NCBI GenBank assembly: GCA_946620695.1
Contig: CAMONU010000006.1
Coordinates: 17,479-81,478 of the forward strand
Length of the DNA: 64,000 nucleotides
Origin: an uncultured Lachnospiraceae bacterium
GTDB taxonomy: Bacteria > Bacillota > Clostridia > Lachnospirales > Lachnospiraceae
Reading direction: 5' to 3'
The position numbers were made by a program, and so were the translations under genes. This document shows positions 1 through 64,000 of this stretch, piece by piece. Within the stretch, counting starts at the first letter, position 1. Each line of letters opens with the position of its first letter. The notes under the pieces were generated by a model that was not told where the DNA came from, made no database searches, and saw only the letters and a list, made by a program, of their open reading frames with translations.

Positions 1-303
1 GAAGCGATTCCCGCGGACGGGAGCGATATCTGCTATGTGGAGATTGCCTTCAGGGACAAAGACGGCATCCTGAATCCGGAGGCAAAGACGCCGGTCACGG
101 TCTCCGCCGAAGGTCCCGGCATGATCCTGGGATTCGGAAGCGCGGATCCGGAATCGGAGGAAAACTTCTTTGACATGACGGCTGTACCCTTCGAGGGGCG
201 CCTGAGAGCGGCTGTCCGTGGGACAGGAGAAAAGGGCAGGATCACGGTCAGCCTTTGTGCTGAAGGCATGGATCCGGTGAAAGTGGAGATTTCCGCAGAA
301 TAA
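1..303 (+). CDS. C-terminal end of a glycoside hydrolase family 2 (beta-galactosidase-like) protein, 5'-truncated by the window edge
   Basis: Frame is open from base 1 (EAIPADGSDICYVEIAFRDKDG...GFGSADP...GRLRAAVR...G.ITVS) to TAA at 301-303; resembles the terminal Ig-like domain of GH2 enzymes. Confidence 0.7.
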   Translation, partial: EAIPADGSDICYVEIAFRDKDGILNPEAKTPVTVSAEGPGMILGFGSADPESEENFFDMTAVPFEGRLRAAVRGTGEKGRITVSLCAEGMDPVKVEISAE

Positions 304-435
304 AGGCCGCAAGATAAAGCGCGAAGAATAGAGTGCGCAGAATAAAGTGCGCAGAATAGAGTGCGCAGAATAAAGTGCGCAGAATAAAGTGCGAAGAATA
401 AAGGGCGCAGAATAAAGAGCAACAGCATAAAGAGC
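295..435 (+). repeat. Tandem repeat, ~14-bp unit (GCGCAGAATAAAGT), about 9-10 degenerate copies
   Basis: First unit is the gene end GCA GAA TAA (A-E-stop); unit read directly from the sequence. Confidence 0.9.
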
Positions 436-442
436 ACGAAAA

Positions 443-474
443 CGGCAGCCGGGGAGCTTTCTCACCGGCTGCCG
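443..474. terminator. Hairpin between convergent genes, probable bidirectional terminator
   Basis: CGGCAGCCGG / CCGGCTGCCG 10-bp stem. Confidence 0.6.
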
Positions 475-491
475 CTGTATATACTCAGTCT

Positions 492-779
492 TTATTTCAG
501 GAAGGCTGCGTCCGCCCATCCCCACATGCTGTTAAAGCAGACATACCTGTAATAGCAGGCCATACCGTTGATGCCGCTGCCCGGGGTGATGGTGCCTTTT
601 GTGGAAACTGTATAGCCGGGGTAGAGTTTCGCGATCTCATTGTAGCTGTTATAAGCCGCTTCTGACCTGAGCGGAAGATAGGATCCTCCGCAGTCCCCCA
701 CGATCATCTGATATTCGGAAAGGCTGCCGCTTTCAGCGGAGTTCTTTTCCGCAGTGCCTGTCATATTCTTTTCTTCCAT
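492..779 (-). CDS. Small protein with a bacterial SH3 (SH3b)-like domain
   Basis: YLPLRSEAAYNSYNEIAKLYPGYTV...WGWADAAFL resembles clostridial SH3b repeats; AAGGAG RBS upstream of ATG. Confidence 0.5.
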   Translation of the reverse strand: MEEKNMTGTAEKNSAESGSLSEYQMIVGDCGGSYLPLRSEAAYNSYNEIAKLYPGYTVSTKGTITPGSGINGMACYYRYVCFNSMWGWADAAFLK

Positions 780-883
780 ATCCGATTGCTCCTTCGTTAT
801 ATATTTTGTGAAGCATTTTTTCTATTATATCCCTTTGGCCTTCCTTTGCGCAAGTATCATGGCGGATTGACGAAAATGGTGTA

Positions 884-939
884 CCGTTTCTTACGTACAG
901 GCACGACGAACCGGAACCTGATTTCAAACAGTCCGTGAA
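884..939 (-). mobile_element. Dispersed MITE/REP-like element, copy A (one arm plus core)
   Basis: Reverse complement reads TTCACGGACTGTTTGAAATCAGGTTCCGGTTCGTCGTGCCTGTACGTAAGAAACGG, matching the copies at 13633, 17516 and 59299. Confidence 0.8.
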
Positions 940-1141
940 GGCTGACAAAATGTTGATTATTGCGAATAATTGAGCAAGAATTATGCTTTTTTCCAACAAA
1001 GAAATGTGGTATATTATTAAAAAAGTCCGTCGTTTTAGACAATAGTATCGACGCTTTCCCGTCTTTATCCGGGAATCTGCAGAAACGGCGGAGACGCTGC
1101 AGGCAGTCGGAGCATATCTGTGAGGGAAAGGAGTGGAGGAT

Positions 1142-2095
1142 ATGGCTTCACCAAGAGCCAACAAGAACAAAGCTAAAAGCAGCATGAGTTTCGGGGCATA
1201 TATCCGCCGTTACTGGCAGCTCTATCTGCTGCTGCTTCTGCCTATGCTTTATCTGCTGATCTTTAAGTATATCCCCATGATTTACATTCAGATCGCATTT
1301 AAGAAGTACAGCATCGTACAAAGCGTATGGAAGATGCCTCTGGCGGCGAATCACGGCTTCCAGTATTTTATCCAGGCTTTCGCCGACCGGGATTTCCGCA
1401 ATGCCCTGCGCAACACGGTTGTCCTGAATCTTCTGGATCTTGTCATCGGTTTCCCGATCCCGATCATTTTCGCGATCGTCCTGAATGAACTTCCTTTCCA
1501 GAAATTTAAAAAATTTACCCAGACAGTGGCCTACATGCCGCATTTCCTGTCCTGGGTCATTATCTATGGACTGGCCCTGCAGCTTTTTGCACCCAGTACC
1601 GGTCTGATCAATGTGATCCTGAACAATATGGGCAGGGAGAGCGTTCCTTTCCTGAATGATTCCGCTCACTGGGTCGCGACTTATATTTTCCTGGGCGTGT
1701 GGCAGAGCTTCGGCTGGAACTCTATCGTATATCTGGCGGCCATCGCCGGCATCAACAAGGATCTCTATGAGGCCGCCGCTGTGGACGGGGCCGGGCGTTT
1801 CCAGAGAATCTGGCATATTACCCTTCCCGGCATCAAGCCTACGATCGTCATTCTGCTGATCATGGCGATCGGCAACATCGTCGGAAGCAATTTCGACCGT
1901 CCCTATGCGTTGCAGAACAACCTGGTTATGGACTGGGCAAACGTGATTGCCACCTATGTCTACAGGCGAGGCATCAAGGGACTGCAGTTCTCGCTGACGA
2001 CGGCGGTCGGCTTCTTCCAGTCTGTGGTCGGCGTATTTTTCCTGCTCGGCGCCAACTGGCTTTCCCGCAAGCTTGGCGAGCGCGGACTCTGGTAA
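1142..2095 (+). CDS. Carbohydrate ABC transporter permease (LplB/YteP-like)
   Basis: Multiple TM segments, EAA loop LYEAAAVDGAGRFQRIWHITLP; GGAGGA RBS before ATG 1142. Confidence 0.93.
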   Translation: MASPRANKNKAKSSMSFGAYIRRYWQLYLLLLLPMLYLLIFKYIPMIYIQIAFKKYSIVQSVWKMPLAANHGFQYFIQAFADRDFRNALRNTVVLNLLDLVIGFPIPIIFAIVLNELPFQKFKKFTQTVAYMPHFLSWVIIYGLALQLFAPSTGLINVILNNMGRESVPFLNDSAHWVATYIFLGVWQSFGWNSIVYLAAIAGINKDLYEAAAVDGAGRFQRIWHITLPGIKPTIVILLIMAIGNIVGSNFDRPYALQNNLVMDWANVIATYVYRRGIKGLQFSLTTAVGFFQSVVGVFFLLGANWLSRKLGERGLW

Positions 2096-2107
2096 GGGGG
2101 TGAGCTG

Positions 2108-2977
2108 ATGGGTACAGAAAAAAAATGGAGTATCGGCAATATTATTCTGGTGATCGTCTGCCTCCTGATCTGCGCAATCTGCCTGGTTCCCATGCTCAGC
2201 CTTCTGGCAAGGTCTTTAAGTTCTTCGGACGCGCTGGTCAAGCATGAGGTCTATCTGCTCCCCAAGGGGCTGAATTTCCAGGCTTACGCGCTGGTTCTGA
2301 AGGATGCGAAATATATCCGCGCATTCTTCTGGACCGTATTCCTGACCGTCGCGGAGACCCTGCTCTGCCTGTTCATGACGACGATCTGCGCGTATCCGCT
2401 CATCTTCAAGGAGCTGAAAGGGCGCAATGTATTCAATGTCATTATCACCATCACGATGTTCTTCAACGCGGGAACCATTCCCAATTATCTGCTGATGAAG
2501 AGCCTCGGACTTCTGGACAATCCGCTGGTTCTGCTTCTTCCGGGCGCCCTTTCGGTCTATAACATGATCATCATGCGGAGCTTCTTCTACGGGATCCCGG
2601 ATTCCCTCAGGGAGGCGGCCCAGATTGACGGAGCCAGCTATATCAAGATCCTGTGGACCATCTATGTGCCGCTGTCCAAGCCGGTTATGGCTACACTGGC
2701 CCTTTTCTACGCGGTGGGCCGCTGGAACGGCTACTACGATGCCCTGATGTACATTACCGACAATAAGTTTTACCCCCTGCAGCTGCTTCTGTACAACATC
2801 CTGAACAATATCAACAGTGTTGAAGTGGCGACGCAGGAAGGCTTCTCATCTCCGGGCCTGACAGAGTCGCTGAAGATGGCGATCGTCATGTTCTCGACGA
2901 TCCCGATCCTGTGCATTTACCCGTGGCTGCAGAAATACTTCATCCACGGCGTCATGGTCGGAGCGGTTAAGGAGTGA
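2108..2977 (+). CDS. Carbohydrate ABC transporter permease (LplC/YtcP-like)
   Basis: EAA loop LREAAQIDGAS, WNGYYDAL, YPWLQKYF motifs. Confidence 0.93.
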   Translation: MGTEKKWSIGNIILVIVCLLICAICLVPMLSLLARSLSSSDALVKHEVYLLPKGLNFQAYALVLKDAKYIRAFFWTVFLTVAETLLCLFMTTICAYPLIFKELKGRNVFNVIITITMFFNAGTIPNYLLMKSLGLLDNPLVLLLPGALSVYNMIIMRSFFYGIPDSLREAAQIDGASYIKILWTIYVPLSKPVMATLALFYAVGRWNGYYDALMYITDNKFYPLQLLLYNILNNINSVEVATQEGFSSPGLTESLKMAIVMFSTIPILCIYPWLQKYFIHGVMVGAVKE

Positions 2978-3066
2978 AGAATCATGAGTCATAACCCCTG
3001 CGGGGGAATTATGCGATAAAGAGCAGCAGCAAAAGGAACGAGATTCTATCAAGGAGGACGAAAGGT

Positions 3067-4686
3067 ATGAAAAAACAGCTTTTAGCGGCACTTTTTTCAG
3101 CAGCGCTTGCGGCGTCGGCATTTTCAGTATGCGCTCAGGCGGAGGAACTGACCGACGGAAAATTCGCGGAGACGAAGCACATTACCGTCGAAGTCTATGA
3201 CCGCGGAATTGACGGCGGATCTGATGTGACCAACAACATGTATACTGAGTATATCAAGAAGGGCATGCTTGAAGATCACAATGTGGAGGTTGAGTTTGTC
3301 GCTGTTCCCAGATGGACCGAGGTTGAACAGATCAACAACCTGCTGGCGGCGGGAAGTGCCCCGGATCTCTGCGTAACCTATGACCTGCCTACCATCAAGA
3401 CTTATTCCGCGATGGGCGGCGTCATCGACATGAGTGAAATGGTGGAGACTTACAGGGATGAGCTGCCGAATCTCTGGAACTGGCTGACCGAGACCAATAT
3501 CTACTGGGACAAGGATCCGGGAACCGGAGAGCTTTACGATATCGAGACCAAGCTCGCCAACCAGAACCGTACGAACTGCTTTGTCCGCAGAGACTGGCTG
3601 GATAAGCTGGGCATCGAAGCTCCGACCACAAGGGAAGAGTTCTACAACATGCTCTGCGCTTTCCGTGATAATGCGGAGACTCTGCTCGGCGATGACGCCG
3701 ACAAGATGATTCCTTTCTCCGTCAGCTATGACGTAGGCTGGAGAGCATCCACTCTGATCGAGTCCTTCCTGGATCCGGAGATGTCCGACAAGGAATTCTA
3801 TGTAAACGGCTTTGACGACAGAAAAACGACCCAGAATGGCGTGAGAGATGCCATCGAACTTCTGAATACCTGGTACAACGAAGGCCTTATGTGGAAAGAT
3901 TTCGCTCTTTACACCGCCGGCGATACCACAGAGGATGACATGATGAAAGCCGGCTATGTCGGCGCATTCATCCACAACTGGGATTATCCTTACAGAAACG
4001 GCGCGGATTCCATCCAGGCCAACCTTCAGAGACTGGTCGGTGAAGACGCCGCTTATGTGGCAATCGATCCGTTTGAGGACAAGAACGGAACCCATACAAA
4101 ATGGATCGCGGGACCGGTTGACAGAAAAGTATTCTTCCCGATCACCAACGAAGAGCCTCTGGCCTGCCTGCTTTACCTTGACTGGCTGAGCGTTCCGGAG
4201 CATCTGGAATATCTCCAGATCGGTGATGAGGGCGTGACCCATGAGAAGCTTGAGAACGGAGCAGTGAAGATCCTCGCCGCGACAGGCGACGCGATCCAGA
4301 ATTCCGGCTTCAATATCGACTATACGCTGACCTGCAACGGCCTGCATCTGGTCGATGACGAGCAGACCGCTCTGTCCATCGCTTACAGCTACGCGGAAGT
4401 GGATCCGGAGCTGGTTGAGATCGCGAATGCGGTGGCAAAGGTTGATACCCGCGAGGCCAAGAATGCGAACTGCGGAACCATCGAAGCGGAAAACGGCATG
4501 ACCGAGACCCTGAACAGCAAGAGAGACATCCTTCTGGATACCTCTGTCAGCGCGGCACCGGATGCTTTCGCGGCTACCTTCGACAATGCGATGGCGGATT
4601 ATCTCGGATCCGGCGGACAGGCGATCATGGACGAGCGTGCCCAGAAATGGGAGGCAACCTACGGCGATGCGGATATGCTTCCGTAA
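3067..4686 (+). CDS. Carbohydrate ABC transporter extracellular solute-binding protein
   Basis: Signal peptide, acidic 539-aa protein, RRDWLDKLGIEAPTTREEFYNML motif typical of LplA-type SBPs; follows two permeases. Confidence 0.9.
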   Translation: MKKQLLAALFSAALAASAFSVCAQAEELTDGKFAETKHITVEVYDRGIDGGSDVTNNMYTEYIKKGMLEDHNVEVEFVAVPRWTEVEQINNLLAAGSAPDLCVTYDLPTIKTYSAMGGVIDMSEMVETYRDELPNLWNWLTETNIYWDKDPGTGELYDIETKLANQNRTNCFVRRDWLDKLGIEAPTTREEFYNMLCAFRDNAETLLGDDADKMIPFSVSYDVGWRASTLIESFLDPEMSDKEFYVNGFDDRKTTQNGVRDAIELLNTWYNEGLMWKDFALYTAGDTTEDDMMKAGYVGAFIHNWDYPYRNGADSIQANLQRLVGEDAAYVAIDPFEDKNGTHTKWIAGPVDRKVFFPITNEEPLACLLYLDWLSVPEHLEYLQIGDEGVTHEKLENGAVKILAATGDAIQNSGFNIDYTLTCNGLHLVDDEQTALSIAYSYAEVDPELVEIANAVAKVDTREAKNANCGTIEAENGMTETLNSKRDILLDTSVSAAPDAFAATFDNAMADYLGSGGQAIMDERAQKWEATYGDADMLP

Positions 4687-4765
4687 GAATTCCGGAAACG
4701 GGGCTTCTGAACGATAACAGATCAGAGCTCTGATACAGCTCTGTGCCTGCTGTTCTTTTATGCAG

Positions 4766-4796
4766 AGGGGTCTGCGCCTGTGCGCAGACTCCTTTT
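4766..4796 (+). terminator. Intrinsic terminator after SBP gene
   Basis: AGGGGTCTGCGC / GCGCAGACTCCT stem followed by TTTT. Confidence 0.7.
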
Positions 4797-4800
4797 GTAC

Positions 4801-4900
4801 GTTTCATGTGTCTGTGTTTCCGTGTTTGCGTTTCTGTGTTCGGGTTTCCTGTGCTTGCGTCTCTGTGTTCGGGTTTTCTGTGTCCGCGTTTCCTGTGTCT
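4801..4900. repeat. GT-rich degenerate tandem repeat, ~29-bp period
   Basis: CTGTGTTCGGGTTT at 4834 and 4863, with further degenerate units on both sides. Confidence 0.7.
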
Positions 4901-4958
4901 GGCACAGTTTTTTTCCGGGCCGTTTCTTTTGTTGAAGCAGGCGGTTTTTTGATATAAA

Positions 4959-6719
4959 ATGATCTGCGTGAAAGCGCCGGTTTACGGCATTTCACAGAAG
5001 AAAGAGAGCAGAAGGGAGACAGCACCCTTGGATAGTTATAAACAAAAAGAGCATCTGAATTATCCGGAGAAGACGCTGACGCAGATGGTCGAGGCCATGG
5101 CGGAGCAGTATCCGGAAGAGCCCGCGTATGAGTTTTACGGAAAAAAGACTTCCTACAGAAGCTTTGCAGACCGGATTCACCGTGCGGCGAAGGCATTTCT
5201 CGCAGCCGGAATCAGGCGGGATGACGCGGTTACCATCTGCATGCCGAATGTACCGCAGGCCATTGACTGTTTCTACGCCCTGAACCGGATCGGCGCGGTG
5301 GCCAATATGGTGCATCCCCTGTCCGCTGAAAAGGAGATCACATTCTATCTCAATATCTCTGAAAGCCGTATGATCCTGACCATGGACATGTTTACGGAGA
5401 AGGTGGAGCGGGCGGTCGCGGAAGCGGATCATCCGGTCACAGTCCTGGTTGCCAGGATGCAGGAGGAACTTCCGCTGCACCTTGCGGGGCTTTATACGCT
5501 GAAAGCAGGCCTGCAGTACCTGAAATTTCCGAATACAGACCATGCCATTCTCTGGAATAAATTTTTAAGAAGCGGTGAAGGCCAGGTTCTTCCGGAACCG
5601 GTTTTCGACCGGGAGCATACTTCCGTGATTCTCTATTCGGGCGGGACCAGCGGGACACCGAAGGGAATCTGCCTGTCCGACTACAATATCAACGCCTGCG
5701 CTCTCCAGGCCCGTGAGGCGATGGGGGAGGTGTTCCGGCCGGGATTGAAGATGCTCAGCTGCATGCCCCTGTTCCATGGCTTCGGACTGGGTATCAACAT
5801 TCATACCGTCCTGATCCATGGTGTCTGCTGCCTGCTGATGCCTTCTTTTAACAATAAAAGTTACGCGCAGGCCATGATCCGGAAGAAGCCGAATTTTCTC
5901 GCGGGCGTGCCGACCATCTATGAAGCCCTTCTGCATATCCCGGAGCTGGAGGGTCAGGACCTGAGTTTTCTGCTCGGAATGTTCTGCGGGGGAGATTCCC
6001 TGTCCGTGGAACTGAAAAAGAAGATGGACCGCTTCCTGAAAGCGCACGGAGCGGGGATCCAGATCCGGGAAGGCTATGGTCTGACGGAATGCGTCACGGC
6101 GAGCTGCCTGACGCCGAAAGGAACCTACCGGGAGGGCAGTATCGGCCTTCCTTTCCCGGATACCGAATACCGGATCGTAAAGCCGGGTACCGACCAGCTG
6201 ATGCCGCCCGGGGAAGAGGGGGAGATTATTCTGACCGGCCCGTCCGTGATGCTGGGCTACCTGAAAAATCCTGAGGAGACCGCAGAGACGCTCCGCGTTC
6301 TTTCTGACGGGAAACGCTGGCTTTATACGGGCGATCTGGGACATATGGATGAAGATGGATATGTGTATTTCCGCCAGCGCCTGAAGCGGATGATCATTAC
6401 CAACGGCTACAATGTATATCCGGGCCAGCTTGAGAATATCATCGACAGCCTGGAGGAGGTCTCCATCTCCTGCGTGATCGGGGTTCCGGATCAGCGGAGA
6501 ATGCAGCGGGTGAAAGCTTTTGTAGTCCTGAAGGACGGCTGCGAACCGTCGGATGCCCTGAAGGAAAAGATCATGGATACGCTCCGGCTTCATATTGCGA
6601 AATATGCGCTGCCCAGGGAGATCGAGTTCCGCAGTGTACTGCCGAAGACTCTGGTGGGCAAAGTGGCCTTCCGGAAACTGGAGGAAGAGGAAGCGCAGAA
6701 AACCCGGCAGAAGCAGTGA
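4959..6719 (+). CDS. Long-chain acyl-CoA synthetase / AMP-dependent ligase
   Basis: YSGGTSGTPKG (AMP-binding), EGYGLTE, YTGDLG, PKTLVGK motifs; true start may be TTG 5028 (GGGAG RBS). Confidence 0.9.
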   Translation: MICVKAPVYGISQKKESRRETAPLDSYKQKEHLNYPEKTLTQMVEAMAEQYPEEPAYEFYGKKTSYRSFADRIHRAAKAFLAAGIRRDDAVTICMPNVPQAIDCFYALNRIGAVANMVHPLSAEKEITFYLNISESRMILTMDMFTEKVERAVAEADHPVTVLVARMQEELPLHLAGLYTLKAGLQYLKFPNTDHAILWNKFLRSGEGQVLPEPVFDREHTSVILYSGGTSGTPKGICLSDYNINACALQAREAMGEVFRPGLKMLSCMPLFHGFGLGINIHTVLIHGVCCLLMPSFNNKSYAQAMIRKKPNFLAGVPTIYEALLHIPELEGQDLSFLLGMFCGGDSLSVELKKKMDRFLKAHGAGIQIREGYGLTECVTASCLTPKGTYREGSIGLPFPDTEYRIVKPGTDQLMPPGEEGEIILTGPSVMLGYLKNPEETAETLRVLSDGKRWLYTGDLGHMDEDGYVYFRQRLKRMIITNGYNVYPGQLENIIDSLEEVSISCVIGVPDQRRMQRVKAFVVLKDGCEPSDALKEKIMDTLRLHIAKYALPREIEFRSVLPKTLVGKVAFRKLEEEEAQKTRQKQ

Positions 6720-6860
6720 TGCCGCGGGATATCTTTTAAGAGTCGACAGAATCAAATAATGCCGCGGGATATCTTTTAAGAGTTCGACAGAATCAAATAA
6801 ATGCCGCGGGGGATATGTTTAAGGGTATTGAAGCGCTTAGAAGCGCCGCGGGGATATAAG
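6719..6860 (+). repeat. Tandem repeat, 40-42-bp unit, two near-perfect plus two decayed copies
   Basis: ATGCCGCGGGATATCTTTTAAGAGTCGACAGAATCAAATA at 6719 and 6759; decayed starts at 6801 and 6845; begins on the ligase stop codon. Confidence 0.9.
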
Positions 6861-6881
6861 AAAATATGGGAGAGCAGAGTT

Positions 6882-7778
6882 ATGAGCATACATGCATTTA
6901 AGCGGAAAAGTGTCAAAGACCGTCCGGATGGAAAATATGTCAGGGATATCACGGGAATTCAGGCGCTCATGATGAATATCTATCCGAACCGGACGGATTC
7001 GGAGGTGTATCTGTCTGATCAGTTCGACGCTACGGAGCTGCTGAAATATCTGGAAAAGAAAAACGCGGAACATCCGGATTATAAGACGACCCTTTTCCAC
7101 TGCGCCTTGACTGCTCTTGCCAGAATGGTGAAGGAACGCCCGTATCTGAATCGTTTTATTCAGGGCAGGCGCATGTACCAGCGATATGAGATCAGCCTGA
7201 GTTTCGTGGCAAAGCGCTTTTTTAAGGATGGCGCGGAGGAAGCTCTGATGGTTCTGACGCCCTCCGATGAGGATACCCTGGATTCCATCAGCCGTCAGAT
7301 CGTGGGCGACGTGACGCAGATGAGAAAGAACCCGGCAAAGAAGACCGGGAGCGACGCGGTCATTGACAACCTGGCAAAGCTTCCGAGACCTTTGCTGATG
7401 CTGGTCAGCAAGCTGATCCGGATCCTGGATTTCTGGGGACATCTGCCTCATTTTGTCTGGGAGACCGACGTTAATTACTCCACGATCCTGGCCAGCAATC
7501 TGGGCTCGATCAAATGCCCGAGCGTGTATCACCATCTGAACAATTACGGGACCAATTCCATCATGGTTACCATCGGAACCCTCCACAAGGAGCAGGTGCT
7601 GATGCCGGACGGCAGCGTGCAGGTCCGGGACATGATCGATATCGGGGCAACTCTGGACGAGCGGATCGCCGACGGCTTTTATTTTGCAAGAAGCCTGAAG
7701 CTGATCAAGTATATCTTTGAAAATCCGGAGATTCTGGAGCAGCCCATCGGGACGCCTTCCGGCTTTGAATATAAATAA
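6882..7778 (+). CDS. Stand-alone 2-oxoacid dehydrogenase E2-like (CAT-fold) acyltransferase domain protein
   Basis: SNLGSI and DERIADG (variant of DHRxxDG) motifs; no lipoyl domain; ATG 6882 chosen over 6801, which lies inside the repeat. Confidence 0.7.
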   Translation: MSIHAFKRKSVKDRPDGKYVRDITGIQALMMNIYPNRTDSEVYLSDQFDATELLKYLEKKNAEHPDYKTTLFHCALTALARMVKERPYLNRFIQGRRMYQRYEISLSFVAKRFFKDGAEEALMVLTPSDEDTLDSISRQIVGDVTQMRKNPAKKTGSDAVIDNLAKLPRPLLMLVSKLIRILDFWGHLPHFVWETDVNYSTILASNLGSIKCPSVYHHLNNYGTNSIMVTIGTLHKEQVLMPDGSVQVRDMIDIGATLDERIADGFYFARSLKLIKYIFENPEILEQPIGTPSGFEYK

Positions 7779-7871
7779 AGCTTTTTCGGAGAATCGATTT
7801 TGCCGGGAGGGGAGAAGGGCTTCAGATCTTTCACGGTGTTTGAAAAAGTTTTTTTGGAAATGGCAGGAAAT

Positions 7872-8870
7872 ATGAGAAGAAAGATTTATGTTGTATCAAT
7901 TATGCTGGCCGCTGCCCTGTCCGGTTTTACACCTTCCTGCTTCAGCCTGAATGCGGCTGAAACGGAAATCGGACAGGAAAATGCTGTTGTCTCTGAAAAG
8001 AATTCAGAGAAGGCCAGGGTCAGTTACCTGGGCCCTGCCGGAACCTATACCGAGGAAGCCGCGCAGTTTTTCTTTCCGGAAGCGTCGGAGTTCCTCCCCG
8101 AAAGCACCGTCCCTGAGGCGATTGCGGACGCTGTGGAAGGAAGGTCGGATTATGCGGTCATTCCGCAGGAAAATACGCTGGGAGGCGCGGTAACAAATTA
8201 TATTGACGCCCTCATTGCCAGCGAAGACGTATATGTCGTCGGGGAAGTGATCCTGCCGATCAGCCAGACGCTGATGGGACTTCCGGGGGCCTCTCTTGAT
8301 GAGATCCGTCTTGTCTGTTCCCATGCCCAGGGAATCAAGCAGAGCGAAACCTGGAGGAAAGAACATCTGCCGGATGCGGATACGCAGGAGATGGACAGCA
8401 CGGCCGCGGCGGCAAGTTATGTCGCAGAGAGCAAAGATCAGACGATAGCCGCGGTTGCCGCCCCGGGTGCGGCGAAGCTGTACGGTCTTTCTGTCCTGGC
8501 GGAGAATGTGCAGATTACGGATGCGAATAAGACCCGTTTTTATGTGCTCTCATCCTCACGGCCGGAGTCTGAAAACCACACGCATGCAGTCTTTGTTGCT
8601 TCCTGTGAGGCAAACAGAATAGATGATATCATCGTGGAGATTCATAACAGCGGGCTGGAATTTGTTACGATCCATGACCGGCCGGAAGGAAGTTATCTGG
8701 GCAGTTACCGTTATATCATCGAACTGGAAGACGAGGATGGAATCACGGAAGATGAACTGGCAGTGATTGAAGAAATTCCCGAACTGCGCTGCCTGGGAAG
8801 TTTTGACATGGTGGAGAAACAGAGTCGTTCTGCTGAAGAAAAAGAAGAGGAGCAGAATCCCGCAGGCTGA
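7872..8870 (+). CDS. pheA: Prephenate dehydratase (PheA-type, PDT plus ACT-like domain) with N-terminal signal peptide
   Basis: YLGPAGTYTEEAA, PQENTLGG, SHAQGIKQ, STAAAA, NKTRFYVL motifs; MRRK plus hydrophobic stretch plus LNA/AE at the N-terminus. Confidence 0.8.
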   Translation: MRRKIYVVSIMLAAALSGFTPSCFSLNAAETEIGQENAVVSEKNSEKARVSYLGPAGTYTEEAAQFFFPEASEFLPESTVPEAIADAVEGRSDYAVIPQENTLGGAVTNYIDALIASEDVYVVGEVILPISQTLMGLPGASLDEIRLVCSHAQGIKQSETWRKEHLPDADTQEMDSTAAAASYVAESKDQTIAAVAAPGAAKLYGLSVLAENVQITDANKTRFYVLSSSRPESENHTHAVFVASCEANRIDDIIVEIHNSGLEFVTIHDRPEGSYLGSYRYIIELEDEDGITEDELAVIEEIPELRCLGSFDMVEKQSRSAEEKEEEQNPAG

Positions 8871-9004
8871 TGAGCTGCCGGGAAACTGCCGGGAACGGAG
8901 ATAGAAATACGGCATAACCAGAATCAGTCTGATTATGCCGTTCTTTTTTTGAAACGCTGTCTGATTCAGAATATCCGGAACCAGACTTTCCGAACCGGAG
9001 TTTT

Positions 9005-9922
9005 TCAGCGCATCTGGTTGATATAGCGGCAGGCGGCCAGGGCGGCAGTGGCTCCGTCGGCGACGGCCGTCGTCAGCTGGCGGACACTCTTGCTGCGGCA
9101 GTCTCCGGCCACATAGATCCCGGGCGTCTTTGTCAGGCAGTTTTCATCCGAGTCGAAATATCCGAAGCTGTTCAGATCCGCAAGATCCTTAAAGGCGTCG
9201 TTCTCCGGGATCAGGCCGATGGCGACAAAGAGGCCGTCACAGGCGATGTCCGCTGTGTTTCCGCTGTCATTTTTCAGGATCCTTACACCTTTCAGTTCCC
9301 CGTTTTCAACGAGAAGATCCGTGATCTTTACGCCTGTGAAGTTTCTGACGTTTGATCTGGAGAAGAGAACCTTCTGCAGGGTTTCTTCCCCGGTAAAGAA
9401 GGCAAGATCCTGGAGCATGATTACCTCCCGGCACTTGTCCGCAAGGAGGATGGCCTCCTGAAGGGCGGAGTTGCCGCCGCCGGCCACGCATACGGTTTTC
9501 CCGCTGTAGAAATCTCCGTCACAGACAGCGCAGAAGGAGATGCCTTCCCCGACAAGCTCATTCTCGCCTTCAAGACCCAGCATGCGGTGCTTTACACCTG
9601 AAGCGAGGATGACGGAAAGGCCTTCGAAGCTGCTGCCTTCCTCCGTGGAGACAATCCAGTGACCGTCCTTCGGAAGCACGGATGTAACCTTTTCAAACTC
9701 AATCTCAGCGCCCTGGGCCAGAATCTGATCCAGGGTCCTGTCGGCGAATTCATTCCCGCTCATGGACAGGGTTCCGGGATAATTCTCCACTCTGGGAGAA
9801 TGGGTGATCTGTCCGCCGAAGCCATTTTTCTCAATAACCAGAACTGTCTTGCCGTTCCGCCTGGCGTAGAGCGCCGCGGTCATGCCTGCGGGGCCGCCGC
9901 CGACAACGATAATATCATACAT
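9005..9922 (-). CDS. trxB: Thioredoxin reductase (FAD/NADPH disulfide reductase)
   Basis: GGGPAG, CAVCDG redox motif, GGGNSA, AGDC, QLTTAVADG. Confidence 0.9.
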   Translation of the reverse strand: MYDIIVVGGGPAGMTAALYARRNGKTVLVIEKNGFGGQITHSPRVENYPGTLSMSGNEFADRTLDQILAQGAEIEFEKVTSVLPKDGHWIVSTEEGSSFEGLSVILASGVKHRMLGLEGENELVGEGISFCAVCDGDFYSGKTVCVAGGGNSALQEAILLADKCREVIMLQDLAFFTGEETLQKVLFSRSNVRNFTGVKITDLLVENGELKGVRILKNDSGNTADIACDGLFVAIGLIPENDAFKDLADLNSFGYFDSDENCLTKTPGIYVAGDCRSKSVRQLTTAVADGATAALAACRYINQMR

Positions 9923-9986
9923 GGGATCTGCCTCACTGAAGATTTCACGCTTTCCGGATAAACCGGAAAGCGTGAATACTGGGGGG

Positions 9987-12542
9987 TTATCGATTCATAA
10001 GCCATCCCTTGATCTCGGATACGCCTTTGAACTTGACGAATCCGTCCTGATCAATCAGAACAAGGGTCGGCGCCTGTTTTACACCGTATTTGCCGACAAG
10101 TTCTTTCTCCTCGTTGGCGTTCAGCGGTTCATAGTCCACGCCTGCCCGGTCAAGGAGCGCGCCCGCCGCCTTGCAGTTGGGACATGTGGGCGTCTTGAAG
10201 AGAAGGATCGTGGAGCCGGTCAGTCCGGAAGCGTCCCGGAGAGAATCTTCAGCTGCTGCGTTTTCAGTCGCTGCAGACTCAGACTGCGCTGCTGCAGTCC
10301 CGGCAGGAACAGAGTGCTGCATCTGTGCATCCGCAGCAGGAGCTGCCTGTGCTGCCGCTGCGTTCTCCGCAGGAGCTGTCTGCACTGATGTCGCAGCGTT
10401 CTCAGCAGGAGCTGCCTGTGCCGCCGGCTCACTGTCCACCGGCGCCGGAAGCGGTCCGGTATGGGTCAGGTGAGAATGGCCGATATTGTACACCAGACGG
10501 TCCTTATACTCCTGGGCCTTGCCGTCGTTCCAGTTCTGGACCGGACGGTAATAACCGGTGATGCGGCTGTAAACCTCTGTCTTCTGGCCGCAGATGGGGC
10601 AGGTGAACTGCTCGCCGGTCAGATAGCCATGGTCCTTGCAGACCGAATAGGTCGGGGACATGGTGTAGTAAGGCAGCTTATAGTTTTCCGCGATCTTGCG
10701 GACCAGGTTCGCAGCTGCTTTCCAGTCCGGAAGCTTCTCACCAAGGAAGGCGTGGAAGACGGTTCCCGAGGTGTAGAGGGTCTGCAGGTCGTCCTGAATA
10801 TCCAGAGCGGAGAAGATGTCTTCGCTGTATCCCACCGGAAGATGGGAGGAATTCGTATAGTAGGGCGTTCCGTTCATATTCGCGGTAATGATATCCGGGA
10901 ACAGCTCCTTGTCGTGCTTTGCGAAGCGGTAGGTGGTGGACTCTGCCGGCGTTGCCTCCAGGTTGTAGAGGTCGCCGTACTTTTCCTGATAGTCGGAGAG
11001 GCGCTTGCGCATATGGTTGAGCACGTCGCGCGTGAAGCGCTGTACCCGGGCGTCCGTCAGATCCGCGCGCAGCCACTTGGCGTTCAGTCCCACCTCGTTC
11101 ATGCCGATCAGGCCGATGGTGGAGAAATGGTTGCTGAAGGTTCCGAGGTACCTCTTCGTATAGGGATAAAGTCCCTGCTCCAGAAGCTTGGTGATGACCG
11201 TTCTCTTGGTCTTCAGGCTGCGGGCGGACAGATCCATGAGTTTGTCCAGACGGTCGTAGAAATCGGCCTCATCCGCCGCCAGGTAAGCGATTCTGGGCAT
11301 GTTGATGGTCACGACGCCGATGGAACCGGTTGACTCTCCGGAACCGAAGAAGCCGCCGGACTTCTTGCGCAGCTCACGCAGGTCGAGGCGGAGTCTGCAG
11401 CACATGGAGCGGACGTCGCTGGGCTCCATGTCCGAATTGATATAGTTGGAGAAATACGGAGTGCCGTATTTGGCTGTCATCTCAAAGAGAAGCTTGTTGT
11501 TCTCGGTTTCGCTCCAGTCAAAGTCCCTTGTGATGGAGTAGGTCGGGATCGGATACTGGAATCCGCGGCCGTTGGCGTCGCCTTCGATCATGATCTCGAT
11601 GAAGGCCTTGTTCACCATATCCATCTCTTTCTGACAGTCGCCGTAGGTGAAATCCATCTCCCTGCCGCCGATGATGGCCGGAAGGTTCTTCAGGTCGTTC
11701 GGGCAGGTCCAGTCCAGGGTAATGTTGGAGAAAGGCGCCTGCGTGCCCCAGCGGCTGGGCGTATTCACGCCGTAGATGAAGGACTGGATGCACTGCTTGA
11801 CTTCCCTCTGGGACAGATTATCCACCTTGACAAAAGGCGCAAGGTAGGTGTCGAAGGAGGAAAATGCCTGCGCGCCGGCCCACTCATTCTGCATGATGCC
11901 GAGGAAGTTCACCATCTGGTTGCAGAGGGTGGAGAGGTGGTTGGCGGGAGAGGATGTGATCTTCCCCGGAACGCCCCCGAGTCCTTCCTGGATCAGCTGC
12001 TTCAGGCTCCAGCCCGCGCAGTATCCGGTAAGCATGGAAAGGTCGTGCAGATGGATCGCCGCACTGCGGTGCGCCCTGGCGACTTCATCGTCATAGACCT
12101 CGCTCAGCCAGTAGTTGGCCGTGATGGCGCCGGAGTTGGACAGAATCAGTCCGCCCACGGAGTAGGTGACTGTCGAATTCTCCTTGACGCGCCAGTCATT
12201 GATCTGCAGATAGTTGTCGATGACTTCCTTGTAGTTCAGGAGCGCGGAATTGACATTGCGCACCTTCTCGCGCTGTCTGCGGTACAGGATATATGCCTTG
12301 GCGACATCCGAATAACCGGACTCGGAGAGTACCTTCTCCACACTGTCCTGGATGTTCTCAACCGTGATCTGCTCGTCGATGATCTTGCTCTCGAAATCAG
12401 ATGTCACATGCAGCGCGATCAGTTCGATCACGCTCGGATGATACTGTTTATCCAGTGCGCGGAATGCCTTGGTGATGGCATCCGTTATCTTGCTGATCTG
12501 AAATTCTACAATCTGACCGTCTCTTTTTACTACTTTATACAA
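9987..12542 (-). CDS. nrdD: Class III anaerobic ribonucleoside-triphosphate reductase with N-terminal ATP cone and C-terminal glutaredoxin/NrdH-like domain
   Basis: YKVVKRDG ATP cone, RSMCCRL finger loop, CKDH/CPIC Zn site, YSRITGYYRPV glycyl-radical motif, Ala/Pro linker, then TCPNCK redoxin; likely TTG start at 12542 behind GGAAGGGGG. Confidence 0.95.
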   Translation of the reverse strand: MYKVVKRDGQIVEFQISKITDAITKAFRALDKQYHPSVIELIALHVTSDFESKIIDEQITVENIQDSVEKVLSESGYSDVAKAYILYRRQREKVRNVNSALLNYKEVIDNYLQINDWRVKENSTVTYSVGGLILSNSGAITANYWLSEVYDDEVARAHRSAAIHLHDLSMLTGYCAGWSLKQLIQEGLGGVPGKITSSPANHLSTLCNQMVNFLGIMQNEWAGAQAFSSFDTYLAPFVKVDNLSQREVKQCIQSFIYGVNTPSRWGTQAPFSNITLDWTCPNDLKNLPAIIGGREMDFTYGDCQKEMDMVNKAFIEIMIEGDANGRGFQYPIPTYSITRDFDWSETENNKLLFEMTAKYGTPYFSNYINSDMEPSDVRSMCCRLRLDLRELRKKSGGFFGSGESTGSIGVVTINMPRIAYLAADEADFYDRLDKLMDLSARSLKTKRTVITKLLEQGLYPYTKRYLGTFSNHFSTIGLIGMNEVGLNAKWLRADLTDARVQRFTRDVLNHMRKRLSDYQEKYGDLYNLEATPAESTTYRFAKHDKELFPDIITANMNGTPYYTNSSHLPVGYSEDIFSALDIQDDLQTLYTSGTVFHAFLGEKLPDWKAAANLVRKIAENYKLPYYTMSPTYSVCKDHGYLTGEQFTCPICGQKTEVYSRITGYYRPVQNWNDGKAQEYKDRLVYNIGHSHLTHTGPLPAPVDSEPAAQAAPAENAATSVQTAPAENAAAAQAAPAADAQMQHSVPAGTAAAQSESAATENAAAEDSLRDASGLTGSTILLFKTPTCPNCKAAGALLDRAGVDYEPLNANEEKELVGKYGVKQAPTLVLIDQDGFVKFKGVSEIKGWLMNR

Positions 12543-12637
12543 AGCCGAATAGCCCCCTTCCATGTGTATGCACGGCGTTATGATCTTTGTACTGACCTCA
12601 GCCGTGCAGAATCAATGATAGCACCGGAGGGAGAATA

Positions 12638-12685
12638 AATCAATATCTTCTTGCTGTTAATTTAAAAACATACCAGATATGGTGT
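12638..12685. promoter_or_regulatory. Tandem NrdR boxes upstream of nrdD
   Basis: ACACCATATCTGGTAT (minus strand, 12670-12685) and weaker AATCAATATCTTCTTG (12638-12653), 32 bp apart; consensus acaCwAtATaTwGtgt. Confidence 0.65.
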
Positions 12686-12848
12686 TTTCAGAATAGTCTG
12701 TTAACTCACGGAAACCCAGCATCCATGCGCTTTCCGGCTTTCCGGGGCTGCTCTGGCGGAGCTGGTGTCCTCCCATATATAGGGCCGGCGGGGCCGGGCC
12801 GTGATGTACCCGGTCACTGGCAAAGCAGACAGAGAGAACACAGCAGGA

Positions 12849-13541
12849 TCAGCCAACGCCGCGCAGGCTAGTGTCCGGGACATAGCTGCGTACGATCCCG
12901 GCATAGCGCTCGAGATCCTGCGGGGAGGGGGCGTGGAGGTTCCCGTAGGGGACCGACTCCCGGTCCGTGAAGCACTGAAGGAAATAGCGGCGGGCACCGG
13001 CAATCATTCTGCCGATTTCTTCAAAGTCACTGTCTTCATGGAATTCTCTGACAACCGTTGTCCGGAATTCGTAGTCTGTGTCCCCTTTCATAAGCATGGA
13101 GACCGACTGCCGGATCCTGCTCAGGTCAAATTCGGAGCGGCCGATGGTGAGGGCATATTTGGCCGGACTGTTTTTGATGTCCATCGCGATATAATCCGCG
13201 AGCTTTTCCTCCAGAATCCTCTGCAGGAGTTCCGGATGATTTCCGTTTGTGTCAAGCTTGACTGCGTAGCCCATCGCCCTGATCTTTTTCAGCATTTCCG
13301 GCAGGTCCCTGTGCAGGCAGGGCTCGCCGCCCGTGATTGCCACGCCGTCCAGAAGACCCTGCCTTTTTTTCAGGAAATCAAAAAGCTGTTCCTCCTCCAT
13401 CAGTGCGGGGGCGGAACCGTCAACCAGTTCATAATTATGGCAGAAGGGGCAGCGGAAATCGCACTGTCCCAGAAAGACCGTGCAGGCAACCCTCCCCGGA
13501 AAATCAAGCAGCGTCATTTTCTGCAGGCCGTGTATTTTCAT
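12849..13541 (-). CDS. nrdG: Anaerobic RNR activating enzyme (radical SAM)
   Basis: CDFRCPFCHN CxxxCxxC motif, ITGGEP, KLDTNG; adjacent to nrdD. Confidence 0.92.
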   Translation of the reverse strand: MKIHGLQKMTLLDFPGRVACTVFLGQCDFRCPFCHNYELVDGSAPALMEEEQLFDFLKKRQGLLDGVAITGGEPCLHRDLPEMLKKIRAMGYAVKLDTNGNHPELLQRILEEKLADYIAMDIKNSPAKYALTIGRSEFDLSRIRQSVSMLMKGDTDYEFRTTVVREFHEDSDFEEIGRMIAGARRYFLQCFTDRESVPYGNLHAPSPQDLERYAGIVRSYVPDTSLRGVG

Positions 13542-13632
13542 ATCGGATCCTCCTCTTCCTTATTCCCGGCAATTATCCGATATTTTTCATCCGCTTACAA
13601 GTGGGAACATGTTTTTGCCCCTTCGTTACTCT

Positions 13633-13701
13633 ATTCATGGGCTGTTTGAAATCGGGTTCCGGTTCGTCGTGCCTGCAGGGGAAACAGGTTCTGATTTCAA
13701 A
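13633..13701 (+). mobile_element. Dispersed MITE/REP-like element, copy B (right arm truncated)
   Basis: ATTCATGGGCTGTTTGAAATCGGGTTCCGGTTCGTCGTGCCTGCAGGGGAAACAGGTTCTGATTTCAAA. Confidence 0.85.
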
Positions 13702-13986
13702 TTATATTTTCCGTCAGGAGAGGTCCTTGAAGGGAAGGCAGCGGACGGGACTGGCAGTCAGTTTCACGCAGATGCGGCTGCAGATGAACAGGCGGCAGCA
13801 GGAGGGGCAGATCTTCATGGACATTGCGGCGCTGCGATGCTAAAATATAAACGCTTTGCAGGTAATTCAATGGCCTGCCGGAACGGGCCCGCCGTGAGGA
13901 AGCCGGGTGCATGGGCGCATGGTTCATTCTATGGCCTGCTGGAGAGGGCAGACTGGAAAGATAAAGGATACGGAGGAAAGAAAAAC

Positions 13987-15408
13987 ATGGGAAAAGAGCC
14001 GGAGTATAAACAGAAACTGGACGCCTGGATCGACGCGCACACAGATGAGATGATCGGGGATCTGAAGACCCTGGTGCGCATTAATTCCGTGAGAGGTGAG
14101 GCGAAGGAAGGGATGCCCTACGGGGAAGGCCCTGCCGCAGTGGTCGCGGCCATGGAGAAACTGATGGCGTCCTACGGCCTGTCTGTCACCAACTATGAAA
14201 ATTACTGTGTGACGGGCGACCTTAATGGTGCCGGGGAGAAGGCGCTGGATATCCTGGCCCATCTGGATGTGGTGCCGGTCTCTGAAGACTGGACCGTGAC
14301 GAAGCCATTTGAGCCCCTGGTCGTCGGGGACAGGATCTACGGGCGCGGAACATGCGACGATAAAGGACCGGGCGTGGCGGCCCTGTATGCCGTCAGAGCA
14401 GTGAAAGAGCTGGGATTTGCTTTAAAACGCGGTGTGAGGCTGGTCTACGGCTCCGACGAGGAGTGCGGCTCCTCGGATCTGGAATATTACTACAGCAAAG
14501 AGAAAGAGGCGGAATATACCTTCTCGCCCGACGCGAATTTCCCGCTGATCAATATCGAGAAGGCACGTCTTTCCAGGAGCTTCTGCGCTGAGGCTGCGCA
14601 GGGAGAGGGAAGGCCGGCCCTTGTCAGCATCGAGGCGGGCAGCAAGGCGAACGTGGTTCCGGGCAAGGCGGAAGCGGTATTTGAGGGCCTGAAGGAAGAG
14701 GATCTGGCAAAAGCGGTGAAGCAGCTGGAGGAAGAGACCGGCGTGACGGTCAGCTGTACATCGGACGGGGGCCGCTGCAGCGTGGAACTGAAAGGTGCCG
14801 CCGGCCATGCGGCAAGCCCGGCAGCGGGCAATAATGCCCTTACAGCCCTCCTGAGACTGATTGAGCTTCTTCCCCTTGCAGCCGGCCCGGCCGCGGATAG
14901 GATGCATGCCCTGGCGAGGCTGTTCCCGCACGGTGACTGGCGCGGGGAGGCTCTGAAGGTCGCCATGAGCGACGAGGAGAGCGGCAGTCTCACGCTCAGC
15001 CTGGATGTGCTGAATTATAAAGACGGAAAGATTGAGGGAATCTTTGACTGCCGGGCGCCTCTCTGCGCGACGGAGGAGAATCTGACCTGTGTCATGCGGA
15101 AGGCCCTTGCGGAAGCAGGATTTTCCATGGAGGAAGGCGGCATGACACCCGCCCATGCGGTCAGCGCGGACTCCTTCTTTGTGCGTACGCTCCTTGACTG
15201 CTACGAACTATACTCCGGCCGGAAGGGGAAGACCCTGGCGATCGGCGGCGGGACCTACGTTCATGAGCTGGAGCGCGGAGTCGCCTTCGGATGCGCGGAG
15301 GAGGGCGTGGATACCCATATGCACGGAGATGACGAGTACATGAAGATTTCCATCATGGTGATGAGCGCCAAGATTTTCGCGGACGCGATCCTGCGCCTCT
15401 GCATGTAA
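13987..15408 (+). CDS. pepV: M20 family dipeptidase (PepV/Sapep-like)
   Basis: LAHLDVVP, GRGTCDDKG, SDEECGS, HMHGDDE motifs; GGAGG RBS before ATG 13987. Confidence 0.87.
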   Translation: MGKEPEYKQKLDAWIDAHTDEMIGDLKTLVRINSVRGEAKEGMPYGEGPAAVVAAMEKLMASYGLSVTNYENYCVTGDLNGAGEKALDILAHLDVVPVSEDWTVTKPFEPLVVGDRIYGRGTCDDKGPGVAALYAVRAVKELGFALKRGVRLVYGSDEECGSSDLEYYYSKEKEAEYTFSPDANFPLINIEKARLSRSFCAEAAQGEGRPALVSIEAGSKANVVPGKAEAVFEGLKEEDLAKAVKQLEEETGVTVSCTSDGGRCSVELKGAAGHAASPAAGNNALTALLRLIELLPLAAGPAADRMHALARLFPHGDWRGEALKVAMSDEESGSLTLSLDVLNYKDGKIEGIFDCRAPLCATEENLTCVMRKALAEAGFSMEEGGMTPAHAVSADSFFVRTLLDCYELYSGRKGKTLAIGGGTYVHELERGVAFGCAEEGVDTHMHGDDEYMKISIMVMSAKIFADAILRLCM

Positions 15409-15464
15409 GGAAAAACAAAGCATCCGTCTTATACTTTATCAAGAGTGCCTGCGCCTCTGCATGT
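15390..15464 (+). repeat. 17-bp direct repeat of the pepV 3' end
   Basis: CCTGCGCCTCTGCATGT at 15390 and 15448. Confidence 0.85.
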
Positions 15465-15479
15465 TAAGAAAAAGATACT

Positions 15480-15511
15480 GTTCACGGCCTGATCTGTTGA
15501 GGGCCGTGAAC
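15480..15511. mobile_element. Mini-hairpin made only of the two outer ends of the dispersed element
   Basis: GTTCACGGCC-12 nt-GGCCGTGAAC; both arms match the element terminus TTCACGGCC. Confidence 0.55.
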
Positions 15512-15537
15512 GGAGCAGCAGGGAAAAGACGATAAAA

Positions 15538-15576
15538 AGGCCGCGGAGAGATGAACATTTCATCTTTCCGCGGCCT
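15538..15576. terminator. Long hairpin between convergent genes, probable bidirectional terminator
   Basis: AGGCCGCGGAGAGATGAA / TTCATCTTTCCGCGGCCT. Confidence 0.7.
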
Positions 15577-15595
15577 CTCTGTATCAGAACGAAGT

Positions 15596-16075
15596 TCAGA
15601 ATCCGGCTTCCTTCAGAAGATCGCCGGCCTCGTCATAGTCGTCGCAGACGACCAGTACGGCGTAGCTGCCGGAGCTCTTGATGATCGCGTCTGCCAGCTT
15701 TCCGACCTCGTCGGCGTTGTAGCTCTCGTAGAGCTTGGACTGGTTGTTGACGCGGGTCTGGAAGAGCTCTGTCACGGCTTTTGCGGCGTTCTCGTCCACG
15801 CATTTGACCACACAGATCTCGTCCGCCGTCGCACCGGAACTCATATAGGTTTTGCTCTCATTCACCTGTCCGTCCTCAAAGAAATAGATCGTCGGGAGCA
15901 TATCCGGGTTTGTCTCGGTGAGTACGTCAGACTTGATCGTCTTCGCGTTCAGATCATCCGCCAGACCGGCGACATCGACGGTGGACTTGGAGCCCCCGCC
16001 CTGGCAGGCTGTGAGAGAAAATGCCGCAATCATGGCTGCCGCAAAAGTAAGGATCGTTTTTCCGAATTTTTTCAT
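15596..16075 (-). CDS. Lipoprotein, DUF4358-like
   Basis: MKKFGK signal with LTAC lipobox; ADEICVVK, RVNNQSKLYESYNADEV pattern; sits with MBOAT/DHHW/SGNH genes. Confidence 0.65.
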   Translation of the reverse strand: MKKFGKTILTFAAAMIAAFSLTACQGGGSKSTVDVAGLADDLNAKTIKSDVLTETNPDMLPTIYFFEDGQVNESKTYMSSGATADEICVVKCVDENAAKAVTELFQTRVNNQSKLYESYNADEVGKLADAIIKSSGSYAVLVVCDDYDEAGDLLKEAGF

Positions 16076-16110
16076 AGCTATTCTTACCCCCATAGCTGAT
16101 TATGATTACT

Positions 16111-16152
16111 ATTCACGGCCTGTTTGAAATCGGGTTCTGGTTCGTTGTGAAT
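16111..16152 (+). mobile_element. Dispersed MITE/REP-like element, copy C (internally shortened)
   Basis: ATTCACGGCCTGTTTGAAATCGGGTTCTGGTTCGTTGTGAAT. Confidence 0.8.
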
Positions 16153-16196
16153 AGTAATAACCCCTTATGTCGCTGCCTGCCCGGCAGTCCGCCGGA

Positions 16197-17357
16197 TCAG
16201 TTGACCGCGATCACGGATGCCGCTGTATTCTCTGTTTCTTCTTCCTGCGAAGACGCAGCGGGCGCGGAGGATGCCGCGGAAGAAGTCCCCGTCTCTCCAT
16301 GTGCCGCAAGCGTGTCGGCCCACACCGTATCCGGTAGGTAATGCCCCTTCAGATAGGAGAGCATCTGCTCACAGTACTTCGGATAAAGGTGGATTCCGTC
16401 GTTGGAAGCCTCCGGAATCAGAGCGCCGTATCCGTTGGTGAAGATCTCATTCAGATTCAGGTACCAGGCGAACCACAGATTCTCGCAGGCGGAGAGAATA
16501 TAACCGTTGATCGTCCGTACGTTATTGTTGTTGTCGTATTCGTAGCCGGCGGCAATCCTGGATTCGTCCACATAGATGACGGAGCATACATAGACGATCG
16601 CATGGGGCTGCAGCTGGTGGAACTGATTCAGCACATTTTCAAAGGCCGGCTGGAAATCCTCCCAGGGATAATACCCCAGGTCGTTGGCTCCGAGCATCAG
16701 GTAGATGCGGTCGTACTGCCGGCCGCTCAGACCCTGGTAGACGGAGATCATGCCGTCCGAGGTGGAGATGATCTGCTTGCCCATATCGGAACTGTTCAGG
16801 CCGATCGCGGTCAGGAAGGTTCCCTGGGTGATGCCGGACGCGTTCCGGAAGCCCTCCATGCGGGAGTCTCCGATAAATACCGCGTTGGCAAAATAGGAGT
16901 CATCCACCGGCGGAGACGTCTCTTCTACAACTGCGGGAGAATCGATCTCCTCTGAGATCCGGTAGGGATCTGTTACCGTCTCTTCTTCCTTGACGGGCGA
17001 ACTGACGACTGTGCTGGCAAGGCCTGCCAGGCCCGCGTCAGGAGTGGTTCCGTTCTGGAGCGAATCCGATACGTCCACGGCCGGAACCGTGTCTGCGATG
17101 GAACTGTCAGCTGAGACGGCCGTGGTGCCTTCTGCCGCAGTGCCCTGCGTACCGCTGTCGGAAACGACTTCAATCCTTGATCCCATCCTGTGAGTGAAGA
17201 GCATGTAGATCACATTGCCTTCAAATACGGCCAGGACCACAAAAACCAGAAGGAGCAGCTGCGGGATCATATATTTCCCCGGAACAGAGCGCCTTCTCTG
17301 CGTTCTTTTTCTCTTTACGCTGCCGGAACGTCCGGATTGCGTTTTTCTCTCTGCCAT
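16197..17357 (-). CDS. Membrane-anchored SGNH/GDSL hydrolase family protein
   Basis: N-terminal basic region plus one TM helix, Ser/Thr/Ala linker, FIGDSR, LGAND, DGIH catalytic blocks. Confidence 0.82.
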   Translation of the reverse strand: MAERKTQSGRSGSVKRKRTQRRRSVPGKYMIPQLLLLVFVVLAVFEGNVIYMLFTHRMGSRIEVVSDSGTQGTAAEGTTAVSADSSIADTVPAVDVSDSLQNGTTPDAGLAGLASTVVSSPVKEEETVTDPYRISEEIDSPAVVEETSPPVDDSYFANAVFIGDSRMEGFRNASGITQGTFLTAIGLNSSDMGKQIISTSDGMISVYQGLSGRQYDRIYLMLGANDLGYYPWEDFQPAFENVLNQFHQLQPHAIVYVCSVIYVDESRIAAGYEYDNNNNVRTINGYILSACENLWFAWYLNLNEIFTNGYGALIPEASNDGIHLYPKYCEQMLSYLKGHYLPDTVWADTLAAHGETGTSSAASSAPAASSQEEETENTAASVIAVN

Positions 17358-17378
17358 TGTCTTCTATATCTCAAAAAC

Positions 17379-17394
17379 ACACCATATATAGTGT
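17379..17394. promoter_or_regulatory. Near-consensus NrdR-box-like palindrome
   Basis: ACACCATATATAGTGT, 15/16 to acaCwAtATaTwGtgt; no clear second box. Confidence 0.45.
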
Positions 17395-17471
17395 GAAAAT
17401 AGAACAGCCGCGCACAACAATCTAATATTATATTAAAACAGGTACATTTTCAAGCCCGTACAGCGGCATTG

Positions 17472-17500
17472 TTGACTTTTCATTTCTTTAATAATATTAT
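17472..17500 (+). promoter_or_regulatory. Sigma-A type promoter for the MBOAT operon
   Basis: TTGACT-17 bp-TATTAT. Confidence 0.6.
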
Positions 17501-17515
17501 ATCCGCGATGTTATG

Positions 17516-17596
17516 ATTCACAGCCTGTCTGAAATCAGGTTACGGTTTGCCGTGCCTGCGGGAGAAACAGCTTCTGATTTCAGAGAAGCCGTGAAT
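17516..17596 (+). mobile_element. Dispersed MITE/REP-like element, copy D (complete, 81 bp)
   Basis: Left arm ATTCACAGCCTGTCTGAAATCAG; right arm CTGATTTCAGAGAAGCCGTGAAT (23-bp imperfect inverted repeat); core GTTACGGTTTGCCGTGCCTGCGGGAGAAACAG. Confidence 0.85.
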
Positions 17597-17657
17597 CGTC
17601 ACTTTTCAGACCGACGGGACGGCGTTTCGGGCGCCGTTTTTTAAGAGGTTTATCAAT

Positions 17658-19076
17658 ATGGTATTCAGCAGCCTGCTGTTTCTGTTCCGCTTTTTACCGG
17701 CGGTGCTTTTCTTTTATTTTATCGTACCCCCAAGATTTCGGAATCTGGTTCTTCTGCTGGTCAGCCTGGTATTCTATGCCTGGGGCGAGCCGGTCTATGT
17801 GGTTCTGATGATCGTTTCGATCCTGATTTCATGGGGAGGAGGCCTTGCGGTCAGCAGCTTCCGGGCACAGGGCCGGGAGAGGGCGGCAAAGACCGCTCTG
17901 GTCCTGTCAGTCGGGGCAGGTCTCAGCCTTCTGGGATTCTTCAAATACGCGGACTTTCTGATCCGGACGGTGAATTCAGTGGCCGGGACAAAGATCTCGC
18001 TGCTGCATCTGACCCTGCCGATCGGGATCTCATTTTATACCTTCCAGACGATTTCCTATATTATCGACGTGTATCGGTCAGATGCCTCTGTCCAGAAAAA
18101 TGTAATATCCTACGGGGCCTATGTGACCATGTTTCCCCAGCTGATCGCCGGACCGATCGTCCAGTACCGGACCATCGACGCCCAGCTTCGCTCCAGGAAG
18201 GAGAGCATGGAGGAGTTTGCTCAGGGGATCAACCGCTTTATGATCGGCCTGGGCAAGAAGGTGCTCCTGGCCAACCAGGCGGGGGTGCTGTGGGATCAGA
18301 TCCGGGTTATGGATACGGGGAAAATGCCGGTCCTGACGGCCTGGATCGGGATCGCAGCCTACACCTTCCAGATCTATTTTGATTTTTCCGGCTATTCTGA
18401 CATGGCCATCGGACTTGGCCATATGTTCGGATTCCGCTTCCTGGAAAATTTTGATCATCCATATCTGGCTTCGAGCGCGACGGAATTCTGGCGCAGGTGG
18501 CACATCTCGCTGGGAACCTGGTTCCGGGAGTATGTCTACATTCCTCTTGGAGGAAACCGTGTAGGACGCGCGGGCCTGATCCGCAATACACTGGTGGTCT
18601 GGCTCCTGACAGGCATCTGGCACGGCGCGGACTGGAATTTCATGATCTGGGGCGTCTATTACGGGATTCTTCTGCTTCTGGAAAAGCTGGTCTACGGGAA
18701 ATACCTGCAGCGCCTGCCTTCATTCCTCCGGCATTTCTACGCGATGTTCGCGGTGATGATCGGCTGGTATATCTTCTCCTTCAATGAGATCAGCGGCGGC
18801 CTGGGATACCTGACGGCCATGTTCGGCAGCGGGGGAAGGCTTCTTTCCGGCGGCAGCATCTATCTGCTCTATTCCAACGGGATTCTTCTGGCAGCCCTGA
18901 TCCTCGGATCGACGGACCTGCCGCAGAGGATCGCGTCGGGGATTCTTGCAAGGGTACGGGAGAGCGACGCTGTTTCCATTCTCCTGCGCAGCCTCTTTTA
19001 TGCAGCGGTGTTCCTCCTCAGCACGGCCAGTCTGGTGGGGGCATCCTACAATCCGTTCCTGTATTTTCGTTTCTGA
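17658..19076 (+). CDS. MBOAT family O-acyltransferase (AlgI/PatA/DltB-like)
   Basis: MVFSSLLFLF, LPIGISFYTFQ, FPQLIAGPIV, FDFSGYSDMAIG, EFWRRWHISL, GIWHGA motifs. Confidence 0.93.
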   Translation: MVFSSLLFLFRFLPAVLFFYFIVPPRFRNLVLLLVSLVFYAWGEPVYVVLMIVSILISWGGGLAVSSFRAQGRERAAKTALVLSVGAGLSLLGFFKYADFLIRTVNSVAGTKISLLHLTLPIGISFYTFQTISYIIDVYRSDASVQKNVISYGAYVTMFPQLIAGPIVQYRTIDAQLRSRKESMEEFAQGINRFMIGLGKKVLLANQAGVLWDQIRVMDTGKMPVLTAWIGIAAYTFQIYFDFSGYSDMAIGLGHMFGFRFLENFDHPYLASSATEFWRRWHISLGTWFREYVYIPLGGNRVGRAGLIRNTLVVWLLTGIWHGADWNFMIWGVYYGILLLLEKLVYGKYLQRLPSFLRHFYAMFAVMIGWYIFSFNEISGGLGYLTAMFGSGGRLLSGGSIYLLYSNGILLAALILGSTDLPQRIASGILARVRESDAVSILLRSLFYAAVFLLSTASLVGASYNPFLYFRF

Positions 19077-19235
19077 GGAGGGCCGTGAATAACCACTCTG
19101 AGGAAATACGGATTCAATAGTCTGTGATTAATCGATTCCGGGCCGGCTGCCATGGGCGGCCGGCGCGCGGCAGCTTCAGCTGCGGGATTTCATTTTGGAC
19201 TGTGAATCCGGTTTTGCCTGAAAGGGAGGCTTTGT

Positions 19236-20378
19236 GTGAATTACCGTCAGTCAGTCAATATTGCAGCGGTTTTTCTGCTTCTGATTTTCGGCTTTGCCGC
19301 GGCGACGATTCTGAAACCGTCCAGTGAGCGGAGCGAGACGGAGAACCGGCTTCTTGAACAGAGGCCGGACCTGAACTGGGGGGACCTGATTTCAGGAAAA
19401 TTCGCCGAAGATTACGAGGCGTATCTGTCGGATCAGTTTGTCTGCCGCGACGGCTGGATCAGCCTGAAGACGGCGTTTGAGCGGGCGACCCTCAGGCAGG
19501 AGGCGGAAGACGTCTACTTTGCCCGGGATCATTACCTGATCGAGAAGCATACAGGCGTTTTCAGCACGCAGACCGCCGAACAGAATATCCGGACCCTGTC
19601 CGCCTTTTTCACGGATCTTTCCCAGTCCCTGGATTCCCGGCATCTGACCGCCATGGTGGTGCCGAACGCCGTGGATATTCTCAGGGACAGGCTGCCTGCT
19701 TTCGCGGATCCTTACGATGAGGAACTTTATCTCCGGAAAATCGCGGAGGCGCTCCCCGACGGGGTATGGTTCGACAGTTCCGCCGTTCTTTCCGAACACA
19801 GCGGGGAGGAGATCTATTACCGGACAGACCACCACTGGAAGACTCTGGGCGCTTTCTATACCTTCAGGTCATGGGCGCAGGAAAAGGGACTTGCGGGAAC
19901 CTCCGCGCTCTCATTCCAGCCGGTGACCGTGACAGACTCCTTTGAAGGCACCATTGCCTCCAGGCTCGGCATCAGCGGCCGGGCGGATTCGATCGAGCGC
20001 TATGATCCGGAGTTTCCTTTCGACTATTATCTGATCTATAATCAGTCTGATGACATCCGAAACAGCATCTATCAGGATTCCTTCCTGGAGAGAAAAGATA
20101 AATACGCTTACTTCTTCGGAGGCAATTTCGGCCTGATCCAGGCGAAGATGCCGGAGCATGTGACCGGGAGGAAACTTCTGGTGATCAAGGATTCCTACGC
20201 CCACTGCTTCGTGCCCTTTACCTATGCGCTTTTTGACCAGGTGGACATGCTGGACACCAGATATTACAATGCAAGTATTTCCGCCCTGATCGGGCAGGAG
20301 AACTATACCGACGTTCTCTTTCTCTTTAATGCCGCGGGCTTTGCGGAGGAGACGAGCCTTGCCAGGCTTCTGACCTGA
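19236..20378 (+). CDS. DHHW family protein (AlgJ/AlgX/PatB-like putative O-acetyltransferase)
   Basis: ENRLL, YLSDQF, YYRTDHHW, KDSYAH motifs; N-terminal TM; GTG start behind GGGAGG. Confidence 0.85.
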   Translation: MNYRQSVNIAAVFLLLIFGFAAATILKPSSERSETENRLLEQRPDLNWGDLISGKFAEDYEAYLSDQFVCRDGWISLKTAFERATLRQEAEDVYFARDHYLIEKHTGVFSTQTAEQNIRTLSAFFTDLSQSLDSRHLTAMVVPNAVDILRDRLPAFADPYDEELYLRKIAEALPDGVWFDSSAVLSEHSGEEIYYRTDHHWKTLGAFYTFRSWAQEKGLAGTSALSFQPVTVTDSFEGTIASRLGISGRADSIERYDPEFPFDYYLIYNQSDDIRNSIYQDSFLERKDKYAYFFGGNFGLIQAKMPEHVTGRKLLVIKDSYAHCFVPFTYALFDQVDMLDTRYYNASISALIGQENYTDVLFLFNAAGFAEETSLARLLT

Positions 20379-20592
20379 TGACTGCAGTGTCAGGAGTCTG
20401 CCGCACGCCATGCGCGGATGCATAACATAGCACGGAGCAGTCCACAACTATGTTTGCATGGTGCAGTATTCTGATGATTATCAATACCGCCCTGACACAA
20501 CTGCGCCCGTGGCTCTGTGTTCCGCTTCGGGCAGCGGACAAAGGAAAATGATGGAAAGACCGGATCGGATCAGATCCTGAAAGGAGGAGGGC

Positions 20593-21441
20593 ATGAGCTG
20601 CGCAGACAGGATATTTATCGACATGTGCAGGGATATTCTCGAGCACGGTACAAGCACGGAGGGGGAGAAAGTCCGCCCTCACTGGCCGGACGGAACGCTG
20701 GCCTACACAATCAAGCGCTTCGGCGTCTGCAACCGCTATGACCTGAGACAGGAATTCCCGGCGCTGACTCTGAGAAGGACGGCGCTTAAAAGCGCCATGG
20801 ATGAGATCCTCTGGATCTGGCAGAGAAAATCCAACAATATACATGACCTGAAGCCGCACATCTGGGATGAGTGGGCGGACGCGGACGGTTCGATCGGCAA
20901 GGCCTACGGCTACCAGCTGGGCGTCAAGCACCGCTATAAGGAGGGAATGTTCGATCAGGTGGACCGTGTGCTCTATGACCTGAAAAACAATCCCTACAGC
21001 AGGAGAATCCTGACCAACATCTATGTGCATCAGGACCTGAGTGAGATGAATCTCTATCCCTGCGCTTACAGCATGACCTTCAATGTGACGAAGGATCCGG
21101 ATTCCGGCAGACTGGTCCTGAACGCGGTCCTGAACCAGCGCTCCAACGATGTGCTGACGGCCAATAACTGGAATGTGGCCCAGTACGCGATTCTTCTGAT
21201 GATGATCGCACAGGTCTGCGATATGATCCCCGGGGAGCTGGTCCACATGATCGCGGATGCCCATATCTATGACAGGCATGTTCCGCTGGTGCGGGAGCTG
21301 ATCAGCCGGGAGCCGCTGCCGGCCCCGAAGGTGTGGCTGAATCCGGAGGTGAAGGACTTCTATCAGTTTACGACGGATGATCTGCATGTGGAGAATTATG
21401 AGACGCATCCGCAGATAAAGAATATACCTGTGGCGGTCTGA
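20593..21441 (+). CDS. thyA: Thymidylate synthase
   Basis: GKAYGYQ, YSRRIL, LYPCAYS, QRSND, DAHIYDRH motifs. Confidence 0.96.
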   Translation: MSCADRIFIDMCRDILEHGTSTEGEKVRPHWPDGTLAYTIKRFGVCNRYDLRQEFPALTLRRTALKSAMDEILWIWQRKSNNIHDLKPHIWDEWADADGSIGKAYGYQLGVKHRYKEGMFDQVDRVLYDLKNNPYSRRILTNIYVHQDLSEMNLYPCAYSMTFNVTKDPDSGRLVLNAVLNQRSNDVLTANNWNVAQYAILLMMIAQVCDMIPGELVHMIADAHIYDRHVPLVRELISREPLPAPKVWLNPEVKDFYQFTTDDLHVENYETHPQIKNIPVAV

Positions 21442-21495
21442 GACGGAAGGAATTTCGCCATGGTACAAAACTCTGTTTTGGAAGGAGGACCCGGT

Positions 21496-21999
21496 ATGAA
21501 AATGATCGCGGCAGTGGATGCCAGATGGGGAATCGGCAGGAAGAACCAGCTTCTCGTATCGATTCCGGCAGATATGAAAGCCTTCCGGGCGGCGACGACC
21601 GGACAGGTCATCGTGATGGGCAGGAAGACCCTGGAAAGTTTTCCGGGAGGAAAGCCTCTGAAGGGGCGCGTCAACCTGGTTCTGACCGGGGGCAGAAATT
21701 ACCGGGCGGAGGGGGCGACGGTCCTTCACAGCGTGGAGGATGTGCTGAAAGAACTGGAAAAATATCCGGACAGGGAAGCCTGGTGCATCGGGGGCGGAAG
21801 CATCTACAGACAGTTTCTCCCTTTTACAGATGAAGTGCACGTGACAAAGATCGAGCATGTCTACGAGGCGGATACCTTCTTTCCGGATCTGGACGCGGAT
21901 CCGGAATGGGAGATTACGGGAATCAGTGAAGAGCAGACTTATTTTGACCTCGTCTATCATTTTGTAAGATATGAACGCTGCCGTTCACGGGCAATTTGA
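21496..21999 (+). CDS. folA: Dihydrofolate reductase
   Basis: IAAVDARWGIG, IPADMKAF, VMGRKT, IGGGSIY, EADTFFP motifs; GGAGG RBS before ATG 21496. Confidence 0.95.
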   Translation: MKMIAAVDARWGIGRKNQLLVSIPADMKAFRAATTGQVIVMGRKTLESFPGGKPLKGRVNLVLTGGRNYRAEGATVLHSVEDVLKELEKYPDREAWCIGGGSIYRQFLPFTDEVHVTKIEHVYEADTFFPDLDADPEWEITGISEEQTYFDLVYHFVRYERCRSRAI

Positions 22000-22060
22000 A
22001 ATCAGGTTCTGATTCGTCGTATCTGCAGGTAAGAAGCGGGTTCTGATATCAGATATGAAC
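21983..22060 (+). mobile_element. Dispersed MITE/REP-like element, copy E, overlapping the folA stop codon
   Basis: GTTCACGGGCAATTTGAAATCAGGTTCTGATTCGTCGTATCTGCAGGTAAGAAGCGGGTTCTGATATCAGATATGAAC. Confidence 0.8.
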
Positions 22061-22101
22061 GGCGCCGGGAACGGCGCCGCTAAAGAAGGAGCAGACTGAC
22101 T

Positions 22102-25101
22102 GTGGATCATCTGCGCTGCGTTGTGGAACGCATTACCTATCAGAATGAAGAAAACGGCTACGCGGTGATCAAATGCCGCGCCAAAGGGTATCCTGAACTT
22201 GTGACGGTTGTAGGCTCCATGCCGGACGTCCATGTGGGTTCTGTCCTGACCATGGAAGGAGAATGGAAGATTGACCGCCGCTTCGGCAGGCAGTTTTCGG
22301 CCATGAAATGGGAAGAGAGCCTGCCGGCCACAGCACTCGGGATTGAGAAATATCTGGGCTCCGGACTGATCAAAGGGCTGGGGCCGAAGATGGCCAGAAG
22401 GATCGTCGAGGCCTTCGGCGATCAGACCCTGGAAGTGATCGAATCCGATCCGGAAAAGCTCAGCAGGGTGCAGGGCATCGGGAAAAAGCGGGCGGCCCGG
22501 ATCCTCTCCGAGTGGGAGGCCCAGAAGGAGATCCGGAATATCATGCTGTTCCTGCAGTCCCATGACGTGGCGCCGGCGCACGCGGCCCGCATCTATAAGG
22601 CTTACGGAAATGACGCGATCCGGATCGTCAGGGAGAATCCCTACCGCCTTGCGGACGATATATGGGGCATCGGCTTTAGGACGGCGGACCAGATCGCTGC
22701 GAAGATGGGGATCGGGAAGGACCGCTTCATGAGGCTGCGCAGCGGCATTCTTTATACCCTGCACCAGTTCTCCGATCAGGGACACTGCTTTGCCCGCCGC
22801 ACCCCGCTGATTGAAAGAGCATCGGAACTCCTGGAAGCGGAGAAGGAGCTTCTTGAATTTACGCTTGACGATATGATCCGGGCCAAGGATGTGATCGCAG
22901 AAAAGGAAGAGGAATCGACGGAAGGCGATCTCTGCATCTGGCTCCCGGCCTTTTTCCATGCAGAGAGGGGAGTGGCCAGGAGGATCCGGACGATTCTTTC
23001 CGCTGCCAGAGAGCGGACTGTCATGGAGGACGGGGGACTGATCAGCAGGATCGAGAACCGGATGCAGATCTGCTATGATCCGATCCAGAGGGATGCGATC
23101 CTTACGGCCATCCATTCCAAACTGATGGTCCTGACCGGGGGACCCGGGACCGGGAAAACCACGGTGACCCGGGCGATTATCGCCGCATACCGGGAGTCGG
23201 GTTTCAGGGTTCTTCTGGCGGCCCCGACCGGACGCGCCGCCAAACGGATGAGCGAGGCGGCAGGCATGGAGGCCTGCACGATCCACCGCCTTCTGGAAGC
23301 GCAGCCGCCGGGTGCCTATAAGAAAAATGAAGAAAATCCGGTCGAGGGAGACGTCCTGATTGTGGATGAGTGCTCCATGATCGACCTGATCCTGATGTAT
23401 AACCTGCTCAAAGCCCTGCAGGATTCCATGACCCTGATCCTGATCGGGGACACGGACCAGCTGCCGAGCGTGGGCGCGGGAAATGTGCTCTGTGATATCA
23501 TCTCCTCGGGGGCGGTCCCGGTCATCCGGCTGGAGCGGATCTTCCGCCAGGCCCAGGGCAGCCGCATCATCATGAATGCCCACCGGATCAACCGGGGAGA
23601 GCCGCTGGATCTCAGGGGCGGGAAGGAGTCTGATTTCTTCTTTATCGAGGAGGAGGACCAGGATGCGGCGGTGAAGAGGATGGTATCCTACTGTGTGAAG
23701 AATCTCCCTGATTATTACAGGGTGGATCCGCTCCGGGATATCCAGGTCCTGACGCCCATGCAGAAAGGGGCTGCCGGGGCGGTGCATCTGAACACGCTCC
23801 TGCAGCAGGCCATGAATCCGGAGGGACCCTGCCTGATGAGGGGCGGCATATCCTACCGCCTTCACGACAAGGTGATGCAGATCCGGAACAATTATGATAA
23901 GGAAGTTTACAACGGAGACATCGGCCTGATCACGGCAGTGAATACCGGCGACCGGGAACTGACCGTCTCCTTTGACGGCAGGAACGTCGGATATGATGTC
24001 TCAGAGCTTGATGAACTGGTCCTGGCCTATGCCACGACCATTCACAAAGCCCAGGGCAGCGAGTATCCGATCGTGGTCCTGCCCCTTCAGATGAGCCATT
24101 ACATCATGCTGCAGCGCAACCTGCTCTACACGGCTGTCACAAGGGCAAAGAAGGTACTGGTCATCTTCGGCGAGCGGAAAGCCCTTGCATGCGCGGTCCG
24201 GAACAACCGGGCATCTGTGCGCAACACCCGCCTGTCCGCAAGGCTTGCGGGGGAGGCGGCAGCAAAAGCTGCTTCCGGACAGGCACAGGCGCAAGCGGCC
24301 GGTGAAGCTGTTCGCACCGCCGCGGGGATGGCTGGTGAAACTGCAGTCCACACCGATGCGGGAATGGCCGGTGAAGCTGCAGTCCGCACCGCCGCGGCAA
24401 TGGTCGGTGAAGCAGTCCGCACCGCCGCGGGGATAAGCGGCGGGTCTGCGGCCCGTCCTGCGGAAATTCCGGCACAGACCGGGAATACGCCCGCGGCGCG
24501 CACATTTGCTCCCGTTGTAACAGTCCGTCGCCTGACTCTTTCCGGTGAGACCGAAAGGCGCCTGAGGCACAGATTTATCGCTTTCGATACGGAGACGACG
24601 GGCCTGAGCCCGGAAAGGGACCGGATCTGCGAGCTTGGCGCGGTCCTGTTTGAGAACGGGACTGCGGTAAGGCGTTTTGAGACGCTGGTCAATCCGGACG
24701 TGAGGATGAGCTACGGCGCCACGAAGGTGAACCACATCACGGACAGGATGCTGTATACGGCGCCGTCCGAGAGAGAGGTGTATCCCAGGCTCATGGATTT
24801 TTTTACCGGCGCCGGGGAAGGCGGGCAGGAGGAGATCCTCCTCTGCGCCCACAATGCCCGTTTTGACATGGCGTTCCTGAAAAGCGCCCTGGAGCGAAAC
24901 GGGATCGAGGGAAGGCTGCTTTTTGTGGACACGCTGGAGCTTTCCAGGCAGTTTCTGAGACGGTCTCCCGACTACAGGCTCGGCACCGTCGGGGACTTTT
25001 TCGGGATCGTAAACCGGGAGGCGCACAGGGCTGCCGCAGATGCGGAAGTATGCGGACAGATTCTCTGCAGGCTTCTGGAGTACAGGAGAAAGCTGAAATA
25101 G
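22102..25101 (+). CDS. recD2: RecD2-like SF1B helicase fused to a C-terminal DEDDh 3'-5' exonuclease domain
   Basis: VERITYQNEENGY N-terminus, GGPGTGKT, IVDECSM, YATTIHKAQGSE, LLYTAVTRAK; then FDTETTG, HNARFD, HRAAADA. Confidence 0.92.
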   Translation: MDHLRCVVERITYQNEENGYAVIKCRAKGYPELVTVVGSMPDVHVGSVLTMEGEWKIDRRFGRQFSAMKWEESLPATALGIEKYLGSGLIKGLGPKMARRIVEAFGDQTLEVIESDPEKLSRVQGIGKKRAARILSEWEAQKEIRNIMLFLQSHDVAPAHAARIYKAYGNDAIRIVRENPYRLADDIWGIGFRTADQIAAKMGIGKDRFMRLRSGILYTLHQFSDQGHCFARRTPLIERASELLEAEKELLEFTLDDMIRAKDVIAEKEEESTEGDLCIWLPAFFHAERGVARRIRTILSAARERTVMEDGGLISRIENRMQICYDPIQRDAILTAIHSKLMVLTGGPGTGKTTVTRAIIAAYRESGFRVLLAAPTGRAAKRMSEAAGMEACTIHRLLEAQPPGAYKKNEENPVEGDVLIVDECSMIDLILMYNLLKALQDSMTLILIGDTDQLPSVGAGNVLCDIISSGAVPVIRLERIFRQAQGSRIIMNAHRINRGEPLDLRGGKESDFFFIEEEDQDAAVKRMVSYCVKNLPDYYRVDPLRDIQVLTPMQKGAAGAVHLNTLLQQAMNPEGPCLMRGGISYRLHDKVMQIRNNYDKEVYNGDIGLITAVNTGDRELTVSFDGRNVGYDVSELDELVLAYATTIHKAQGSEYPIVVLPLQMSHYIMLQRNLLYTAVTRAKKVLVIFGERKALACAVRNNRASVRNTRLSARLAGEAAAKAASGQAQAQAAGEAVRTAAGMAGETAVHTDAGMAGEAAVRTAAAMVGEAVRTAAGISGGSAARPAEIPAQTGNTPAARTFAPVVTVRRLTLSGETERRLRHRFIAFDTETTGLSPERDRICELGAVLFENGTAVRRFETLVNPDVRMSYGATKVNHITDRMLYTAPSEREVYPRLMDFFTGAGEGGQEEILLCAHNARFDMAFLKSALERNGIEGRLLFVDTLELSRQFLRRSPDYRLGTVGDFFGIVNREAHRAAADAEVCGQILCRLLEYRRKLK
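24298..24434 (+). repeat. In-frame 33/36-bp tandem repeat forming the RecD2-exonuclease linker
   Basis: GGTGAA-starting units at 24301, 24334, 24370, 24406 encoding AGEA(A)VRTAAGM-like peptides. Confidence 0.9.
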
Positions 25102-25251
25102 TATATTCATTTTTCCTGTGAAATGGTGTATATTCAAAGCAGATATTCGAAATCAGGGTTTTGTCTTACATGAGTTCTGCACGCTGCATCCGGGAGATTG
25201 ACATCATAGAATTGCGAAAGAGTAAGGCAGATGGATTAGTGGGAGGCAGAT

Positions 25252-26184
25252 TTGATCTATACGGTTACATTCAGCCCGACTCTGGATTACATTGTCGGGG
25301 TGGAACATTTCAGAACAGGAAGCATCAACCGTACGACTTCGGAGACGATCTATCCGGGCGGCAAGGGAATCAATGTTTCTCTTACTCTCAAGCGGCTGGG
25401 CTTCGAGAATACTGCGCTCGGATTTACGGCCGGCTTTACGGGGGCGGAGATCCGCCGCCTTCTTCGCGGCTATGGGGTGGAGTGCAACTTTATCTCGGTC
25501 GAGCAGGGGATGTCCCGCATCAATATGAAGATTCTCTCGGATGAGGAAACTGCGATCAACGGACAGGGAGCCCGGGTGACGCCGGAGGATATCGGCACTC
25601 TCTATGCCCGGCTCAGATGCCTGGTGGACGGGGATTTTCTTGTCCTGGCGGGACATATTCCGGATTCCCTTCCCTCCAATATGTACGAGCAGGTGCTCAT
25701 GATGCTGGAGAACCGCAGACTGAATGTGATTGTAGACGCGGAGCAGGAGGCTCTTACGGACACACTGAAGTATAAGCCTTTCCTGATCAAGCCCAACAGG
25801 GATGAGCTTGGCGACATTTTCGGCGTACAGCTTAAGAGCAGGGAAGATGTGGTCCCCTATGCCAGGAAGCTGATGGAAAAAGGAGCGCGCAATGTTCTGG
25901 TGAGTCTCGGAGCGGACGGAGCAGTCCTTCTGGCCGAGAACGGGCTGATTTACAGTTCCCCCGCCCTTCAGGGCGATGTTGTCAGCACCGTGGGCGCGGG
26001 AGACGCCATGGTGGCGGGATTTCTGGCCGGTTATCTCGGCTCGGACGGGGATTATCTGAACGCTTTCAAGAAAGGCCTCTGTGCGGGAGCGGCGAGCTCG
26101 TTCAGCCTTGTGGTTCCGGACGGGAGGGAAGTGGGGCGCCTGATGCGCACCACCGATTTCCAGATCGATATAACAGAAGCCTGA
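25252..26184 (+). CDS. 1-phosphofructokinase-family (FruK/LacC) PfkB kinase
   Basis: MIYTVTFSPTLDY, PGGKGINVS, IKPNRDEL, STVGAGDAMVAGF. Confidence 0.88.
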   Translation: MIYTVTFSPTLDYIVGVEHFRTGSINRTTSETIYPGGKGINVSLTLKRLGFENTALGFTAGFTGAEIRRLLRGYGVECNFISVEQGMSRINMKILSDEETAINGQGARVTPEDIGTLYARLRCLVDGDFLVLAGHIPDSLPSNMYEQVLMMLENRRLNVIVDAEQEALTDTLKYKPFLIKPNRDELGDIFGVQLKSREDVVPYARKLMEKGARNVLVSLGADGAVLLAENGLIYSSPALQGDVVSTVGAGDAMVAGFLAGYLGSDGDYLNAFKKGLCAGAASSFSLVVPDGREVGRLMRTTDFQIDITEA

Positions 26185-26309
26185 ACCGGTCAGGCTTTAT
26201 TCGGGGCGGCTGCCTGCGGTTTTAAGCAACTGCGGGTACCGTCCCCTTTCGTTTCAGCCGGGACACCGGATCGAGTTACCCGTTGTTTGAAAAAGGAGGA
26301 GGGAGAATT

Positions 26310-28004
26310 ATGAATTACAGAGAAAAGTATCAGATGTGGCTTGAGAAGGTTCCCGCGGAGGATCCCCTGCATGAAGAACTGGTCTCTCTTGAGGGGGACG
26401 AAGCGCTCATGAAGGAGAAGTTCGTCAACGACCTGACGTTCGGGACGGCAGGCCTGAGAGGAATCCTGGGGGCCGGTACCAACTGCATGAATGTTTATAC
26501 GGTCGGGCGCGCGACACAGGGAATCGCTGATTTTATCTGTGAAAAGGGCGAGGATGCAAAAAAGAAAGGCGTCGTGATTGCCCACGATCCGCGCCATTTT
26601 TCGAAGGAGTTTTCCCATCTGGCAGCAGGCATTCTGGCAGAGGCCGGAATACGGGTTTATGTATTTCCGGATCTGAGACCGACCCCGGAGCTTGCCTATC
26701 TGATCCGTGTGCTCGGCACGGTGTCGGGCATCAATATCACGGCCTCCCATAACCCGAAGGAGTACAACGGCTACAAGGCTTACTGGGAGGATGGATGCCA
26801 GGTGAGCGCGCAGATTGCGGACGGAATGACGCAGAAGATCATGGCCCTTGACTATTTTGACGATGTAAAGCGCGGGGACTATGAAGCGGCCCTTGCCGAC
26901 GGCAGGATCGTCATGCTGGGGGAGGAATATGACCGCATGTACCTTGACGCGGTAGAGTCTCTGTCCATTCATTCCGGCGACGAGCTGAGCCTGGATATCC
27001 CGATCGTCTATACGCCGCTGAACGGGGCAGGTTCCATTCCTTTCCGCACCATGATGAAGGACCGCGGATTTACGAATTTCCATATTGTAAAGGAGCAGGA
27101 GCTGCCGGACCCGGATTTCACCACGGTCGGCTACCCGAACCCGGAATCGCCCGCGGCATTTAAGATGTCTGAAGAACTCGGACATAAAGTAGGCGCGGAA
27201 CTCCTGATGGCGACCGACCCCGATTCGGACCGCTTTGCCATAGAGCTGCTTGGGGACGACGGTGAGTATGTGCCCCTGAACGGCAACCAGACCGGATACC
27301 TGCTTGTCAATTATATTCTTGAGGGCAGAAAGAGCGCGGGAACACTTCCGAAGAACGGCGCCATGGTCAAGTCGATCGTGACTTCCAGCATGTCTTCGGA
27401 GATGGCGGAAGCTTACGGCGTGAAGATGTTTGAAGCCCTTACGGGATTCAAGAATATCTGCGGACGGATCCCCTTCCTGGAGGAAAACGGCTATCAGTAC
27501 CTGTTCGGATATGAGGAGTCGGTCGGCTACGCCGCCTGCCCGCAGATCCGTGACAAGGACGGAATCAGCGCCGGCATGCTGGTTGCCGAAGCCGCGGCCT
27601 ACTACAGAAAGATGGGAAAGACCCTCTGGCAGGTGCTGGAGGAACTCTATGAGCGCTACGGCTTCTATGCGGAGGACGAGCCGAACCTGATTCTGAAAGG
27701 CCTGGAAGGCGCGGAGCGGATCAGCAGGATGATGGTCAGCCTCAGGAATAATCTTCCGGCAGAGGTAGCCGGTTACAAAGTATCGAAGGTGATCGATTAC
27801 AAGGACGGCTATGAGGATATTCCATCTTCCAATGTGCTGCGTTTCTTCCTGGAAAATGGAAGCTGGTTCGCGGTGCGCCCGTCCGGAACGGAGCCGAAGA
27901 TTAAATTCTATTTCTACACAAGGCAGGACAGCCGGGAGAAGGCCGTGGCCGTGAATGCCGCGATCCGCGATGAGGTTCTTAATCTCGTCAGTTCCGTGGA
28001 GTGA
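26310..28004 (+). CDS. Phosphoglucomutase/phosphomannomutase family phospho-sugar mutase
   Basis: FGTAGLRG, ITASHNP, DPDSDR, GYEES, RPSGTEPKIK motifs; AGGAGG RBS before ATG 26310. Confidence 0.93.
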   Translation: MNYREKYQMWLEKVPAEDPLHEELVSLEGDEALMKEKFVNDLTFGTAGLRGILGAGTNCMNVYTVGRATQGIADFICEKGEDAKKKGVVIAHDPRHFSKEFSHLAAGILAEAGIRVYVFPDLRPTPELAYLIRVLGTVSGINITASHNPKEYNGYKAYWEDGCQVSAQIADGMTQKIMALDYFDDVKRGDYEAALADGRIVMLGEEYDRMYLDAVESLSIHSGDELSLDIPIVYTPLNGAGSIPFRTMMKDRGFTNFHIVKEQELPDPDFTTVGYPNPESPAAFKMSEELGHKVGAELLMATDPDSDRFAIELLGDDGEYVPLNGNQTGYLLVNYILEGRKSAGTLPKNGAMVKSIVTSSMSSEMAEAYGVKMFEALTGFKNICGRIPFLEENGYQYLFGYEESVGYAACPQIRDKDGISAGMLVAEAAAYYRKMGKTLWQVLEELYERYGFYAEDEPNLILKGLEGAERISRMMVSLRNNLPAEVAGYKVSKVIDYKDGYEDIPSSNVLRFFLENGSWFAVRPSGTEPKIKFYFYTRQDSREKAVAVNAAIRDEVLNLVSSVE

Positions 28005-28019
28005 AGAAGTGCATTGAAC

Positions 28020-28144
28020 GAAGAAGAAATATAGTATAGAGAAAAGATAGAAGAAGACAGAAGAGAAAAGACAGAAGAACAGAGCCAGAAGAGAAAAGTC
28101 AGAAGAATAGAGCAAGAAGAGAAAAGACAGAAGAGAAAATAAAG
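28020..28144 (+). repeat. Purine-rich degenerate tandem repeat (AGAAGAGAAAAGAC-like units)
   Basis: Several AGAAGAGAAAAG(A/T)CAGAAG units in the pgm-nucleoside hydrolase gap. Confidence 0.75.
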
Positions 28145-28159
28145 ATGGAGGACGGGCGG

Positions 28160-29101
28160 ATGACGGAAAAAAGGAAAATATTGATCGATACCGATCCGGG
28201 AGTGGATGACGCGCTGGCCATCGCCTTGTGCGCCTGCGATCCCGATACGGAGATTGAAGCCATCTGTGCAGTGGCGGGAAATGTGCCCCTGGAGCACACC
28301 CTGAAAAATGCCATTTTTCTGAGAGACCTTCTGGGACTGAAGAATGTTCCGGTTTCCCGGGGCGCGGACCGCTCCCTTACACGCGGTGCAGGCAGGACCA
28401 GCACGGTGCACGGCGGAAACGGCCTGGCGGATATCTCCTATACCCTGGAAAGCCGCGAGGATGAGCTGCCGGCCTGGGAGCGCATCTATGTGGAAGCGAA
28501 GCGCTTCCCCGGTGAACTGCTTCTTCTGACCCTCGGCCCTCTGACCAATGTGGCGACTGCCCTCCGTCTGCATCCGGACCTGAAGAATCTGGTCCGGGAA
28601 ATCTTCATCATGGGCGGAAGCGCTGCGGGCGGCAATATCACGGACGCGGCGGAATTCAACATCTGGGTGGATCCCGAGGCCTGTGAGGAAGTGTTCCGAA
28701 GCGGGATTCCGATCTCCATGTGCGGGCTGGACGGTCTTGATGACGCTTCGCTGAAAGCGGAGGACATCCGGGGTCTGTCCGGCTGCGGAGGCAGGGTCAA
28801 TGAGCTGCTCGTGCGGCCGATCCTGCGCTTTCTGCTGAACCGGAAACTGAGGAATACGGGCTGGGGCCTGAAAGGGACCGTGATCTATGACCTGGCGACG
28901 GCAGCCTGCCTGCTCCATCCTGAGATCGCCCGCTGGGCGCCCTGCAGTCTCTTCTGTGAGACAGAAAAAGAGGAGGAGATCGGCAGAACCTATGTCCGTG
29001 AGGCACGCGCAGGGGAAAAGGTCCGGGTACTGACCGGGATGGACAGGGACGCCTATGTCCGGATTCTCCGGGATATGGCTGAGAAGCTTGAAAAGATCTG
29101 A
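28160..29101 (+). CDS. Inosine/uridine-preferring nucleoside hydrolase
   Basis: IDTDPGVDDALA, AGNV, LGPLTN, AEFNIWVDPEA, YDL motifs. Confidence 0.9.
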   Translation: MTEKRKILIDTDPGVDDALAIALCACDPDTEIEAICAVAGNVPLEHTLKNAIFLRDLLGLKNVPVSRGADRSLTRGAGRTSTVHGGNGLADISYTLESREDELPAWERIYVEAKRFPGELLLLTLGPLTNVATALRLHPDLKNLVREIFIMGGSAAGGNITDAAEFNIWVDPEACEEVFRSGIPISMCGLDGLDDASLKAEDIRGLSGCGGRVNELLVRPILRFLLNRKLRNTGWGLKGTVIYDLATAACLLHPEIARWAPCSLFCETEKEEEIGRTYVREARAGEKVRVLTGMDRDAYVRILRDMAEKLEKI

Positions 29102-29154
29102 ATCCGGAAGAATGATTCTTTTCGAAATTTGGTTAAAACCGGAAAGATGATCCT

Positions 29155-29182
29155 TTTACAGGAAGCGTTCCCGTGTTATAAT
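29155..29182 (+). promoter_or_regulatory. Sigma-A type promoter with extended -10
   Basis: TTTACA-16 bp-TATAAT with TGn immediately before the -10. Confidence 0.55.
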
Positions 29183-29306
29183 CTTTTAAACAAGTCTCCT
29201 CCGGGAGACTTTTTAGCGGCGGACCTGTTTTGAAAGAGCGTGACGGCGGGCTGCCGCGGTAACTCATCACACATCATTATTATTTCATTCAGCAAGGAGG
29301 GATAAG

Positions 29307-31805
29307 ATGAGAAAAGTTTCAACACTGCTGCTGTCGCTCTCCCTGGCAGCGATGCCGTTCTCGGCTTTCGCTTTTGAAGCGGGCGAGTATACCGCTTCCG
29401 CACAGGGCATGGACGGACCGGTTACCGTAACGGCGACCTTTGACGAGTCCGGCATCACGGACGTCAGCGTTGACGTCAGCGGAGAGACAGCCGGGATCGG
29501 AGCGGAGATCGCGGACGAGGTCCAGAAACAGATTCTGGAAGCGCAGAGTGCGGAGATCGACGGAGTCGCAGGCGCGACTGTCAGCTCCCAGGCTGTTGCC
29601 GAGGCTGTGGCGGACCTGATCGCGCAGGCATCCGGTGAGGCCGGCGATGCTGACGCGCCGATCAGCTTCACGGAAGGAACCTATACCGCGACGACAGACG
29701 GCTACAACGGCCCTGTCACCTTCGGCGTCACCTTCAGTGCGGACGCGCTGACGGACGTAACTGTAACAGAGAGCGCTGAGACTGCACATGTAGGAACTCC
29801 GGCTTATGAGATCGTGATTCCGGCCATGATCGAAGCCAACGGAACCGGCGTTGACGGACTGAGCGGCGCCACCTTCACGACCAGAGCGATCCGCGAAGCA
29901 GTCAACGACGCGGCGGAGCAGGCAGGCTGCACCAATCTGGACGCTTTCAAGAAGAATACTGTGGAAGTCGAAGCCCAGGATCCGATCGAAGAGACCTATG
30001 ACGTGGTCATCGTCGGCGGCGGCGGAGCAGGTATCGCTGCGGCAGCTCAGGCAGCCCAGGACGGCAATACGGTTCTCCTGATCGAGAAGAACGCGGAAGT
30101 TGGCGGCAATACCCTGGTTTCCGGCGGACAGTATCAGTCCGTTATGCCCTACCTGGTATGGGATCCGGAGGATCCGGATGCTGAGACTGGCGTGGGATTC
30201 GACGGCCAGACCTACAACAAGGTGAAGTCCGTACAGGGCTGCATCGACGAGCTCAAGATGATCCTGAACTGGAGCGAGGAGCCCTTCGATGAGGAATTCT
30301 ATGTAGAGAATGAATTCGTGGCGGGCGACGCGGCGGAGCTGTCAAAGCACGGCGTGCATGAAGATTATCTGCCGACCCTCCAGGCTCTGAAGGAAGAGAT
30401 TCAGACCTATCTTGACTGGGCACAGCCGCAGCTTGACGCGGGAACTCCCGAGAATCAGCTGACCCTGTTCTCCACCCTGAATCTGCATATCTTCCAGACC
30501 TATTACGGCGGACTGCGCCAGAGCGCGGACAAGAGCGAATGGATCTACGGAGACGTGGATCTGGTCAAGCAGTTCATCGAGGACGGCCAGGATCTGAAGC
30601 CGTGGCTGGAATCCATGGGCGCCACCTTTATCGAAGATACCCAGCCGACCCTGATCGGGGCTCTGTGGTACAGAGAGAATGAATTCATCGGCGCGAATGT
30701 GGATACGGACGGCGACGGCGAGACCGAAGAGTACGGCGGACGCTGGGGCACCTATTTCATGGCTCCGATGACTTCCTTCCTGCAGGCCAATGAAGCCAAC
30801 AAGGTTATGACCCGCACCACCGCGACCGGGCTGATCGAAGAAGACGGCCGCGTGACCGGCGTCAAGGCGATGATGTATGACGGAACTGAAGTGACGGCGC
30901 ATGCGACCAAGGGCGTGATCCTCTGCACCGGCGGATTTGCGGCCAACATCGACATGGTTCTGGATTACAACATCTACTGGTCAGAAGAATATCTGTCCAA
31001 GTCGACCAAGACCACGAACCGCAGCTCCCAGCAGGGCGACGGTATCGTGATGGCAGAAGAAGTCGGCGCTGACACCACAGGCCTCGGCTTCACGCAGCTG
31101 ATGCCGATCTCCTGGGTCGACAACGGCAACCTCGCATTCGGCGGCGGCAACTACGCCTGCTGGATCAATCCGACCACCGGTCACAGGTTCGTGGACGAAG
31201 GTTCCGAGCGTGACGTTCTGTCCCTGGCTGAGTTTAAGAACGGTATCGAAGTGAACGGCACCAAGGGTGTCTTCCTTGAGTTCTACAACGCAGAGCAGAT
31301 GATGCCGGCTCCGATGCAGCTGGCCGACGGCGATTACGAAGGCCGCTACTACAGACGCACCATCGCCGAACTTCCGGAGCTGTTCGAGAAGCTCGGTATT
31401 GAGGCTGATCCGGAAGTCGTCATCCAGACGATCCGCGATTATGACATGGCTGTCATGACCGGCAGTGACTTCCCGGATGTGGGCAAGGCAATCGCTTCCC
31501 GCACCATCGGCAATGTCGAGCAGAACGAGGACGGCAGCTACAATGTCGATTCCTATGATCTGGACAATACACTGATGACCATCCGTCTGATGGCTCCGAG
31601 TACGCATCACACCATGGGCGGCATCAAGGTCGATACCGAACGCCACGTCCTGAGCACAGACGGAGAGATTATCCCCGGACTGTATGCTGCAGGCGAGGTC
31701 ACCGGCGGAATCCACGGCGGCAACCGCCTCGGCGGAAACGCGATCGTTGAGATCTTCGTATCGGGCCGTACCGCTGCCAAGGCAGTGACTGCAGATAACG
31801 AGTGA
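29307..31805 (+). CDS. Secreted flavocytochrome c / urocanate-reductase-like FAD reductase with two FMN-binding (flavinylation) domains
   Basis: Signal peptide; VAGAT and LSGAT flavinylation motifs; GGGGAG FAD motif, GGNT, HHTMGG, AAGEVTGG, GNRLGGNA. Confidence 0.85.
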   Translation: MRKVSTLLLSLSLAAMPFSAFAFEAGEYTASAQGMDGPVTVTATFDESGITDVSVDVSGETAGIGAEIADEVQKQILEAQSAEIDGVAGATVSSQAVAEAVADLIAQASGEAGDADAPISFTEGTYTATTDGYNGPVTFGVTFSADALTDVTVTESAETAHVGTPAYEIVIPAMIEANGTGVDGLSGATFTTRAIREAVNDAAEQAGCTNLDAFKKNTVEVEAQDPIEETYDVVIVGGGGAGIAAAAQAAQDGNTVLLIEKNAEVGGNTLVSGGQYQSVMPYLVWDPEDPDAETGVGFDGQTYNKVKSVQGCIDELKMILNWSEEPFDEEFYVENEFVAGDAAELSKHGVHEDYLPTLQALKEEIQTYLDWAQPQLDAGTPENQLTLFSTLNLHIFQTYYGGLRQSADKSEWIYGDVDLVKQFIEDGQDLKPWLESMGATFIEDTQPTLIGALWYRENEFIGANVDTDGDGETEEYGGRWGTYFMAPMTSFLQANEANKVMTRTTATGLIEEDGRVTGVKAMMYDGTEVTAHATKGVILCTGGFAANIDMVLDYNIYWSEEYLSKSTKTTNRSSQQGDGIVMAEEVGADTTGLGFTQLMPISWVDNGNLAFGGGNYACWINPTTGHRFVDEGSERDVLSLAEFKNGIEVNGTKGVFLEFYNAEQMMPAPMQLADGDYEGRYYRRTIAELPELFEKLGIEADPEVVIQTIRDYDMAVMTGSDFPDVGKAIASRTIGNVEQNEDGSYNVDSYDLDNTLMTIRLMAPSTHHTMGGIKVDTERHVLSTDGEIIPGLYAAGEVTGGIHGGNRLGGNAIVEIFVSGRTAAKAVTADNE

Positions 31806-31842
31806 GAAGCAGAAGCTGACTTTCATGTCATAAGTAATTAAG

Positions 31843-31914
31843 GGAAACGCTGATCTGTCCGCAGTGCCGGTTTCCGGCAGCCTGGAAAGCGGTCTGGATC
31901 AGCGTTTCCTTTTT
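31843..31914 (+). terminator. Terminator-like structure after the reductase gene
   Basis: GGAAACGCTGATC / GATCAGCGTTTCC 13-bp stem plus TTTTT, with an inner hairpin. Confidence 0.6.
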
Positions 31915-31952
31915 GGTTTTCTTACGGCACACAGTACGCTCAGGGCCATGTG

Positions 31953-32000
31953 CCGCACAGGCATGACGGACCGGAAGCTGATCTGAGTCAGGCCGTGAAT
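31953..32000 (-). mobile_element. Dispersed MITE/REP-like element, copy G (diverged, one arm plus core)
   Basis: Reverse complement ATTCACGGCCTGACTCAGATCAGCTTCCGGTCCGTCATGCCTGTGCGG. Confidence 0.7.
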
Positions 32001-32035
32001 CGCAACTTTTATTTATAAAAAGCTGTATGCTTCTC

Positions 32036-32064
32036 TTGCAAATTCCCTTATGTTTGGGTATACT
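32036..32064 (+). promoter_or_regulatory. Sigma-A type promoter for the nucleoside ABC operon
   Basis: TTGCAA-17 bp-TATACT. Confidence 0.65.
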
Positions 32065-32195
32065 TGGGGAAAGAGCGGCTTGTTTGCCCGCAAATATTTG
32101 TCGATTTGCACAAAACATCCGGCCGCCTGAGCTGGGCCTCCTGTCCGACGACAGAGGACCGTCACATAATGGTTTCATAAAAAGGAGGTAGTCGT

Positions 32196-33266
32196 ATGAA
32201 CAGAAAGTTTACCACTATACTTGCAGCATCCGTGACTGCGGCCCTTGCACTTGCGGGAAGCATGGCTGTTATGGCGGAAGAGCCGGATTTTAAAGGAGAA
32301 GGTTCCATCGCTTATATCGTAACAGGCCTTGGTGACATGTCTTTCAACGATTCCGGTGAAGTTGGCATGAACGTCCTCCGGAGCGCCGGCTATGAAGTCA
32401 AGACGGTTGAGACCGGGGATGATGCTGCGGGCTATCTGGATACCATGTATGACCTGCTTGACACGGGTTACGATTATGTAATCGCCAGCTCCACCTATCA
32501 GGAGATGGTTGAGACAGTTGCTCCGGAGTTCCCGGATACGAAGTTCGTTCTCTTTGATATCAACTCTGATACGCCGGTAGCCGCTGACAACATTCTGTAT
32601 ATCTATTTCAAACAGAATGAGTCCTCTTACCTCGGCGGTATCGTGGCGGCAGGCCTGTCACAGAACGGAGCCATCGGAGCGATCGGCGGAGTTGAGAATC
32701 CGGTTATCAAGGATTTCATCACCGGTTATGTGGACGGTGCGCTTTCCTACAATCCGGACGTCAAGGTCAGCACAGGCTGGGTCGGCGACTGGAGCAACAC
32801 CGCAAAGATGAAAGAGATCTGCAATACCCAGAACTCCAGCGCGGGCGTAGACGTATTCTTCCCGATCGCCGGTGGAGCAGGCACAGGCGCTTTCGAGGCG
32901 GCTACCGAGCTTGACGGCGTGTGGACCCTGGGCGTTGACTCTGACCAGTATGCGGCATTCATCGACAGCAACGAAGCGTTTGCGAAGGTGATCGCTACTT
33001 CCGTTACCAAGGAAGTCGGCAATACCATGATCTCCCTGTTCGCTGATCCTTCCACCATCGAGTGGGGAACTCTGAAGGCCATGGGCGTTGCTGAGAACGC
33101 TGTAGGACTTTCCCAGAATGACTACTATGCGGAAGTTGTTCCGCAGGAAGTTCAGGATGCGGTTGATCAGGCGATCGAAGACATCACATCCGGCAAGATC
33201 GTTGTGAAGTCCTATTTCGACGGGACTGAGGATGACTATCAGGCTCTGATCGGTTCTGTTAAATAA
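32196..33266 (+). CDS. BMP family (PnrA/NupN-like) nucleoside ABC transporter binding protein
   Basis: GLGDMSFND, FKQNESSYLGG, IGGVE, FITGY, LGVDSDQ motifs. Confidence 0.9.
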   Translation: MNRKFTTILAASVTAALALAGSMAVMAEEPDFKGEGSIAYIVTGLGDMSFNDSGEVGMNVLRSAGYEVKTVETGDDAAGYLDTMYDLLDTGYDYVIASSTYQEMVETVAPEFPDTKFVLFDINSDTPVAADNILYIYFKQNESSYLGGIVAAGLSQNGAIGAIGGVENPVIKDFITGYVDGALSYNPDVKVSTGWVGDWSNTAKMKEICNTQNSSAGVDVFFPIAGGAGTGAFEAATELDGVWTLGVDSDQYAAFIDSNEAFAKVIATSVTKEVGNTMISLFADPSTIEWGTLKAMGVAENAVGLSQNDYYAEVVPQEVQDAVDQAIEDITSGKIVVKSYFDGTEDDYQALIGSVK

Positions 33267-33493
33267 TATTCCCGGCAACGGCGGATAACAGACGGGGGAT
33301 CCGGCAGCTTCTGCTCCGGGCTCCCCGTTTCTGCAGTTAATGAGGAGGAACCGGCCCGGAAGATGCGCCTTCCCCCGTCCGGTCTGATCACAGGCCGGAA
33401 AGGGAGAAGAGAGCTGTCCGGTTCAGCAGGACGTCTGAGGACATCGCCGCGCGAGGAAAACAAGTCTGCTTTATCTTAGAGAAGGAAAAGCTT

Positions 33494-35038
33494 ATGGAAG
33501 CACTGAAAATGGAAAATATCACGAAGATCTATCCAAACGGCTTCGTGGCGAATAAAGGCATTACGTTCTCTGTGCAGCAGGGTGAGATCCATGCTCTGGT
33601 AGGGGAGAACGGGGCCGGCAAGACGACCCTGATGAAGGTTCTGTTCGGAATGGAGCAGCCTCAGGAGGGCGCGATCTATGTAAATGAAAAGAAAGTGAAG
33701 ATCTCCTCGCCGCTGGAGGCGATCAGCCTGGGCGTCGGCATGGTGCATCAGCATTTCATGCTTCTTCCGTCCATGACGGTGGCTCAGAATGTGACGCTGG
33801 GCATGGAACCCAGGAAGAACGGACTGGTGGATACCCAGAAGGCTGTCCAGATGACGCAGGAGATGTCGGATAAGTACCGCTTCGGGTTGGATGCATCTGC
33901 CAGAGTGGGAGACCTTTCCGTAGGACTTATGCAGAAGGTTGAGATCCTGAAGGCACTGATCCGCGGAGCGAAGGTCCTTATCCTGGACGAGCCGACCGCC
34001 GTTCTCACACCACAGGAGACCCGCGAGCTGTTTGAGCAGCTCAAGCTTCTCAGAAAGGAAGGGCATTCCGTAATCTTCATTTCCCATAAGCTGGAAGAGG
34101 TTATGGAACTCTGCGACAATGTTACGGTGCTCCGGCACGGCTACTGCAACGGCACGTATCCCATATCGGAACTGGATGCGGCGGGGATCTCCCGTCTGAT
34201 GGTAGGCCGCGATGTCGTCCTGAAGATTGATAAGGAAGACCCCAGGCCGGGAAAACCGATCCTGGAAGTGCGCAATCTGACCCGGACGAATTCTGAGGGC
34301 AAAAAGACCCTGGACGATGTATCCTTTACCATCCGTGAAGGGGAAGTTCTCGGAATCGCAGGCGTGGAGGGCAACGGCCAGAGCGACCTGTCCGATTCCA
34401 TCAGCGGTATGGTTTCATATGACGCAGGGACCGTGAAGCTGAACGGAAAGGATCTGAAAGGGATGAAGATCGCGGATATCCGCTCAGCGGGCATGTCCGT
34501 CATACCGGAAGACCGTATGACGGTGGGCTGCGTGAATGACCTTTCGGTGCGGGACAATGCGATCGCTGACCGCTTTGACAAGAAGGAGAACATGAGCGGC
34601 ATCTTCCTGGACAAGAAGAAGGCGAAGCGCATCACGGACGAGCTGATTGAGGAGTTTGAGATTGCCTGCGACAGCCAGGATGAAGCGATCCGCTTCCTTT
34701 CCGGCGGAAATATCCAGAAAGTGGTCGTTGCGCGTGAATTCACCAGCGGGGCCAATTTCGTGGTGGCCAACCAGCCGACCCGCGGTGTTGACGTCGGTAC
34801 AGCTGAGATGATCCGCAAGTATCTGGTACGCCAGACCCGCGAGAAGGGCATCGGATCCCTGCTGATCTCGGCAGACCTGAACGAGATTCTGGAAGTGAGC
34901 GACCGGCTGCTGGTCATGAGGCAGGGCAGGATCGTCGCCGCCTTCCCCAAGGCCAATGTAGTCGATGTCGATGTGCTCGGTGAATATATGCTGGGCATCC
35001 GCACGATGACTGCGCAGGAAATGGAGGGTGTACTATGA
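33494..35038 (+). CDS. Nucleoside/sugar ABC transporter ATP-binding protein (two NBDs)
   Basis: GENGAGKT, LDEPT, LSGGNIQK motifs. Confidence 0.95.
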   Translation: MEALKMENITKIYPNGFVANKGITFSVQQGEIHALVGENGAGKTTLMKVLFGMEQPQEGAIYVNEKKVKISSPLEAISLGVGMVHQHFMLLPSMTVAQNVTLGMEPRKNGLVDTQKAVQMTQEMSDKYRFGLDASARVGDLSVGLMQKVEILKALIRGAKVLILDEPTAVLTPQETRELFEQLKLLRKEGHSVIFISHKLEEVMELCDNVTVLRHGYCNGTYPISELDAAGISRLMVGRDVVLKIDKEDPRPGKPILEVRNLTRTNSEGKKTLDDVSFTIREGEVLGIAGVEGNGQSDLSDSISGMVSYDAGTVKLNGKDLKGMKIADIRSAGMSVIPEDRMTVGCVNDLSVRDNAIADRFDKKENMSGIFLDKKKAKRITDELIEEFEIACDSQDEAIRFLSGGNIQKVVVAREFTSGANFVVANQPTRGVDVGTAEMIRKYLVRQTREKGIGSLLISADLNEILEVSDRLLVMRQGRIVAAFPKANVVDVDVLGEYMLGIRTMTAQEMEGVL

Positions 35039-36123
35039 ATAAAGCAAAAACAATCGAGACCTGGTTTGACCTGGTCCGTATTCTTGTCGCCGTCCTGGTT
35101 GCCTATGCGATCGCACTGGTTATCCTGGCGCTGATTTCGGACGACCCTCTGTATGTCATCCAGCAGTTCATCGTGGGACCGTTCTCGTCCTTCCGGCGGT
35201 TCGGCAATATCCTTTCGACCATGATACCGATCATCTTCACCGGTATCTGCATGTGCTTTGTATATGCAATCAACAAGTTCAACCTGGTAGGAGAAGGAGC
35301 GGTCAATCTGGGCGGATGCCTGTCTGCATGCGTTGCCATAGCGCTCTCAAACAAGGTTCCGGCCTGGCTTCTTCTCATCATCCTTCTGGCGGTCGGCTGC
35401 CTGGCCGGCATGGCAGCGTCCCTGATTCCCGCTCTCGCGGATCAGTATTTCCACGCGGATGTCTGCGTCGTTTCCCTGATGATGAACTACATTCTTCTGT
35501 ATCTGACCAACTATATTCTGAAGTATCAGATCAAGGACCCGGGTTCCTCCATCACAGCCTCCTACAAATGGGCACCGGAGCTGAAGTTCCGGAACATCAT
35601 TCCCAAAACTTCGGTTCATGCCGGACTGATTGTCGCCCTGCTCTGCGTGCTTGTCGCGGGGATTCTGTTCTATAAGATGTCCTTCGGCTTCAAGATGCGC
35701 ATCGTCGGCCTGAACCCGGTCTTCGCGAAATACATCGGTATTCCGGTTGTTTCAACCATCATCCTTGCGCAGGTGATCGGCGGCGCGTTCGCGGGACTCG
35801 GCGGAACCGTACAGGTTCTGGGCATGTTCTCCAGCTACCAGTGGACCGCGCTTACAGGCTACGGCTTCGACGGACTGATGATCGCGGTTCTGGCGAGAAA
35901 GAATCCGGCTCTGGTTCCTCTGAGCGCTTTCCTGATCGCCTACATCCGTACCGGTGCGGACATCGTCTCCCGTACGACCGATATACCGCCGGAATTCGTC
36001 TCCATTATCCAGGGCATCATCATCGTCCTGGTGGCGGCTGAGATGTTCCTGAGCGGCTTCAAACGCAGGCTGATCTTTAATTCCGCGAAGAAAGCGCTTG
36101 CAGAAAAGGAGGGGAAGGCATGA
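35035..36123 (+). CDS. Nucleoside ABC transporter permease
   Basis: Hydrophobic; FNLVGEG, SLMMNY, GYGFDG motifs; overlaps the ATPase stop. Confidence 0.9.
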   Translation: MNKAKTIETWFDLVRILVAVLVAYAIALVILALISDDPLYVIQQFIVGPFSSFRRFGNILSTMIPIIFTGICMCFVYAINKFNLVGEGAVNLGGCLSACVAIALSNKVPAWLLLIILLAVGCLAGMAASLIPALADQYFHADVCVVSLMMNYILLYLTNYILKYQIKDPGSSITASYKWAPELKFRNIIPKTSVHAGLIVALLCVLVAGILFYKMSFGFKMRIVGLNPVFAKYIGIPVVSTIILAQVIGGAFAGLGGTVQVLGMFSSYQWTALTGYGFDGLMIAVLARKNPALVPLSAFLIAYIRTGADIVSRTTDIPPEFVSIIQGIIIVLVAAEMFLSGFKRRLIFNSAKKALAEKEGKA

Positions 36124-37037
36124 ATGTCAGACTGATTACTTCATTCGGATTTTCCGTACTGCGTCTTTCGACTCCTCTGATTTTCGCGGCCCTGTCCGCG
36201 GCGGTCTGCCAGAAGGCCGGCCTGTTCAACATGGCTGCGGAGTCCATGATGCTCTGGGGCGCCCTGATCGGCGTTATTGTCAGCGGAGCCACTCACAGCG
36301 CTCTGGTCGGATTTCTTGCTGCCGTTCTTGCGGGAGCCGTCACAGGCGTACTGATCTGGGTTGCCACGGTAAAGGGAAAGGCAGATCTGATGCTCGCGCA
36401 GATCGCCATCAACCTGGCGTCCTCGGGCGGAACGATTTTCCTGCTCTTTGCGCTGACAGGTGAGAAATCCAATTCCGCTGTTGCCATCAAGTCGCTGGCA
36501 CTGCCGAAGATTGCGATTCCGGGGCTGAAATCGATTCCGGTAATCGGACCGATCCTTTCCGGCCACAATATCCTGACCTACGGAGCGGTGCTCGCCGCGA
36601 TTCTCCTGAGCATCTTTATCCGCAGGACCAAGACCGGCCTTCATATCCGTGCGGTCGGTGAAAATCCGCACGCGGCGGAATCTGTCGGTATCTCCGTGTC
36701 GAAGATCTATCTTCTGGCCTGGATCCTGTCCGGCATTCTGGGCGGCATCGGAGGAGCTTTCATGTCCATGGGCTACCTGACCTCCTTTACCAAGGACATG
36801 GTTGCCGGACGAGGCTACATCGGCCTTTCAGCATCCTCGATGGTAGGCGGGGCTCCGCTCGGGTCCATGCTCTGCGCACTGATTTTCGGTGTCGCGGACG
36901 CCGTCTCCAACCAGCTGCAGCTGACCAATGCGCCGGCCGACCTGGTGCTGATGCTTCCCTATATCGTAACAATCGTGGTTCTGGTTGTGATCTCCGTGAT
37001 CAATTACAACCGCGCCACGCACAAGTCGAAGGCATAA
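36120..37037 (+). CDS. Nucleoside ABC transporter permease
   Basis: TPLIFAAL, RAVGENPHAA, AGRGYI, MLPY motifs. Confidence 0.9.
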   Translation: MNVRLITSFGFSVLRLSTPLIFAALSAAVCQKAGLFNMAAESMMLWGALIGVIVSGATHSALVGFLAAVLAGAVTGVLIWVATVKGKADLMLAQIAINLASSGGTIFLLFALTGEKSNSAVAIKSLALPKIAIPGLKSIPVIGPILSGHNILTYGAVLAAILLSIFIRRTKTGLHIRAVGENPHAAESVGISVSKIYLLAWILSGILGGIGGAFMSMGYLTSFTKDMVAGRGYIGLSASSMVGGAPLGSMLCALIFGVADAVSNQLQLTNAPADLVLMLPYIVTIVVLVVISVINYNRATHKSKA

Positions 37038-37042
37038 AAATG

Positions 37043-37073
37043 CGGGGTTCCCTCATCCGGGAACCCCGTTTTT
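37043..37073. terminator. Bidirectional terminator between the permease and deoD
   Basis: AAAAA-CGGGGTTCCC / GGGAACCCCG-TTTTT. Confidence 0.8.
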
Positions 37074-37110
37074 GAGCGATAAAGCCCGAAAGTAGCTGCC
37101 ATGCCTGCAT

Positions 37111-37821
37111 TTATTCTGCGGCCACAGCCGTCTCAAGCGCGACCGTCATCATGTTTGTGAAGGAAGTCTGGCGGTCATAGGCTGACATGGCCTCGCCGGT
37201 TACCAGGGAATCGGAGACGGTGAACATGCTCAGGGCTTTTGCTCCGCCCGCGGCCGCGTTGCAGTAAAGCGCGTAGCTTTCCATCTCGCTGGCCAGGACG
37301 CCCATCTTTGCCCAGGCTTTATCCGGGTTATCTTCACGGTAGAAGACATCGGTACAGGAGACGTTGCCGACCGCATAGCGGTATCCGTGCCGGTCAGCGG
37401 CTTCCTTTGCCATGATCAGAAGACCGAAGTCCGCAATGGCGCTGTAGGTGCCCGGAAGATTGTACTGGCTCGCGTAGTTGCTGTCCGTGCAGGCGCCCTG
37501 GGCCATCACGATGTCGCCCAGCTTCAGCTCCGGCTGAAGCGCTCCGCAGGAACCGATCCTGATCAGGTTTTTGACATCGTAGAAATGAATCAGCTCATAG
37601 GAGTAGATGCCGATGGAGGGGATCCCCATACCGGTAGCCATGACCGATACTTTGACGCCCTGGTAATCGCCGGTAAAGCCGAGAATGTTGCGGACCGAGT
37701 TGAACTGGACCGGATTCTCAAGGAAATTCTCTGCGATGAATTTTGCCCTCAGGGGATCGCCGGGGAGAAGTACGGTTTTTGCGATATCGCCTTTTTCAGC
37801 GCTGTTATGTGGTGTAGCCAT
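37111..37821 (-). CDS. deoD: Purine nucleoside phosphorylase (DeoD type)
   Basis: MATPHN, LPGDPLRAK, GMGIPSIGIY, RIGSCG, EMES, TVSD motifs. Confidence 0.96.
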   Translation of the reverse strand: MATPHNSAEKGDIAKTVLLPGDPLRAKFIAENFLENPVQFNSVRNILGFTGDYQGVKVSVMATGMGIPSIGIYSYELIHFYDVKNLIRIGSCGALQPELKLGDIVMAQGACTDSNYASQYNLPGTYSAIADFGLLIMAKEAADRHGYRYAVGNVSCTDVFYREDNPDKAWAKMGVLASEMESYALYCNAAAGGAKALSMFTVSDSLVTGEAMSAYDRQTSFTNMMTVALETAVAAE

Positions 37822-38108
37822 AAGAAGTTCCTCCTCTTTTGATAATAGATGATTTGCCTGTCAGAACAGAATCTAATCTGATCTGACTCAATTTCAAAAT
37901 GGCCGAGAACAGTAACTGTTAAGTCCATAGTATAGTGAAAATGACTTTTTTGCAAGGACTTTGGCAAATACAGTTATGCATCATGCCTGAAAAAGCAGCC
38001 GGGAGCAAGGACCTTTTCCTTCCTGATCCATAGAATTTCTTCCCGCCGCGGGGCAGCTGCGGCAGCCGGATCTGCTTCTGAGGCCGGAAAGTCTTCCCTG
38101 TTTTTTTC

Positions 38109-38137
38109 TTGACACTGGAATAACGGGATGCTATCGT
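38109..38137 (+). promoter_or_regulatory. Sigma-A type promoter for the phn operon
   Basis: TTGACA-17 bp-TATCGT with TGn extension. Confidence 0.6.
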
Positions 38138-38238
38138 TTAATTGTCTTTTTTCTTAACTGCCCTTCAGAGGGCTGTCTTGTGTCCGGGAGCGTCGGAAGC
38201 CCCCGGCCATATCATCCAAAATCCACAGGAGGATCAAC

Positions 38239-39324
38239 ATGAAATTCAAACAGTTCAGTGCCCTGATGGTTGCCGCAGCTCTTGCGGCTGGAAGCCTTAC
38301 CGCAACTGCGTTCGCGGCTGAGAGACCGGCTCCTGCCGAGAGCGGATCGAAAGAGATCGATACCCTTGCGCTTCAGTTTGTTCCGTCCAGAGATCCGGAA
38401 GAGATCATCTCCGGAACCAGCGACCTTCCGGAACTCCTGATCGCAGCTATGGCTGACAAGGGATATACGATCGGCAATGTTGAGATTACCGTATCCGATT
38501 CCTATGAAGCGGCAGGCGAAGCACTGGCAGCAGGCGCGATCGACGTCGCATGGCTTCCGGGCGGAACCTATGCCCTGTATTCTGATGAGACAGATGTTGT
38601 TCTTACCGCAACCAGAAACGGCCTTTCCAACGACAGCGAGACACCGGCTGACTGGAACGGCGAGGCAAACGCTACGAAGAAGGACGGCCCGCAGGTTACT
38701 TTCTACCGCGCCCTGATCTATGCTACCCCGTCTGAGTACGGCAAGGAGCTTGCCGCGAAAGTGAACGCGGGCGAAGAGCTTACCTGGGAAGACCTTGATG
38801 CCGCTCAGTGGGCAGTCATGAACGTCTCCAGCTCTGCCGGATATATCTATCCGACTCTGTGGCTGATGGACAAGTATGACGGCAAGATGATCACCGACCT
38901 GTCCAACGTTACCACACTTGACGGCTATGCATCCGCTTTCAACCAGGCAGCTTCCGAGGCAGTCGACGTGATCGTCTGCTATGCTGACGGCCGCAACGAC
39001 TATGAAGAGTCCTGGAGCATCCCGGCAGATGAGACCGATTCTACCGGAAAGCAGGGTCTCGGCCGTGAGGACGTAATCTGGAACGAACTGAACGTTATCG
39101 GCGTTACTGACAAGATTTATAACGACACCGTAGCCATTACCATGGCAGACCCGGATGTATACAACTCCGAGTTCATCAAGGATTTCCAGGATGCCATCAT
39201 CGAGATCGCCGGAACAGAGGAAGGCCAGGCCATCTTCGGGATCTATTCCCACACCGGATACGCGGCTGCTCAGGATTCTGATTATGACGTGGCACGCGAG
39301 GCGCTTACCGTTGTCGAGAACTGA
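38239..39324 (+). CDS. phnD: Phosphate/phosphonate ABC transporter binding protein
   Basis: FVPSRD, SYEAAGEAL, SSSAGYIYP, IYNDT motifs; signal peptide. Confidence 0.88.
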   Translation: MKFKQFSALMVAAALAAGSLTATAFAAERPAPAESGSKEIDTLALQFVPSRDPEEIISGTSDLPELLIAAMADKGYTIGNVEITVSDSYEAAGEALAAGAIDVAWLPGGTYALYSDETDVVLTATRNGLSNDSETPADWNGEANATKKDGPQVTFYRALIYATPSEYGKELAAKVNAGEELTWEDLDAAQWAVMNVSSSAGYIYPTLWLMDKYDGKMITDLSNVTTLDGYASAFNQAASEAVDVIVCYADGRNDYEESWSIPADETDSTGKQGLGREDVIWNELNVIGVTDKIYNDTVAITMADPDVYNSEFIKDFQDAIIEIAGTEEGQAIFGIYSHTGYAAAQDSDYDVAREALTVVEN

Positions 39325-39504
39325 TTGCTGATGCATCAGCCTGAGGCGGCGCCGGCAGGTCTGTTTTATGAAGAGCGGGAGAGTGCCGGTCTGTCCGATC
39401 GCTGCTCCCGGCTGAATCTCTGACTGCAATGCGCTCAGAGCCGCGCGCGGCGCGGACTTCGAATGCCGGTGCGTCCCCGGAGAATATCTCAGAGAACAAT
39501 CATG

Positions 39505-39547
39505 GGAGCCGGACGAATTCCATAGGGAATTTCGTCCGGCTTCTTTT
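39505..39547 (+). terminator. Stem-loop between phnD and phnC (partial terminator or mRNA stabiliser)
   Basis: GGAGCCGGACGAATTCC / GGAATTTCGTCCGGCTTC followed by TTTT. Confidence 0.6.
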
Positions 39548-39566
39548 ACGCAGGGGAACAGTCATT

Positions 39567-40385
39567 ATGATTGAATTCAAAGATGTATCGAAAACTTACC
39601 CGAACGGGACAAAAGGCCTTCAGCATGTGAATCTGACCATCGATCAGGGAGAGTTTGTGGCGATCATAGGCCTCTCCGGAGCCGGAAAGTCCACGCTGAT
39701 CCGGACCATCAACCGCATGATTGATATCACGGAAGGACACCTGATCGTGGACGGAACCGACGTCATGACCCTCAAGGGAAAGGAACTGCGCCGCTTCCGC
39801 CGCAAGATCGGCATGATCTTCCAGTCATTCAATCTGATCTCCAGATCCTCCGTTATCAATAATGTCCTGACTTCCAATGTACCGGACATGCCCTGGTATA
39901 AGGTTCTGTTCGGAATCTATTCCAGAGAACAGAAGATGAAGGCGCTGGAAGCCCTCGACAAGGTCAACATTCTGGAGAAGGCATACAACCGCTGCGATGA
40001 GCTGTCCGGCGGACAGATGCAGCGTGTCGCCCTGGCCCGGACCCTGGACCAGAGTCCGTCCATCATCCTTGCGGATGAGCCGGTCGCGTCCCTGGACCCG
40101 ATTATGGCGGACGTGGTCATGAGCGACTTCAGGCGTATCAATGAGGAGATGAACATCACGATTCTCCTGAACATCCATCACGTCGACCTGGCGCTGAAGT
40201 ATGCCACGCGCGTAATCGGCGTGCGGGCCGGAGAGATCGTTTACGACGGACCGAGCAGCCAGGTTACCAAGGATGTGCTGAATCAGGTCTATAACGGTCA
40301 GACCGTTCCGACCACGGAGAATGATACGAAACCAGGAAAAGCGGATAACACTGACAGCGCAGGGAAAAAGGAGTTGAGGGCATGA
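39567..40385 (+). CDS. phnC: Phosphonate ABC transporter ATP-binding protein
   Basis: GLSGAGKS, LSGGQMQRV, ADEPVASLDP; start at ATG 39567 (MIEFKDVSKTY). Confidence 0.95.
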   Translation: MIEFKDVSKTYPNGTKGLQHVNLTIDQGEFVAIIGLSGAGKSTLIRTINRMIDITEGHLIVDGTDVMTLKGKELRRFRRKIGMIFQSFNLISRSSVINNVLTSNVPDMPWYKVLFGIYSREQKMKALEALDKVNILEKAYNRCDELSGGQMQRVALARTLDQSPSIILADEPVASLDPIMADVVMSDFRRINEEMNITILLNIHHVDLALKYATRVIGVRAGEIVYDGPSSQVTKDVLNQVYNGQTVPTTENDTKPGKADNTDSAGKKELRA

Positions 40386-41230
40386 GCACAGCAGGTACGA
40401 CACAGAGGCTGCCGCTGTTTGACCGGATCTTCAGACCCGAGCACATCGTCCTTGAGAACGGGCACAGCATCGACAGACCCAGAAGCCGGATGCCGCTGAT
40501 CCTGATCTGCCTCGCGGCTGTCATCCTCGTCTCCATGAGAGCGACCGGATTCAGCTTTTCGATCCTGATACAGCGCGGCAATCAGCTCACGGTTATTCTC
40601 GGCAAGATTTTTCACCCGGACTGGAGTTACTTCCCGAAGGTGATCTCGCCGCTGATCGAGACCATCAAGATGTCGGTCATCGGCACCGTGGCAGGATGCG
40701 CGATCGGCCTTCCGCTGGCCATCTTTGCCTCATCCAACATTAACAGGAACAAACCGTCCCTGCTTGTGATCCGCTTCATTCTGGCGGTCATGCGTTCCGT
40801 CCCGACCCTGATCTATGCGTCGGTACTGGCGCTGATCTTCAGTCTGGGCGCTTTCGCCGGCTCGGTCGCCATCGTAATCTTCACGGTGGGCATCGTCGCC
40901 AAGATGCTCTATGAGAGCATCGAGACGATCGACATGGGGCCCTTCGAGGCCATGACAAGCTTCGGGTCCAGTACCTTCCAGGCTTTCTGGGCTGCCTGCA
41001 TGCCCCAGATCCTTCCGACCTACCTGGATGACTGCCTGTACTGTTTTGAACTGAATGTGAGGGCCTCCTCCATCCTCGGCTACGTCGGAGCCGGCGGACT
41101 GGGCGTCCTGATCCGCGAACGTACCGGACTGCGCGCCTACGATGATCTGGGCTGCGTCCTCATCACTCTGTTTGTTGTCGTCTGGATCATTGACCTTCTG
41201 AGCGATTACATCCGCTCGAAGCTGACTTAA
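40382..41230 (+). CDS. phnE: Phosphonate ABC transporter permease
   Basis: ETIKMS, RSVPTL, FELNVRASSILGYVGAGGLG. Confidence 0.92.
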   Translation: MSTAGTTQRLPLFDRIFRPEHIVLENGHSIDRPRSRMPLILICLAAVILVSMRATGFSFSILIQRGNQLTVILGKIFHPDWSYFPKVISPLIETIKMSVIGTVAGCAIGLPLAIFASSNINRNKPSLLVIRFILAVMRSVPTLIYASVLALIFSLGAFAGSVAIVIFTVGIVAKMLYESIETIDMGPFEAMTSFGSSTFQAFWAACMPQILPTYLDDCLYCFELNVRASSILGYVGAGGLGVLIRERTGLRAYDDLGCVLITLFVVVWIIDLLSDYIRSKLT

Positions 41231-41240
41231 GGAGGACGGT

Positions 41241-42059
41241 ATGAGCAGAGAAAATGTACTTGAAAAGCTGCAGAGCGAGCCGAAAAATCTCTGGAAGCGC
41301 GTGCTTGTATTTGCGGTCGTCCTGCTTCTGGTAGTCTGGAGCGGGAGTTCGATTTCCTTTAACGGAGTGGCAAAGCAGGGTTCTGTGGTTGCGTCCGGTA
41401 TCGTGAACGGTATCCTGCATCCCAACCTGAAGCTGCTCTTTAACCTGACCACGGACGGAATCCCCTATCTGCTTCTGCAGACCATCGCCATCGCGATTCT
41501 CGGCACCATCTTCGGCGCGATCCTGGCCATACCGGTTTCTTTCCTGGCCAGCACCAACATTGTGCCGCGCCCGGTCGCCATGGTTTTCCGCGCGCTGATT
41601 CTTCTGATCCGTACGATTCCATCCCTGGTATGGGCGCTGGTCTGGATCCGCGTGACGGGCCCGGGAGCCTTCTGCGGCGTTGTAACCCAGTCGATCTGTT
41701 CCATCGGTATGATTTCGAAGATGTATATCACAGCCATCGAGGACCTGAATACGGGAATCCTTGAATCGATGGACGCCTCCGGCTGCAATACCTTCCAGAA
41801 GATCCGCTGCGGCATCCTTCCGCAGCTGTCCGCAAGCTTTGTATCAACCGCGATCTACCGCTTTGACATCAACCTGAAAGACGCCACGACCCTGGGTATC
41901 GTAGGAGCGGGCGGCATCGGTTCGCCGCTTGTGCAGTCCATCACCTACAGCCGCTGGATCAACGTCGGCGCCTTCCTCGTTGCCCTGATCATTCTGGTCG
42001 TCATCATTGAATGGATGTCCACAAAGATCCGCACCAGGCTCGCGACAGGAAAGAGATAA
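41241..42059 (+). CDS. phnE: Phosphonate ABC transporter permease (second copy)
   Basis: RTIPSLVWAL, RFDINLKDATTLGIVGAGGIG. Confidence 0.92.
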   Translation: MSRENVLEKLQSEPKNLWKRVLVFAVVLLLVVWSGSSISFNGVAKQGSVVASGIVNGILHPNLKLLFNLTTDGIPYLLLQTIAIAILGTIFGAILAIPVSFLASTNIVPRPVAMVFRALILLIRTIPSLVWALVWIRVTGPGAFCGVVTQSICSIGMISKMYITAIEDLNTGILESMDASGCNTFQKIRCGILPQLSASFVSTAIYRFDINLKDATTLGIVGAGGIGSPLVQSITYSRWINVGAFLVALIILVVIIEWMSTKIRTRLATGKR

Positions 42060-42077
42060 GACGCGGAAAAAAGAGGG

Positions 42078-42168
42078 GCAGAAGCGAGGAAGAAAGGCCG
42101 AAGCGAAGAAGAGAGACCGAAGCGAAGAAGAGAGACAGCAGCGAAGAAGAAAGACAGAAACGAAGAAG
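42078..42168 (+). repeat. Tandem repeat, 19-bp unit, 5 copies
   Basis: GCGAAGAAGAGAGAC-like units recurring at 42084, 42103, 42122, 42141, 42160. Confidence 0.85.
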
Positions 42169-42266
42169 TATTATACAGGCCGAGGGGCTCCTTCAGGCAG
42201 GCTTAAAGCAGCAGCGGGGGTCCGGAGGCAGAATTCGGAAGACAGATAAAAAAGAGGATAGACAGA

Positions 42267-43952
42267 ATGGGAAAACGGATCAGGATTCTTACAAGCAGTG
42301 ATGTCCACGGCGTACTGTTTCCTTATGAGTATGCAAAGGGCGAAGGCCGCAGCTGGGGCCTTGCGAAGCTTGCCGGCCTGATCCGCTCCCTTCGGGGACC
42401 GGACACGGTTCTCATTGACAATGGCGACACCCTGGAAGGGTCGCCTCTTTCTTTTTACCATTACGCGCAGCGCCCGTCGGAGACAAGCCCCATGACGGCG
42501 GCCATGGCCATGATGCACTATGATTTTGTCAACCTTGGGAACCACGACTTTGACTATGGCCCCGGCGCGCTTTTTCAGCATCTTGAAAAGAGCGGCGCCC
42601 GCTGCCTGTGCGTGAATATTAGTTACCGGGACAGGCCGCTGGGATCCTGCGAGCTTCGCAGGATCTGCGGGAAAAAGCTTGCTTTTTTCGCGGTCTGCAC
42701 CCAGTATGTGCCGAACTGGGAGCCGGCGGATAAGATGGAGGGCTTCGCCTTCAGGGATGCTTTTGAGAGCGCCCGCGAGACGGCAGAGATGATCAGGGAG
42801 AAGGAAGATCCGGATTATCTGATCTGCATCTACCACGGAGGCTTTGAGAAAGATCCTCTCACGGGGGAGATTATATCGGAAACGGATGAAAATGAAGGCT
42901 TCCGCATGCTGACTTCGATTCCTGAGATCGACATTCTCATCACGGGCCACCAGCACAGAAAATATTGCGGAGTTTTCCACAGAGCGGAGGGCAGCGGGCC
43001 GACCGGTGGAGTTTTCCCGGAAGCGAAGAGCGGGGAGATATCCGACGGGAGTGCAGGAGAAGTTCCGGAGGGAAGGGGGGAGAAAGACTGTGCGGGAGCA
43101 GAAAAAAAAGCTTCCGGTACGGTCTTCACACAGACACGGGATAACGGCGTGGAGCTTTCCTGCATCGAGATCGACCCGGAGACGGGAAGGATCTGCGCGC
43201 GGATTCTGCCTGCTGACGCGGAGCCGGATCAGGAACTTCTGCTGGCGGCAGAGGCGGAAGAGAAAGACTGCCAGAGCTGGCTGGACCAGCCGCTTGGACG
43301 GTCGGAGACCGATCTGCGTGTCAGGGACGAATTCGACGGGCGCCTTCACAAGTCCCAGCTGATCACTTTCCTGAACCGGGTTCAGATGGAGATCAGCGGG
43401 GCACAGCTGGCAGGAAGCGCTCTGTTCCAGGGCGCCTGCGGCTTCGGGACAGAGATTACCATGCGGGATCTCGTATCCACTTATTCCTTCCCGAATACCC
43501 TGGCGGTCAAACGGATCTCCGGCAGAGTCCTGAAGGCTTATCTGGAGAAATGCGCGGAATTCTGGGCCCTGGACGGTGGCCGGATCGTTGTGAGCGAACG
43601 CTTCGAAAAGCCGGTTCCCATGTATTTCAATTACGACATGCTGGACGGCGTGCAGTATACGATCGATGTATCCAGACCTGTCGGGAGCAGGATTGTGAGA
43701 CTGGAAACCCTGCCTGTCCCAGGGCAGGAGGGCGGTTTACAGCCGCCCTGCGCGGTTACGGACGATATGGAGTTCACCCTTGCGGTCAACAATTACCGTG
43801 CGTCCGGCGGAGGCGGCTTCGATATGCTCAGGGACGCGCCCACGATCCGCGAGATTCCGGTATCCATGGTGGATCTCCTCGCCGAATATATCATGAAGCA
43901 CCGGGTCATCCGTTTTGAGCCGGTCAGCAATATTCGTGTAACTGCGGGATGA
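42267..43952 (+). CDS. Bifunctional metallophosphatase / 5'-nucleotidase (CpdB-like), no signal peptide
   Basis: SSDVHG, DNGD, GNHDFD, YHGG, GHQH; C-terminal NNYRASGGGGF. Confidence 0.9.
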   Translation: MGKRIRILTSSDVHGVLFPYEYAKGEGRSWGLAKLAGLIRSLRGPDTVLIDNGDTLEGSPLSFYHYAQRPSETSPMTAAMAMMHYDFVNLGNHDFDYGPGALFQHLEKSGARCLCVNISYRDRPLGSCELRRICGKKLAFFAVCTQYVPNWEPADKMEGFAFRDAFESARETAEMIREKEDPDYLICIYHGGFEKDPLTGEIISETDENEGFRMLTSIPEIDILITGHQHRKYCGVFHRAEGSGPTGGVFPEAKSGEISDGSAGEVPEGRGEKDCAGAEKKASGTVFTQTRDNGVELSCIEIDPETGRICARILPADAEPDQELLLAAEAEEKDCQSWLDQPLGRSETDLRVRDEFDGRLHKSQLITFLNRVQMEISGAQLAGSALFQGACGFGTEITMRDLVSTYSFPNTLAVKRISGRVLKAYLEKCAEFWALDGGRIVVSERFEKPVPMYFNYDMLDGVQYTIDVSRPVGSRIVRLETLPVPGQEGGLQPPCAVTDDMEFTLAVNNYRASGGGGFDMLRDAPTIREIPVSMVDLLAEYIMKHRVIRFEPVSNIRVTAG

Positions 43953-44035
43953 CATTCCTTTTTCAGACATCGACGCAGATCCGTGAGGTCAGGCATAAGA
44001 GGAATGCAGAAAACAAACCTTTTACAGGAGAACAG

Positions 44036-45013
44036 ATGATGAAACATACTTTTGACGTAGTACTTCTGACAGCGCTTCCGGCCAGCGGCAAGTCGGAGAT
44101 CCGCAATTTTCTTGCGCATATTGAGCCGGAGCGCCTGATGAAGGAGTTTCATATCGGGGATAATCTCCAGCTGGACGATTTCCCCTATGTGAATTTTATG
44201 AGAAGAATCGACGAGGAACTCAGCCTTCTCTCAGAGGAGCGGGTTTTTTATCCGACCAATGAAGATCCCTTCTTTGACGGCCGGGACTGGGGAACCCTGA
44301 CAGCCCTGCTGTCCGAGGATTACCATGACCTGCTGAATCGTACAAAGGTTCAGGCGGACAGTCCCGCGGAATATCTCTTTGAGCGGATCGACAGGGCGGG
44401 CATGACGGCCGGCATCCGTCCCCGGATGTCCCTTCTGAAGGAAGCGGTCCGGAAAGCGCTGGCGAAGGCACTGGACGCTGAGGCGCAGGAGGTCATAGAC
44501 CTGAAGCAGAAGCAGTATACGGACGATCTGGAAGGAAAGACGATTATAATCGAGTGCGCCAGAGGCGGGCCGGACGGAAGCAGTATGCCGCTGACCGGGA
44601 CGGCAGGCTACCAGTACTATTTCAGCAATCTGGCACCGGACCTTCTGGATCATGCGGTCTGCCTCTACATCAAGGTGACGCCGGAGGAGAGCAGGCGCAA
44701 GAATTTTGCCAGGGCAAACCCGGACGATCCCTCATCCAACCTTTTCCACGGAACACCGCTTCCGGTCATGATGCAGGACTACGGCTGCGATGATATGGAA
44801 TACCTCTGCAGCCAGGCTGAGAAGAAGAATACCGTGACCGTGAATGCCCATGGGAAGACCTGGGACCTTCCGGTCGGGATCTTCGACAACAGTACGGACA
44901 AGACAACCTTCCTGCGCGCCGACGAAAAGGAATGGGATCCCGCGATGGTGCAGGATGTCACGGAGGCGGTCCGCCATGCGACGGATCTCATGTGGGAGAA
45001 TTATATTTCATGA
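44036..45013 (+). CDS. Uncharacterised P-loop NTPase/kinase-like protein
   Basis: VVLLTALPASGKS fits [AG]x4GK[ST]; IIIECARGG possible Walker-B-like strand; AGGAG RBS before ATG 44036. Confidence 0.6.
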   Translation: MMKHTFDVVLLTALPASGKSEIRNFLAHIEPERLMKEFHIGDNLQLDDFPYVNFMRRIDEELSLLSEERVFYPTNEDPFFDGRDWGTLTALLSEDYHDLLNRTKVQADSPAEYLFERIDRAGMTAGIRPRMSLLKEAVRKALAKALDAEAQEVIDLKQKQYTDDLEGKTIIIECARGGPDGSSMPLTGTAGYQYYFSNLAPDLLDHAVCLYIKVTPEESRRKNFARANPDDPSSNLFHGTPLPVMMQDYGCDDMEYLCSQAEKKNTVTVNAHGKTWDLPVGIFDNSTDKTTFLRADEKEWDPAMVQDVTEAVRHATDLMWENYIS

Positions 45014-45160
45014 TTTGAACTGGAATGCGGCGATATCATCGCGACCGGCACTCCGTCCGGAGTGGGTATGGGGTTCCATCCGCCGCGCTATCTGAAGGCG
45101 CGAGACGAGGTGGTCTGTGAGATCTCCGGAATCGGTTCACTCTGCAATCCGGTTATCTAA
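45014..45160 (+). pseudogene. 3' remnant of a fumarylacetoacetate hydrolase (FAH) family gene
   Basis: Translates as FELECGDIIATGTPSGVGMGFHPPRYLKARDEVVCEISGIGSLCNPVI*, the typical FAH C-terminus; no start codon or RBS. Confidence 0.8.
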
Positions 45161-45368
45161 AACTGCATAAAAGAAAGGGACCGCTGCAGGGGATTGCAGG
45201 CCACACGCATATTCCACCTGGCAGCTTTGCTGGCTTAATGGGACAGTAACATTGTGATACTTTTTGTTGAAAGGGCGGTGTTTATTTCCGCTGAAATATG
45301 TTATTCTATACGGGACGAAATAAACGGCCTGTTTCAGTGAGGCTGACTGAGAAAGGGAGATATGCGCT

Positions 45369-46007
45369 ATGAATGATGTAATCAAGGCTTTAGGAGAATA
45401 TGGCATCGTCCCGGTAGTCGTACTGAATGATGCGAAGGATGCGGAACCGCTGGCGAAGGCTCTGTGTGAAGGAGGCCTGAAGTGTGCTGAGGTTACCTTC
45501 CGTACGGCTGCTGCGGAGGAATCGATTAAAATCATGACTGAAAAGTTCCCTGAGATGCTCGTGGGCGCCGGAACCGTCCTTACCACAGAGCAGGTTGACC
45601 GCGCGGTTGCCGCAGGCGCAAAGTTCATCGTCAGCCCGGGCCTGAACCCGAAGGTCGTGAAGTACTGTGTAGAGAAAAATATACCTGTTTGCCCCGGCAC
45701 CTGCACGCCTTCCGAGATGGAGCAGGCCATGGATCTGGGTCTTGATGTCGTAAAGTTCTTCCCGGCAGAGCCGTCGGGCGGCGTCAAGTTCATCAAGGCT
45801 GTGGCGGCGCCTTATACGATGCTGAAGTTCATGCCGACGGGCGGCGTGAACGCGGCGAACGTCAGGGAGTATCTTGCCTATGACAAGATCCTCTGCTGCG
45901 GCGGAAGCTGGATGGTAAAGGGTTCCCTGATCGAGGCGGGTGAGTTCGACAAGATCGTGGAGATGACGAAGGAAGCGGCAGCGATTGTAAAAGAAGTCAG
46001 AGGATAA
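45369..46007 (+). CDS. eda: KDPG/KHG aldolase
   Basis: EVTFRT, GAGTVL, FIVSPG, KFFPAE, MPTGGV. Confidence 0.95.
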   Translation: MNDVIKALGEYGIVPVVVLNDAKDAEPLAKALCEGGLKCAEVTFRTAAAEESIKIMTEKFPEMLVGAGTVLTTEQVDRAVAAGAKFIVSPGLNPKVVKYCVEKNIPVCPGTCTPSEMEQAMDLGLDVVKFFPAEPSGGVKFIKAVAAPYTMLKFMPTGGVNAANVREYLAYDKILCCGGSWMVKGSLIEAGEFDKIVEMTKEAAAIVKEVRG

Positions 46008-46055
46008 GAAAAGCTGCGGGCGGCTGCGGCTGCCCGGACCGGAAAGGACAGGAAG

Positions 46056-47153
46056 ATGAATCTGAATTTAAGACCAGAAAATGAATGCAGGTATGACGCT
46101 GTTTCGCTGGGCGAGGTTATGCTCCGCCTGGATCCGGGCGAGGGAAGAATCCGCACGGCCAGATCCTTCCGCGCATGGGAAGGCGGCGGAGAGTACAATG
46201 TGGTCAGAGGACTGCGCAGATGCTTCGGCATGAAGACCGCGGTCATCACCGCTTTTGCTGACAATGAAGTCGGCAGGCTGATGGAAGACTTCATTCTCCA
46301 GGGTGGCGTGGATACATCCCTGATCAAGTGGATGAAGACCGACGGAATCGGCCGCGTATGCAGAAACGGTCTGAACTTTACAGAGCGCGGCTTTGGAATC
46401 CGCGGCGCGGTCGGCTGCTCTGACCGTGCGAATACGGCTATCTCCAAGGCTAAGCCGGAAGATTTTGATTTCGACTACATTTTCGGTGAGCTTGGCGCAA
46501 GATGGCTTCACACAGGCGGAATCTATGCCGCTCTGTCCGAGCAGTCCTGCGAGACGATCATCGCTGCGATCAAGACCGCTAAAAAATATGGCACGGTTGT
46601 ATCCTACGATCTGAATTACAGACCTTCCATGTGGAGCGCAATCGGCGGTCTTGACAAGTGCAGGGAAGTCAATAAGGAGATCGCCCCGTATGTCGACGTT
46701 ATGATCGGGAATGAGGAGGATTTCACAGCCTGCCTCGGCTTCGAGATTGAAGGAAATGAAGAAGGCCTCAAGAAGCTGAACATCGACGGATACAAGAAGA
46801 TGATCAACGAGGCGGCCAGGACCTATCCGAACTTCAAGGCCGTGGCGACCACCCTCCGCACCGTTAAGACCGCCACAGTCAATGACTGGAAGGCAATCTG
46901 CTGGGCGGACGGCGAGATCTACAAGTCTCTTGAGTTCAACGGTCTGGAGATTCTTGACAGAGTCGGCGGCGGCGACTCCTTTGCGTCCGGCCTGGTATAC
47001 GGCCTGATGACAACGGGAGATGCCCAGACGGCAGTTAACTATGGCGCGGCCCATGGCGCTCTTGCCATGACCACGCCCGGCGATACCACCATGGCATCCA
47101 AAAAGGAAGTGGAAGCCATTATGGGCGGTGCGGGAGCGCGTGTTAATCGCTGA
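46056..47153 (+). CDS. kdgK: 2-keto-3-deoxygluconate kinase (PfkB family)
   Basis: LGEVMLRL, GGGEYNV, YDLNYR, DRVGGGDSF; follows eda. Confidence 0.9.
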   Translation: MNLNLRPENECRYDAVSLGEVMLRLDPGEGRIRTARSFRAWEGGGEYNVVRGLRRCFGMKTAVITAFADNEVGRLMEDFILQGGVDTSLIKWMKTDGIGRVCRNGLNFTERGFGIRGAVGCSDRANTAISKAKPEDFDFDYIFGELGARWLHTGGIYAALSEQSCETIIAAIKTAKKYGTVVSYDLNYRPSMWSAIGGLDKCREVNKEIAPYVDVMIGNEEDFTACLGFEIEGNEEGLKKLNIDGYKKMINEAARTYPNFKAVATTLRTVKTATVNDWKAICWADGEIYKSLEFNGLEILDRVGGGDSFASGLVYGLMTTGDAQTAVNYGAAHGALAMTTPGDTTMASKKEVEAIMGGAGARVNR

Positions 47154-47297
47154 GAACGCATTTTTTTGAAACGTTTTCGGCTTTTGCAGACGCTTATGAA
47201 ATAACAGAGCGGGCAGGGCCGGGAGCACAGATCTCCCGGCCCAGTTCTGTTCCGGAAGCAGGACTGGAAGGAACGAGGCACACAGGAGACATATTCT

Positions 47298-47427
47298 GCC
47301 CACGGCTGTGCATACTGCAGACGCGGCTGGGCCCACGGCTGTGTATATTGCAGACGCGGCTGGGCCCACGGCTGTGTATATTGCAGACGCGGCTGGGCTC
47401 ACGGCTGTGTATATTGCAGACGTGGCC
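47298..47427. repeat. Tandem repeat, 33-bp unit, 4 copies
   Basis: GCCCACGGCTGTGTATATTGCAGACGCGGCTGG at 47298, 47331, 47364, 47397. Confidence 0.92.
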
Positions 47428-47490
47428 GTAAAATAGTCCTTCGGGGCATTGAGCCATGGTACAACATTTGTTTTGGCAGGAGGAATCAGT

Positions 47491-47721
47491 ATGGGAAGAT
47501 GCTACAGATTGACGAAGACAATTACGCAGGAAGAAGGAGAGCGGGCGGTTAAAGAGATCACGGAGAAGCACAGTGAAGCCGAGGTTCAGATCTCCGTGGA
47601 TCAGTCGGAGCTGACAGTGCGGACAGAGGAAGAGAATTATTACAGAGTGCTGACGGATGCCCTGAATATCTTCGATCGGATCCGGCCCGGCTGTGAGCTG
47701 AGCTTTGTCAGGTTTTCCTGA
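47491..47721 (+). CDS. Small hypothetical protein (76 aa)
   Basis: AGGAGG RBS before ATG 47491; plausible mixed alpha/beta small domain; terminator downstream. Confidence 0.6.
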   Translation: MGRCYRLTKTITQEEGERAVKEITEKHSEAEVQISVDQSELTVRTEEENYYRVLTDALNIFDRIRPGCELSFVRFS

Positions 47722-47841
47722 GAAGACGCTGTTCTGTTTCCAGTGCATCAGTAGATCAGCGTTTCCCTGAGCAGATCGGGAGATACAGCGATCGTCAGCC
47801 TGTGACTTCAGAAAATGAGTGAATCAGCCTTTCTATGAAAG

Positions 47842-47880
47842 AACTGCCGCCTTATGATCCGGGATCAGGGCGGCAGTTTT
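47842..47880 (+). terminator. Intrinsic terminator
   Basis: AACTGCCGCC / GGCGGCAGTT stem plus TT. Confidence 0.65.
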
Positions 47881-47987
47881 CAGGAGGATATCCCTTTCTC
47901 CGGCAGCAAAGTTGCATTGCAATCGGATGCCATTTCTGCTAATATTAGTGAAGAAAAATATGCCTTTTATGACTGGAGGCGGCATTT

Positions 47988-48389
47988 ATGAATATTGGCT
48001 TCATAGCACACAGCAGCAGGAAAGATCTGATCGAGAATTTTTGTGTGGCATATAAATATATTCTGGCAAAGAATGAGCTTTTTGCGACTGAGATGACCGG
48101 CCGCAGGATCGAACAGGCGACCAATCTGAAGGTTCACAAGTTTCTCTCCGGGACAGTCGGGGGCGAAAAGCAGTTTGTGGATATGATTCAGCGCGGTTAT
48201 ATGGATCTGGTGATCTTTTTCTACAATCCCATCATGAACAGTCCGAATGAACCGGATATCATCGCCATCACAAGAGAGTGCGACCGATACAATATCCCGA
48301 TCGCGACGAATATAGCGACGGCGGAATCCATGGTGCTCGGCCTTGATCACGGGGATCTCGACTGGAGGAACAGTGTAAGGCCTGAGTGA
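47988..48389 (+). CDS. mgsA: Methylglyoxal synthase-like protein with altered catalytic motifs
   Basis: IGFIAH, ATEMTG, SGTVGGEKQ, EPD, NIPIATN fold motifs. Confidence 0.75.
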   Translation: MNIGFIAHSSRKDLIENFCVAYKYILAKNELFATEMTGRRIEQATNLKVHKFLSGTVGGEKQFVDMIQRGYMDLVIFFYNPIMNSPNEPDIIAITRECDRYNIPIATNIATAESMVLGLDHGDLDWRNSVRPE

Positions 48390-48438
48390 AGATAAGATTC
48401 TGCAGCTGCGTGATGACAGAAAGGAACTTACGGATCGA

Positions 48439-48990
48439 ATGAGAGTGATAGCAGGGAAGGCGGGCAGCCTTCCGCTTCGTACTGTGACCGGCCTGAATAC
48501 AAGGCCGACGACAGACCGGATCAAGGAAACTTTATTTAATATGATCGCGGACCAGCTTCCAGGCGGCAGGTTTCTGGACCTGTTTGCCGGCTCCGGTGCG
48601 ATCGGGATCGAGGCACTCAGCAGGGGGGCGGCCGCGGCTGTATTTGTCGAGAATAACCGGCAGGCCTTGCGCTGCATCCATGAAAACCTGAATTTTACCC
48701 GTCTTGCGCCGCAGGGGCGTGTCCTGGCCGGGGATGTCATCCAGACAGTTCAGGATATGAACGGGGAGAAGCCGTTTACCATCATCTTCATGGATCCGCC
48801 CTATGACTGTGAACTGGAGAAAAGAGTCCTGGAAGCGCTTCAGGGCAGCACACTGGTCGATGAGAATACCGTGATTATCGTGGAAGCATCGAAGGATACC
48901 GATTTTTCCTATCTGCAGGAGCTGGGATTTCAGCCTGTAAGGGTGAAGGAATACAAGACCAACAAGCATGTTTTCCTGAAGAAAGTCTGA
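48439..48990 (+). CDS. rsmD: 16S rRNA m2G966 methyltransferase
   Basis: MRVIAG, RPTTDRIKE, LDLFAGSG, EALSRG, FMDPPY. Confidence 0.95.
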   Translation: MRVIAGKAGSLPLRTVTGLNTRPTTDRIKETLFNMIADQLPGGRFLDLFAGSGAIGIEALSRGAAAAVFVENNRQALRCIHENLNFTRLAPQGRVLAGDVIQTVQDMNGEKPFTIIFMDPPYDCELEKRVLEALQGSTLVDENTVIIVEASKDTDFSYLQELGFQPVRVKEYKTNKHVFLKKV

Positions 48991-49110
48991 TGCAGGACTG
49001 CCGGAGGATGTCATCCGGGATGAATCAGCTTTTCCTGAAGAAGCCTGATGCAGGACTGCCGGAGGCTGACATCCGGTATAAATCAGCATTTTCCTGAATA
49101 AAGCCTGAAG
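48971..49110 (+). repeat. Tandem repeat, 59-bp unit, ~2.4 copies, starting in the rsmD 3' end
   Basis: TTTTCCTGAAGAAAG(T/C)CTGATGCAGGACTGCCGGAGG... at 48971, 49030 and partial 49089. Confidence 0.9.
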
Positions 49111-49171
49111 GTAAGTTATCAGAAGTCCGGATTCAGAAACAGCCGGCATTTCCCTCAAGAAAGTGTGACAC

Positions 49172-49660
49172 ATGAAAAGAGCCGTTTATCCGGGCAGCTT
49201 TGATCCGGTAACTTATGGACATCTCGACATCATAGCGCGATCGGCCGAGATTATGGATGAACTGGTTGTCGGAGTCCTGATCAATCAGGCAAAAACACCA
49301 TTGTTTTCTGTAGAAGAACGTGTTAATATGTTACATATTCTGACGAAAAATCTCAGTAATGTCCGGATTGAATCATTCTCCGGACTTTCTGTCGATTTCG
49401 CCAGGGAAGCCGGGGCCGGTTTTATCGTTCGCGGGCTCCGTGCGATCACGGATTTTGATTATGAACTGCAGATGTCCCAGACCAACCGGATCATGGCACC
49501 GGAGATCGATACGATCTTTCTTACGACGAGCCTGCAGTACGCCTATCTGAGTTCCACCACCGTCAGGGAGGTGGCTTCCTATGGCGGTGATATTTCGAAT
49601 TTTGTTCCGCCTGAGGTGGAAAAGGCGGTGATGAAAAAGTTCGGCTTCAGCAGACCCTGA
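49172..49660 (+). CDS. coaD: Phosphopantetheine adenylyltransferase
   Basis: [35 protein letters not shown]. Confidence 0.97.
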
Positions 49661-49737
49661 GAGTGGAAGTATCGGACTTTGTTCCGCCCAAGGTGGAAAA
49701 GGCGGTAATGAAAAAGTTCGGCTTCGACAGACCCTGA
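49601..49737 (+). repeat. Duplication of the last 60 bp of coaD (77-bp period)
   Basis: TTTGTTCCGCC...GGTGGAAAAGGCGGT(G/A)ATGAAAAAGTTCGGCTTC...GACCCTGA at 49601 and 49678. Confidence 0.92.
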
Positions 49738-49954
49738 CAGGGCAGTTCTTCCTTCTGCCGGTATTCAGACCGGCGTCAGGCGGACAGGCCGGGCGATTCA
49801 TTTTGTATGTATACCCGCGGGCGATTGTGGCTTTCGCATACCGGTATGTACCGCGGTATATATACCTGCACAGCGCAGGATTAAGGGGAGAGCAAGTAGT
49901 TAAGCAGGGTGGCTGTCCGGGGGAGCGGACAGAAGAGTGAGGAGAGTGTGAGTT

Positions 49955-50572
49955 ATGGTTAGCCGAATTGAACAGATTATCGCAGAGATCGAGGAATATG
50001 TGGATGGCTGCAAGTTTCAGCCTCTTTCATCGACGAAGATCGTGGTGAATAAGGAAGAGCTTGAGGAGATGCTCCGTGAGCTCCGCATGAAGACGCCTGA
50101 TGAGATCAAAAGATATCAGAAGATCATTAGCAACAAGGATGCCATCCTTGCGGATGCGCAGGCCAAGGCGGACCAGATCGTTGCCGACGCGCAGGCCAAG
50201 GCGGACAAGATCGTCAGCGAGAGCGAAGTGATGCAGAAGGCTCTTGAGCAGTCGAACCGCCTGATCGAGCAGACCAATGCCCAGGCCCAGGAGATTATCG
50301 ACAACGCGACGACTGATTCCAACAATATCCGTATGAGTGCTATCGCATACACGGATGAGATGCTGGATAATCTTGAGAAGATCATGGGTCATACTCTTGA
50401 TGCGGCCGGCTCCAGATATAACAGCTTTATCAATTCGATCCAGTCCTGCTATGATATCGTGACCAAGAACCGCAGAGAGCTCTCCCCGCAGATTGCTCCG
50501 AGCAGTTATACAACAGCTCCGGAAGAACCGGCAGCAGCCGAGGAAGAGGCAGCGGAGCCGGAGGAGAACTGA
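49955..50572 (+). CDS. Conserved clostridial coiled-coil protein (DivIVA/ATPase-subunit-like) downstream of coaD
   Basis: Heptad-rich ADAQAKAD repeats; family recognised from its position after coaD. Confidence 0.7.
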   Translation: MVSRIEQIIAEIEEYVDGCKFQPLSSTKIVVNKEELEEMLRELRMKTPDEIKRYQKIISNKDAILADAQAKADQIVADAQAKADKIVSESEVMQKALEQSNRLIEQTNAQAQEIIDNATTDSNNIRMSAIAYTDEMLDNLEKIMGHTLDAAGSRYNSFINSIQSCYDIVTKNRRELSPQIAPSSYTTAPEEPAAAEEEAAEPEEN

Positions 50573-50602
50573 TTTTTTATTAAAGTTTGAAAGCTGAATT
50601 TC

Positions 50603-50640
50603 GGGCCTGGAGATAGGCAGTATCTTCAGGCTCTTTCTTT
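50603..50640 (+). terminator. Intrinsic terminator
   Basis: GGGCCTGGAGATA / TATCTTCAGGCTC stem plus TTTCTTT. Confidence 0.65.
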
Positions 50641-50680
50641 ATGCAGGCGGGATGAACGCCGGATGCAGATGGAGGCAGGG

Positions 50681-51547
50681 ATGGCACAGGTGAGGCTGGA
50701 CCGTTTTCTGGCGGAGGAAGGCGTCGGAACGAGGTCGGAAGTGAAAAAACTGATCCGTTCCGGACGTGTCCGGGTCAACGGGGCCGATGTCCGGCAGCCG
50801 GACTGCAAGCTTGATCCGGAGAAGGACAGCGTCGAGGCAGATGGAAAGAAGATCGGACAGACAGGATTTCTTTACCTGATGATGAACAAGCCCGGCGGGG
50901 TTCTGAGCGCTACCAGGGACGGACGCACGCAGACCGTGATCAATCTGGTAAAAGAGTCCTGGGCGGATAAGCTTTTTCCCGCGGGCAGGCTGGACAAGGA
51001 CACGGAAGGCTTTGTCCTGCTGACCAACGACGGGATGCTTGCCCACAGACTCCTGTCCCCCCGAAGGCATGTATCCAAGACTTATTTTGCGATTGTGAGC
51101 GGTTTTGTGACCGAGGATGACGTCCGCCTGTTCCGGGAAGGCCTGGAGATCGGGGAGAAGCGGAAGACGCTCCCTGCCCAGCTGGTCCGGCTGACGGTTG
51201 ACGGGGATTTTCTTGAAGAAAAGATCCACCATCCTGGCGTACAGGAAGTTAAAAATCCCGACGCGCCGCTGCTTGTGAGCAGGGCTCAGATGCAGGAATT
51301 CTGTATGCGGGGCATCGCCCTGTCGGACTATGCCCGCTGCGGGGAAGGGGAATGCTGCGTGGCCGTAGCGGTCACGGAAGGTAAATTCCACCAGATCAAG
51401 CGCATGTTTGAGGCAGTGGGACGTGAGGTCCGTTTCCTCAAGAGGATCGCGATCGGGACAGTGTGCCTGGACAGAAGCCTCGGGAGCGGGCAGTACCGGC
51501 CCTTAACGGAGGAGGAACTGAACCTTCTCAGGAATACGGAAGCATAA
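50681..51547 (+). CDS. RsuA-family rRNA pseudouridine synthase with S4 domain
   Basis: RLDRFL, NKPGG, AGRLDKDTEG, EGKFHQIKRM; GGAGG RBS before ATG 50681. Confidence 0.92.
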   Translation: MAQVRLDRFLAEEGVGTRSEVKKLIRSGRVRVNGADVRQPDCKLDPEKDSVEADGKKIGQTGFLYLMMNKPGGVLSATRDGRTQTVINLVKESWADKLFPAGRLDKDTEGFVLLTNDGMLAHRLLSPRRHVSKTYFAIVSGFVTEDDVRLFREGLEIGEKRKTLPAQLVRLTVDGDFLEEKIHHPGVQEVKNPDAPLLVSRAQMQEFCMRGIALSDYARCGEGECCVAVAVTEGKFHQIKRMFEAVGREVRFLKRIAIGTVCLDRSLGSGQYRPLTEEELNLLRNTEA

Positions 51548-51643
51548 TAGATGCGGCAGCATAATGGGTCTGGCGGCATAATGGATCCGGCAGCAAGATG
51601 GGTCCGGCGGCATAATGAATCCGGAAGCATAATGGGTCCGGCA
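51542..51643 (+). repeat. Tandem repeat, 17-bp unit, 6 copies, first unit containing the upstream stop codon
   Basis: GCATAATGGGTCCGGCA-like units at 51542, 51559, 51576, 51593, 51610, 51627. Confidence 0.9.
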
Positions 51644-51671
51644 GACAGGCGGCGAAGGGAGCATACAGCGG

Positions 51672-52316
51672 ATGTGGAGAGAGAAAAAAGGAGCCATCTT
51701 TGACATGGACGGCACCCTGATGGATTCCATGTGGATGTGGAAAGACATCGATATTGAATACCTGAACCGGTTCGGTATTGAACTGCCTCCGGATCTTCAG
51801 CACAAAATCGAGGGGATGAGCCTGCCGGAGACTGCTGTTTACTTTCAGAAGCGCTTCGGAATCAGGGATTCTGTCGAGAAGATGGAGAGTGACTGGAACC
51901 AGATGGCCATGGAATTCTACCAGACCCGGGTAGAGCTGAAAAAAGGCGCGCGGGAACTTCTGGACGCCATGAAGGCGCGCGGCATGAAGCTGGGCATCGC
52001 GACCAGCAATTCCCTTCCCCTGACCAGGGCAGCCCTTTGCGCGAACGGGGTCGAGGATATGTTTGACACCGTCCGGTCCGCGGCGGAGGTTGCCCACGGC
52101 AAGCCTTCCCCGGATATCTACCTCTCCGTCGCGCAGGAGTGGGAGATGAGGGCGGAGGATCTCATCGTCTTTGAGGATATTCCCATGGGAGCCCTTGCCG
52201 GGAAGAGAGCCGGCATGGAGGTGGTCGCCGTGGAGGATCCCTGGGCAGCGTCCAGGAGAGAGGAACTGAAGACGATCGCCGATTACTATATTCATGATTT
52301 CACAGAACTGATCTGA
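51672..52316 (+). CDS. HAD family phosphatase
   Basis: FDMDGTL, ATSN, GKPSPD, VFED motifs. Confidence 0.92.
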   Translation: MWREKKGAIFDMDGTLMDSMWMWKDIDIEYLNRFGIELPPDLQHKIEGMSLPETAVYFQKRFGIRDSVEKMESDWNQMAMEFYQTRVELKKGARELLDAMKARGMKLGIATSNSLPLTRAALCANGVEDMFDTVRSAAEVAHGKPSPDIYLSVAQEWEMRAEDLIVFEDIPMGALAGKRAGMEVVAVEDPWAASRREELKTIADYYIHDFTELI

Positions 52317-52387
52317 AAACAGAGCGCGGCCGGACCGGACGAAGTCACGGCGCGCGGTGCAGTCTGTAAGCCCACAGGGGGATTCTG

Positions 52388-54466
52388 ATGCAGAAGAAAA
52401 ATGATGTCAGGCCGGGCAGGGAATGTTTTCTTCCTGTCTCCGGGGAGGATCTGAGAGAACGCGGGATCAGCCGGCTGGACTTTGTCTATGTGATCGGCGA
52501 CGCCTATGTGGATCATCCTTCCTTCGGGCCTGCGATCATCTCAAGGCTCCTTGAGGCGCACGGCTATTCTGTCGGCATCATAGCCCAGCCTGACTGGAAG
52601 GATTCATCCAGCGTGACGATCCTCGGTGAGCCCCGGCTGGCTTTCCTGGTATCCGCAGGAAATATGGATTCCATGGTAAATCATTACTCTGTTTCCCGCA
52701 GGCGCAGAAAGACGGACGCCTATACGCCGGGCGGTGAGATGGGGCGCAGGCCGGACCGTGCCGCCATGGTTTACTGCAACCTGATCCGCTCTGTCTACCG
52801 CCGTACGCCGATCATCGCGGGCGGAATCGAGGCTTCCCTGCGCAGGCTGGCGCATTATGATTACTGGAGCGATTCCCTGAGAAGGTCCCTGCTGATGGAT
52901 TCCGGAGCGGACCTGATCTCCTACGGGATGGGTGAACATTCGATCGTAGAAATCGCGGACGCCCTCGCGGCCGGGATTGATGTGCGCGATATCACCTTTA
53001 TCGCGGGAACCTGCTATAAGACGAAAGATCTGTCCGCTCTGAGCGACTATGAACTGCTGCCTTCCTATGAGGAGCTGACAGACGAGGCACCGTCGAAGAT
53101 CCGGGTCCCGGACTGGACGGACGGGGGACTGAGAAAGAACGGATCCCACCTGCTCCCGGCGGGCAGGTACAATTACGCGAAAAGTTTTTATACACAGTAT
53201 CTGAATACGGATCCTTATACAGCCCGCATTCTGGCTGAACCATACGGAACCGTATATGTGGTCCAGAATCCGCCGGCAAAACCGCTTACGCAGCAGGAGA
53301 TGGACGATGTCTACAGCCTGCCCTATGCCCGCGCATGGCATCCGGATTATGATGCCGCCGGAGGGATTCCCGCACTGGAGGAGGTCCGTTTTTCCCTCAT
53401 TTCCAACAGGGGCTGTTTTGGTGCCTGCAATTTCTGTGCCCTGACCTTTCATCAGGGGAGGATCATACAGACCCGGAGCGACGAATCCATCCTGAAAGAA
53501 GCGCAGCTGCTGACAGAGGATCCCGGATTCAAAGGATATATCCATGATGTGGGCGGGCCGACCGCGAATTTTCGTCAGCCCTCCTGCCGGAAGCAGCTCA
53601 CGAAGGGCGTGTGCAGGGACAGGCAGTGCCTTTTCCCAAAGCCCTGTCCGAACCTGACGGTCGACCACAGAAGCTATACGGAACTTCTGAAAAAGCTCAG
53701 GGCCCTTCCGGGCGTGAAAAAAGTATTTGTCCGTTCCGGCGTGCGCTTTGACTATGTGGCGGCAGACCCGGACGATGGATTTTTACGGGAACTTGTAAAA
53801 TATCATATTTCCGGGCAGCTGAAGGTGGCACCGGAGCATGTGTCCGACCGGGTCCTTTATATGCTTGGGAAGCCGGCTCACAGTGTCTATCTGAAGTTCA
53901 TGAAGCAGTATGAGCAGATGAACCGGGAATGCGGCATGGACCAGTATCTGGTGCCTTATCTCATGAGTTCCCATCCGGGCTGCACCATGAAGGAAGCGAT
54001 AGAGCTGGCGGAGTTTCTGAGGGACATCCACCATCAGCCGGAGCAGGTGCAGGATTTTTACCCCACGCCCTCCACAATCTCGACCTGTATGTACTATACG
54101 GGGCTGGATCCGAGGACCATGGAAGCGGTCTATGTGCCGCGCAATCCGCATGAGAAAGCCATGCAGCGGGCCCTCATGCAGTTCCGGTCCCCCGCCGGCA
54201 GGCCGCTTGTCCTGGAGGCGCTGAAGATGGCAGGCCGCACGGACCTGATCGGATACGGTCCCGCATGCCTGATCCGGCCAGACAACGGACATGGGGCTTC
54301 CCGCCCTGACAGAAGCGGGAAGGATGGGAAACGGACCGCTGACAGGCAGAAAAACAGATCGGGTGCTTCGCGTTCTGAGGAGAAGCGCACCCGGAATCAG
54401 AGGGAGAAAAAACAGCCGGGCGGGCAAAAAAAGAACAGCAGCTCCGGCCGGAGACACGGAGCCTGA
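52388..54466 (+). CDS. YgiQ family (UPF0313) radical SAM protein
   Basis: GDAYVDHPSFG, GGIEASLRR, RGCFGACNFC, QVQDFYPTP. Confidence 0.92.
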   Translation: MQKKNDVRPGRECFLPVSGEDLRERGISRLDFVYVIGDAYVDHPSFGPAIISRLLEAHGYSVGIIAQPDWKDSSSVTILGEPRLAFLVSAGNMDSMVNHYSVSRRRRKTDAYTPGGEMGRRPDRAAMVYCNLIRSVYRRTPIIAGGIEASLRRLAHYDYWSDSLRRSLLMDSGADLISYGMGEHSIVEIADALAAGIDVRDITFIAGTCYKTKDLSALSDYELLPSYEELTDEAPSKIRVPDWTDGGLRKNGSHLLPAGRYNYAKSFYTQYLNTDPYTARILAEPYGTVYVVQNPPAKPLTQQEMDDVYSLPYARAWHPDYDAAGGIPALEEVRFSLISNRGCFGACNFCALTFHQGRIIQTRSDESILKEAQLLTEDPGFKGYIHDVGGPTANFRQPSCRKQLTKGVCRDRQCLFPKPCPNLTVDHRSYTELLKKLRALPGVKKVFVRSGVRFDYVAADPDDGFLRELVKYHISGQLKVAPEHVSDRVLYMLGKPAHSVYLKFMKQYEQMNRECGMDQYLVPYLMSSHPGCTMKEAIELAEFLRDIHHQPEQVQDFYPTPSTISTCMYYTGLDPRTMEAVYVPRNPHEKAMQRALMQFRSPAGRPLVLEALKMAGRTDLIGYGPACLIRPDNGHGASRPDRSGKDGKRTADRQKNRSGASRSEEKRTRNQREKKQPGGQKKNSSSGRRHGA

Positions 54467-54483
54467 GCGCAGAGAGGTTGCGA

Positions 54484-55101
54484 ATGGAGAAAAAGAAACA
54501 CCCTGGAAAAGGGGAATACGGATATTACGCCTACGAGAAAAAGAAGCGCATCGGCATCGTATGCCTGCTGTTCGGTATCTGCCTGGGAATCTACATCACG
54601 GGTCTCATCATGACGCATACGAACAAGAACATGTTCTCTCTGGTTGCGATCCTGGGCGTGCTTCCGGCTGCAAAATGGGCGACCGAGATGATCATGATCC
54701 TGCTGCAGAAGAGCACAGATCCGGAGGTCTATGAGATTACGGAGAAGATCGCCGGCGATCTGACGCACGGCTATGAGCTGTGCGTTACGGCCTATGAGGG
54801 CAGGATGCCCCTTGACGCTGTAGTGATCTGCGGCAATTTTGTCGTATGCTATTCCAGCGCCGAGAAGGGGAAATTTGAGTTTATGGAGACCCATATGCGA
54901 AAAATTTTCCACGGCAACGGCCTCGGCAATCCTACTGTGAAGATTTTCCGCAGACTTGACCAGTATAAAGAGCGGATCAGCCAGCTGGCCGCTGACCCTG
55001 AAAAGTATCGCGAAGGGCTGAAATATACGCCGGATGAACAGCATGCGGGAGAAAGCCGCGAGGAAGCCCTTCTGAGGCTGATCTGCAACATCTCCCTCTG
55101 A
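54484..55101 (+). CDS. Hypothetical membrane protein (two N-terminal TM helices)
   Basis: KGEYGY, hydrophobic stretches, LPAAK; clean ORF in operon orientation. Confidence 0.7.
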   Translation: MEKKKHPGKGEYGYYAYEKKKRIGIVCLLFGICLGIYITGLIMTHTNKNMFSLVAILGVLPAAKWATEMIMILLQKSTDPEVYEITEKIAGDLTHGYELCVTAYEGRMPLDAVVICGNFVVCYSSAEKGKFEFMETHMRKIFHGNGLGNPTVKIFRRLDQYKERISQLAADPEKYREGLKYTPDEQHAGESREEALLRLICNISL

Positions 55102-55138
55102 AAAGCCCGAAGCCCGGAAGCGGCGTCGCCTGTGTGTG

Positions 55139-55265
55139 AAGGCCGCGAGTGTTATGACCGGGCTGCCGTGGCCCGGCGTGCCGCAGTGCTGCTCGTAAAG
55201 GCTGCGAGTGCTATTATCGGGCTGCCGGGACATACCGTACCGCGGCGCCCGTGCGCAAAGGCCAG
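55139..55265 (+). repeat. Degenerate tandem repeat, ~59-60-bp period
   Basis: AAGGC(C/T)GCGAGTG...CGGGCTGCCG at 55139 and 55198, partial third copy at 55258. Confidence 0.7.
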
Positions 55266-55325
55266 GAACTGGTTTAAGCCGGGCTTTCAAAGCTGCGTTT
55301 TTTAACAGAAAGGACATCTCATTCA

Positions 55326-56387
55326 ATGAGAGAACTGGAAGTTACTTCCCTGCAGGCGGGACAGCGTCTGGACAGGCTGCTTGGCAAATATCTGAAAGAG
55401 GCTTCCGGACCCTTCCTTCACAAGATGCTGCGGAAGAAGAATATCACCCTGAACGGCCGCCGGGCGGACGGCAGTGAGAAGGTGGCAGAAGGGGATCTGA
55501 TCCGGATTTTCTTCGCGGAAGAAACCCTGGAAAAGTTCACGGGAAGCGGTCCGAAAGGGGAGGCAGGCAAAAAAGACCTTCTCGAACGCTATCCTTCGAC
55601 TGTTCTTGATATTCTGTATGAAGATGAAAATATTCTGCTGGTGAATAAACCTGCCGGCATGCTGACGCAGAAAGCCAGTGATGAGGATATTTCCCTGAAT
55701 GAGTACGCCATCGGCTATCTGCTGCGCTCCGGCGCCCTGTCGGAGGAGGACCTGCTTTCTTTCCGGCCTTCGGTCTGCAACCGTCTTGACCGCAATACCA
55801 GCGGTATCGTGGCGGTGGGAAAGTCCGTCGCAGGCCTGCAGGAGCTTTCAAAGATGTTTCATGACAGGACGGTTCACAAGTATTACCGGACGATCGTTCT
55901 CGGACATATTGAAAAAAGCCGGACCATAGAGGGCTACCTGAAAAAGGACCAGGACGAAAACAGGGTCCTGATCCTGAAGGAACCGGCACCCGAAGCCCAG
56001 CTGATCCGTACCGGCTATACGCCCCTCGGATGGGCTTCAGACGGCAATCCGGGCCATGACCTGACGATGCTGGAGATTGAACTGATCACCGGGCGCAGCC
56101 ATCAGATCAGGGCGCACCTGAGCTCGGCCGGGCATGCGGTGGCGGGGGATCCCAAATACGGGAGCCAGAAGCGGAATGATTATTTCAGGAGAGAGTACCA
56201 GGTGCGCAGACAGCTGCTGCATGCGGACCACATTACATTTCCCGCAGGAGACGGCTGCCTCGGACATCTGTCCGGCAGGACCTTCACAGCGCCTCTTCCG
56301 GATGATTTTCAGCGCGTGGTGAAGGGAGAAAAGATCCGGGAGAGGAAGGACCTCAGCCCGGGATACAGCGTCGGGGAGACTGAGTGA
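55326..56387 (+). CDS. RluA/RluD-family pseudouridine synthase
   Basis: GQRLDR, NKPAGM, NRLDRNTSG, TGRSHQIRAHL, GDPKYG. Confidence 0.93.
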   Translation: MRELEVTSLQAGQRLDRLLGKYLKEASGPFLHKMLRKKNITLNGRRADGSEKVAEGDLIRIFFAEETLEKFTGSGPKGEAGKKDLLERYPSTVLDILYEDENILLVNKPAGMLTQKASDEDISLNEYAIGYLLRSGALSEEDLLSFRPSVCNRLDRNTSGIVAVGKSVAGLQELSKMFHDRTVHKYYRTIVLGHIEKSRTIEGYLKKDQDENRVLILKEPAPEAQLIRTGYTPLGWASDGNPGHDLTMLEIELITGRSHQIRAHLSSAGHAVAGDPKYGSQKRNDYFRREYQVRRQLLHADHITFPAGDGCLGHLSGRTFTAPLPDDFQRVVKGEKIRERKDLSPGYSVGETE

Positions 56388-56394
56388 GAATCGT

Positions 56395-56943
56395 ATGGCG
56401 ACATGGAATTCAAGGGGCCTGAGAGGAAGTACCCTGGAGGATCTGATCAACCGCACAAATGAACAGTACCGGGAGAAAAAACTGGCCCTGATCCAGAAAA
56501 TTCCGACCCCGATCACCCCCATCGATATTGATAAGGAGAGCAGGCATATCACGCTGGCTTACTTTGACCAGAAGAGTACGGTGGATTATATCGGAGCCGT
56601 ACAGGGCGTTCCGGTATGCTTTGACGCGAAGGAAAGCAAGAGCGATACCTTCAGCCTGCAGAACGTTCATGAGCATCAGGTCGCATTTATGCGGGAATTT
56701 GAACGGCAGATGGGACTTGCTTTCCTGCTGATCTTTTATTCGCACAGGGATGAATTCTACTATATGCCCTTCACGGATCTGGAAAGATTCTGGAGGCGGG
56801 CGCAGGAGGGGGGCCGCAAGTCGGTCCGATTCGAGGAGATCGATACGCAGCTCCGGATCTGGCCCAACCGCCACGGAATTCTGCTTCCCTATCTGGACGC
56901 TGTCGCGATGGACCTGGAGCGGCACGACTGGGCGCAGGCCTGA
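56395..56943 (+). CDS. recU: Holliday junction resolvase RecU
   Basis: RGSTLE, KIPTP, STVDYIG, FDAKE, HEHQ. Confidence 0.93.
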   Translation: MATWNSRGLRGSTLEDLINRTNEQYREKKLALIQKIPTPITPIDIDKESRHITLAYFDQKSTVDYIGAVQGVPVCFDAKESKSDTFSLQNVHEHQVAFMREFERQMGLAFLLIFYSHRDEFYYMPFTDLERFWRRAQEGGRKSVRFEEIDTQLRIWPNRHGILLPYLDAVAMDLERHDWAQA

Positions 56944-56951
56944 GCTCCTAC

Positions 56952-56980
56952 TTGACAGAGCCGCGGAATGTGCGTAAGAT
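56952..56980 (+). promoter_or_regulatory. Sigma-A type promoter of the his operon
   Basis: TTGACA-17 bp-TAAGAT. Confidence 0.65.
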
Positions 56981-57002
56981 AACGAGATAGCTGATTTAAT
57001 GA

Positions 57003-57016
57003 TTTAGCACGCTAAA
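57003..57016. promoter_or_regulatory. Palindromic operator, HisR-box-like
   Basis: TTTAGC-AC-GCTAAA just downstream of the promoter; resembles the TTTA-N6-TAAA core of Firmicute HisR sites (from memory). Confidence 0.5.
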
Positions 57017-57068
57017 GCATACAGAAACATCTGAAGCATGCAAAAATATCTAAAGCATACAAAAGTAT
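57012..57068 (+). repeat. Tandem repeat, 19-bp unit, 3 copies, in the hisZ leader
   Basis: CTAAAGCATACAGAAACAT / CTGAAGCATGCAAAAATAT / CTAAAGCATACAAAAGTAT. Confidence 0.8.
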
Positions 57069-57092
57069 CTTAGAAACGGGGAACATTCATAT

Positions 57093-58304
57093 ATGAATCA
57101 GAAGATTCTTCATACACCGGAAGGACTCCGCGACATCTATTCCGATGAGTGCGAAAGAAAACAGATCCTGGAGCAGAGGCTGCATCAGGTTCCTGCTTCC
57201 TACGGATACAGGGATATCGAGACGCCCTCCATCGAATTTTTTGATGTATTCGGGTCCGATATCGGGACTATTCCCTCCCGAGATCTTTTTAAGTTTTTTG
57301 ACAGAGAAGGAAATACGCTGGTTCTGCGTCCGGACTTCACGCCGTCGATCGCAAGAGCCGCCAGCCGCTATTTTCAGAATGTGAATCATCCGATCCGCCT
57401 GTGCTATATAGGGAAAAGTTTTGTAAATTACTCCGGCCTGCAGGGAAGACTGAAGGAGAATACACAGATGGGAGCCGAGCTGATCGGCGCCTCCGGCGCA
57501 GACGCGGATGCCGAGGTCATCGCCATGGCGACGGAGACCATGCTGGCCGCGGGACTGGGGGAATTCCAGATCAGCGTCGGACACGTTGCTTTCTTTGAGA
57601 GCCTGGCGGAGGAAGCCGGATTTGATGAAGACACCGTTTTAAGACTCCGGAATCTGATCCATAACCGCAATACCTTCGGCGTTGAAAAGCTGCTGAGCAG
57701 CCTGGAAGAAGAGAGGAAAAGCGCGTCACAGCCTCTGGATGAGCGGATCCGCAGGCTTCTGATCGCTCTTCCCACTCTTACCGGAGGCGAAGAGTTGCTG
57801 GAAAAAGCATTCTCCATGTCGGAGGGACTGAAAGCTCAGGAAGCGGTGGTCCGCCTGAAGAAAGTTCTGGAGCTTCTGAAGCTTTACGGCCTTGAGCGCT
57901 ATACTTCCTTCGATCTGGGGATGCTGTCCGTGTATATGTACTATACAGGGATTATTTTCCGCGGATATACGTACGGGACCGGGGAAGCCGTGGTAAAAGG
58001 CGGACGCTATGACGCCCTGCTGAAGCATTTCGGCAAAGACCTGCCCTCCATCGGCTTTGTAGTCGTCATCGGACAGCTGCTGAATGCTTTGCAGCGTCAG
58101 AAGATCGAGATCCTTCCTGCGCATGAGCGTTACCTGATCCTGTATAGAGAAGAAGCGGCGAAGGAAGCCGTGAGCAGGGCTGCCGCCTGGCGAAGACAGG
58201 GAAAATATACAGAACTGATGCTGCTTGCCTCTGAGAAGGACATTGAGAAGAGCGATGAGGAATACCGCCGCGAGGGCGGATATGCGGGCGTAATCCGTCT
58301 GTAA
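57093..58304 (+). CDS. hisZ: ATP phosphoribosyltransferase regulatory subunit
   Basis: TPEGLRD, LRPDFTPSIAR, QMGAELIG, YYTGIIF, GGRYD. Confidence 0.95.
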   Translation: MNQKILHTPEGLRDIYSDECERKQILEQRLHQVPASYGYRDIETPSIEFFDVFGSDIGTIPSRDLFKFFDREGNTLVLRPDFTPSIARAASRYFQNVNHPIRLCYIGKSFVNYSGLQGRLKENTQMGAELIGASGADADAEVIAMATETMLAAGLGEFQISVGHVAFFESLAEEAGFDEDTVLRLRNLIHNRNTFGVEKLLSSLEEERKSASQPLDERIRRLLIALPTLTGGEELLEKAFSMSEGLKAQEAVVRLKKVLELLKLYGLERYTSFDLGMLSVYMYYTGIIFRGYTYGTGEAVVKGGRYDALLKHFGKDLPSIGFVVVIGQLLNALQRQKIEILPAHERYLILYREEAAKEAVSRAAAWRRQGKYTELMLLASEKDIEKSDEEYRREGGYAGVIRL

Positions 58305-58411
58305 GAAGGGCATACGCGGGCGTAATCCGCCTGTAAGAAGGGCATATGCGGGCGTAATCCGCCTGTAAGAAAGGCATACGCAGACGCAATCTGTCTGTAA
58401 GAAGGGCATAC
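58284..58411 (+). repeat. Tandem repeat, 32-bp unit, 4 copies, first unit containing the hisZ stop
   Basis: GCGGGCGTAATCCG(T/C)CTGTAAGAAGGGCATAC at 58284, 58316, 58348, 58380. Confidence 0.93.
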
Positions 58412-58590
58412 GCCGCTGCCGCCAGCGTTCTTGAGCATCGCGGCAGGGAAAGACATATATTTACCCACGGCTGCGCATCCATCCGAAGCCATTGAGTCAA
58501 AGTGCGATCCATCGTTTCGGAAGGAGGTATCCGAGGCTGTTAGTCAGAGTGCAATATGCCGTTTCGGGAGAAGTAAGGGAAGAAAATCTT

Positions 58591-59235
58591 ATGAGATATC
58601 TCACCATAGCCCTGACAAAGGGCAGGCTAGCGAAGCAGACGATGCAGCTTCTGGAGAAGATCGGTATCTCCTGCGAGGAGATGACGGATCCGGATACCAG
58701 AAAGCTGATCTTTGTAAATGAAGAACTGAAGCTCAGATTTTTCCTGGCCAAGGGGCCGGATGTCCCGACCTATGTGGAGTACGGGGCGGCGGATATCGGC
58801 GTGGTCGGGGAAGACACGATCATGGAGGAAGGACGGAAGATCTATGAAGTCCTTGATCTGGGCTTCGGGAAATGCCGGATGTGCGTCGCCGGCCCCGAGG
58901 AGGCGGGAGCTCTCCTGAACGGTCAGGAGCAGATCCGGGTGGCGACAAAGTACCCGAAGATCGCGAGAGATTATTTTACGGAGCGGAAAAACCAGACTGT
59001 GGAGATCATCAAGCTGAACGGTTCCATCGAGCTTGCACCGATTGTCGGCCTGGCCGAAGTGATCGTTGATATCGTGGAGACCGGATCCACTTTGAAGGAG
59101 AACGGCCTGAAGGTGCTGGAGGAGGTCTGCCCCCTTTCGGCCAGAGTGGTGGTGAATCCGGTCAGCATGCGGATGGAAAATGCCCGCATTACAAAACTTC
59201 TGGATGACATGAACCGGGTACTTATGCAGATATAA
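58591..59235 (+). CDS. hisG: ATP phosphoribosyltransferase, short form
   Basis: IALTKGRL, DVPTYVEYG, ATKYP, IVDIVETG; start ATG 58591. Confidence 0.96.
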   Translation: MRYLTIALTKGRLAKQTMQLLEKIGISCEEMTDPDTRKLIFVNEELKLRFFLAKGPDVPTYVEYGAADIGVVGEDTIMEEGRKIYEVLDLGFGKCRMCVAGPEEAGALLNGQEQIRVATKYPKIARDYFTERKNQTVEIIKLNGSIELAPIVGLAEVIVDIVETGSTLKENGLKVLEEVCPLSARVVVNPVSMRMENARITKLLDDMNRVLMQI

Positions 59236-59298
59236 GAGCACGGAGACGGTGCTGCAGTTTGTTTTGGACAATCCATATTCTGCCTGAAACTGGTTACT

Positions 59299-59382
59299 AT
59301 TCATGGTCATTTTGAAATCAGGTTCTCGTTCGTCGTGCTTGCACGTAAGAAAAAGGTTCTGATTTCAAATAAGGCCTGCGAA
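59299..59382 (+). mobile_element. Dispersed MITE/REP-like element, copy F (near complete)
   Basis: ATTCATGGTCATTTTGAAATCAGGTTCTCGTTCGTCGTGCTTGCACGTAAGAAAAAGGTTCTGATTTCAAATAAGGCCTGCGAA. Confidence 0.85.
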
Positions 59383-59475
59383 GCAGTTTGATTTACAGAT
59401 GCGGCTGCAAAACAGTCATCTGTGGATATTGAGTCAGGGAATTTAAACTTCGTTTTAGGAGGAGGAAAGGGACAT

Positions 59476-60774
59476 ATGAGGATCGTCAGACTGACAGAGG
59501 AGACGAGAAAAGATCTTTTGAACAATCTGCTGAAGCGCAGCCCCAACAACTATTCCGAGTACGAGGGGGCTGTCAGCCGGATCGTCACGGACGTCCGTGA
59601 ACATGGAGACGAAGCTCTTTTCGCCTATACGGAGAAGTTTGACCATACAAAGCTGACGAAAGAGAATATCACGGTGACGGAGGAGGAGATCCGGGAAGCC
59701 TATGAGCTGGTCGATCCGAAGCTGGTCGATGTGATCCGCAAGGCTCTTAATAATATCCGGACCTATCATGAGAAGCAGCGCCGCTACAGCTGGTTTGATT
59801 CCGATGAGAGCGGTGTTCTTCTGGGACAGAAGGTCACGCCCCTCCAGCGTGTCGGCGTATACGTTCCGGGAGGGAAGGCAGTCTACCCCTCCTCTGTTCT
59901 GATGAATATCGTACCGGCGAAGGTTGCCGGCGTTTCACAGATCATCATGACCACGCCTCCGGGAAAGGACGGTAAAATCAGTCCCAATACCCTGGTTGCC
60001 GCCCATGAGGCGGGGGCCGACCTGATCTATAAGGCGGGCGGCGCCCAGGCCATCGCGGCTCTTGCCTTCGGGACGGACAGCATTCCGAAGGTGGACAAGA
60101 TCGTCGGGCCGGGGAATATCTTTGTGGCCCTTGCCAAGAAGATGGTCTACGGCTTTGTCGGAATCGACTCCATCGCGGGTCCGAGCGAGATCACCGTTCT
60201 GGCGGATGAGACGGCCAATGCCCATTTTGTGGCGGCGGACCTGCTCAGCCAGGCGGAGCATGATGAACTCGCATCGGCGATCCTCGTTACCACCAGCGAA
60301 AAACTGGCCGAAGATGTATCGGCTGAGATCAATCAGTATCTGAAGAAGCTCTCCAGAAGGGAAATCATAGAGAAATCCCTGGAGAATTACGGATATATCC
60401 TTCTTGCGGACAGCCTGGAAGAAGGAATCGGCACTGTGAACTCGATCGCGCCGGAGCATCTGGAGATCGTCACTTCGAATCCTTTCGAAACGATGATGAA
60501 GATCCGCAACGCAGGCGCCATCTTCCTGGGAACCTGGTCCAGCGAGCCGCTGGGCGATTATTTCGCCGGGCCGAACCATATCCTGCCGACAAACGGAACC
60601 GCGCGCTTCTTCAGCCCGCTGGGCGTGGATGATTTTGTCAAGAAATCCAGCATTGTATATTATTCCGAAGAGGCACTGCGGCAGGTGCATGCGGATATCG
60701 AGCAGTTCGCGAAAGCGGAGCAGCTCACGGCGCACGCGAATTCCATCGCGGTGCGTTTCGGAACAGAACTGTAA
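59476..60774 (+). CDS. hisD: Histidinol dehydrogenase
   Basis: [41 protein letters not shown]. Confidence 0.97.
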
Positions 60775-60859
60775 ACAGCAGTTTCAGCTCAGGCTGATCT
60801 GAATACGGCGCGCCCCGCCAGGCGGGGATGGCGTACAGTCGGCCGGATCGGGGGATGTT

Positions 60860-61447
60860 ATGGCACGGATCGCTGAAGTGGAGAGATATACGAAGGAGAC
60901 GAGCATAGAGGTTCAGCTGAACCTCGACGGGAGCGGGCAGGCTCAGATCGATACGGGTGTGGGCTTCTTTGACCACATGCTGGAGGGGTTTGCGCGTCAC
61001 GGCCTCTTTGACCTGACCATCAAGGTGGACGGAGACCTTCAGGTGGACGACCATCATACGATCGAGGATACCGGTATCGTCCTGGGCCAGGCGATCGCCA
61101 GGGCTGTCAAGGACAAACGGGGTATTCAGCGCTACGGAGACAGGATTCTGCCGATGGACGAGGTTCTCGTCCTGTGTGCGGTGGACCTCTGCGGCCGGCC
61201 TTACCTGCAGTTTGACGCCGAGTTTCAGGCGGATCGGATGGGCGACATGTCGACGCAGATGGTGAAGGAATTCTTCTATGCAGTGTCCTACAGCGCCATG
61301 ATGAATCTGCATCTGAAGGTGATTACTCCTGGAAATGACCATCATATGGCCGAGGCCATGTTCAAGGCTTTCGCGAAAGCGCTGGACCAGGCGGTCAGCT
61401 ATGATCCCAGGATTACCGATGTCCTCTCAACCAAAGGGACTATTTAA
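60860..61447 (+). CDS. hisB: Imidazoleglycerol-phosphate dehydratase
   Basis: FFDHML, DDHHTIED, NDHHMAEAMFKA, STKG. Confidence 0.97.
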   Translation: MARIAEVERYTKETSIEVQLNLDGSGQAQIDTGVGFFDHMLEGFARHGLFDLTIKVDGDLQVDDHHTIEDTGIVLGQAIARAVKDKRGIQRYGDRILPMDEVLVLCAVDLCGRPYLQFDAEFQADRMGDMSTQMVKEFFYAVSYSAMMNLHLKVITPGNDHHMAEAMFKAFAKALDQAVSYDPRITDVLSTKGTI

Positions 61448-61560
61448 GTGGCAGTCAAAGCCGCAGGTTGTCAAGGTGAAAATTCAGCGGCAGTCAGAGC
61501 TGAAGGTTGTCAAGGTAAAACATAAGCGACTGTCAGAGCAGCAGATTCATCAAGGCAAAT
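61444..61560 (+). repeat. Tandem repeat, 39-bp unit, 3 copies, first unit overlapping the hisB stop
   Basis: Units at 61444, 61483, 61522 sharing GTCA(A/G)AGC...TCAAGG. Confidence 0.8.
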
Positions 61561-61667
61561 TAACAGCGCTCAGAAGAGCAGATTTGTCTTGTCTGCCACA
61601 GAGGCAGCGGCTGAGGATAGAAGAGAGCCGGAAGCGCTGCGCCGGCGTTCACGGAGGGAGTTAACGG

Positions 61668-63029
61668 ATGCTGAAAAATATGGTTTCCGCGATTATTCTG
61701 AAGGAGGGAAGGGCGGTAAGAAGTCTGGAAGACCCGCTTCCCTTTCAGGAAGGAGACGCGGTCAGCCTTGCGGAATATTATTCAAACAGGGGAGCAGATG
61801 AACTGCTGATCTTTGACCAGTCAGACAATGATGAGGAGCATGACATCTCCCTTACCCTGATGCGCCGGATGGCAAGAAAAGCGGATATCCCCATGTGGGG
61901 GCTGGGCAATATCAAAAGGGCGGAGGATGTGAAGAAGATCCTCTACGCAGGATGCAGAAAAGCGGTCCTGAACGGATCGAAAGCATCTAATCTGGCGATG
62001 CTGGAGGAAGTCTCCAAACGCTTTGGCCGTGATAAGATCGCGGTCTGTCTGGATCTGAGAAAGGACCCTGAACTGAGCGGGGAGCAGATGGAGAAGATCA
62101 GAAACTATACCTGCGCCCTGGTACTGCTGACAGATCTTTCGTTCTACAGGGAGCACGGGCTTTTCCCGGGTGCCCGGAAAATCACAGAAGGTGCCTGCGG
62201 GGCAGCGGAAATGCAGCCTGCCGGGCAGCTGCCCTGTACAGTCTTTTTCTGCGGAGGAGAAAGCCTTAAGCAGGAGGAAATGACCGCGCTTTTAAAAGAT
62301 CCCCTGGTTGCGGGCCTGGGCGATGAAAGCCTCCGGGATCCGGAGACCGGCATCATGGAGAAAAAGAGCATCTGCGCAGAAGCCGGCATCGAAGTCAATA
62401 TGTATACATGCGCGGTTTCATGGGAGGATCTGAAGACCGGTCCGGACGGGCTTGTCCCTGTTGTCGTACAGGATTATAAGAACGAAGAGGTTCTTATGGC
62501 AGCCTATATGAACCGCGAAGCCTTTGATGAGACAGTCCGCACCGGTGTTATGACCTACTGGTCCAGGAGCAGACAGGAACTGTGGGTCAAGGGACTGACC
62601 AGCGGGCATTTCCAGTACCTGAAGGAGATGCGCATCGACTGCGACAATGATACAATCCTTGTAAAAGTGGCCCAGGTCGGCGCAGCCTGCCATACCGGGA
62701 ACCGCAGCTGTTTCTACCGGACGGTTCTGAAGAAGGAATACGCTGACCGCAATCCCATGAAGATCTTCGAGTCCGTATACGATGTGATCGAAGACCGGAA
62801 GGTGCATCCGAAGGAAGGGTCCTATACCAATTACCTGTTTGACAAGGGAATCGACAAGATTCTGAAAAAATGCGGGGAGGAGGCGGCTGAGATCATCATC
62901 GCGGCCAAGAATCCGAATCCGGAGGAGGTCAAGTACGAAATCGCCGACTTCCTCTACCATGTGATGGTCCTCATGAGTGAGCGGGGAATTACCTGGGAGG
63001 ATGTGACCCAGGAACTTGCGAACCGCTGA
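61668..63029 (+). CDS. hisIE: Fusion: degenerate HisF/HisA-like barrel domain plus HisI (PR-AMP cyclohydrolase) plus HisE (PR-ATP diphosphatase)
   Basis: N-terminal GADEL...[16 protein letters not shown]; HisI YWSRSR, KGLTSG, DCDND, ACHTG, SCF; His[19 protein letters not shown]. Confidence 0.9.
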
Positions 63030-63112
63030 AAAGGCCGGTCTTACGAGGAGAAGCCTGCAAAGCCGCAAAGAGCATAAATGTTACAAAATTTAACAAAATT
63101 ATTAAGATCCGA

Positions 63113-63141
63113 TTGACAAGGGAAATTCACGTATCTATACT
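63113..63141 (+). promoter_or_regulatory. Sigma-A type promoter
   Basis: TTGACA-17 bp-TATACT. Confidence 0.75.
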
Positions 63142-63167
63142 TTACGATATAAGGAGGAAATATCGAC

Positions 63168-64000
63168 ATGAAGGATCGATATGGCCTGTTACATATCAAG
63201 AAGGATAGAACGGGAAAGGCAGATATGCAGGAATCCGGTATGAAAGCGTCAGGAAAGACGAATATGCATGAATCGCGGAAATCCGGCAAAAAGCGGACTG
63301 TAAAGTCTGCCGGAAAGTCTCCGAAAGCATCCCGGACTCAGAGAATGATAAAGAGACTGCTCAGGGACAGATGGCTGACAGCCGCATGTCTTATGCTCTG
63401 CGCTGCCGTCCTGTGCGTCGTCTGTATTCCGGCGGTGAAGAGATTTTCTTCAAGGGACGACAGCGTCCATGTGCTTCCGGTTACCCTGGCAGGCGCGCTG
63501 ACGGAGAATAATGCAGATGAATATGTCCCGGAGGAAGAGAACGGGGATGAAACGCACCGGATGCACTGCAAGACAAGGATGCTCCTGAACACGCTCGTGA
63601 ATGACCTTCAGACGGCAGAGCAGTGTTCGCTGAAGGAACCGCTTGATCCGGAGAGGGAGAGTTCCATCAAGGCCGCCGCGGCCATCGGTTATAAATCGAT
63701 GCAGACGATATCGGATAATCAGCCGATGAGCTATACGGATTATTCCACCCTGCTCCAGATCGTGGAGGCGGAGTGCACCGGCGGGGATGAGCGGAGCAAG
63801 CTTTTAGTTGCGGATGTTATACTGAACCGGGTGGAGGATGAACATTTTCCGGACAATGTCTATGACGTCGTCTGGCAGCGGCTTGGCGGGCAGGCACAGT
63901 TTTCCCCGACCCAGGACGGCCGCATGGGGACGCTCAGCATCAGTGATACCACTGTAAGCGCGGTGAAGCGCGCGGTGGAGGGAGAAGATATCTCGGAGGG
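63168..64000 (+). CDS. Membrane-anchored cell wall hydrolase (SleB/CwlJ Hydrolase_2 domain), 3'-truncated by the window edge
   Basis: My translation from ATG 63168 (AAGGAGG RBS): basic N-terminus, TM helix, then LLQIVEAECTG...VADVILNRV...FPDNVYDVVWQ...QFSP; not in the ORF track because there is no stop. Confidence 0.85.
   Translation, partial: MKDRYGLLHIKKDRTGKADMQESGMKASGKTNMHESRKSGKKRTVKSAGKSPKASRTQRMIKRLLRDRWLTAACLMLCAAVLCVVCIPAVKRFSSRDDSVHVLPVTLAGALTENNADEYVPEEENGDETHRMHCKTRMLLNTLVNDLQTAEQCSLKEPLDPERESSIKAAAAIGYKSMQTISDNQPMSYTDYSTLLQIVEAECTGGDERSKLLVADVILNRVEDEHFPDNVYDVVWQRLGGQAQFSPTQDGRMGTLSISDTTVSAVKRAVEGEDISE

Follow-up and report, generated by a model that had tools for sequence, protein, structure and literature searches.

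The tandem arrays found at gene junctions in this stretch of DNA from an uncultured rumen Lachnospiraceae bacterium (the window, 64,000 nt) belong to the known VNTR class and represent no new stop-linked process. With fair confidence, they are regarded as ordinary bacterial VNTRs/minisatellites, locally duplicated and filtered by selection, which are 2–3 times commoner here than in congeners.

The source genome is a 128-contig MAG (91% complete). Genes were called with a crude in-house caller, start codons being approximate, and gene identities at the window arrays were backed by Pfam. Arrays in the window were located using Tandem Repeats Finder (TRF) and a direct repeat search of the sequence. 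Comparisons were made with G011, the closest relative of this genome (G000), and with congeners sampled at 0.2–0.4 Mb each, with identical sampling for array counts. All arrays listed in the first-pass annotation were recovered in place or within a few bases by TRF and repeat search, including those described there as intergenic and not stop-anchored (4800, 28038, 42079, 47298, 55136 and 57012), none of which overlaps a stop. The pepV copies were present at 15390 and 15448, the first with the stop, with a unit of 26 nt and not of 17 nt as annotated. Both methods returned head-to-tail copies of a 10–100 nt unit, as is characteristic of VNTRs and minisatellites. The window features are:

294..436, plus strand: GH2 array, 14-nt unit CGCAGAATAAAGTG × 8.9 (TRF), overlapping the stop at 301-303
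4800..4902, plus strand: intergenic array, 15/29-nt unit, 113 nt past the upstream stop
6719..6810, plus strand: acyl-CoA ligase array, 40-nt unit × 2.2, beginning at the last stop base, its only stop overlap
15390..15473, plus strand: repeat at the pepV-like M20 peptidase, two 26-nt copies 58 nt apart and 92% identical, the first holding the peptidase stop
28038..28139, plus strand: purine-rich 14/28-nt array, arisen from a short ancestral spacer, ACAGAAGAAAAG
42079..42168, plus strand: intergenic array, 19-nt unit × 4.7, 19 nt past the stop
47298..47426, plus strand: array with 33-nt unit × 3.9, its unit, alone among those of the window arrays, recurring at other genomic sites
48971..49171, plus strand: rsmD–coaD spacer repeat, the final 19 nt of rsmD (TGA included) present four times, with ~40 nt between copies
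49595..49740, plus strand: coaD duplication (last 66 nt of coaD plus stop), 69-nt copies at 49595 and 49672, period 77, 88% identical
51537..51644, plus strand: rsuA-like array, 17-nt unit × 6.4 (CGGCAGCATAATGGATC), period 17/34 nt (TRF)
55136..55248, plus strand: intergenic repeat, two 54-nt copies 59 nt apart and 74% identical (repeat search)
57012..57070, plus strand: recU–hisZ array, 19-nt unit × 3 (TRF, repeat search)
58280..58413, plus strand: hisZ array, 32-nt unit × 4.2, the unit combining the final 25 nt of hisZ, TAA included, with 7 further nt
61445..61571, plus strand: hisB array, diverged units of ~39 nt, beginning at the hisB stop and overlapping the stop codon only

Copy 1 of the GH2 array consists of the last 7 coding nt of the GH2 gene and its TAA stop, and the array is located between this stop and a conserved hairpin; at the same site G011 has one copy only, GCCGAATAAAGG. 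The acyl-CoA ligase array lies within a 162-nt spacer where G011 has an ATGA gene overlap, and the ACAGAAGAAAAG spacer, the site of the 28038 array, is 25 nt long in G011. TRF delimited the rsmD array to 48971-49108 (58 nt × 2.3) and the hisB array to 61445-61539 (39 nt × 2.4). In the rsmD–coaD spacer the last copy runs directly up to the coaD ATG, precisely the arrangement of the compact junction in G011. For the rsuA-like gene, the stop is supplied by the first 17-nt unit and the protein tail lacks ~28 aa relative to G011. Most array junctions are compact in G011 (e.g. ATGA overlap, 3-nt spacer, 25-nt spacer), and the comparison identified the units as copies of local ancestral sequence at GH2, 28005, hisZ, hisB, coaD and the peptidase.

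Genome-wide, TRF returned 473 arrays in 3.0 Mb (158 per Mb), of which 270 were not intragenic and 78 overlapped a stop codon. Arrays make up 6.4% of the intergenic DNA, at a normal coding density of 86%. The units, previously noted as unrelated, are locus-specific: 365 of the 401 match nowhere else in the genome. Array-bearing spacers of the window had no external matches, with 47298 as the sole exception; since its unit recurs in the genome, this array is related to a dispersed repeat family.

Stop overlap was evaluated under two null models. When array positions were shuffled over the whole genome (naive null), 70 stop overlaps stood against 19.6 ± 4.5 expected, a 3.6-fold enrichment. Under the gene-integrity null, in which a duplication may start anywhere if its end lies past the stop, 63 overlaps were observed vs 55.2 ± 5.1 expected genome-wide (z about 1.5), and 6 vs 4.2 expected in the window alone; a mild genome-wide excess at stops is possible. 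The enrichment at stops that the first-pass annotation anticipated is present against the naive shuffle and lost under the gene-integrity null; the process anchored on stops that it suggested is not needed to account for the overlap count, nor for the density of array edges, which stays level between −30 and +20 nt around the stop, without a spike. The ratio of overlap depth to period was roughly uniform among stop-overlapping arrays genome-wide. Start-codon overlaps were rare (18–29 genome-wide). Array density amounted to 0.27 per kb in divergent, 0.62 per kb in co-directional and 0.77 per kb in convergent gaps. Stop-overlapping arrays accounted for a similar share in this genome (78/270) and in the congeners (15/66). 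Stop overlap is what random placement gives when gene-preserving duplications are tolerated: because spacers are short and units measure 14–77 nt, ~30% of the surviving arrays overlap a stop by geometry.

A decay of copies away from the gene, as annotated initially, was seen where a copy sits inside the gene (0.88 vs 0.81, p = 0.0013) and was missing from purely intergenic arrays (0.84 vs 0.83, p = 0.58). Polarity was thus limited to arrays with a coding-constrained copy, with no polar growth from the gene end as such, and the apparent decay arises because the in-gene copy is held constant by purifying selection. Intergenic periods showed no multiple-of-three bias (77/227 arrays, 34%; p = 0.89 vs one third); periods of intragenic arrays were almost all multiples of three.

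Independent metagenome assemblies with flanks 98–99.9% identical, sheep-rumen samples among their sources, reproduced the arrays and differed in copy number. For hisZ–hisG, four copies are present in this genome and 1, 1, 2 and 3 in other samples; for recU–hisZ, copies ranged from 3 to about 9; some strains have the hisB array and others do not, window bases 61449-61571 being lacking in two other samples (flank identity in these three comparisons, 98.2–99.5%). At rsmD–coaD, no copy-number variation was found between two near-identical other assemblies, which share the same structure; a JGI contig carries a compact allele. Assemblies from NCBI, Logan and ENA, produced by other assemblers, contain the same array structures down to the single base, and 36 of 256 contig ends (14%) lie inside arrays. 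The arrays are not assembly artefacts. Copies within one array differ by 5–25%, and single-copy or empty alleles occur in strains just 1–2% diverged, which implies that old arrays have collapsed secondarily or else that copies diverge fast.

A lineage-specific excess of locus-specific spacer duplications was confirmed. Per 400 kb, non-intragenic arrays numbered 38 here vs 9–18 in four congeners, and a fifth congener had 11 in 212 kb; the intergenic ratio was 2.1–3.2 in every age class, and the excess held over five congeners and one outgroup. The excess is real but modest. Intragenic arrays were raised just 1.3–1.5 fold vs 2–3 fold for intergenic ones, and a simple genome-wide mutator therefore fits poorly. 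A dispersed element of ~100 nt was found at ~100 loci here, at 1–2 per 385 kb in G011 and at none in four other congeners, a lineage-specific burst of this small repeat parallel to the array excess. The overall inflation of spacers that had been proposed was not confirmed and was dropped: over 45 window junctions conserved with G011, spacers sum to 6874 nt here vs 6605 nt in G011. The mean gap is 177 nt here vs 151 nt in G011. Different junctions have expanded in G011 itself, which carries arrays of its own at hisZ–hisG and at a second site.

Mismatch-repair genes, which the first-pass annotation proposed to inspect, are intact. In the 91% of the genome represented, MutS (892-aa open frame), MutL (713 aa), RecJ (667 aa) and XseA/ExoVII (457 aa) were all uninterrupted, and loss of mismatch repair or of an exonuclease was rejected as the cause. 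Ku was not found in this genome or in nine congeners searched, so that end joining does not set this genome apart. In young two-copy arrays, junction microhomology had a median of 1 nt and reached at least 8 nt in a quarter. Local alignment of the ~40-nt inter-copy segment of rsmD–coaD and of the 40-nt acyl-CoA ligase unit to neighbouring gene ends did not outperform shuffled sequences (P about 0.1 to 0.47), and these segments were not derivable from neighbour genes or the G011 junction. The rsmD array shares an 18-nt match with the spacer that lies downstream of coaD in G011; this was considered as a relic and rejected: the motif recurs widely (E at least 0.07) and was taken as chance.

Each array would have arisen independently, by local tandem duplication of whatever sequence was there, likely through replication slippage or template switching, with subsequent unequal recombination altering the copy number. 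Selection would remove out-of-frame duplications inside genes, and duplications over start codons, ribosome-binding sites and promoters would be disfavoured. Those confined to the spacer, or running from the last codons to past the stop, would persist because the protein is left unaltered. The lineage excess may reflect higher mutational input or weaker purging.

The competing proposal of a lineage-specific process at gene ends (transcription termination, ribosome release or transcription-coupled repair) that makes duplications at stops draws on the naive enrichment, the small residual over the neutral model (63 vs 55), the array density, which is lower in divergent gaps than in those holding a gene 3′ end, and the closer likeness of proximal copies in stop-overlapping arrays. 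It is nevertheless improbable: no spike occurs at the stop, the excess vanishes under the gene-integrity null, purely intergenic arrays lack polarity, array-poor congeners have the same stop-overlap share, and the deficit in divergent gaps is expected because promoters and 5′ UTRs are constrained. An unusual duplication process in this lineage, error-prone or inserting templated non-local sequence at operon junctions, perhaps with a preference for gene 3′ ends, would explain the ~40-nt segments at rsmD–coaD and acyl-CoA ligase, the 5–25% divergence of copies in strains 98–99% identical and the residual stop excess; it, too, is considered improbable. Slightly less credible still are selected functional elements, that is, translation-uncoupling operon spacers, RNA structures, small RNAs or binding-site arrays. 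In several places an array stands where an operon junction was tight or overlapping, so that translational coupling must be altered there, and copy number varies by strain as in contingency loci; however, units are unrelated between loci, Rfam families had no match in the window, no frame bias exists, copies decay freely, and G011 and some conspecific strains have no arrays at the corresponding junctions.

Assembly artefacts in a metagenome bin built from short reads, which the 128-contig MAG and the share of contig ends within arrays might suggest, can hardly account for the arrays: assemblers do not invent copies of such divergence, other assemblers gave identical structures, and alleles with other copy numbers were cleanly assembled in further samples. 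A tentative sub-variant of the VNTR explanation itself, possible yet short of being the expected one, attributes the excess to weaker purging rather than more mutation (relaxed selection or reduced deletion bias), by which tandem arrays and the small mobile repeat would accumulate in spacers. It agrees with the larger rise of intergenic than of intragenic arrays in all age classes, the parallel burst of the dispersed element and the intact state of the repair genes examined; total spacer length barely above that of G011, in the window as in the mean gap, counts against it.

VNTR/minisatellite loci are used for MLVA typing of Mycobacterium tuberculosis, Yersinia pestis and Bacillus anthracis. 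The arrays described here resemble VNTRs in their locus-specific, head-to-tail 10–100 nt units, which are mostly intergenic or in-frame in genes, in their imperfect copies and in their strain-variable copy number. They differ from typical VNTRs in a density that is high for a free-living Firmicute (see the genome-wide counts above) and in that, at many sites, a tight operon junction has given way to an array.

MIRUs (mycobacterial interspersed repetitive units) are mobile, insert at start codons and contain an internal ORF coupled at −4 nt (PMC12548453). They share with the present arrays tandem units in operon junctions that touch flanking stop and start codons. However, MIRUs form one sequence family with in-frame ORFs, whereas the units here are unrelated, locally derived and without multiple-of-three bias; neither a consensus shared across loci nor a unit length keeping a coupled ORF in frame was found among them. 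In Portiera aleyrodidarum BT, intergenic tandem repeats proliferated in a lineage-specific manner relative to a sister lineage, as discussed via indel bias and repair (Sloan and Moran 2013, PMC3673631), and the present rise is likewise lineage-specific and concentrated intergenically. In Portiera BT, 7-bp microsatellites form a spike, spacers are very much longer (69% coding) and several repair genes, dnaQ among them, have been lost (PMC3673631), in contrast to the heterogeneous 14–77 nt units, 86% coding density and intact MutS, MutL, RecJ and ExoVII of this genome. Marine Beggiatoaceae have TAACTGA direct repeats in many intergenic sets, with stop codons in the unit (PMC4679880). Intergenic direct-repeat sets with stop codons in the unit are common to both, while there a single heptamer is reused genome-wide and here each locus has its own unit, the stop being that of the neighbour gene.

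For any scan of repeats at gene ends, the naive positional shuffle is a trap. Strains of this rumen lineage can be tracked with dozens of the arrays as natural VNTR markers. Neutral duplications can pry apart tight, translationally coupled operon junctions within the divergence time of sister species, and the lineage excess, together with the parallel burst of the dispersed repeat, is of moderate interest for the evolution of genome architecture.

Genes of the uncultured Lachnospiraceae MAG G000 (3.0 Mb, 128 contigs, 54% GC, 91% complete; window at C6:17479-81478) were called with a self-trained hexamer caller (2327 genes, 85.7% coding). Tandem arrays were detected with TRF on the full genome and merged, and the window was additionally checked by a repeat search. 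The census gave 473 merged arrays (158 per Mb), with 203 inside genes, 167 purely intergenic, 74 overlapping a stop codon, 25 a start and 4 both; 6.4% of the intergenic DNA was array. Contig ends lay within arrays in 36 of 256 cases, a sign that the assembly was probably interrupted by longer arrays. In several cases two contig ends carried a common unit, e.g. C3:1-224 with C34:28261-28405 and C14:1-167 with C39:23140-23201; some contigs could be linked through such arrays.

Every array listed in the first-pass annotation was recovered, and the gene identities in the window were borne out by Pfam. The overlap with the upstream gene varied among loci from 1 nt to 66 nt:

Overlap of window arrays with the upstream gene
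acyl-CoA ligase array, 1 nt
hisB array, 3 nt
GH2 array, 10 nt
rsuA-like array, 11 nt
M20 peptidase array, 19 nt
rsmD array, 20 nt
hisZ array, 25 nt
coaD array, 66 nt

Units were mutually unrelated, 365 of 401 having no second match in the genome. Array-bearing window spacers had no external matches, with the sole exception of 47298 (a member of a dispersed family), and an Rfam search of the window gave no match. At GH2, 28005, hisZ, hisB, coaD and the peptidase the unit was a plain copy of local ancestral sequence; for the 40-nt unit at acyl-CoA ligase and the ~40-nt segments separating the rsmD-tail copies, a local source was sought and none was detectable.

Gene ends were compared with those of G011, the closest relative compared (HisZ identity 92%), whose synteny spans the entire window at 81-92% nucleotide identity. 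The rsuA-like pseudouridine synthase (window 51510-51547) ended ~28 aa earlier than its orthologue (G011:C10:42797-42680); its stop codon sits in the first repeat unit, and its C-terminal tail was probably replaced or truncated through array formation. The acyl-CoA ligase tail was 7 aa longer than in G011 (window 6690-6719 vs G011:C10:90490-90440). For the gene downstream, translation probably begins at 6882 (ATGAGCATACAT) and not at 6801, where the longest ORF opens. In-frame 36-nt arrays within the nrdD-like and RecD2-like genes (window 10334-10426 and 24297-24431) coincided with break points of the G011 alignment, the linker regions being built from repeats.

The reality of the arrays was assessed on contigs of other assemblies coding for identical proteins. 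An NCBI metagenome assembly (99.7% over 3673 nt) and a Logan contig (99.9%) both carried exact copies of the rsmD–coaD array and of the duplicated coaD tail. Among samples, the 32-nt hisZ–hisG unit occurred in 1, 1, 2, 3 and 4 copies between flanks 98.2-99.5% identical, the recU–hisZ array in 3 to about 9 copies (with a gap within the array in one scaffold), and the hisB array (window 61449-61571) was missing in two samples and identical in seven. Such copy-number differences are VNTR behaviour, and an assembly artefact was ruled out by this recurrence and variation. At the same rsmD–coaD junction, JGI contig L177 (JGI 3300041747; compared with window 48545-49659) was compact, with coaD 98% and rsmD only 85.5% identical to the window; the identity switches at the junction, as if lineages had recombined there. 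Copies within arrays differed by 5-25%, at hisZ mostly by transitions (window 58280-58413, 61445-61571; L184, L187-L191), and single-copy or empty alleles were present in strains 1-2% diverged (flanks 98-99% identical). This leaves two readings: old arrays, with these alleles arising by secondary collapse, or unusually fast divergence of the copies.

The G000 arrays show the defining features of bacterial VNTRs. They lack the shared consensus and frame conservation of MIRUs (as described in PMC12548453). For a lineage-specific increase in intergenic tandem repeats the closest case in the literature is Portiera BT (PMC3673631), but the 7-bp repeat unit, long spacers and lost repair genes of that genome do not apply to G000.

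The first-pass annotation had proposed a process anchored on stop codons. Against shuffled positions, the comparison suggested in that annotation, arrays starting ≤60 nt upstream of a stop and running past it were indeed enriched (70 observed vs 19.6±4.5 expected), but a whole-genome shuffle disregards the loss of duplications inside genes. When a segment [a,b] duplicates, the upstream gene is untouched whenever b lies beyond the stop. Under a gene-preserving null, with each unit placed uniformly over the allowed positions in the pre-expansion gap, the enrichment disappeared: 55.2±5.1 stop overlaps were expected genome-wide vs 63 observed (margins of 10-50 nt before starts changed this little), and 4.2 vs 6 within the window. 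Overlap depth relative to period was roughly uniform, array-edge density was flat from -30 to +20 nt with no spike at the stop, and the stop-overlap share was similar in five congeners plus outgroup, with far fewer arrays (15/66), and in G000 (78/270). Stop overlap is thus the expected geometry of 14-77-nt units in ~100-nt spacers, and geometry plus selection accounts for the anchoring. Overlaps with starts were rare and array density in divergent gaps was about half, as would be expected if ribosome-binding sites and promoters are constrained.

The reported decay of copies away from the gene held for stop-overlapping arrays only: with ≥3 copies (n=22) the gene-proximal pair was more alike than the distal (0.88 vs 0.81, p=0.0013), whereas purely intergenic arrays in the same orientation (n=40) showed no difference (0.84 vs 0.83, p=0.58). 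On the simplest reading the in-gene copy is kept by purifying selection, so that the proximal pair gathers about half as much divergence, without any need for polar growth.

Relatives were compared with one pipeline throughout, sampling the first 40 kb of the first contigs per genome:

Non-intragenic arrays and stop overlaps in sampled sequence
G000, 400 kb, 38 arrays, 14 stop overlaps
G011, 385 kb, 10 arrays, 0 stop overlaps
G003, 400 kb, 18 arrays, 3 stop overlaps
G005, 400 kb, 11 arrays, 5 stop overlaps
G004, 400 kb, 9 arrays, 1 stop overlap
G002, 212 kb, 11 arrays, 3 stop overlaps
G024 (outgroup), 400 kb, 7 arrays, 3 stop overlaps

The related database records are rumen MAGs that carry the label uncultured Lachnospiraceae, Clostridiales or Clostridia. 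Intergenic arrays were up 2.1-3.2 fold in G000 vs pooled congeners in all identity classes, intragenic arrays only 1.3-1.5 fold; the excess in this lineage is genuine, though modest. A mismatch repair defect was not borne out, MutS and MutL being uninterrupted frames in G000, as were RecJ and the ExoVII large subunit; Ku was not found in G000 nor in nine congeners searched, and junction microhomology in young two-copy arrays had a median length of 1 nt. Distinct from the arrays, a dispersed intergenic element of ~60-120 nt occurred at about 100 loci in G000 (in the window at 883-947, 16097-16152, 17487-17611, 22000-22057, 37060-37110, 45196-45246 and 59279-59395), at 1-2 per 385 kb in G011, and was missing from the sampled sequence of four further congeners and of the outgroup; this is a lineage-specific burst. 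This burst, with the excess specific to intergenic arrays, hints that weaker purging, not a general mutator, may lie behind the excess.

The array-bearing junctions were compact in G011:

Junction lengths in G011 and G000
acyl-CoA ligase to next gene, ATGA overlap in G011, 162-nt spacer in G000
rsmD–coaD (likewise compact in G004, G012 and G026), 3 nt in G011, 181 nt in G000
junction at 28005, 25 nt in G011, 155 nt in G000
hisB to next gene, 69 nt in G011, 220 nt in G000

The claim that spacers are inflated did not hold in sum, the 45 conserved junctions of the window totalling 6874 nt in G000 vs 6605 nt in G011. G011 carried arrays of its own, unrelated to those of the window, at two of the same junctions (G011:C10, reverse-complement coordinates): 65413-65524 (33 nt x 3.4; a 17-nt spacer in the window) and 69562-69770 (74 nt x 2.8; hisZ–hisG). 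Expansion at these two junctions was independent in the two genomes. Given these arrays and the near-equal totals, spacer turnover is genus-wide, and G000 is merely the genome richest in recognisable arrays.

Follow-up and report, generated by a model that had tools for sequence, protein, structure and literature searches.

Several short, structured mobile elements are known in bacteria, for example the MITEs Correia (CREE/NEMIS) of Neisseria and RUP/BOX of Streptococcus. To our knowledge, in none of them is a fold maintained by covariation over many genera. In Bacillus cereus, passenger genes between insertion sequence (IS) ends form mobile insertion cassettes (MICs). The ends of IS66-family elements usually begin with GTAA (ISfinder).

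Since 2010, Rfam has listed the structured motif Clostridiales-1 (RF01699), a common 'sRNA' of the gut with an unexplained role. The motif was presented as an RNA, with mobility not described (Weinberg et al., 2010; PMC2864571), and it is still tallied as a regulatory RNA in metagenome studies. Here we analyzed a stretch of 64,000 nt (the window) from an uncultured Lachnospiraceae bacterium, in which a sequence-only reading had noticed a dispersed repeat. This repeat is very probably a family of MITEs with IS66-type ends and a folded interior related to Clostridiales-1. It is a new MITE family, unusual among its kind.

Ends, lengths and occurrence of the element

The true ends of the element were GTTACTATTCACGGCC and GGCCGTGAATAGTAAC, with the 16-nt terminal inverted repeat (TIR) GTTACTATTCACGGCC at both ends. 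These boundaries revised the first description in three respects. The unit of ~80 bp described there constitutes the left hairpin module of a MITE with modular structure, most genome copies of which extend rightwards; its 23-bp terminal arms are the inner part of the 16-nt TIR plus the base of the internal hairpin; and TTACT, regarded as a 5' flank, is part of the TIR and not of the target site. The elements were 44-247 bp long, fell mainly into classes of about 95, 195, and 245 bp, and contained no ORF. The 3.0-Mb draft genome harbored 262 element ends and 134 non-overlapping elements (15.7 kb, 0.5% of the genome), many of them truncated or internally deleted, so the earlier guess of 'hundreds' of copies was about right. 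A family that occupies about 0.5% of the genome breaks short-read assemblies: 11 element ends ran off contigs in this assembly, and most ends did so in G222.

The MITE belongs to gut and rumen Lachnospiraceae. Its ends were in clear excess in about 35 of the 400 Lachnospiraceae genera sampled, and copy number was patchy within a single genus. The isolate Dorea acetigenes Sanger_03 carried six 195-bp copies. BLAST searches with the element found no match in plasmid and phage collections. A literature search brought up no publication on the TIR sequences or Lachnospiraceae MITEs, in agreement with the sequence-only reading, which had not recognized the element as a named family.

Evidence for transposition

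Target duplications of 8 bp were perfect (8/8) in 10 of 46 close end pairs in this genome, and 15 and 23 of the 46 pairs agreed at at least 7/8 and at least 6/8 positions, respectively. Mismatched flank pairs, which served as the control, reached these levels in 0.1% and 1.2% of cases. In other genera, a perfect 8/8 duplication flanked 14 of 36 two-ended elements. Every size class included copies with 8-bp duplications, so whatever sits between two ends is movable. Two orthologous sites were empty in the sister species G011: the orthologues of G000 C43:5654-5749 and C57:6908-6963 were the single, unduplicated targets AAATAAAG and AGATCAGC. Thus both empty sites and target duplications, the marks of mobility to which the sequence-only reading had pointed, were found. 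Together with the TIRs and a cognate IS sharing these ends (see below), they bear out its proposal of a non-autonomous, multi-copy mobile element.

The same reading had also considered a REP-like family. The conserved TTACT on the 5' side and the hairpin-rich, intergenic character of the element are what would be expected of a REP/REPIN or IS200/IS605-type (PATE) element that a tyrosine (HUH) transposase inserts next to TTAC-like targets. But TTACT lies within the true TIR at both ends, the element sits between 8-bp direct duplications, which HUH transposition does not yield, and the cognate IS codes for a DDE transposase. The REP-like reading was rejected on the grounds that elements of the REP/REPIN type leave their target unduplicated and rely on a RAYT gene, and we give an origin of this type practically no credence.

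The same ends also enclosed other cargo. In G218, identical TIRs and a perfect 8-bp duplication surrounded a 3.5-kb pdxT-pdxS-pdxR cassette; in G182, they surrounded a single-gene unit of 840 bp. Unrelated interiors between the same ends, again with perfect duplications, were found in a 145-bp MITE in G222 and in a 744-bp foldback; the fold described below is therefore not required for mobilization. The end sequences and the candidate transposase could become a genetic tool for Lachnospiraceae, which are hard to manipulate.

An insertion sequence with the same ends

The same 12-14 terminal bases and an 8-bp duplication bounded insertion sequences of 2.0-2.4 kb (loci L208, L209, and L212-L237). 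Their single large ORF encoded a divergent IS66-family DDE transposase, and their organization is ISBst12-like because tnpA and tnpB are absent. The transposase was preceded by a small coiled-coil orfA, which matched no Pfam family, and no tnpB domain was found in the IS. The transposases matched Pfam DDE_Tnp_IS66 (PF03050) at 69-83 bits (cut-off, 23) and NCBIfam NF033517 over positions 1-384 of 387 at 127-162 bits, below the 180-bit equivalog cut-off. All 20 metagenome IS copies ended in GTTAC[TA]GT[TA]CA, and four independent insertions among them had perfect 8-bp duplications; among the IS copies, only about one in four retained the target duplication. The copies in G400 and G088 were 2267 and 2238 bp long, with transposases 50% identical to each other; the G400-type enzyme has 550 aa. 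A copy in the same genus as the window (G002:C7:126-2123) had GTTACTATTCACAGTC at both ends and the duplication TTCGAGCC. Its transposase is short (445 aa), with a match confined to the C-terminal part of the DDE profile, and may be defective. The MITE interior was unrelated to that of the IS; only the ends were shared.

IS5 and IS1182, the partners suggested from the first inspection, did not match, and the ends belong to an IS66-family clade. Other candidates were rejected as well. Canonical IS66 copies had the ends GTAAGCG, unlike those of the MITE; IS256 was present only as a pseudogene or partial copy, with ends that did not match; and ISL3 was absent from G000, G011, G041, and G043. TIR pairs at most 5 kb apart in G000 flanked ordinary genes (pheA-like, epimerase, aldo-keto reductase), the ORFs adjoining solo ends were mnmA, leuS, recA, metK and the like, and large TIR pairs in the pattern loci enclosed genes for an aldehyde dehydrogenase, a Big_2 protein, and a PDDEXK_2 protein, with no target duplication. 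No transposase lay within any TIR pair spaced by 1-3 kb in G011, Dorea acetigenes, G055, G202, or G222.

The cognate transposase was not found in G000, G011, and G016, the MITE-rich genomes of this genus, and G222, G202, and G287 carried MITEs with no PF03050 match. These negative results weigh against the MITE and IS66 explanation, as do the short G002 enzyme, the low share of IS copies with a duplication, and a GTTAC start where IS66 ends usually have GTAA. In the mechanism that we infer from the shared ends and duplication length, an IS66-type transposase would bind the MITE ends in trans, cut the target with an 8-bp stagger, and insert the element. Since the assembly contains no IS copy, the MITEs here would be either stranded or served by an unbinned gene.

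The interior fold and Clostridiales-1

The interior of the element forms a four-stem fold on the strand carrying GUCGUGCUUGCACGUAAG. P1 is the closing stem, made from the inner halves of the TIRs; P2 is a long hairpin with a CUUG-tetraloop tip; P3 is a GCGAAGC mini-hairpin; and the fourth stem, P4, is branched. The minimum free energy was -112 kcal/mol (z-score, -8.4). Compensatory changes were found at 35 of 50 pairs among 20 elements from more than 10 taxa across genera, with 48 G-U pairs versus 15 A-C pairs. Of the two strands, the one shown gave the more stable fold in 17 of 20 cross-genus copies and in all 20 G000 copies. There was no orientation bias relative to flanking genes (44 same and 47 opposite at 3' ends; 25 and 29 in tandem spacers), and no promoter or terminator consensus was found inside the element; both results count against an RNA function.

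Long copies from three genomes matched RF01699 over the full model (1-166) at 32, 32.6, and 36.8 bits, against a gathering threshold of 48 bits, and the window gave no RF01699 match at that threshold. In the sequence-only reading, an exact match to an Rfam family was to remove the novelty; this applies in part, in that the interior is a sub-threshold relative of RF01699 but not an exact member. The 18-nt tip was identical to that of bona fide RF01699 copies, and this motif was seen only in Lachnospiraceae, in more than 117 stretches. Elements that end differently and have a 5-bp duplication carried it too, and it also followed promoter-like sequences. The classic Clostridiales-1 motif is apparently also transposon-borne, and for such repeats the copy number of Clostridiales-1-type matches tracks transposition, not regulation. 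Within the genus, window-family and bona fide RF01699 copies were distributed complementarily.

The full-length sub-threshold matches and the strong covariation also accord with paralogous, non-mobile small-RNA genes related to Clostridiales-1, in which the inverted ends are the closing helix of the RNA. Against such genes stand the 8-bp duplications far above the control, the empty orthologous sites, the same ends around transposase-bearing IS and protein-coding cargo, the many truncated or deleted copies, and the patchy copy number within a genus, and we regard this explanation as very improbable.

The puzzle is that the strand-specific fold and the invariant 18-nt tip of a non-coding mobile element persist across genera and transposase systems. 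The chances are about evenly balanced that the fold represents an RNA module carried as a passenger, with a conserved tip that would be recognized by a factor common to Lachnospiraceae, and not merely a by-product of transposition chemistry. A fuller version can be offered only tentatively: the fold may be a functional structured RNA or a protein-binding module with the invariant tip GUCGUGCUUGCACGUAAG that has spread among Lachnospiraceae on at least two unrelated transposon chassis. One chassis would be the IS66-type MITE with 8-bp duplications, and the other the classic RF01699 elements with other ends and 5-bp duplications. In this version, the same tip also occurs at promoter-driven stand-alone loci, and the fold would be an RNA gene that multiplies via borrowed transposon ends.

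It is rather unlikely, in our estimate, that the fold has no RNA function and is kept for DNA mobility, as a single strand or cruciform that helps, for example, in joining the ends, or that it has stayed palindromic via intrastrand repair. In favor of this reading, P1 is built from the inner TIR halves themselves, the element shows no orientation bias toward host transcription and has no promoter of its own, and a selfish non-coding element is expected to keep only traits that aid its propagation. The presence of GCGAAGC as P3 is also in line with a DNA fold, as this sequence is an unusually stable DNA mini-hairpin. However, the same ends with perfect duplications carry unrelated interiors (the 145-bp G222 MITE, the 3.5-kb pdxST cassette, and the 744-bp foldback), the 18-nt tip recurs on the differently ended 5-bp-duplication elements and behind promoter-like sequences, and a cruciform, unlike this fold, would not be strand-specific.

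Copies in the window

Copies were located by searching the 64,000-nt stretch with an HMM of the element (Table 1). Related copies were confirmed at or near all but one of the positions listed in the first description. The exception was a supposed decayed copy at 19111-19208, which had no HMM match; a right-end remnant lies at 19075-19096 instead. The conserved core noted there held up, with three matches of the core pattern at no more than three mismatches versus none expected by chance, and so did the intergenic location in both orientations (all window copies) and the lack of a transposase in the 64-kb window.

Table 1. Copies and remnants of the MITE in the window.
Feature	Position	Strand	Structure	HMM match
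Truncated copy	883..945	-	Degenerate left TIR, then P2 5' arm and tip; right part missing	939-883, E 1.5e-12
Copy cut off after P2	13625..13704	+	Left TIR with 2-nt insertion, GTTACTCTATTCATGG; P2 hairpin complete	13631-13704, E 9e-17
Mini form	15474..15511	+	Left TIR GATACTGTTCACGGCC, 12-nt remnant of outer P4 strand, degenerate right TIR	
Two-ended 53-bp internal-deletion form	16105..16157	+	ATTACTATTCACGGCC, P2 5' arm, GTGAATAGTAAT	16106-16157
Complete 93-bp short form	17510..17602	+	TIRs GTTATGATTCACAGCC / GTGACGATTCACGGCT and P2 hairpin	17511-17592
Solo right-end remnant	19075..19096	+	GAGGAGGGCCGTGAATAACCAC; overlaps stop codon of ORF 17658-19076	
Diverged copy	21977..22065	+	Degenerate left TIR GCTGCCGTTCACGG, then P2; no right module	21983-22065, E 5.5e-17
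Truncated, diverged copy	31954..32006	-	Left TIR GTTGCGATTCACGGCC and P2 5' arm; TIR end 32006	31954-32005, E 2.6e-5
Solo left end	37886..37916	-	GTTACTGTTCTCGGCC and 15 nt of P2; absent from earlier list	
Best window copy	59293..59386	+	Left TIR GTTACTATTCATGGTC, complete P2 with tip GTCGTGCTTGCACGTAAG, P3 mini-hairpin CCTGCGAAGCAG	Model positions 1-94, E 2e-25

Window copies other than the 53-bp and 93-bp forms were truncated on one side; even the best copy stops short of P4 and the right TIR. Inspection of the flanks of the 53-bp form revealed no recognizable target duplication, and that of the 93-bp form had decayed (2/8). The mini form was assigned to the class of 44-bp forms present elsewhere in the genome. 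A host promoter-like site at 17472-17517 is directed into the 93-bp form. The truncated copy at 883..945 lies in the spacer between ORFs 492-779 (-) and 1133-2095 (+).

Comparison with known systems

The family resembles IS66 in its 8-bp target duplication, ends beginning with GT, DDE_Tnp_IS66 domain, and full-length NF033517 match. By gene organization, the cognate IS can be likened to ISBst12-like elements, with a single transposase, no tnpA/tnpB, and a length of 2.0-2.4 kb. It differs from IS66 in its ends, GTTAC(T/A)(G/A)TTCA versus GTAAGCG in canonical IS66 copies of the same genomes, and in that the window element is a non-coding derivative. The ends start with GTTAC in the window family, GTAAC in a sister type B, and GTAAGCG in canonical IS66 copies.

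Like Correia, RUP, and BOX, the elements are short, non-coding, TIR-bounded, and abundant in intergenic regions, with stable hairpins and with internal deletion giving long and short forms; the known elements, in contrast, generate a TA duplication and are tied to other IS families. The protein-coding cargo between the same TIRs in G218 and G182 recalls MICs, whereas the window copies carry no such cargo.

With Clostridiales-1 the fold shares four stems in the same helix order, the sequence CGUCGUGCUUGCACGUAAG at the apex of the long hairpin, a conserved apical loop (GCUUGC), covariation, and a multi-copy occurrence in gut Lachnospiraceae. P3 and P4 of the window family are unlike those of Clostridiales-1 in size and sequence, and bona fide RF01699 copies terminate differently (TGATTAC.../TGAGCC...) and apparently duplicate 5 bp of AT-rich sequence.

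Results

Copies of the repeat and its true ends

The copies named in the sequence-only reading were present in the window, and a repeat search of the window recovered the family (as D3 and D10). A pattern search of the window for the directional core gave three matches at up to three mismatches, against none expected by chance. Two window copies have both ends and the remaining ones are truncated; two remnants were missing from the earlier list, and a supposed decayed copy at 19111-19208 gave no profile match. The window corresponds to C6:17479-81478 of G000, a draft genome of 3.0 Mb in 128 contigs with 54% G+C. Using four window copies to build a profile, we obtained 176 matches in this genome (132 non-overlapping), and 262 ends were detected at up to three mismatches. 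Close pairs of ends fell into size classes of 28, 44 (n=5), 56, 62, 67, 76, 84, 93-96, 99-160, 192-195 (n=12), and 244-247 bp (n=8). The mean pairwise identity of the long copies was 90%, or 92% without one divergent copy.

The unit of ~80 bp proposed earlier was mis-delimited, as most genome copies continue rightward past it. Aligned two-ended copies consist, from left to right, of GTTACTATTCACGGCC, a long hairpin (P2) tipped by GTCGTGC(T/C)TGCA, a mini-hairpin (P3, CCTGCGAAGCAGG), a branched stem (P4, CTCCACACACAGCC...GGCCTGATGTGTGGAG) with an extra 50-nt hairpin present or absent, and GGCCGTGAATAGTAAC. From this layout, the true terminal inverted repeat (TIR) is 16 nt, and the TTACT previously read as a shared flank is a piece of it.

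Promoter-like sequences, TTGACT-17-TATTAT and TTAATA-18-TATGAT, are directed into the 93-bp window copy and onward to the gene at 17658; the -10 of the latter overlaps the left TIR. This copy probably sits in a 5' UTR. Short tandem arrays with periods of 14, 17, 19, 32-33, 58, and 77 bp are plentiful at gene ends and in spacers of the window, and a 32-nt hairpin tip (GATTCGTCGTGCCTGCRGGAGAAACAG...) is tandemly amplified 2-6 times in some genome copies. One slippage process may underlie both.

Coordinates of the elements and related features
Feature	Location	Length	Remarks
Two-ended copy	window 17510-17602	93 bp	
Two-ended copy	window 16105-16157	53 bp	
Remnant	window 19075-19096		
Remnant	window 37886-37916		
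Promoter-like site	window 17472-17517		
Tandem arrays	window 294-434, 28040-28151, 42068-42164, 47298-47426, 51537-51659, 58280-58439, 48983-49091, 49595-49740		
Amplified tip	G000 C14:1-210, C17:33880-34005, C13:1-180		
Insertion, site empty in G011	G000 C43:5654-5749		single, unduplicated AAATAAAG in G011
Insertion, site empty in G011	G000 C57:6908-6963		single AGATCAGC in G011
Shared target	G000 C4:105059-105302	244 bp	8-bp target CATCTTTC
Shared target	L182, G011:C16:60550-61450	~100 bp	same target, opposite orientation
Canonical IS66	G000 C114:1268-3712		tnpA-like, tnpB-like, 547-aa tnpC; cut by contig end
IS locus	G400:C45	2267 bp	GTTACTGTTCAGGGGGCGGGG at both ends
IS locus	G088:C233	2238 bp	GTTACAGTTCAGAC at both ends
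IS in the genus	G002:C7:126-2123	2.0 kb	GTTACTATTCACAGTC at both ends, duplication TTCGAGCC
Clostridiales-1 match	G000 C37:23787-23906		72 bits; long hairpin shortened
Ends at contig edges	G222 C9, C10, C17, C21, C22, C24, C63, C78, C118, C129, C135		
Unrelated interior	G222	145 bp	MITE
Unrelated interior	G182	840 bp	one-gene unit
Unrelated interior	L188, G218:C1:524066-527593	3528 bp	pdxT-pdxS-pdxR unit, perfect 8-bp duplication CTCGCAAC
Unrelated interior	L189, L190, G299:C14:259381-260124, C17:58018-58761	744 bp	near-perfect palindromic foldback
Tip behind extended -10	L048, L052, L053, L056, L130, L158, L159		Hungatella and other Lachnospiraceae

Evidence of transposition

Among 46 close pairs of ends in G000, direct repeats of 8 bp directly outside the ends were perfect in 10, matched at 7/8 or better in 15, and at 6/8 or better in 23, compared with 0.1% at 7/8 or better and 1.2% at 6/8 or better for mismatched flank pairs. 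Every size class contained examples of perfect duplication. The joined flanks of the 10 perfect insertions were searched against the genus, and the sister species G011 had two empty sites. At a further target, the two species carry copies of different length in opposite orientation, which suggests that the target was used independently or repeatedly. These results show the family to be a transposon and support its reading as a miniature inverted-repeat element (MITE).

A divergent IS66-type transposase

No transposase was found between TIR pairs or adjoining solo ends in G000, and G011 and Dorea acetigenes had no TIR pair suitable for enclosing one. Canonical IS66, IS256, and ISL3 were ruled out as the source by their ends or by their absence; relatives in G011 and Dorea of the canonical IS66 of G000 end in GTAAGCG..., unrelated to the MITE ends. 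A PF03050 search of end-rich genomes gave weak IS66 matches, including two loci bounded by MITE-like ends (G400 and G088). The transposases of these loci (550- and 572-aa open frames, 50% mutual identity) contain DUF6444 and DDE_Tnp_IS66 domains and match the NCBIfam IS66 model along its whole length at 127-162 bits, under the cut-off of 180. Scanning metagenome contigs with the transposase alignment yielded 46 loci. Both ends were located in 20 IS copies (18 full-length metagenome loci, G400, and G088), all of which read GTTAC[TA]GT[TA]CA and are 2.22-2.36 kb long. Perfect 8-bp duplications flank four independent IS insertions, among them L237 (right end GTTACTATTCACGCC).

Within the genus of the window, G002 carries an IS that codes for a 129-aa orfA and a 445-aa IS66-like ORF, which is short and may be defective; no tnpB-type gene was found in it. 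Transposase homologues were absent from G000, G011, and G016, all of them metagenome-assembled genomes in which bin omission is indistinguishable from true loss. The IS interior has nothing in common with the MITE beyond the ends. On these data, the family is non-autonomous and derives from a divergent clade within the IS66 family.

Distribution

In BLAST searches, G000, G011, and G016 were rich in the family; the remaining 17 species of the genus had few copies or none, and 21 genomes from outside the genus had none. A scan for the degenerate end GTWACYATTCASRG took in 400 Lachnospiraceae genera, each represented by a single genome; about 35 genera clearly exceeded the control, and the highest count was 298 exact ends, in a genome of 2.8 Mb. 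In the otherwise complete genome G222, at least 12 of 36 ends are located 40-95 nt from a contig edge, and a MITE of ~145 bp that has these ends is apparently a major source of its assembly breaks.

Conserved fold of the interior and its relation to Clostridiales-1

The 244-nt form has a folding energy of -112 kcal/mol (z-score -8.4). The window gave no Rfam match at the gathering threshold. A permissive scan gave a full-model match to the Clostridiales-1 RNA motif (RF01699) at 32 bits (E 2e-4), and copies from two other genomes scored 32.6 and 36.8 bits, all below the threshold of 48 bits. Bona fide RF01699 is multi-copy in the genus and family (17 in G002, 15 in G003, 44 in G022, some in tandem) and peaks in genomes without the present MITE family; G000 has a single copy.

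The 18-nt tip GTCGTGCTTGCACGTAAG occurs in more than 117 stretches of a species-level genome collection, nearly all from labelled Lachnospiraceae genera and the remainder named only broadly (for example, 'Clostridia bacterium'). It invariably tops a hairpin, the supporting stem of which varies among taxa. The tip itself forms a CGUG-CUUG-CACG hairpin, and GNRA-like loops cap several sub-helices in other genera. In an alignment of 20 elements from more than 10 taxa, 35 of 50 consensus pairs had compensatory double changes. G-U pairs outnumbered A-C pairs (48 vs 15), a count biased toward the strand of structure prediction; in an independent test, folding energy was lower on the shown strand than on its reverse complement for 17/20 cross-genus and 20/20 G000 copies. 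We conclude that the interior has a fold that is conserved and strand-specific, with an orphan Rfam motif as its relative.

Discussion

The repeat is real and the MITE reading stood, borne out by the 8-bp duplications and empty G011 sites, while the element limits first drawn were wrong. As to the fold, an RNA role is countered by the random orientation of elements relative to neighbouring genes and by the lack of promoter or terminator consensus inside the element. A purely mechanical role in DNA is countered by the same ends and perfect duplications around unrelated interiors (G222, G218, G299, and G182). The foldbacks of G299 have duplications AAAAATGA (8/8) and AACTTTCT/AACTTTCC (7/8). The G218 unit, with pdxT, pdxS, and a MocR/PdxR-type regulator and without a transposase, is a mobile vitamin B6 synthesis cassette.

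Conversely, the identical tip is also found on elements with different ends: one such group, the classic RF01699 copies of G022, is flanked by AT-rich 5-bp duplications that are perfect in 4/8 cases, against 3.6% in the control. By eye, the tip elsewhere lies behind an extended -10-like TGGTATAATG in the arrangement ...GCAATGAGCAGTGCGAAA-hairpin-CATAGGGCGAAGCCCG..., with tandem repeats after it; such Hungatella-type loci look like stand-alone transcribed loci. Because the same ends carry unrelated interiors and the same tip sits on other ends, we favour the fold as a passenger module that a conserved factor would recognise, a reading to which we give about an even chance.

Weinberg et al. (PMC2864571) describe Clostridiales-1 as an RNA and say nothing of its ends, of duplications, or of mobility, and our literature search found no paper on Lachnospiraceae MITEs or on these end sequences. 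A 2026 preprint still counts Clostridiales-1 as a regulatory RNA. The present family is new and unusual, an IS66-derived MITE with a conserved fold.

What the first reader, a model, noticed from the sequence alone, without database searches (positions are those of the whole stretch)
7872..8870. PheA-type prephenate dehydratase carrying an export signal
Seen: MRRKIYVVSIMLAAALSGFTPSCFSLNA/AE precedes a PDT domain with an intact TRF motif and a diverged ACT-like domain, ending in an acidic tail. Established: PheA-type PDTs are cytoplasmic; the known exported cyclohexadienyl dehydratase (PheC) has a different, binding-protein fold and occurs in proteobacterial periplasms. Inference: an extracytoplasmic prephenate/arogenate dehydratase in a Gram-positive anaerobe, suggesting extracellular aromatic metabolism, cross-feeding or a repurposed ligand-binding role.
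Basis: partly seen in the sequence, partly recalled or inferred. Interest (0 to 1): 0.65.

Follow-up and report, generated by a model that had tools for sequence, protein, structure and literature searches.

The report
Exported PheA-type prephenate dehydratase family
This gut anaerobe has, besides its normal cytoplasmic enzyme, a second prephenate dehydratase with an export signal; it belongs to a large, apparently undescribed family of surface-tethered copies in herbivore-gut bacteria that keep the catalytic residues, have lost the usual phenylalanine-sensing motifs, and are often fused to secreted phosphatases.

Summary
Window 7872-8870 (+) encodes a 332-aa protein with five parts:
- a signal peptide (MRRK, then a 15-residue hydrophobic core, then LNA|AE);
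- a short linker;
- a full PDT domain (Pfam E 5e-53, TRF intact);
- an ACT-fold domain with altered ligand motifs;
- a non-conserved acidic tail.

The leader is not chance. 116 of 120 close homologues have one, and 96-107 of those are lipoprotein-type. None of 87 cytoplasmic PDT representatives has one. Exported copies form one clade (SH-aLRT 98). Residues ≥80% conserved in cytoplasmic catalytic domains are retained, apart from three conservative swaps and C158S. The Phe-site motifs are replaced (GALV glycine lost, ESRP→HDRP).

The genome also has a canonical CM-PDT, chorismate synthase and Lgt, but no Omp85 and no second chorismate mutase. The gene is patchy: 1 of 61 genera in the family and 7 of 20 species in the genus. 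Copies 59-68% identical occur in Solobacterium, Flexilinea and Lachnospiraceae from ruminant guts. It has no conserved neighbours.

A new point: the module is fused, in either order, to secreted HAD, histidine-acid, PTP-like and DHH phosphatases, and to VanX/VanY, GH3, MsrAB and acetolactate decarboxylase.

Best reading: a feedback-insensitive extracytoplasmic prephenate/arogenate dehydratase. Substrate and role are untested. I rate it a new variant of a known kind.

The parts
7872..8870 (+). Gene for the exported PDT-ACT protein (332 aa, P0001), stop codon included
   Evidence: ORF and translation. Pfam PDT E 5.2e-53. NCBIfam PRK11898 scores 202.5 bits, below the 219 cut-off.
7864..7867 (+). 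AGGA, a likely ribosome-binding site 4 nt upstream of ATG 7872
   Evidence: Read from the sequence. The orthologue's start aligns with ATG 7872.
7872..7955 (+). Signal peptide, residues 1-28: n-region MRRK, h-region IYVVSIMLAAALSGF, c-region TPSCFSLNA; putative cleavage at LNA|AE. Cys23 is a degenerate lipobox remnant.
   Evidence: Hydrophobicity and lipobox rules. Conserved in 116 of 120 homologues and absent in 87 of 87 cytoplasmic PDTs. No internal start codon. pLDDT below 50.
7956..8012 (+). Low-complexity linker, residues 29-47 (AETEIGQENAVVSEKNSEK)
   Evidence: Disordered in the model. In homologues the linker is 16-84 aa (median 25) and rich in A/S/E/T/G.
8019..8558 (+). PDT catalytic domain (two-lobed PBP-like fold), residues 50-229
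   Evidence: Pfam PF00800 covers residues 50-229. Foldseek top hits are the PDT structures 6vh5, 2qmx and 3mwb. Residues conserved in cytoplasmic PDTs are retained, apart from three conservative swaps and C158S.
8532..8540 (+). TRF catalytic motif (T221 R222 F223)
   Evidence: Present in the translation. 97-100% conserved in the exported clade and in cytoplasmic PDTs. The TRF triad is reported as critical for catalysis (PMC13217925).
8577..8816 (+). ACT-fold domain with remodelled ligand motifs, residues 236-315: CEANRIDD in place of the GALV region and HDRP in place of ESRP
   Evidence: Beta-alpha-beta-beta-alpha-beta topology in the AlphaFold model. The PRK11898 alignment runs to residue 315. 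Pfam ACT is not detected. Motif changes: the G248 position is G in 6% of exported copies versus 95% of cytoplasmic ones, E268 becomes H, and S269 becomes D.
8826..8867 (+). Acidic C-terminal tail, residues 319-332 (RSAEEKEEEQNPAG); not conserved
   Evidence: Absent from homologues in alignment A1. Low pLDDT.
8909..8941 (.). 14-bp hairpin with T-runs on both sides, a likely bidirectional terminator between this gene and the convergent trxB-like gene
   Evidence: Terminator scan. Sequence read.

Best explanation
This is an extracytoplasmic paralogue of PheA-type prephenate dehydratase.

1. Export (inferred from sequence, strongly supported). The N-terminal signal sends the protein through Sec. 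In most family members Lgt/Lsp lipidate the Cys of a lipobox, and a flexible A/S/E/T-rich linker tethers the enzyme to the outer face of the cytoplasmic membrane. In this protein the lipobox is degenerate, so it is either cleaved at LNA|AE and released, or held by its leader.

2. Catalysis (inferred from conserved residues, not assayed). The two-lobed PDT domain keeps the catalytic constellation of cytoplasmic PDTs, including the TRF threonine. It most likely still carries out the decarboxylative dehydration of a 4-hydroxy-cyclohexadienyl-1-carboxylate: prephenate to phenylpyruvate and/or arogenate to phenylalanine.

3. Regulation (inferred). The ACT fold is kept, probably for dimerisation. 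The GALV and ESRP Phe-binding motifs are replaced by other, equally conserved residues, so the enzyme should not be feedback-inhibited by Phe. It may bind a different effector.

4. Role (speculative). It is an accessory, horizontally mobile ecto-enzyme of herbivore-gut anaerobes. It would convert exogenous shikimate-pathway intermediates, leaked or released by lysis or from plant material, into an importable aromatic product. It sits alongside other scavenging ecto-enzymes, above all phosphatases, to which it is often fused.

It would be a Gram-positive functional analogue of periplasmic PheC that arose independently from the PheA lineage.
For: Domain and fold:
- PDT domain and TRF motif.
- The confident model matches solved PDTs over both domains, with TM-score about 0.7 normalised by query length and 0.82-0.85 by target length.

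The signal is conserved and specific to the clade:
- 116 of 120 close homologues have a leader and 96-107 have a lipobox.
- Every full-length representative I read, down to about 35% identity, has a signal.
- 0 of 87 cytoplasmic PDTs have one.
- 34 of 35 exported sequences sit on one side of a branch with SH-aLRT 98.

Catalytic residues are retained at 88-100% in the exported clade: G54, G57, P98, E100, N101, G105, D112, E125, S150, H151, Q153, Q157, T177, N219, T221, R222, F223.

Phe-site motifs are changed: the GALV Gly is lost, and ESRP becomes HDRP. The roles of these motifs are given in PMC13217925.

It is an extra copy, not a replacement:
- The own genome has a canonical CM-PDT with ESRP.
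- So do all 7 carriers in the genus.
- So do 5 of 6 other carriers.
- All carriers tested have a chorismate synthase hit, though in G101 only end fragments at contig edges.

Envelope: Lgt is present and Omp85 is absent.

Accessory and mobile:
- Present in 1 of 61 genera of the family and 7 of 20 species of the genus.
- Copies 59-68% identical occur in Solobacterium, Lachnospiraceae, Clostridia and Flexilinea from ruminant guts.

Ecto-enzyme company:
- Fusions behind one signal peptide to HAD, His_Phos_2, Y_phosphatase3, DHH, VanX/VanY, GH3, an esterase, MsrAB and ALDC.
- Adjacent HAD and Y_phosphatase3 genes.
- An amino-acid ABC importer operon.

Precedent: exported, feedback-insensitive CDT and CM enzymes occur in organisms that also keep cytoplasmic CM-PDT (PMC10520331).
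Against: - No activity, localisation or expression data exist.
- No secreted chorismate mutase is encoded; the genome has only one CM_2 domain. The source of extracellular prephenate or arogenate is therefore unexplained.
- There is no conserved neighbour to indicate a pathway.
- The very promiscuous fusion pattern fits a generic module (binding, regulation, scaffolding) at least as well as a pathway enzyme.
- The ACT-like region is as strongly conserved as the catalytic domain, which suggests it does more than dimerise.
- NCBIfam's equivalog cut-off for prephenate dehydratase is not reached: 202.5 versus 219 bits.
- This protein's own lipobox fails the rule.
Confidence: 0.55

Rival explanations
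1. A non-catalytic module. The exported PDT-ACT unit would be a surface ligand-binding, regulatory or scaffolding domain. It would use its PBP-like cleft or its ACT-like domain to bind a small molecule, and would deliver it to a transporter or sensor, gate the activity of fused ecto-enzymes, or simply oligomerise and tether them.
For: - PBP-type fold: after the PDTs, the next Foldseek hits are SsuA, TauA, MetQ and LysR effector domains.
- Lipoprotein tethering is the standard format of Gram-positive solute-binding proteins.
- One PDT-HAD gene overlaps the stop codon of an ABC ATPase in an amino-acid importer operon.
- The module is fused in both orders to more than 12 unrelated enzyme families, which is typical of a general-purpose module.
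- The ACT-like region carries its own strongly conserved motifs, HDRP and CEANRIDD.
- An HTH/receiver regulator lies directly upstream in one lineage.
Against: - The whole catalytic constellation, including TRF, is kept at 88-100% over a clade that has diverged to about 35% identity. A scaffold would not need this.
- ABC transporter genes are not consistently nearby.
- Binding and catalysis use the same cleft, so this rival is not cleanly separable without an assay.
Confidence: 0.25
2. The same fold with a new substrate. The enzyme would act outside the cell on something other than prephenate or arogenate. One option is an N-acyl-homoserine-lactone acylase like GqqA (quorum quenching). Another is activity on a plant-derived cyclohexadienyl or aromatic compound in the rumen.
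For: - GqqA (7am0), a PDT-fold protein with both AHL-acylase and PDT activity, is among the top structural matches, with TMq 0.72 (PMC8192741).
- An extracellular location suits diffusible signals or plant metabolites.
- Clade-specific invariant residues lie close in sequence to catalytic motifs: Y110, G104 and Y224.
- Some loci carry esterases, a MarR regulator and enoate-reductase-like genes.
Against: - By sequence the protein is much closer to bona fide PDTs (3mwb, 116 bits) than to GqqA (65 bits).
- GqqA is reported to keep only two of four PDT catalytic residues, whereas this clade keeps the full set listed.
- The aromatic-metabolism neighbours are anecdotal and not conserved.
Confidence: 0.15
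3. Artefact. The hydrophobic N-terminus would not function as an export signal, because of a wrong start or an N-terminal amphipathic helix, and the protein would be a second cytoplasmic PDT isozyme.
For: - No signal-peptide predictor could be run.
- The database gene call uses a different start, TTG 7800.
- This protein's own lipobox is degenerate.
Against: - There is no alternative in-frame start between the hydrophobic core and the domain.
- Positive n-region, 15-residue h-region and small residues at -1/-3 are all present.
- More than 100 homologues have textbook lipoboxes followed by low-complexity linkers.
- The feature tracks a monophyletic clade.
- Fusion partners are typical secreted enzymes placed behind the same signal.
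Confidence: 0.04

Closest known systems
Cytoplasmic prephenate dehydratase (PheA / P-protein PDT-ACT; Pfam PF00800; structures 3MWB, 2QMX, 2QMW, 6VH5)
   Same: Same two-domain architecture and fold. The TRF triad and the other conserved catalytic-domain residues are kept. These are the best sequence and structure matches.
   Different: It carries a Sec or lipoprotein signal plus a linker. It is 27% identical to the genome's own CM-PDT in alignment A1. The GALV and ESRP Phe-site motifs are replaced, and Pfam ACT is not detected. It falls below the NCBIfam equivalog cut-off. It forms a separate clade and is an accessory, patchily distributed gene with no link to aromatic-biosynthesis operons.
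Periplasmic cyclohexadienyl dehydratase PheC/CDT of Pseudomonas aeruginosa, and the exported CM-CDT / CDT-CM fusion enzymes (PMC10520331)
   Same: A shikimate-pathway dehydratase placed outside the cytoplasm. The host also has a cytoplasmic CM-PDT. Loss of feedback control is expected. The biological role is unknown.
   Different: PheC belongs to the SBP_bac_3 family and occurs in Gram-negative periplasms, often together with an exported chorismate mutase. The present clade derives from PF00800 and is mostly lipoprotein-anchored in monoderm gut anaerobes. No exported chorismate mutase is encoded here. Its fusion partners are phosphatases and other ecto-enzymes, not CM.
GqqA of Komagataeibacter europaeus (PDB 7AM0/7ALZ; PMC8192741)
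   Same: A PDT-fold (PBP domain plus ACT) protein whose relevant substrates are extracellular molecules. It is among the top structural matches.
   Different: No signal peptide is mentioned for GqqA. It keeps only part of the PDT catalytic residues and is a more distant sequence match at 65 bits. AHL acylase activity was not tested for this clade.
Gram-positive substrate-binding lipoproteins of ABC importers (PBP type II)
   Same: Lipobox signal, flexible linker, and a two-lobed PBP-like domain on the outer face of the membrane.
   Different: There is no conserved partner transporter. The protein retains an enzyme's catalytic motifs and has an added ACT-fold domain.

Membership tests
Prephenate dehydratase family (Pfam PF00800) | Significant match to the PDT domain model above the gathering score | tested here: met
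   180 bits versus a cut-off of 25.2, covering model positions 1-179 of 181.
Prephenate dehydratase family (Pfam PF00800) | TRF catalytic triad and the other conserved cleft residues | tested here: met
   T221-R222-F223 are present. Of the catalytic-domain columns at least 80% conserved in 87 cytoplasmic PDTs, all are kept in the exported clade except S102T, I122V, C158S and L162R.
Prephenate dehydratase, functional equivalog (NCBIfam NF008865 / PRK11898) | Score at or above the curated equivalog cut-off | tested here: not met
   202.5 bits versus a cut-off of 219, although aligned over model positions 2-280 of 284.
Phe-regulated PDT (ACT regulatory domain) | ACT fold with GALV and ESRP ligand motifs | tested here: not met
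   The fold is present. The motifs are not: the GALV Gly column is G in 6% of exported copies versus 95% of cytoplasmic ones, ESRP is HDRP, and Pfam ACT gives no hit.
Prephenate dehydratase activity | Conversion of prephenate to phenylpyruvate (or arogenate to Phe) | not testable with these tools
   Requires an enzyme assay or a complementation test.
Bacterial lipoproteins (Lgt/Lsp substrates) | Lipobox [LVI][ASTVI][GAS]C (PROSITE PS51257-type) after a positive n-region and a hydrophobic h-region | tested here: inconclusive
   P0001 itself fails because Pro is at position -2 of Cys23. The 84% orthologue P0003 and 96 of 121 family members pass. Lgt is encoded in the genome.
Sec signal peptide (SPase I type) | n-region, h-region and c-region with small residues at -3/-1 | tested here: inconclusive
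   MRRK, a 15-residue hydrophobic core and L-N-A|A are present by inspection. No predictor was available.
PheC-type cyclohexadienyl dehydratase (SBP_bac_3, PF00497) | Membership of the SBP_bac_3 family | tested here: not met
   PF00800 is the only Pfam hit at E up to 1.
GqqA-type AHL acylase | AHL amide hydrolysis; GqqA-like cleft residues | not tested
   Only structural similarity was seen (7am0, TMq 0.72). Sequence similarity to GqqA is weaker than to PDTs.

The most novel reading that the evidence does not exclude
The exported PDT-ACT unit would be a previously unrecognised general-purpose extracellular module of anaerobic gut bacteria. It would be a ligand-gated (cyclohexadienyl or aromatic metabolite-sensing) regulatory or capture domain that controls or feeds the ecto-enzymes it is fused to or co-occurs with: four unrelated phosphatase superfamilies, cell-wall peptidases, GH3, MsrAB and acetolactate decarboxylase. 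That would amount to allosteric control of enzymes outside the cell, or an organised surface 'metabolite salvage' machinery, built on a recruited biosynthetic enzyme.
Probability: 0.2. Interest if true: 0.85.

Novelty: new variant of a known kind. Interest (0 to 1): 0.62.

Why it matters
Exported shikimate-pathway enzymes are a small and unexplained group. So far they comprise periplasmic AroQ chorismate mutases, PheC-type dehydratases and a handful of CM-CDT fusions, all in Gram-negatives (PMC10520331).

This finding adds an independent origin of the same idea. The PheA-type enzyme itself has been sent outside in monoderm gut anaerobes. It forms a large clade of at least about 50 clusters at 50% identity, with hundreds of sequences. 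The clade is mobile across phyla in ruminant guts and is repeatedly fused to secreted phosphatases.

- It gives a tractable handle on what prephenate or arogenate chemistry is for outside cells: salvage, cross-feeding, signalling or competition.
- It has a practical consequence. Annotation pipelines label these proteins 'prephenate dehydratase', so metabolic reconstructions may count an extracellular protein as the Phe-biosynthetic step. In the Solobacterium MAG it is the only PDT detected.

Tried and rejected
1. Conserved gene neighbourhood. An all-vs-all BLAST of ORFs from 14 loci found only the PDT gene shared. Pfam-annotated contexts from 11 look-ups show no recurrent partner. The exceptions are lineage-specific: an amino-acid ABC operon (L100), divergent HAD and Y_phosphatase3 genes (L101/L108), an HTH/receiver regulator (L102), and MarR plus an alpha/beta hydrolase (L110).
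2. The window's upstream genes are an acyl-CoA synthetase and a 2-oxoacid_dh-like acyltransferase. NCBIfam gave only generic fatty-acid-CoA-ligase similarity, so no link to aromatic metabolism emerged.
3. An extracellular chorismate-to-prephenate step is rejected. The only CM_2 domain in the genome is in the cytoplasmic P-protein.
4. Replacement of the cytoplasmic enzyme is rejected. Both copies are present in 7 of 7 genus carriers and in 5 of 6 other carriers.
5. Tat export is unlikely. The RR in MRRK is not conserved; homologues have KRK, KKK or KR.
7. The PDT structure paper PMC3366492 is not held. The fold statement therefore rests on PMC8192741 and on Foldseek.
8. Literature searches for exported, lipoprotein or surface prephenate dehydratases found no description of this clade. 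The library is not exhaustive.
9. P0378 (HTH + receiver + PDT) looks like a merged gene call with the upstream regulator. I did not treat it as a real cytoplasmic fusion.
10. The phyletic link to the secreted HAD is only suggestive: 7 of 7 PDT-positive versus 6 of 13 PDT-negative genus members, Fisher one-sided p = 0.022. The test ignores phylogeny and MAG incompleteness.
Full report
**1. What is in the window**

- Pfam finds one domain, PDT (PF00800), at residues 50-229, E 5.2e-53.
- NCBIfam's prephenate dehydratase equivalog PRK11898 aligns over residues 48-315 (model positions 2-280 of 284). It scores 202.5 bits, just under its 219-bit cut-off.
- The N-terminus is MRRK, a 15-residue hydrophobic core (IYVVSIMLAAALSGF) and TPSCFSLNA|AE. 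A 19-residue low-complexity linker follows.
- In the first 60 codons the only in-frame start codons are codon 1 and codon 11, which lies inside the hydrophobic core. A product containing the PDT domain therefore cannot avoid the leader.
- The database gene call starts further upstream, at TTG 7800. The 84%-identical orthologue starts at the position of ATG 7872, which has an AGGA 4 nt upstream.
- A 14-bp hairpin with T-runs at 8909-8941 separates the gene from a convergent trxB-like gene.

An AlphaFold model built on a 28-sequence alignment is confident for residues 48-318 (mean pLDDT 84.9). The signal, linker and acidic tail are disordered. Residues 236-315 form a beta-alpha-beta-beta-alpha-beta ACT fold.

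Foldseek's best PDB matches are the prephenate dehydratases 6VH5, 2QMX, 3MWB and 2QMW, plus the PDT-fold acylase GqqA (7AM0). Periplasmic binding proteins and LysR effector domains follow.

**2. The leader is conserved and defines a clade**

Close homologues:
- Of the 120 best homologues (64-84% identity), 116 have a hydrophobic N-terminal stretch ahead of the invariant VSYLGPxGTYTEE start of the domain.
- 107 have a loose lipobox and 96 of 121 satisfy a PROSITE-style lipobox rule.
- Most failures are truncated start calls, or Sec-type leaders such as the one here.
- P0001 itself fails the lipobox rule because of a Pro at -2 of Cys23. Its 84% orthologue passes.
- The linker after the Cys is 16-84 residues (median 25) and rich in A/S/E/T/G.

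Distant homologues: an exhaustive HMMER search of 1.84 billion representatives shows the same pattern. Every full-length representative I read, down to about 35% identity, carries a lipobox or an AxA-type signal.

Separation from cytoplasmic PDTs:
- A profile of the mature family scores the exported proteins 263 bits or more.
- Cytoplasmic ones score 222 or less. They start directly at the domain or carry a chorismate mutase domain.
- None of the 87 cytoplasmic representatives has such a leader.
- In a quick maximum-likelihood tree of 122 sequences, 34 of 35 exported proteins lie on one side of a branch with SH-aLRT 98. The genome's own cytoplasmic enzyme nests among CM-PDT proteins.

**3. Catalytic domain intact, regulatory site remodelled**

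I compared 33 exported with 87 cytoplasmic sequences column by column.

- Kept in the exported clade at 88-100%: G54, G57, A63, P98, E100, N101, G105, D112, E125, L134, S150, H151, Q153, Q157, T177, A178, N219 and the T221-R222-F223 triad. All are at least 80% conserved in cytoplasmic catalytic domains.
- Catalytic-domain differences: S102T, I122V and L162R (conservative), and C158S (Cys in 83% of cytoplasmic sequences, 0% of exported).
- ACT-domain differences: the glycine of the GALV region is G in 95% of cytoplasmic but 6% of exported sequences. ESRP becomes HDRP. F281Y, D284E and G287 are also changed.
- Clade-specific conserved residues are Y110, G104, Y224 and H268.

The literature describes TRF as critical for catalysis and GALV/ESRP as the motifs behind Phe-dependent open and closed states (PMC13217925). 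The simplest reading is an enzyme that is still catalytically competent but has lost canonical Phe feedback. The new ACT motifs are themselves strongly conserved, so that domain probably still does something.

**4. Genomic and ecological setting**

The own genome (3.0 Mb, 91% complete):
- It has a canonical 376-aa chorismate mutase-PDT-ACT with ESRP on another contig.
- It has chorismate synthase and Lgt.
- It has no Omp85 and only that one CM_2 domain.
- It is therefore a monoderm organism that appears to have the Phe biosynthetic route and encodes no exported chorismate mutase.

Other carriers:
- All seven species of the genus that carry the exported gene also have the canonical one.
- So do five of six carriers from other taxa. 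The Solobacterium MAG shows only the exported copy.

Distribution:
- Present in 1 of 61 genera sampled from the family.
- Present in 7 of 20 species of the genus, at only 61-84% identity.
- Copies 59-68% identical occur in MAGs named Solobacterium (goat jejunum), Lachnospiraceae (RUG, rumen), Clostridia and Flexilinea (Chloroflexota). More distant ones occur in Coriobacteriaceae and Butyrivibrio.
- This pattern points to an accessory gene exchanged among herbivore-gut anaerobes.

Context:
- No neighbour is conserved. An all-vs-all comparison of 14 loci shares only the PDT gene.
- Pfam-annotated contexts differ from lineage to lineage.
- In the window the upstream genes are a generic acyl-CoA synthetase and a 2-oxoacid_dh-like acyltransferase.

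**5.

Long representatives turned out to be fusions, so I searched specifically for long proteins carrying this PDT type. 131 clusters reached E of 1e-60 or better. Counting by hand from the precomputed Pfam column of the 120 listed:
- About 75 carry a HAD-IB-like phosphatase domain (PF12710).
- 11 carry a histidine acid phosphatase (PF00328; Agp/AppA-like by NCBIfam). One has both.

Other partners:
- a PTP-like Y_phosphatase3, which is also present in a species of the same genus (L096);
- DHH/DHHA2 (Mn-pyrophosphatase-like);
- VanX-type M15 plus HAD;
- VanY;
- GH3 (one cluster with 231 members);
- an alpha/beta hydrolase;
- AhpC/redoxin;
- MsrA-MsrB;
- alpha-acetolactate decarboxylase;
- a SecDF-P1-head domain;
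- DUF218 + DUF3089 + HAD;
- several unknown extensions, one with an NlpC/P60-like DCSG motif (my reading of the sequence).

The PDT-ACT unit can be N- or C-terminal. Every genuine fusion I read begins with a signal peptide or lipobox.

Further links to the phosphatases:
- The HAD partner also exists as separate secreted genes in the own genome (C11, 522 aa with a signal peptide, and C92).
- It is present in 7 of 7 PDT-positive and 6 of 13 PDT-negative genus members, and in none of 21 genomes outside the genus. Fisher one-sided p = 0.022, uncorrected for phylogeny and MAG incompleteness.
- In one lineage a PDT-HAD gene sits next to divergent HAD and Y_phosphatase3 genes.
- In another it overlaps the stop codon of the ATPase of an amino-acid ABC importer with tandem SBP_bac_3 domains.

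**6. Interpretation**

Export is as well supported as sequence analysis allows. I put it at about 0.95 for the clade. For this protein the mode (lipidated or cleaved) is open.

Function is inference.

I favour a catalytically active, Phe-insensitive ecto-enzyme acting on prephenate and/or arogenate, at 0.55. The cleft residues that define PDT catalysis are under the same constraint as in cytoplasmic enzymes across a deeply diverged clade. The situation also mirrors the exported CDT/CM enzymes of Gram-negatives: there too the host keeps a cytoplasmic CM-PDT, feedback regulation is absent, and the role is unknown (PMC10520331).

The fusion partners are nearly all enzymes that process small molecules or cell-envelope material outside the cell. 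This fits tethered scavenging enzymes arranged as beads on a string.

The main weaknesses are the unknown source of extracellular substrate and the promiscuity of the fusions. The promiscuity equally fits a generic binding or regulatory module (0.25).

A changed substrate, such as AHLs as for GqqA (PMC8192741) or plant-derived compounds, is possible (0.15). An artefact is unlikely (0.04).

**7. Known or new**

Searches of the held literature found exported chorismate mutases and PheC-type CDTs. They found no description of exported or lipoprotein PheA-type PDTs, nor of their phosphatase fusions. [quoted passage not shown]

Other first-stage readers of this scan flagged the same architecture in at least four other genomes. 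Those notes are unverified, but they agree with my finding that the family is recurrent.

I classify it as a new variant of a known kind: an exported cyclohexadienyl-type dehydratase, arising from a different protein family, in monoderms, and with new fusion architectures.

**8. Limits**

- No signal-peptide predictor was available.
- The tree is the quick version, not the careful search.
- The fusion tallies were counted by hand from the precomputed Pfam column.
- Taxon names come from MAG record titles.

Noticed in passing
P0123, P0124, P0125, P0127, P0276, P0320, P0338, P0344, P0347, P0353, P0354, P0368, P0379, P0380, P0382 (metagenomic proteins): The exported PDT-ACT module is fused behind one signal peptide, in either order, to four unrelated phosphatase superfamilies (HAD, His_Phos_2, Y_phosphatase3, DHH). 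It is also fused to VanX, VanY, GH3, an alpha/beta hydrolase, AhpC/redoxin, MsrAB, acetolactate decarboxylase and a SecDF-P1-head domain. HAD is by far the commonest partner, in about 75 of 120 clusters.
   Followed up: partly
L100:2349-10037: An apparent operon. It comprises a 1523-aa protein with tandem SBP_bac_3 domains fused to an ABC permease, then an ABC ATPase, then a PDT-HAD fusion whose start overlaps the ATPase stop codon. This is a possible link between the ecto-enzyme and amino-acid import.
   Followed up: no
L101:4031-8935 and L108 (syntenic): A PDT-HAD fusion gene sits divergent from stand-alone secreted-type HAD (PF12710) and Y_phosphatase3 genes. Feruloyl/acetyl-xylan esterase-like genes lie nearby.
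   Followed up: no
L102:6277-9145; P0378: An HTH_3 + receiver-domain regulator lies directly upstream of a PDT-His_Phos_2 gene. P0378 (HTH + receiver + PDT) is probably a merged gene call of such a pair, not a true fusion.
   Followed up: partly
G000:C11:19726-21288 (-) = L106:1051-2619; also G000:C92:23-976: The own genome encodes two secreted homologues (40-43% identity) of the HAD phosphatase that is fused to PDT elsewhere. One is 522 aa, with a signal peptide and an extra C-terminal domain of about 110 aa of unknown family.
   Followed up: partly
L007 / genome G096 (Solobacterium sp. MAG RGIG2523): Chorismate synthase is present, but the only PDT-domain gene detected is the exported one. 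This is either MAG incompleteness or a genome in which automatic annotation would wrongly credit an extracellular protein with the Phe-biosynthetic step.
   Followed up: partly
L110:3333-6963 (Butyrivibrio-type locus): FMN reductase, an alpha/beta hydrolase, a MarR regulator (overlapping the hydrolase by 8 nt) and the exported PDT lie on one strand. A BaiCD/enoate-reductase-like flavoenzyme and a LysR regulator lie upstream. This is a faint hint of aromatic or phenylpropanoid metabolism and is not conserved elsewhere.
   Followed up: no
window 9005-12563 (-): An anaerobic ribonucleotide reductase NrdD carries a C-terminal glutaredoxin/thioredoxin-like domain on an Ala/Gln/Glu-rich linker, next to a TrxB-like flavoprotein. 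This is already the subject of another finding in this scan.
   Followed up: no
window 6801-7778 (+): A stand-alone 325-aa protein matches only the C-terminal catalytic part of 2-oxoacid dehydrogenase acyltransferases (PF00198). It lies directly after an acyl-CoA synthetase and has no NCBIfam match.
   Followed up: no
window 3067-4686 (+): An unusually long (539 aa) solute-binding protein has only weak SBP_bac_8/SBP_bac_1 matches. It lies downstream of two ABC permease genes (1133-2977).
   Followed up: no
window 7800-7871: The database gene call for this protein (P0002, 356 aa) starts at TTG 7800, 24 codons upstream of the conserved ATG 7872. Orthologues support ATG 7872.
   Followed up: yes
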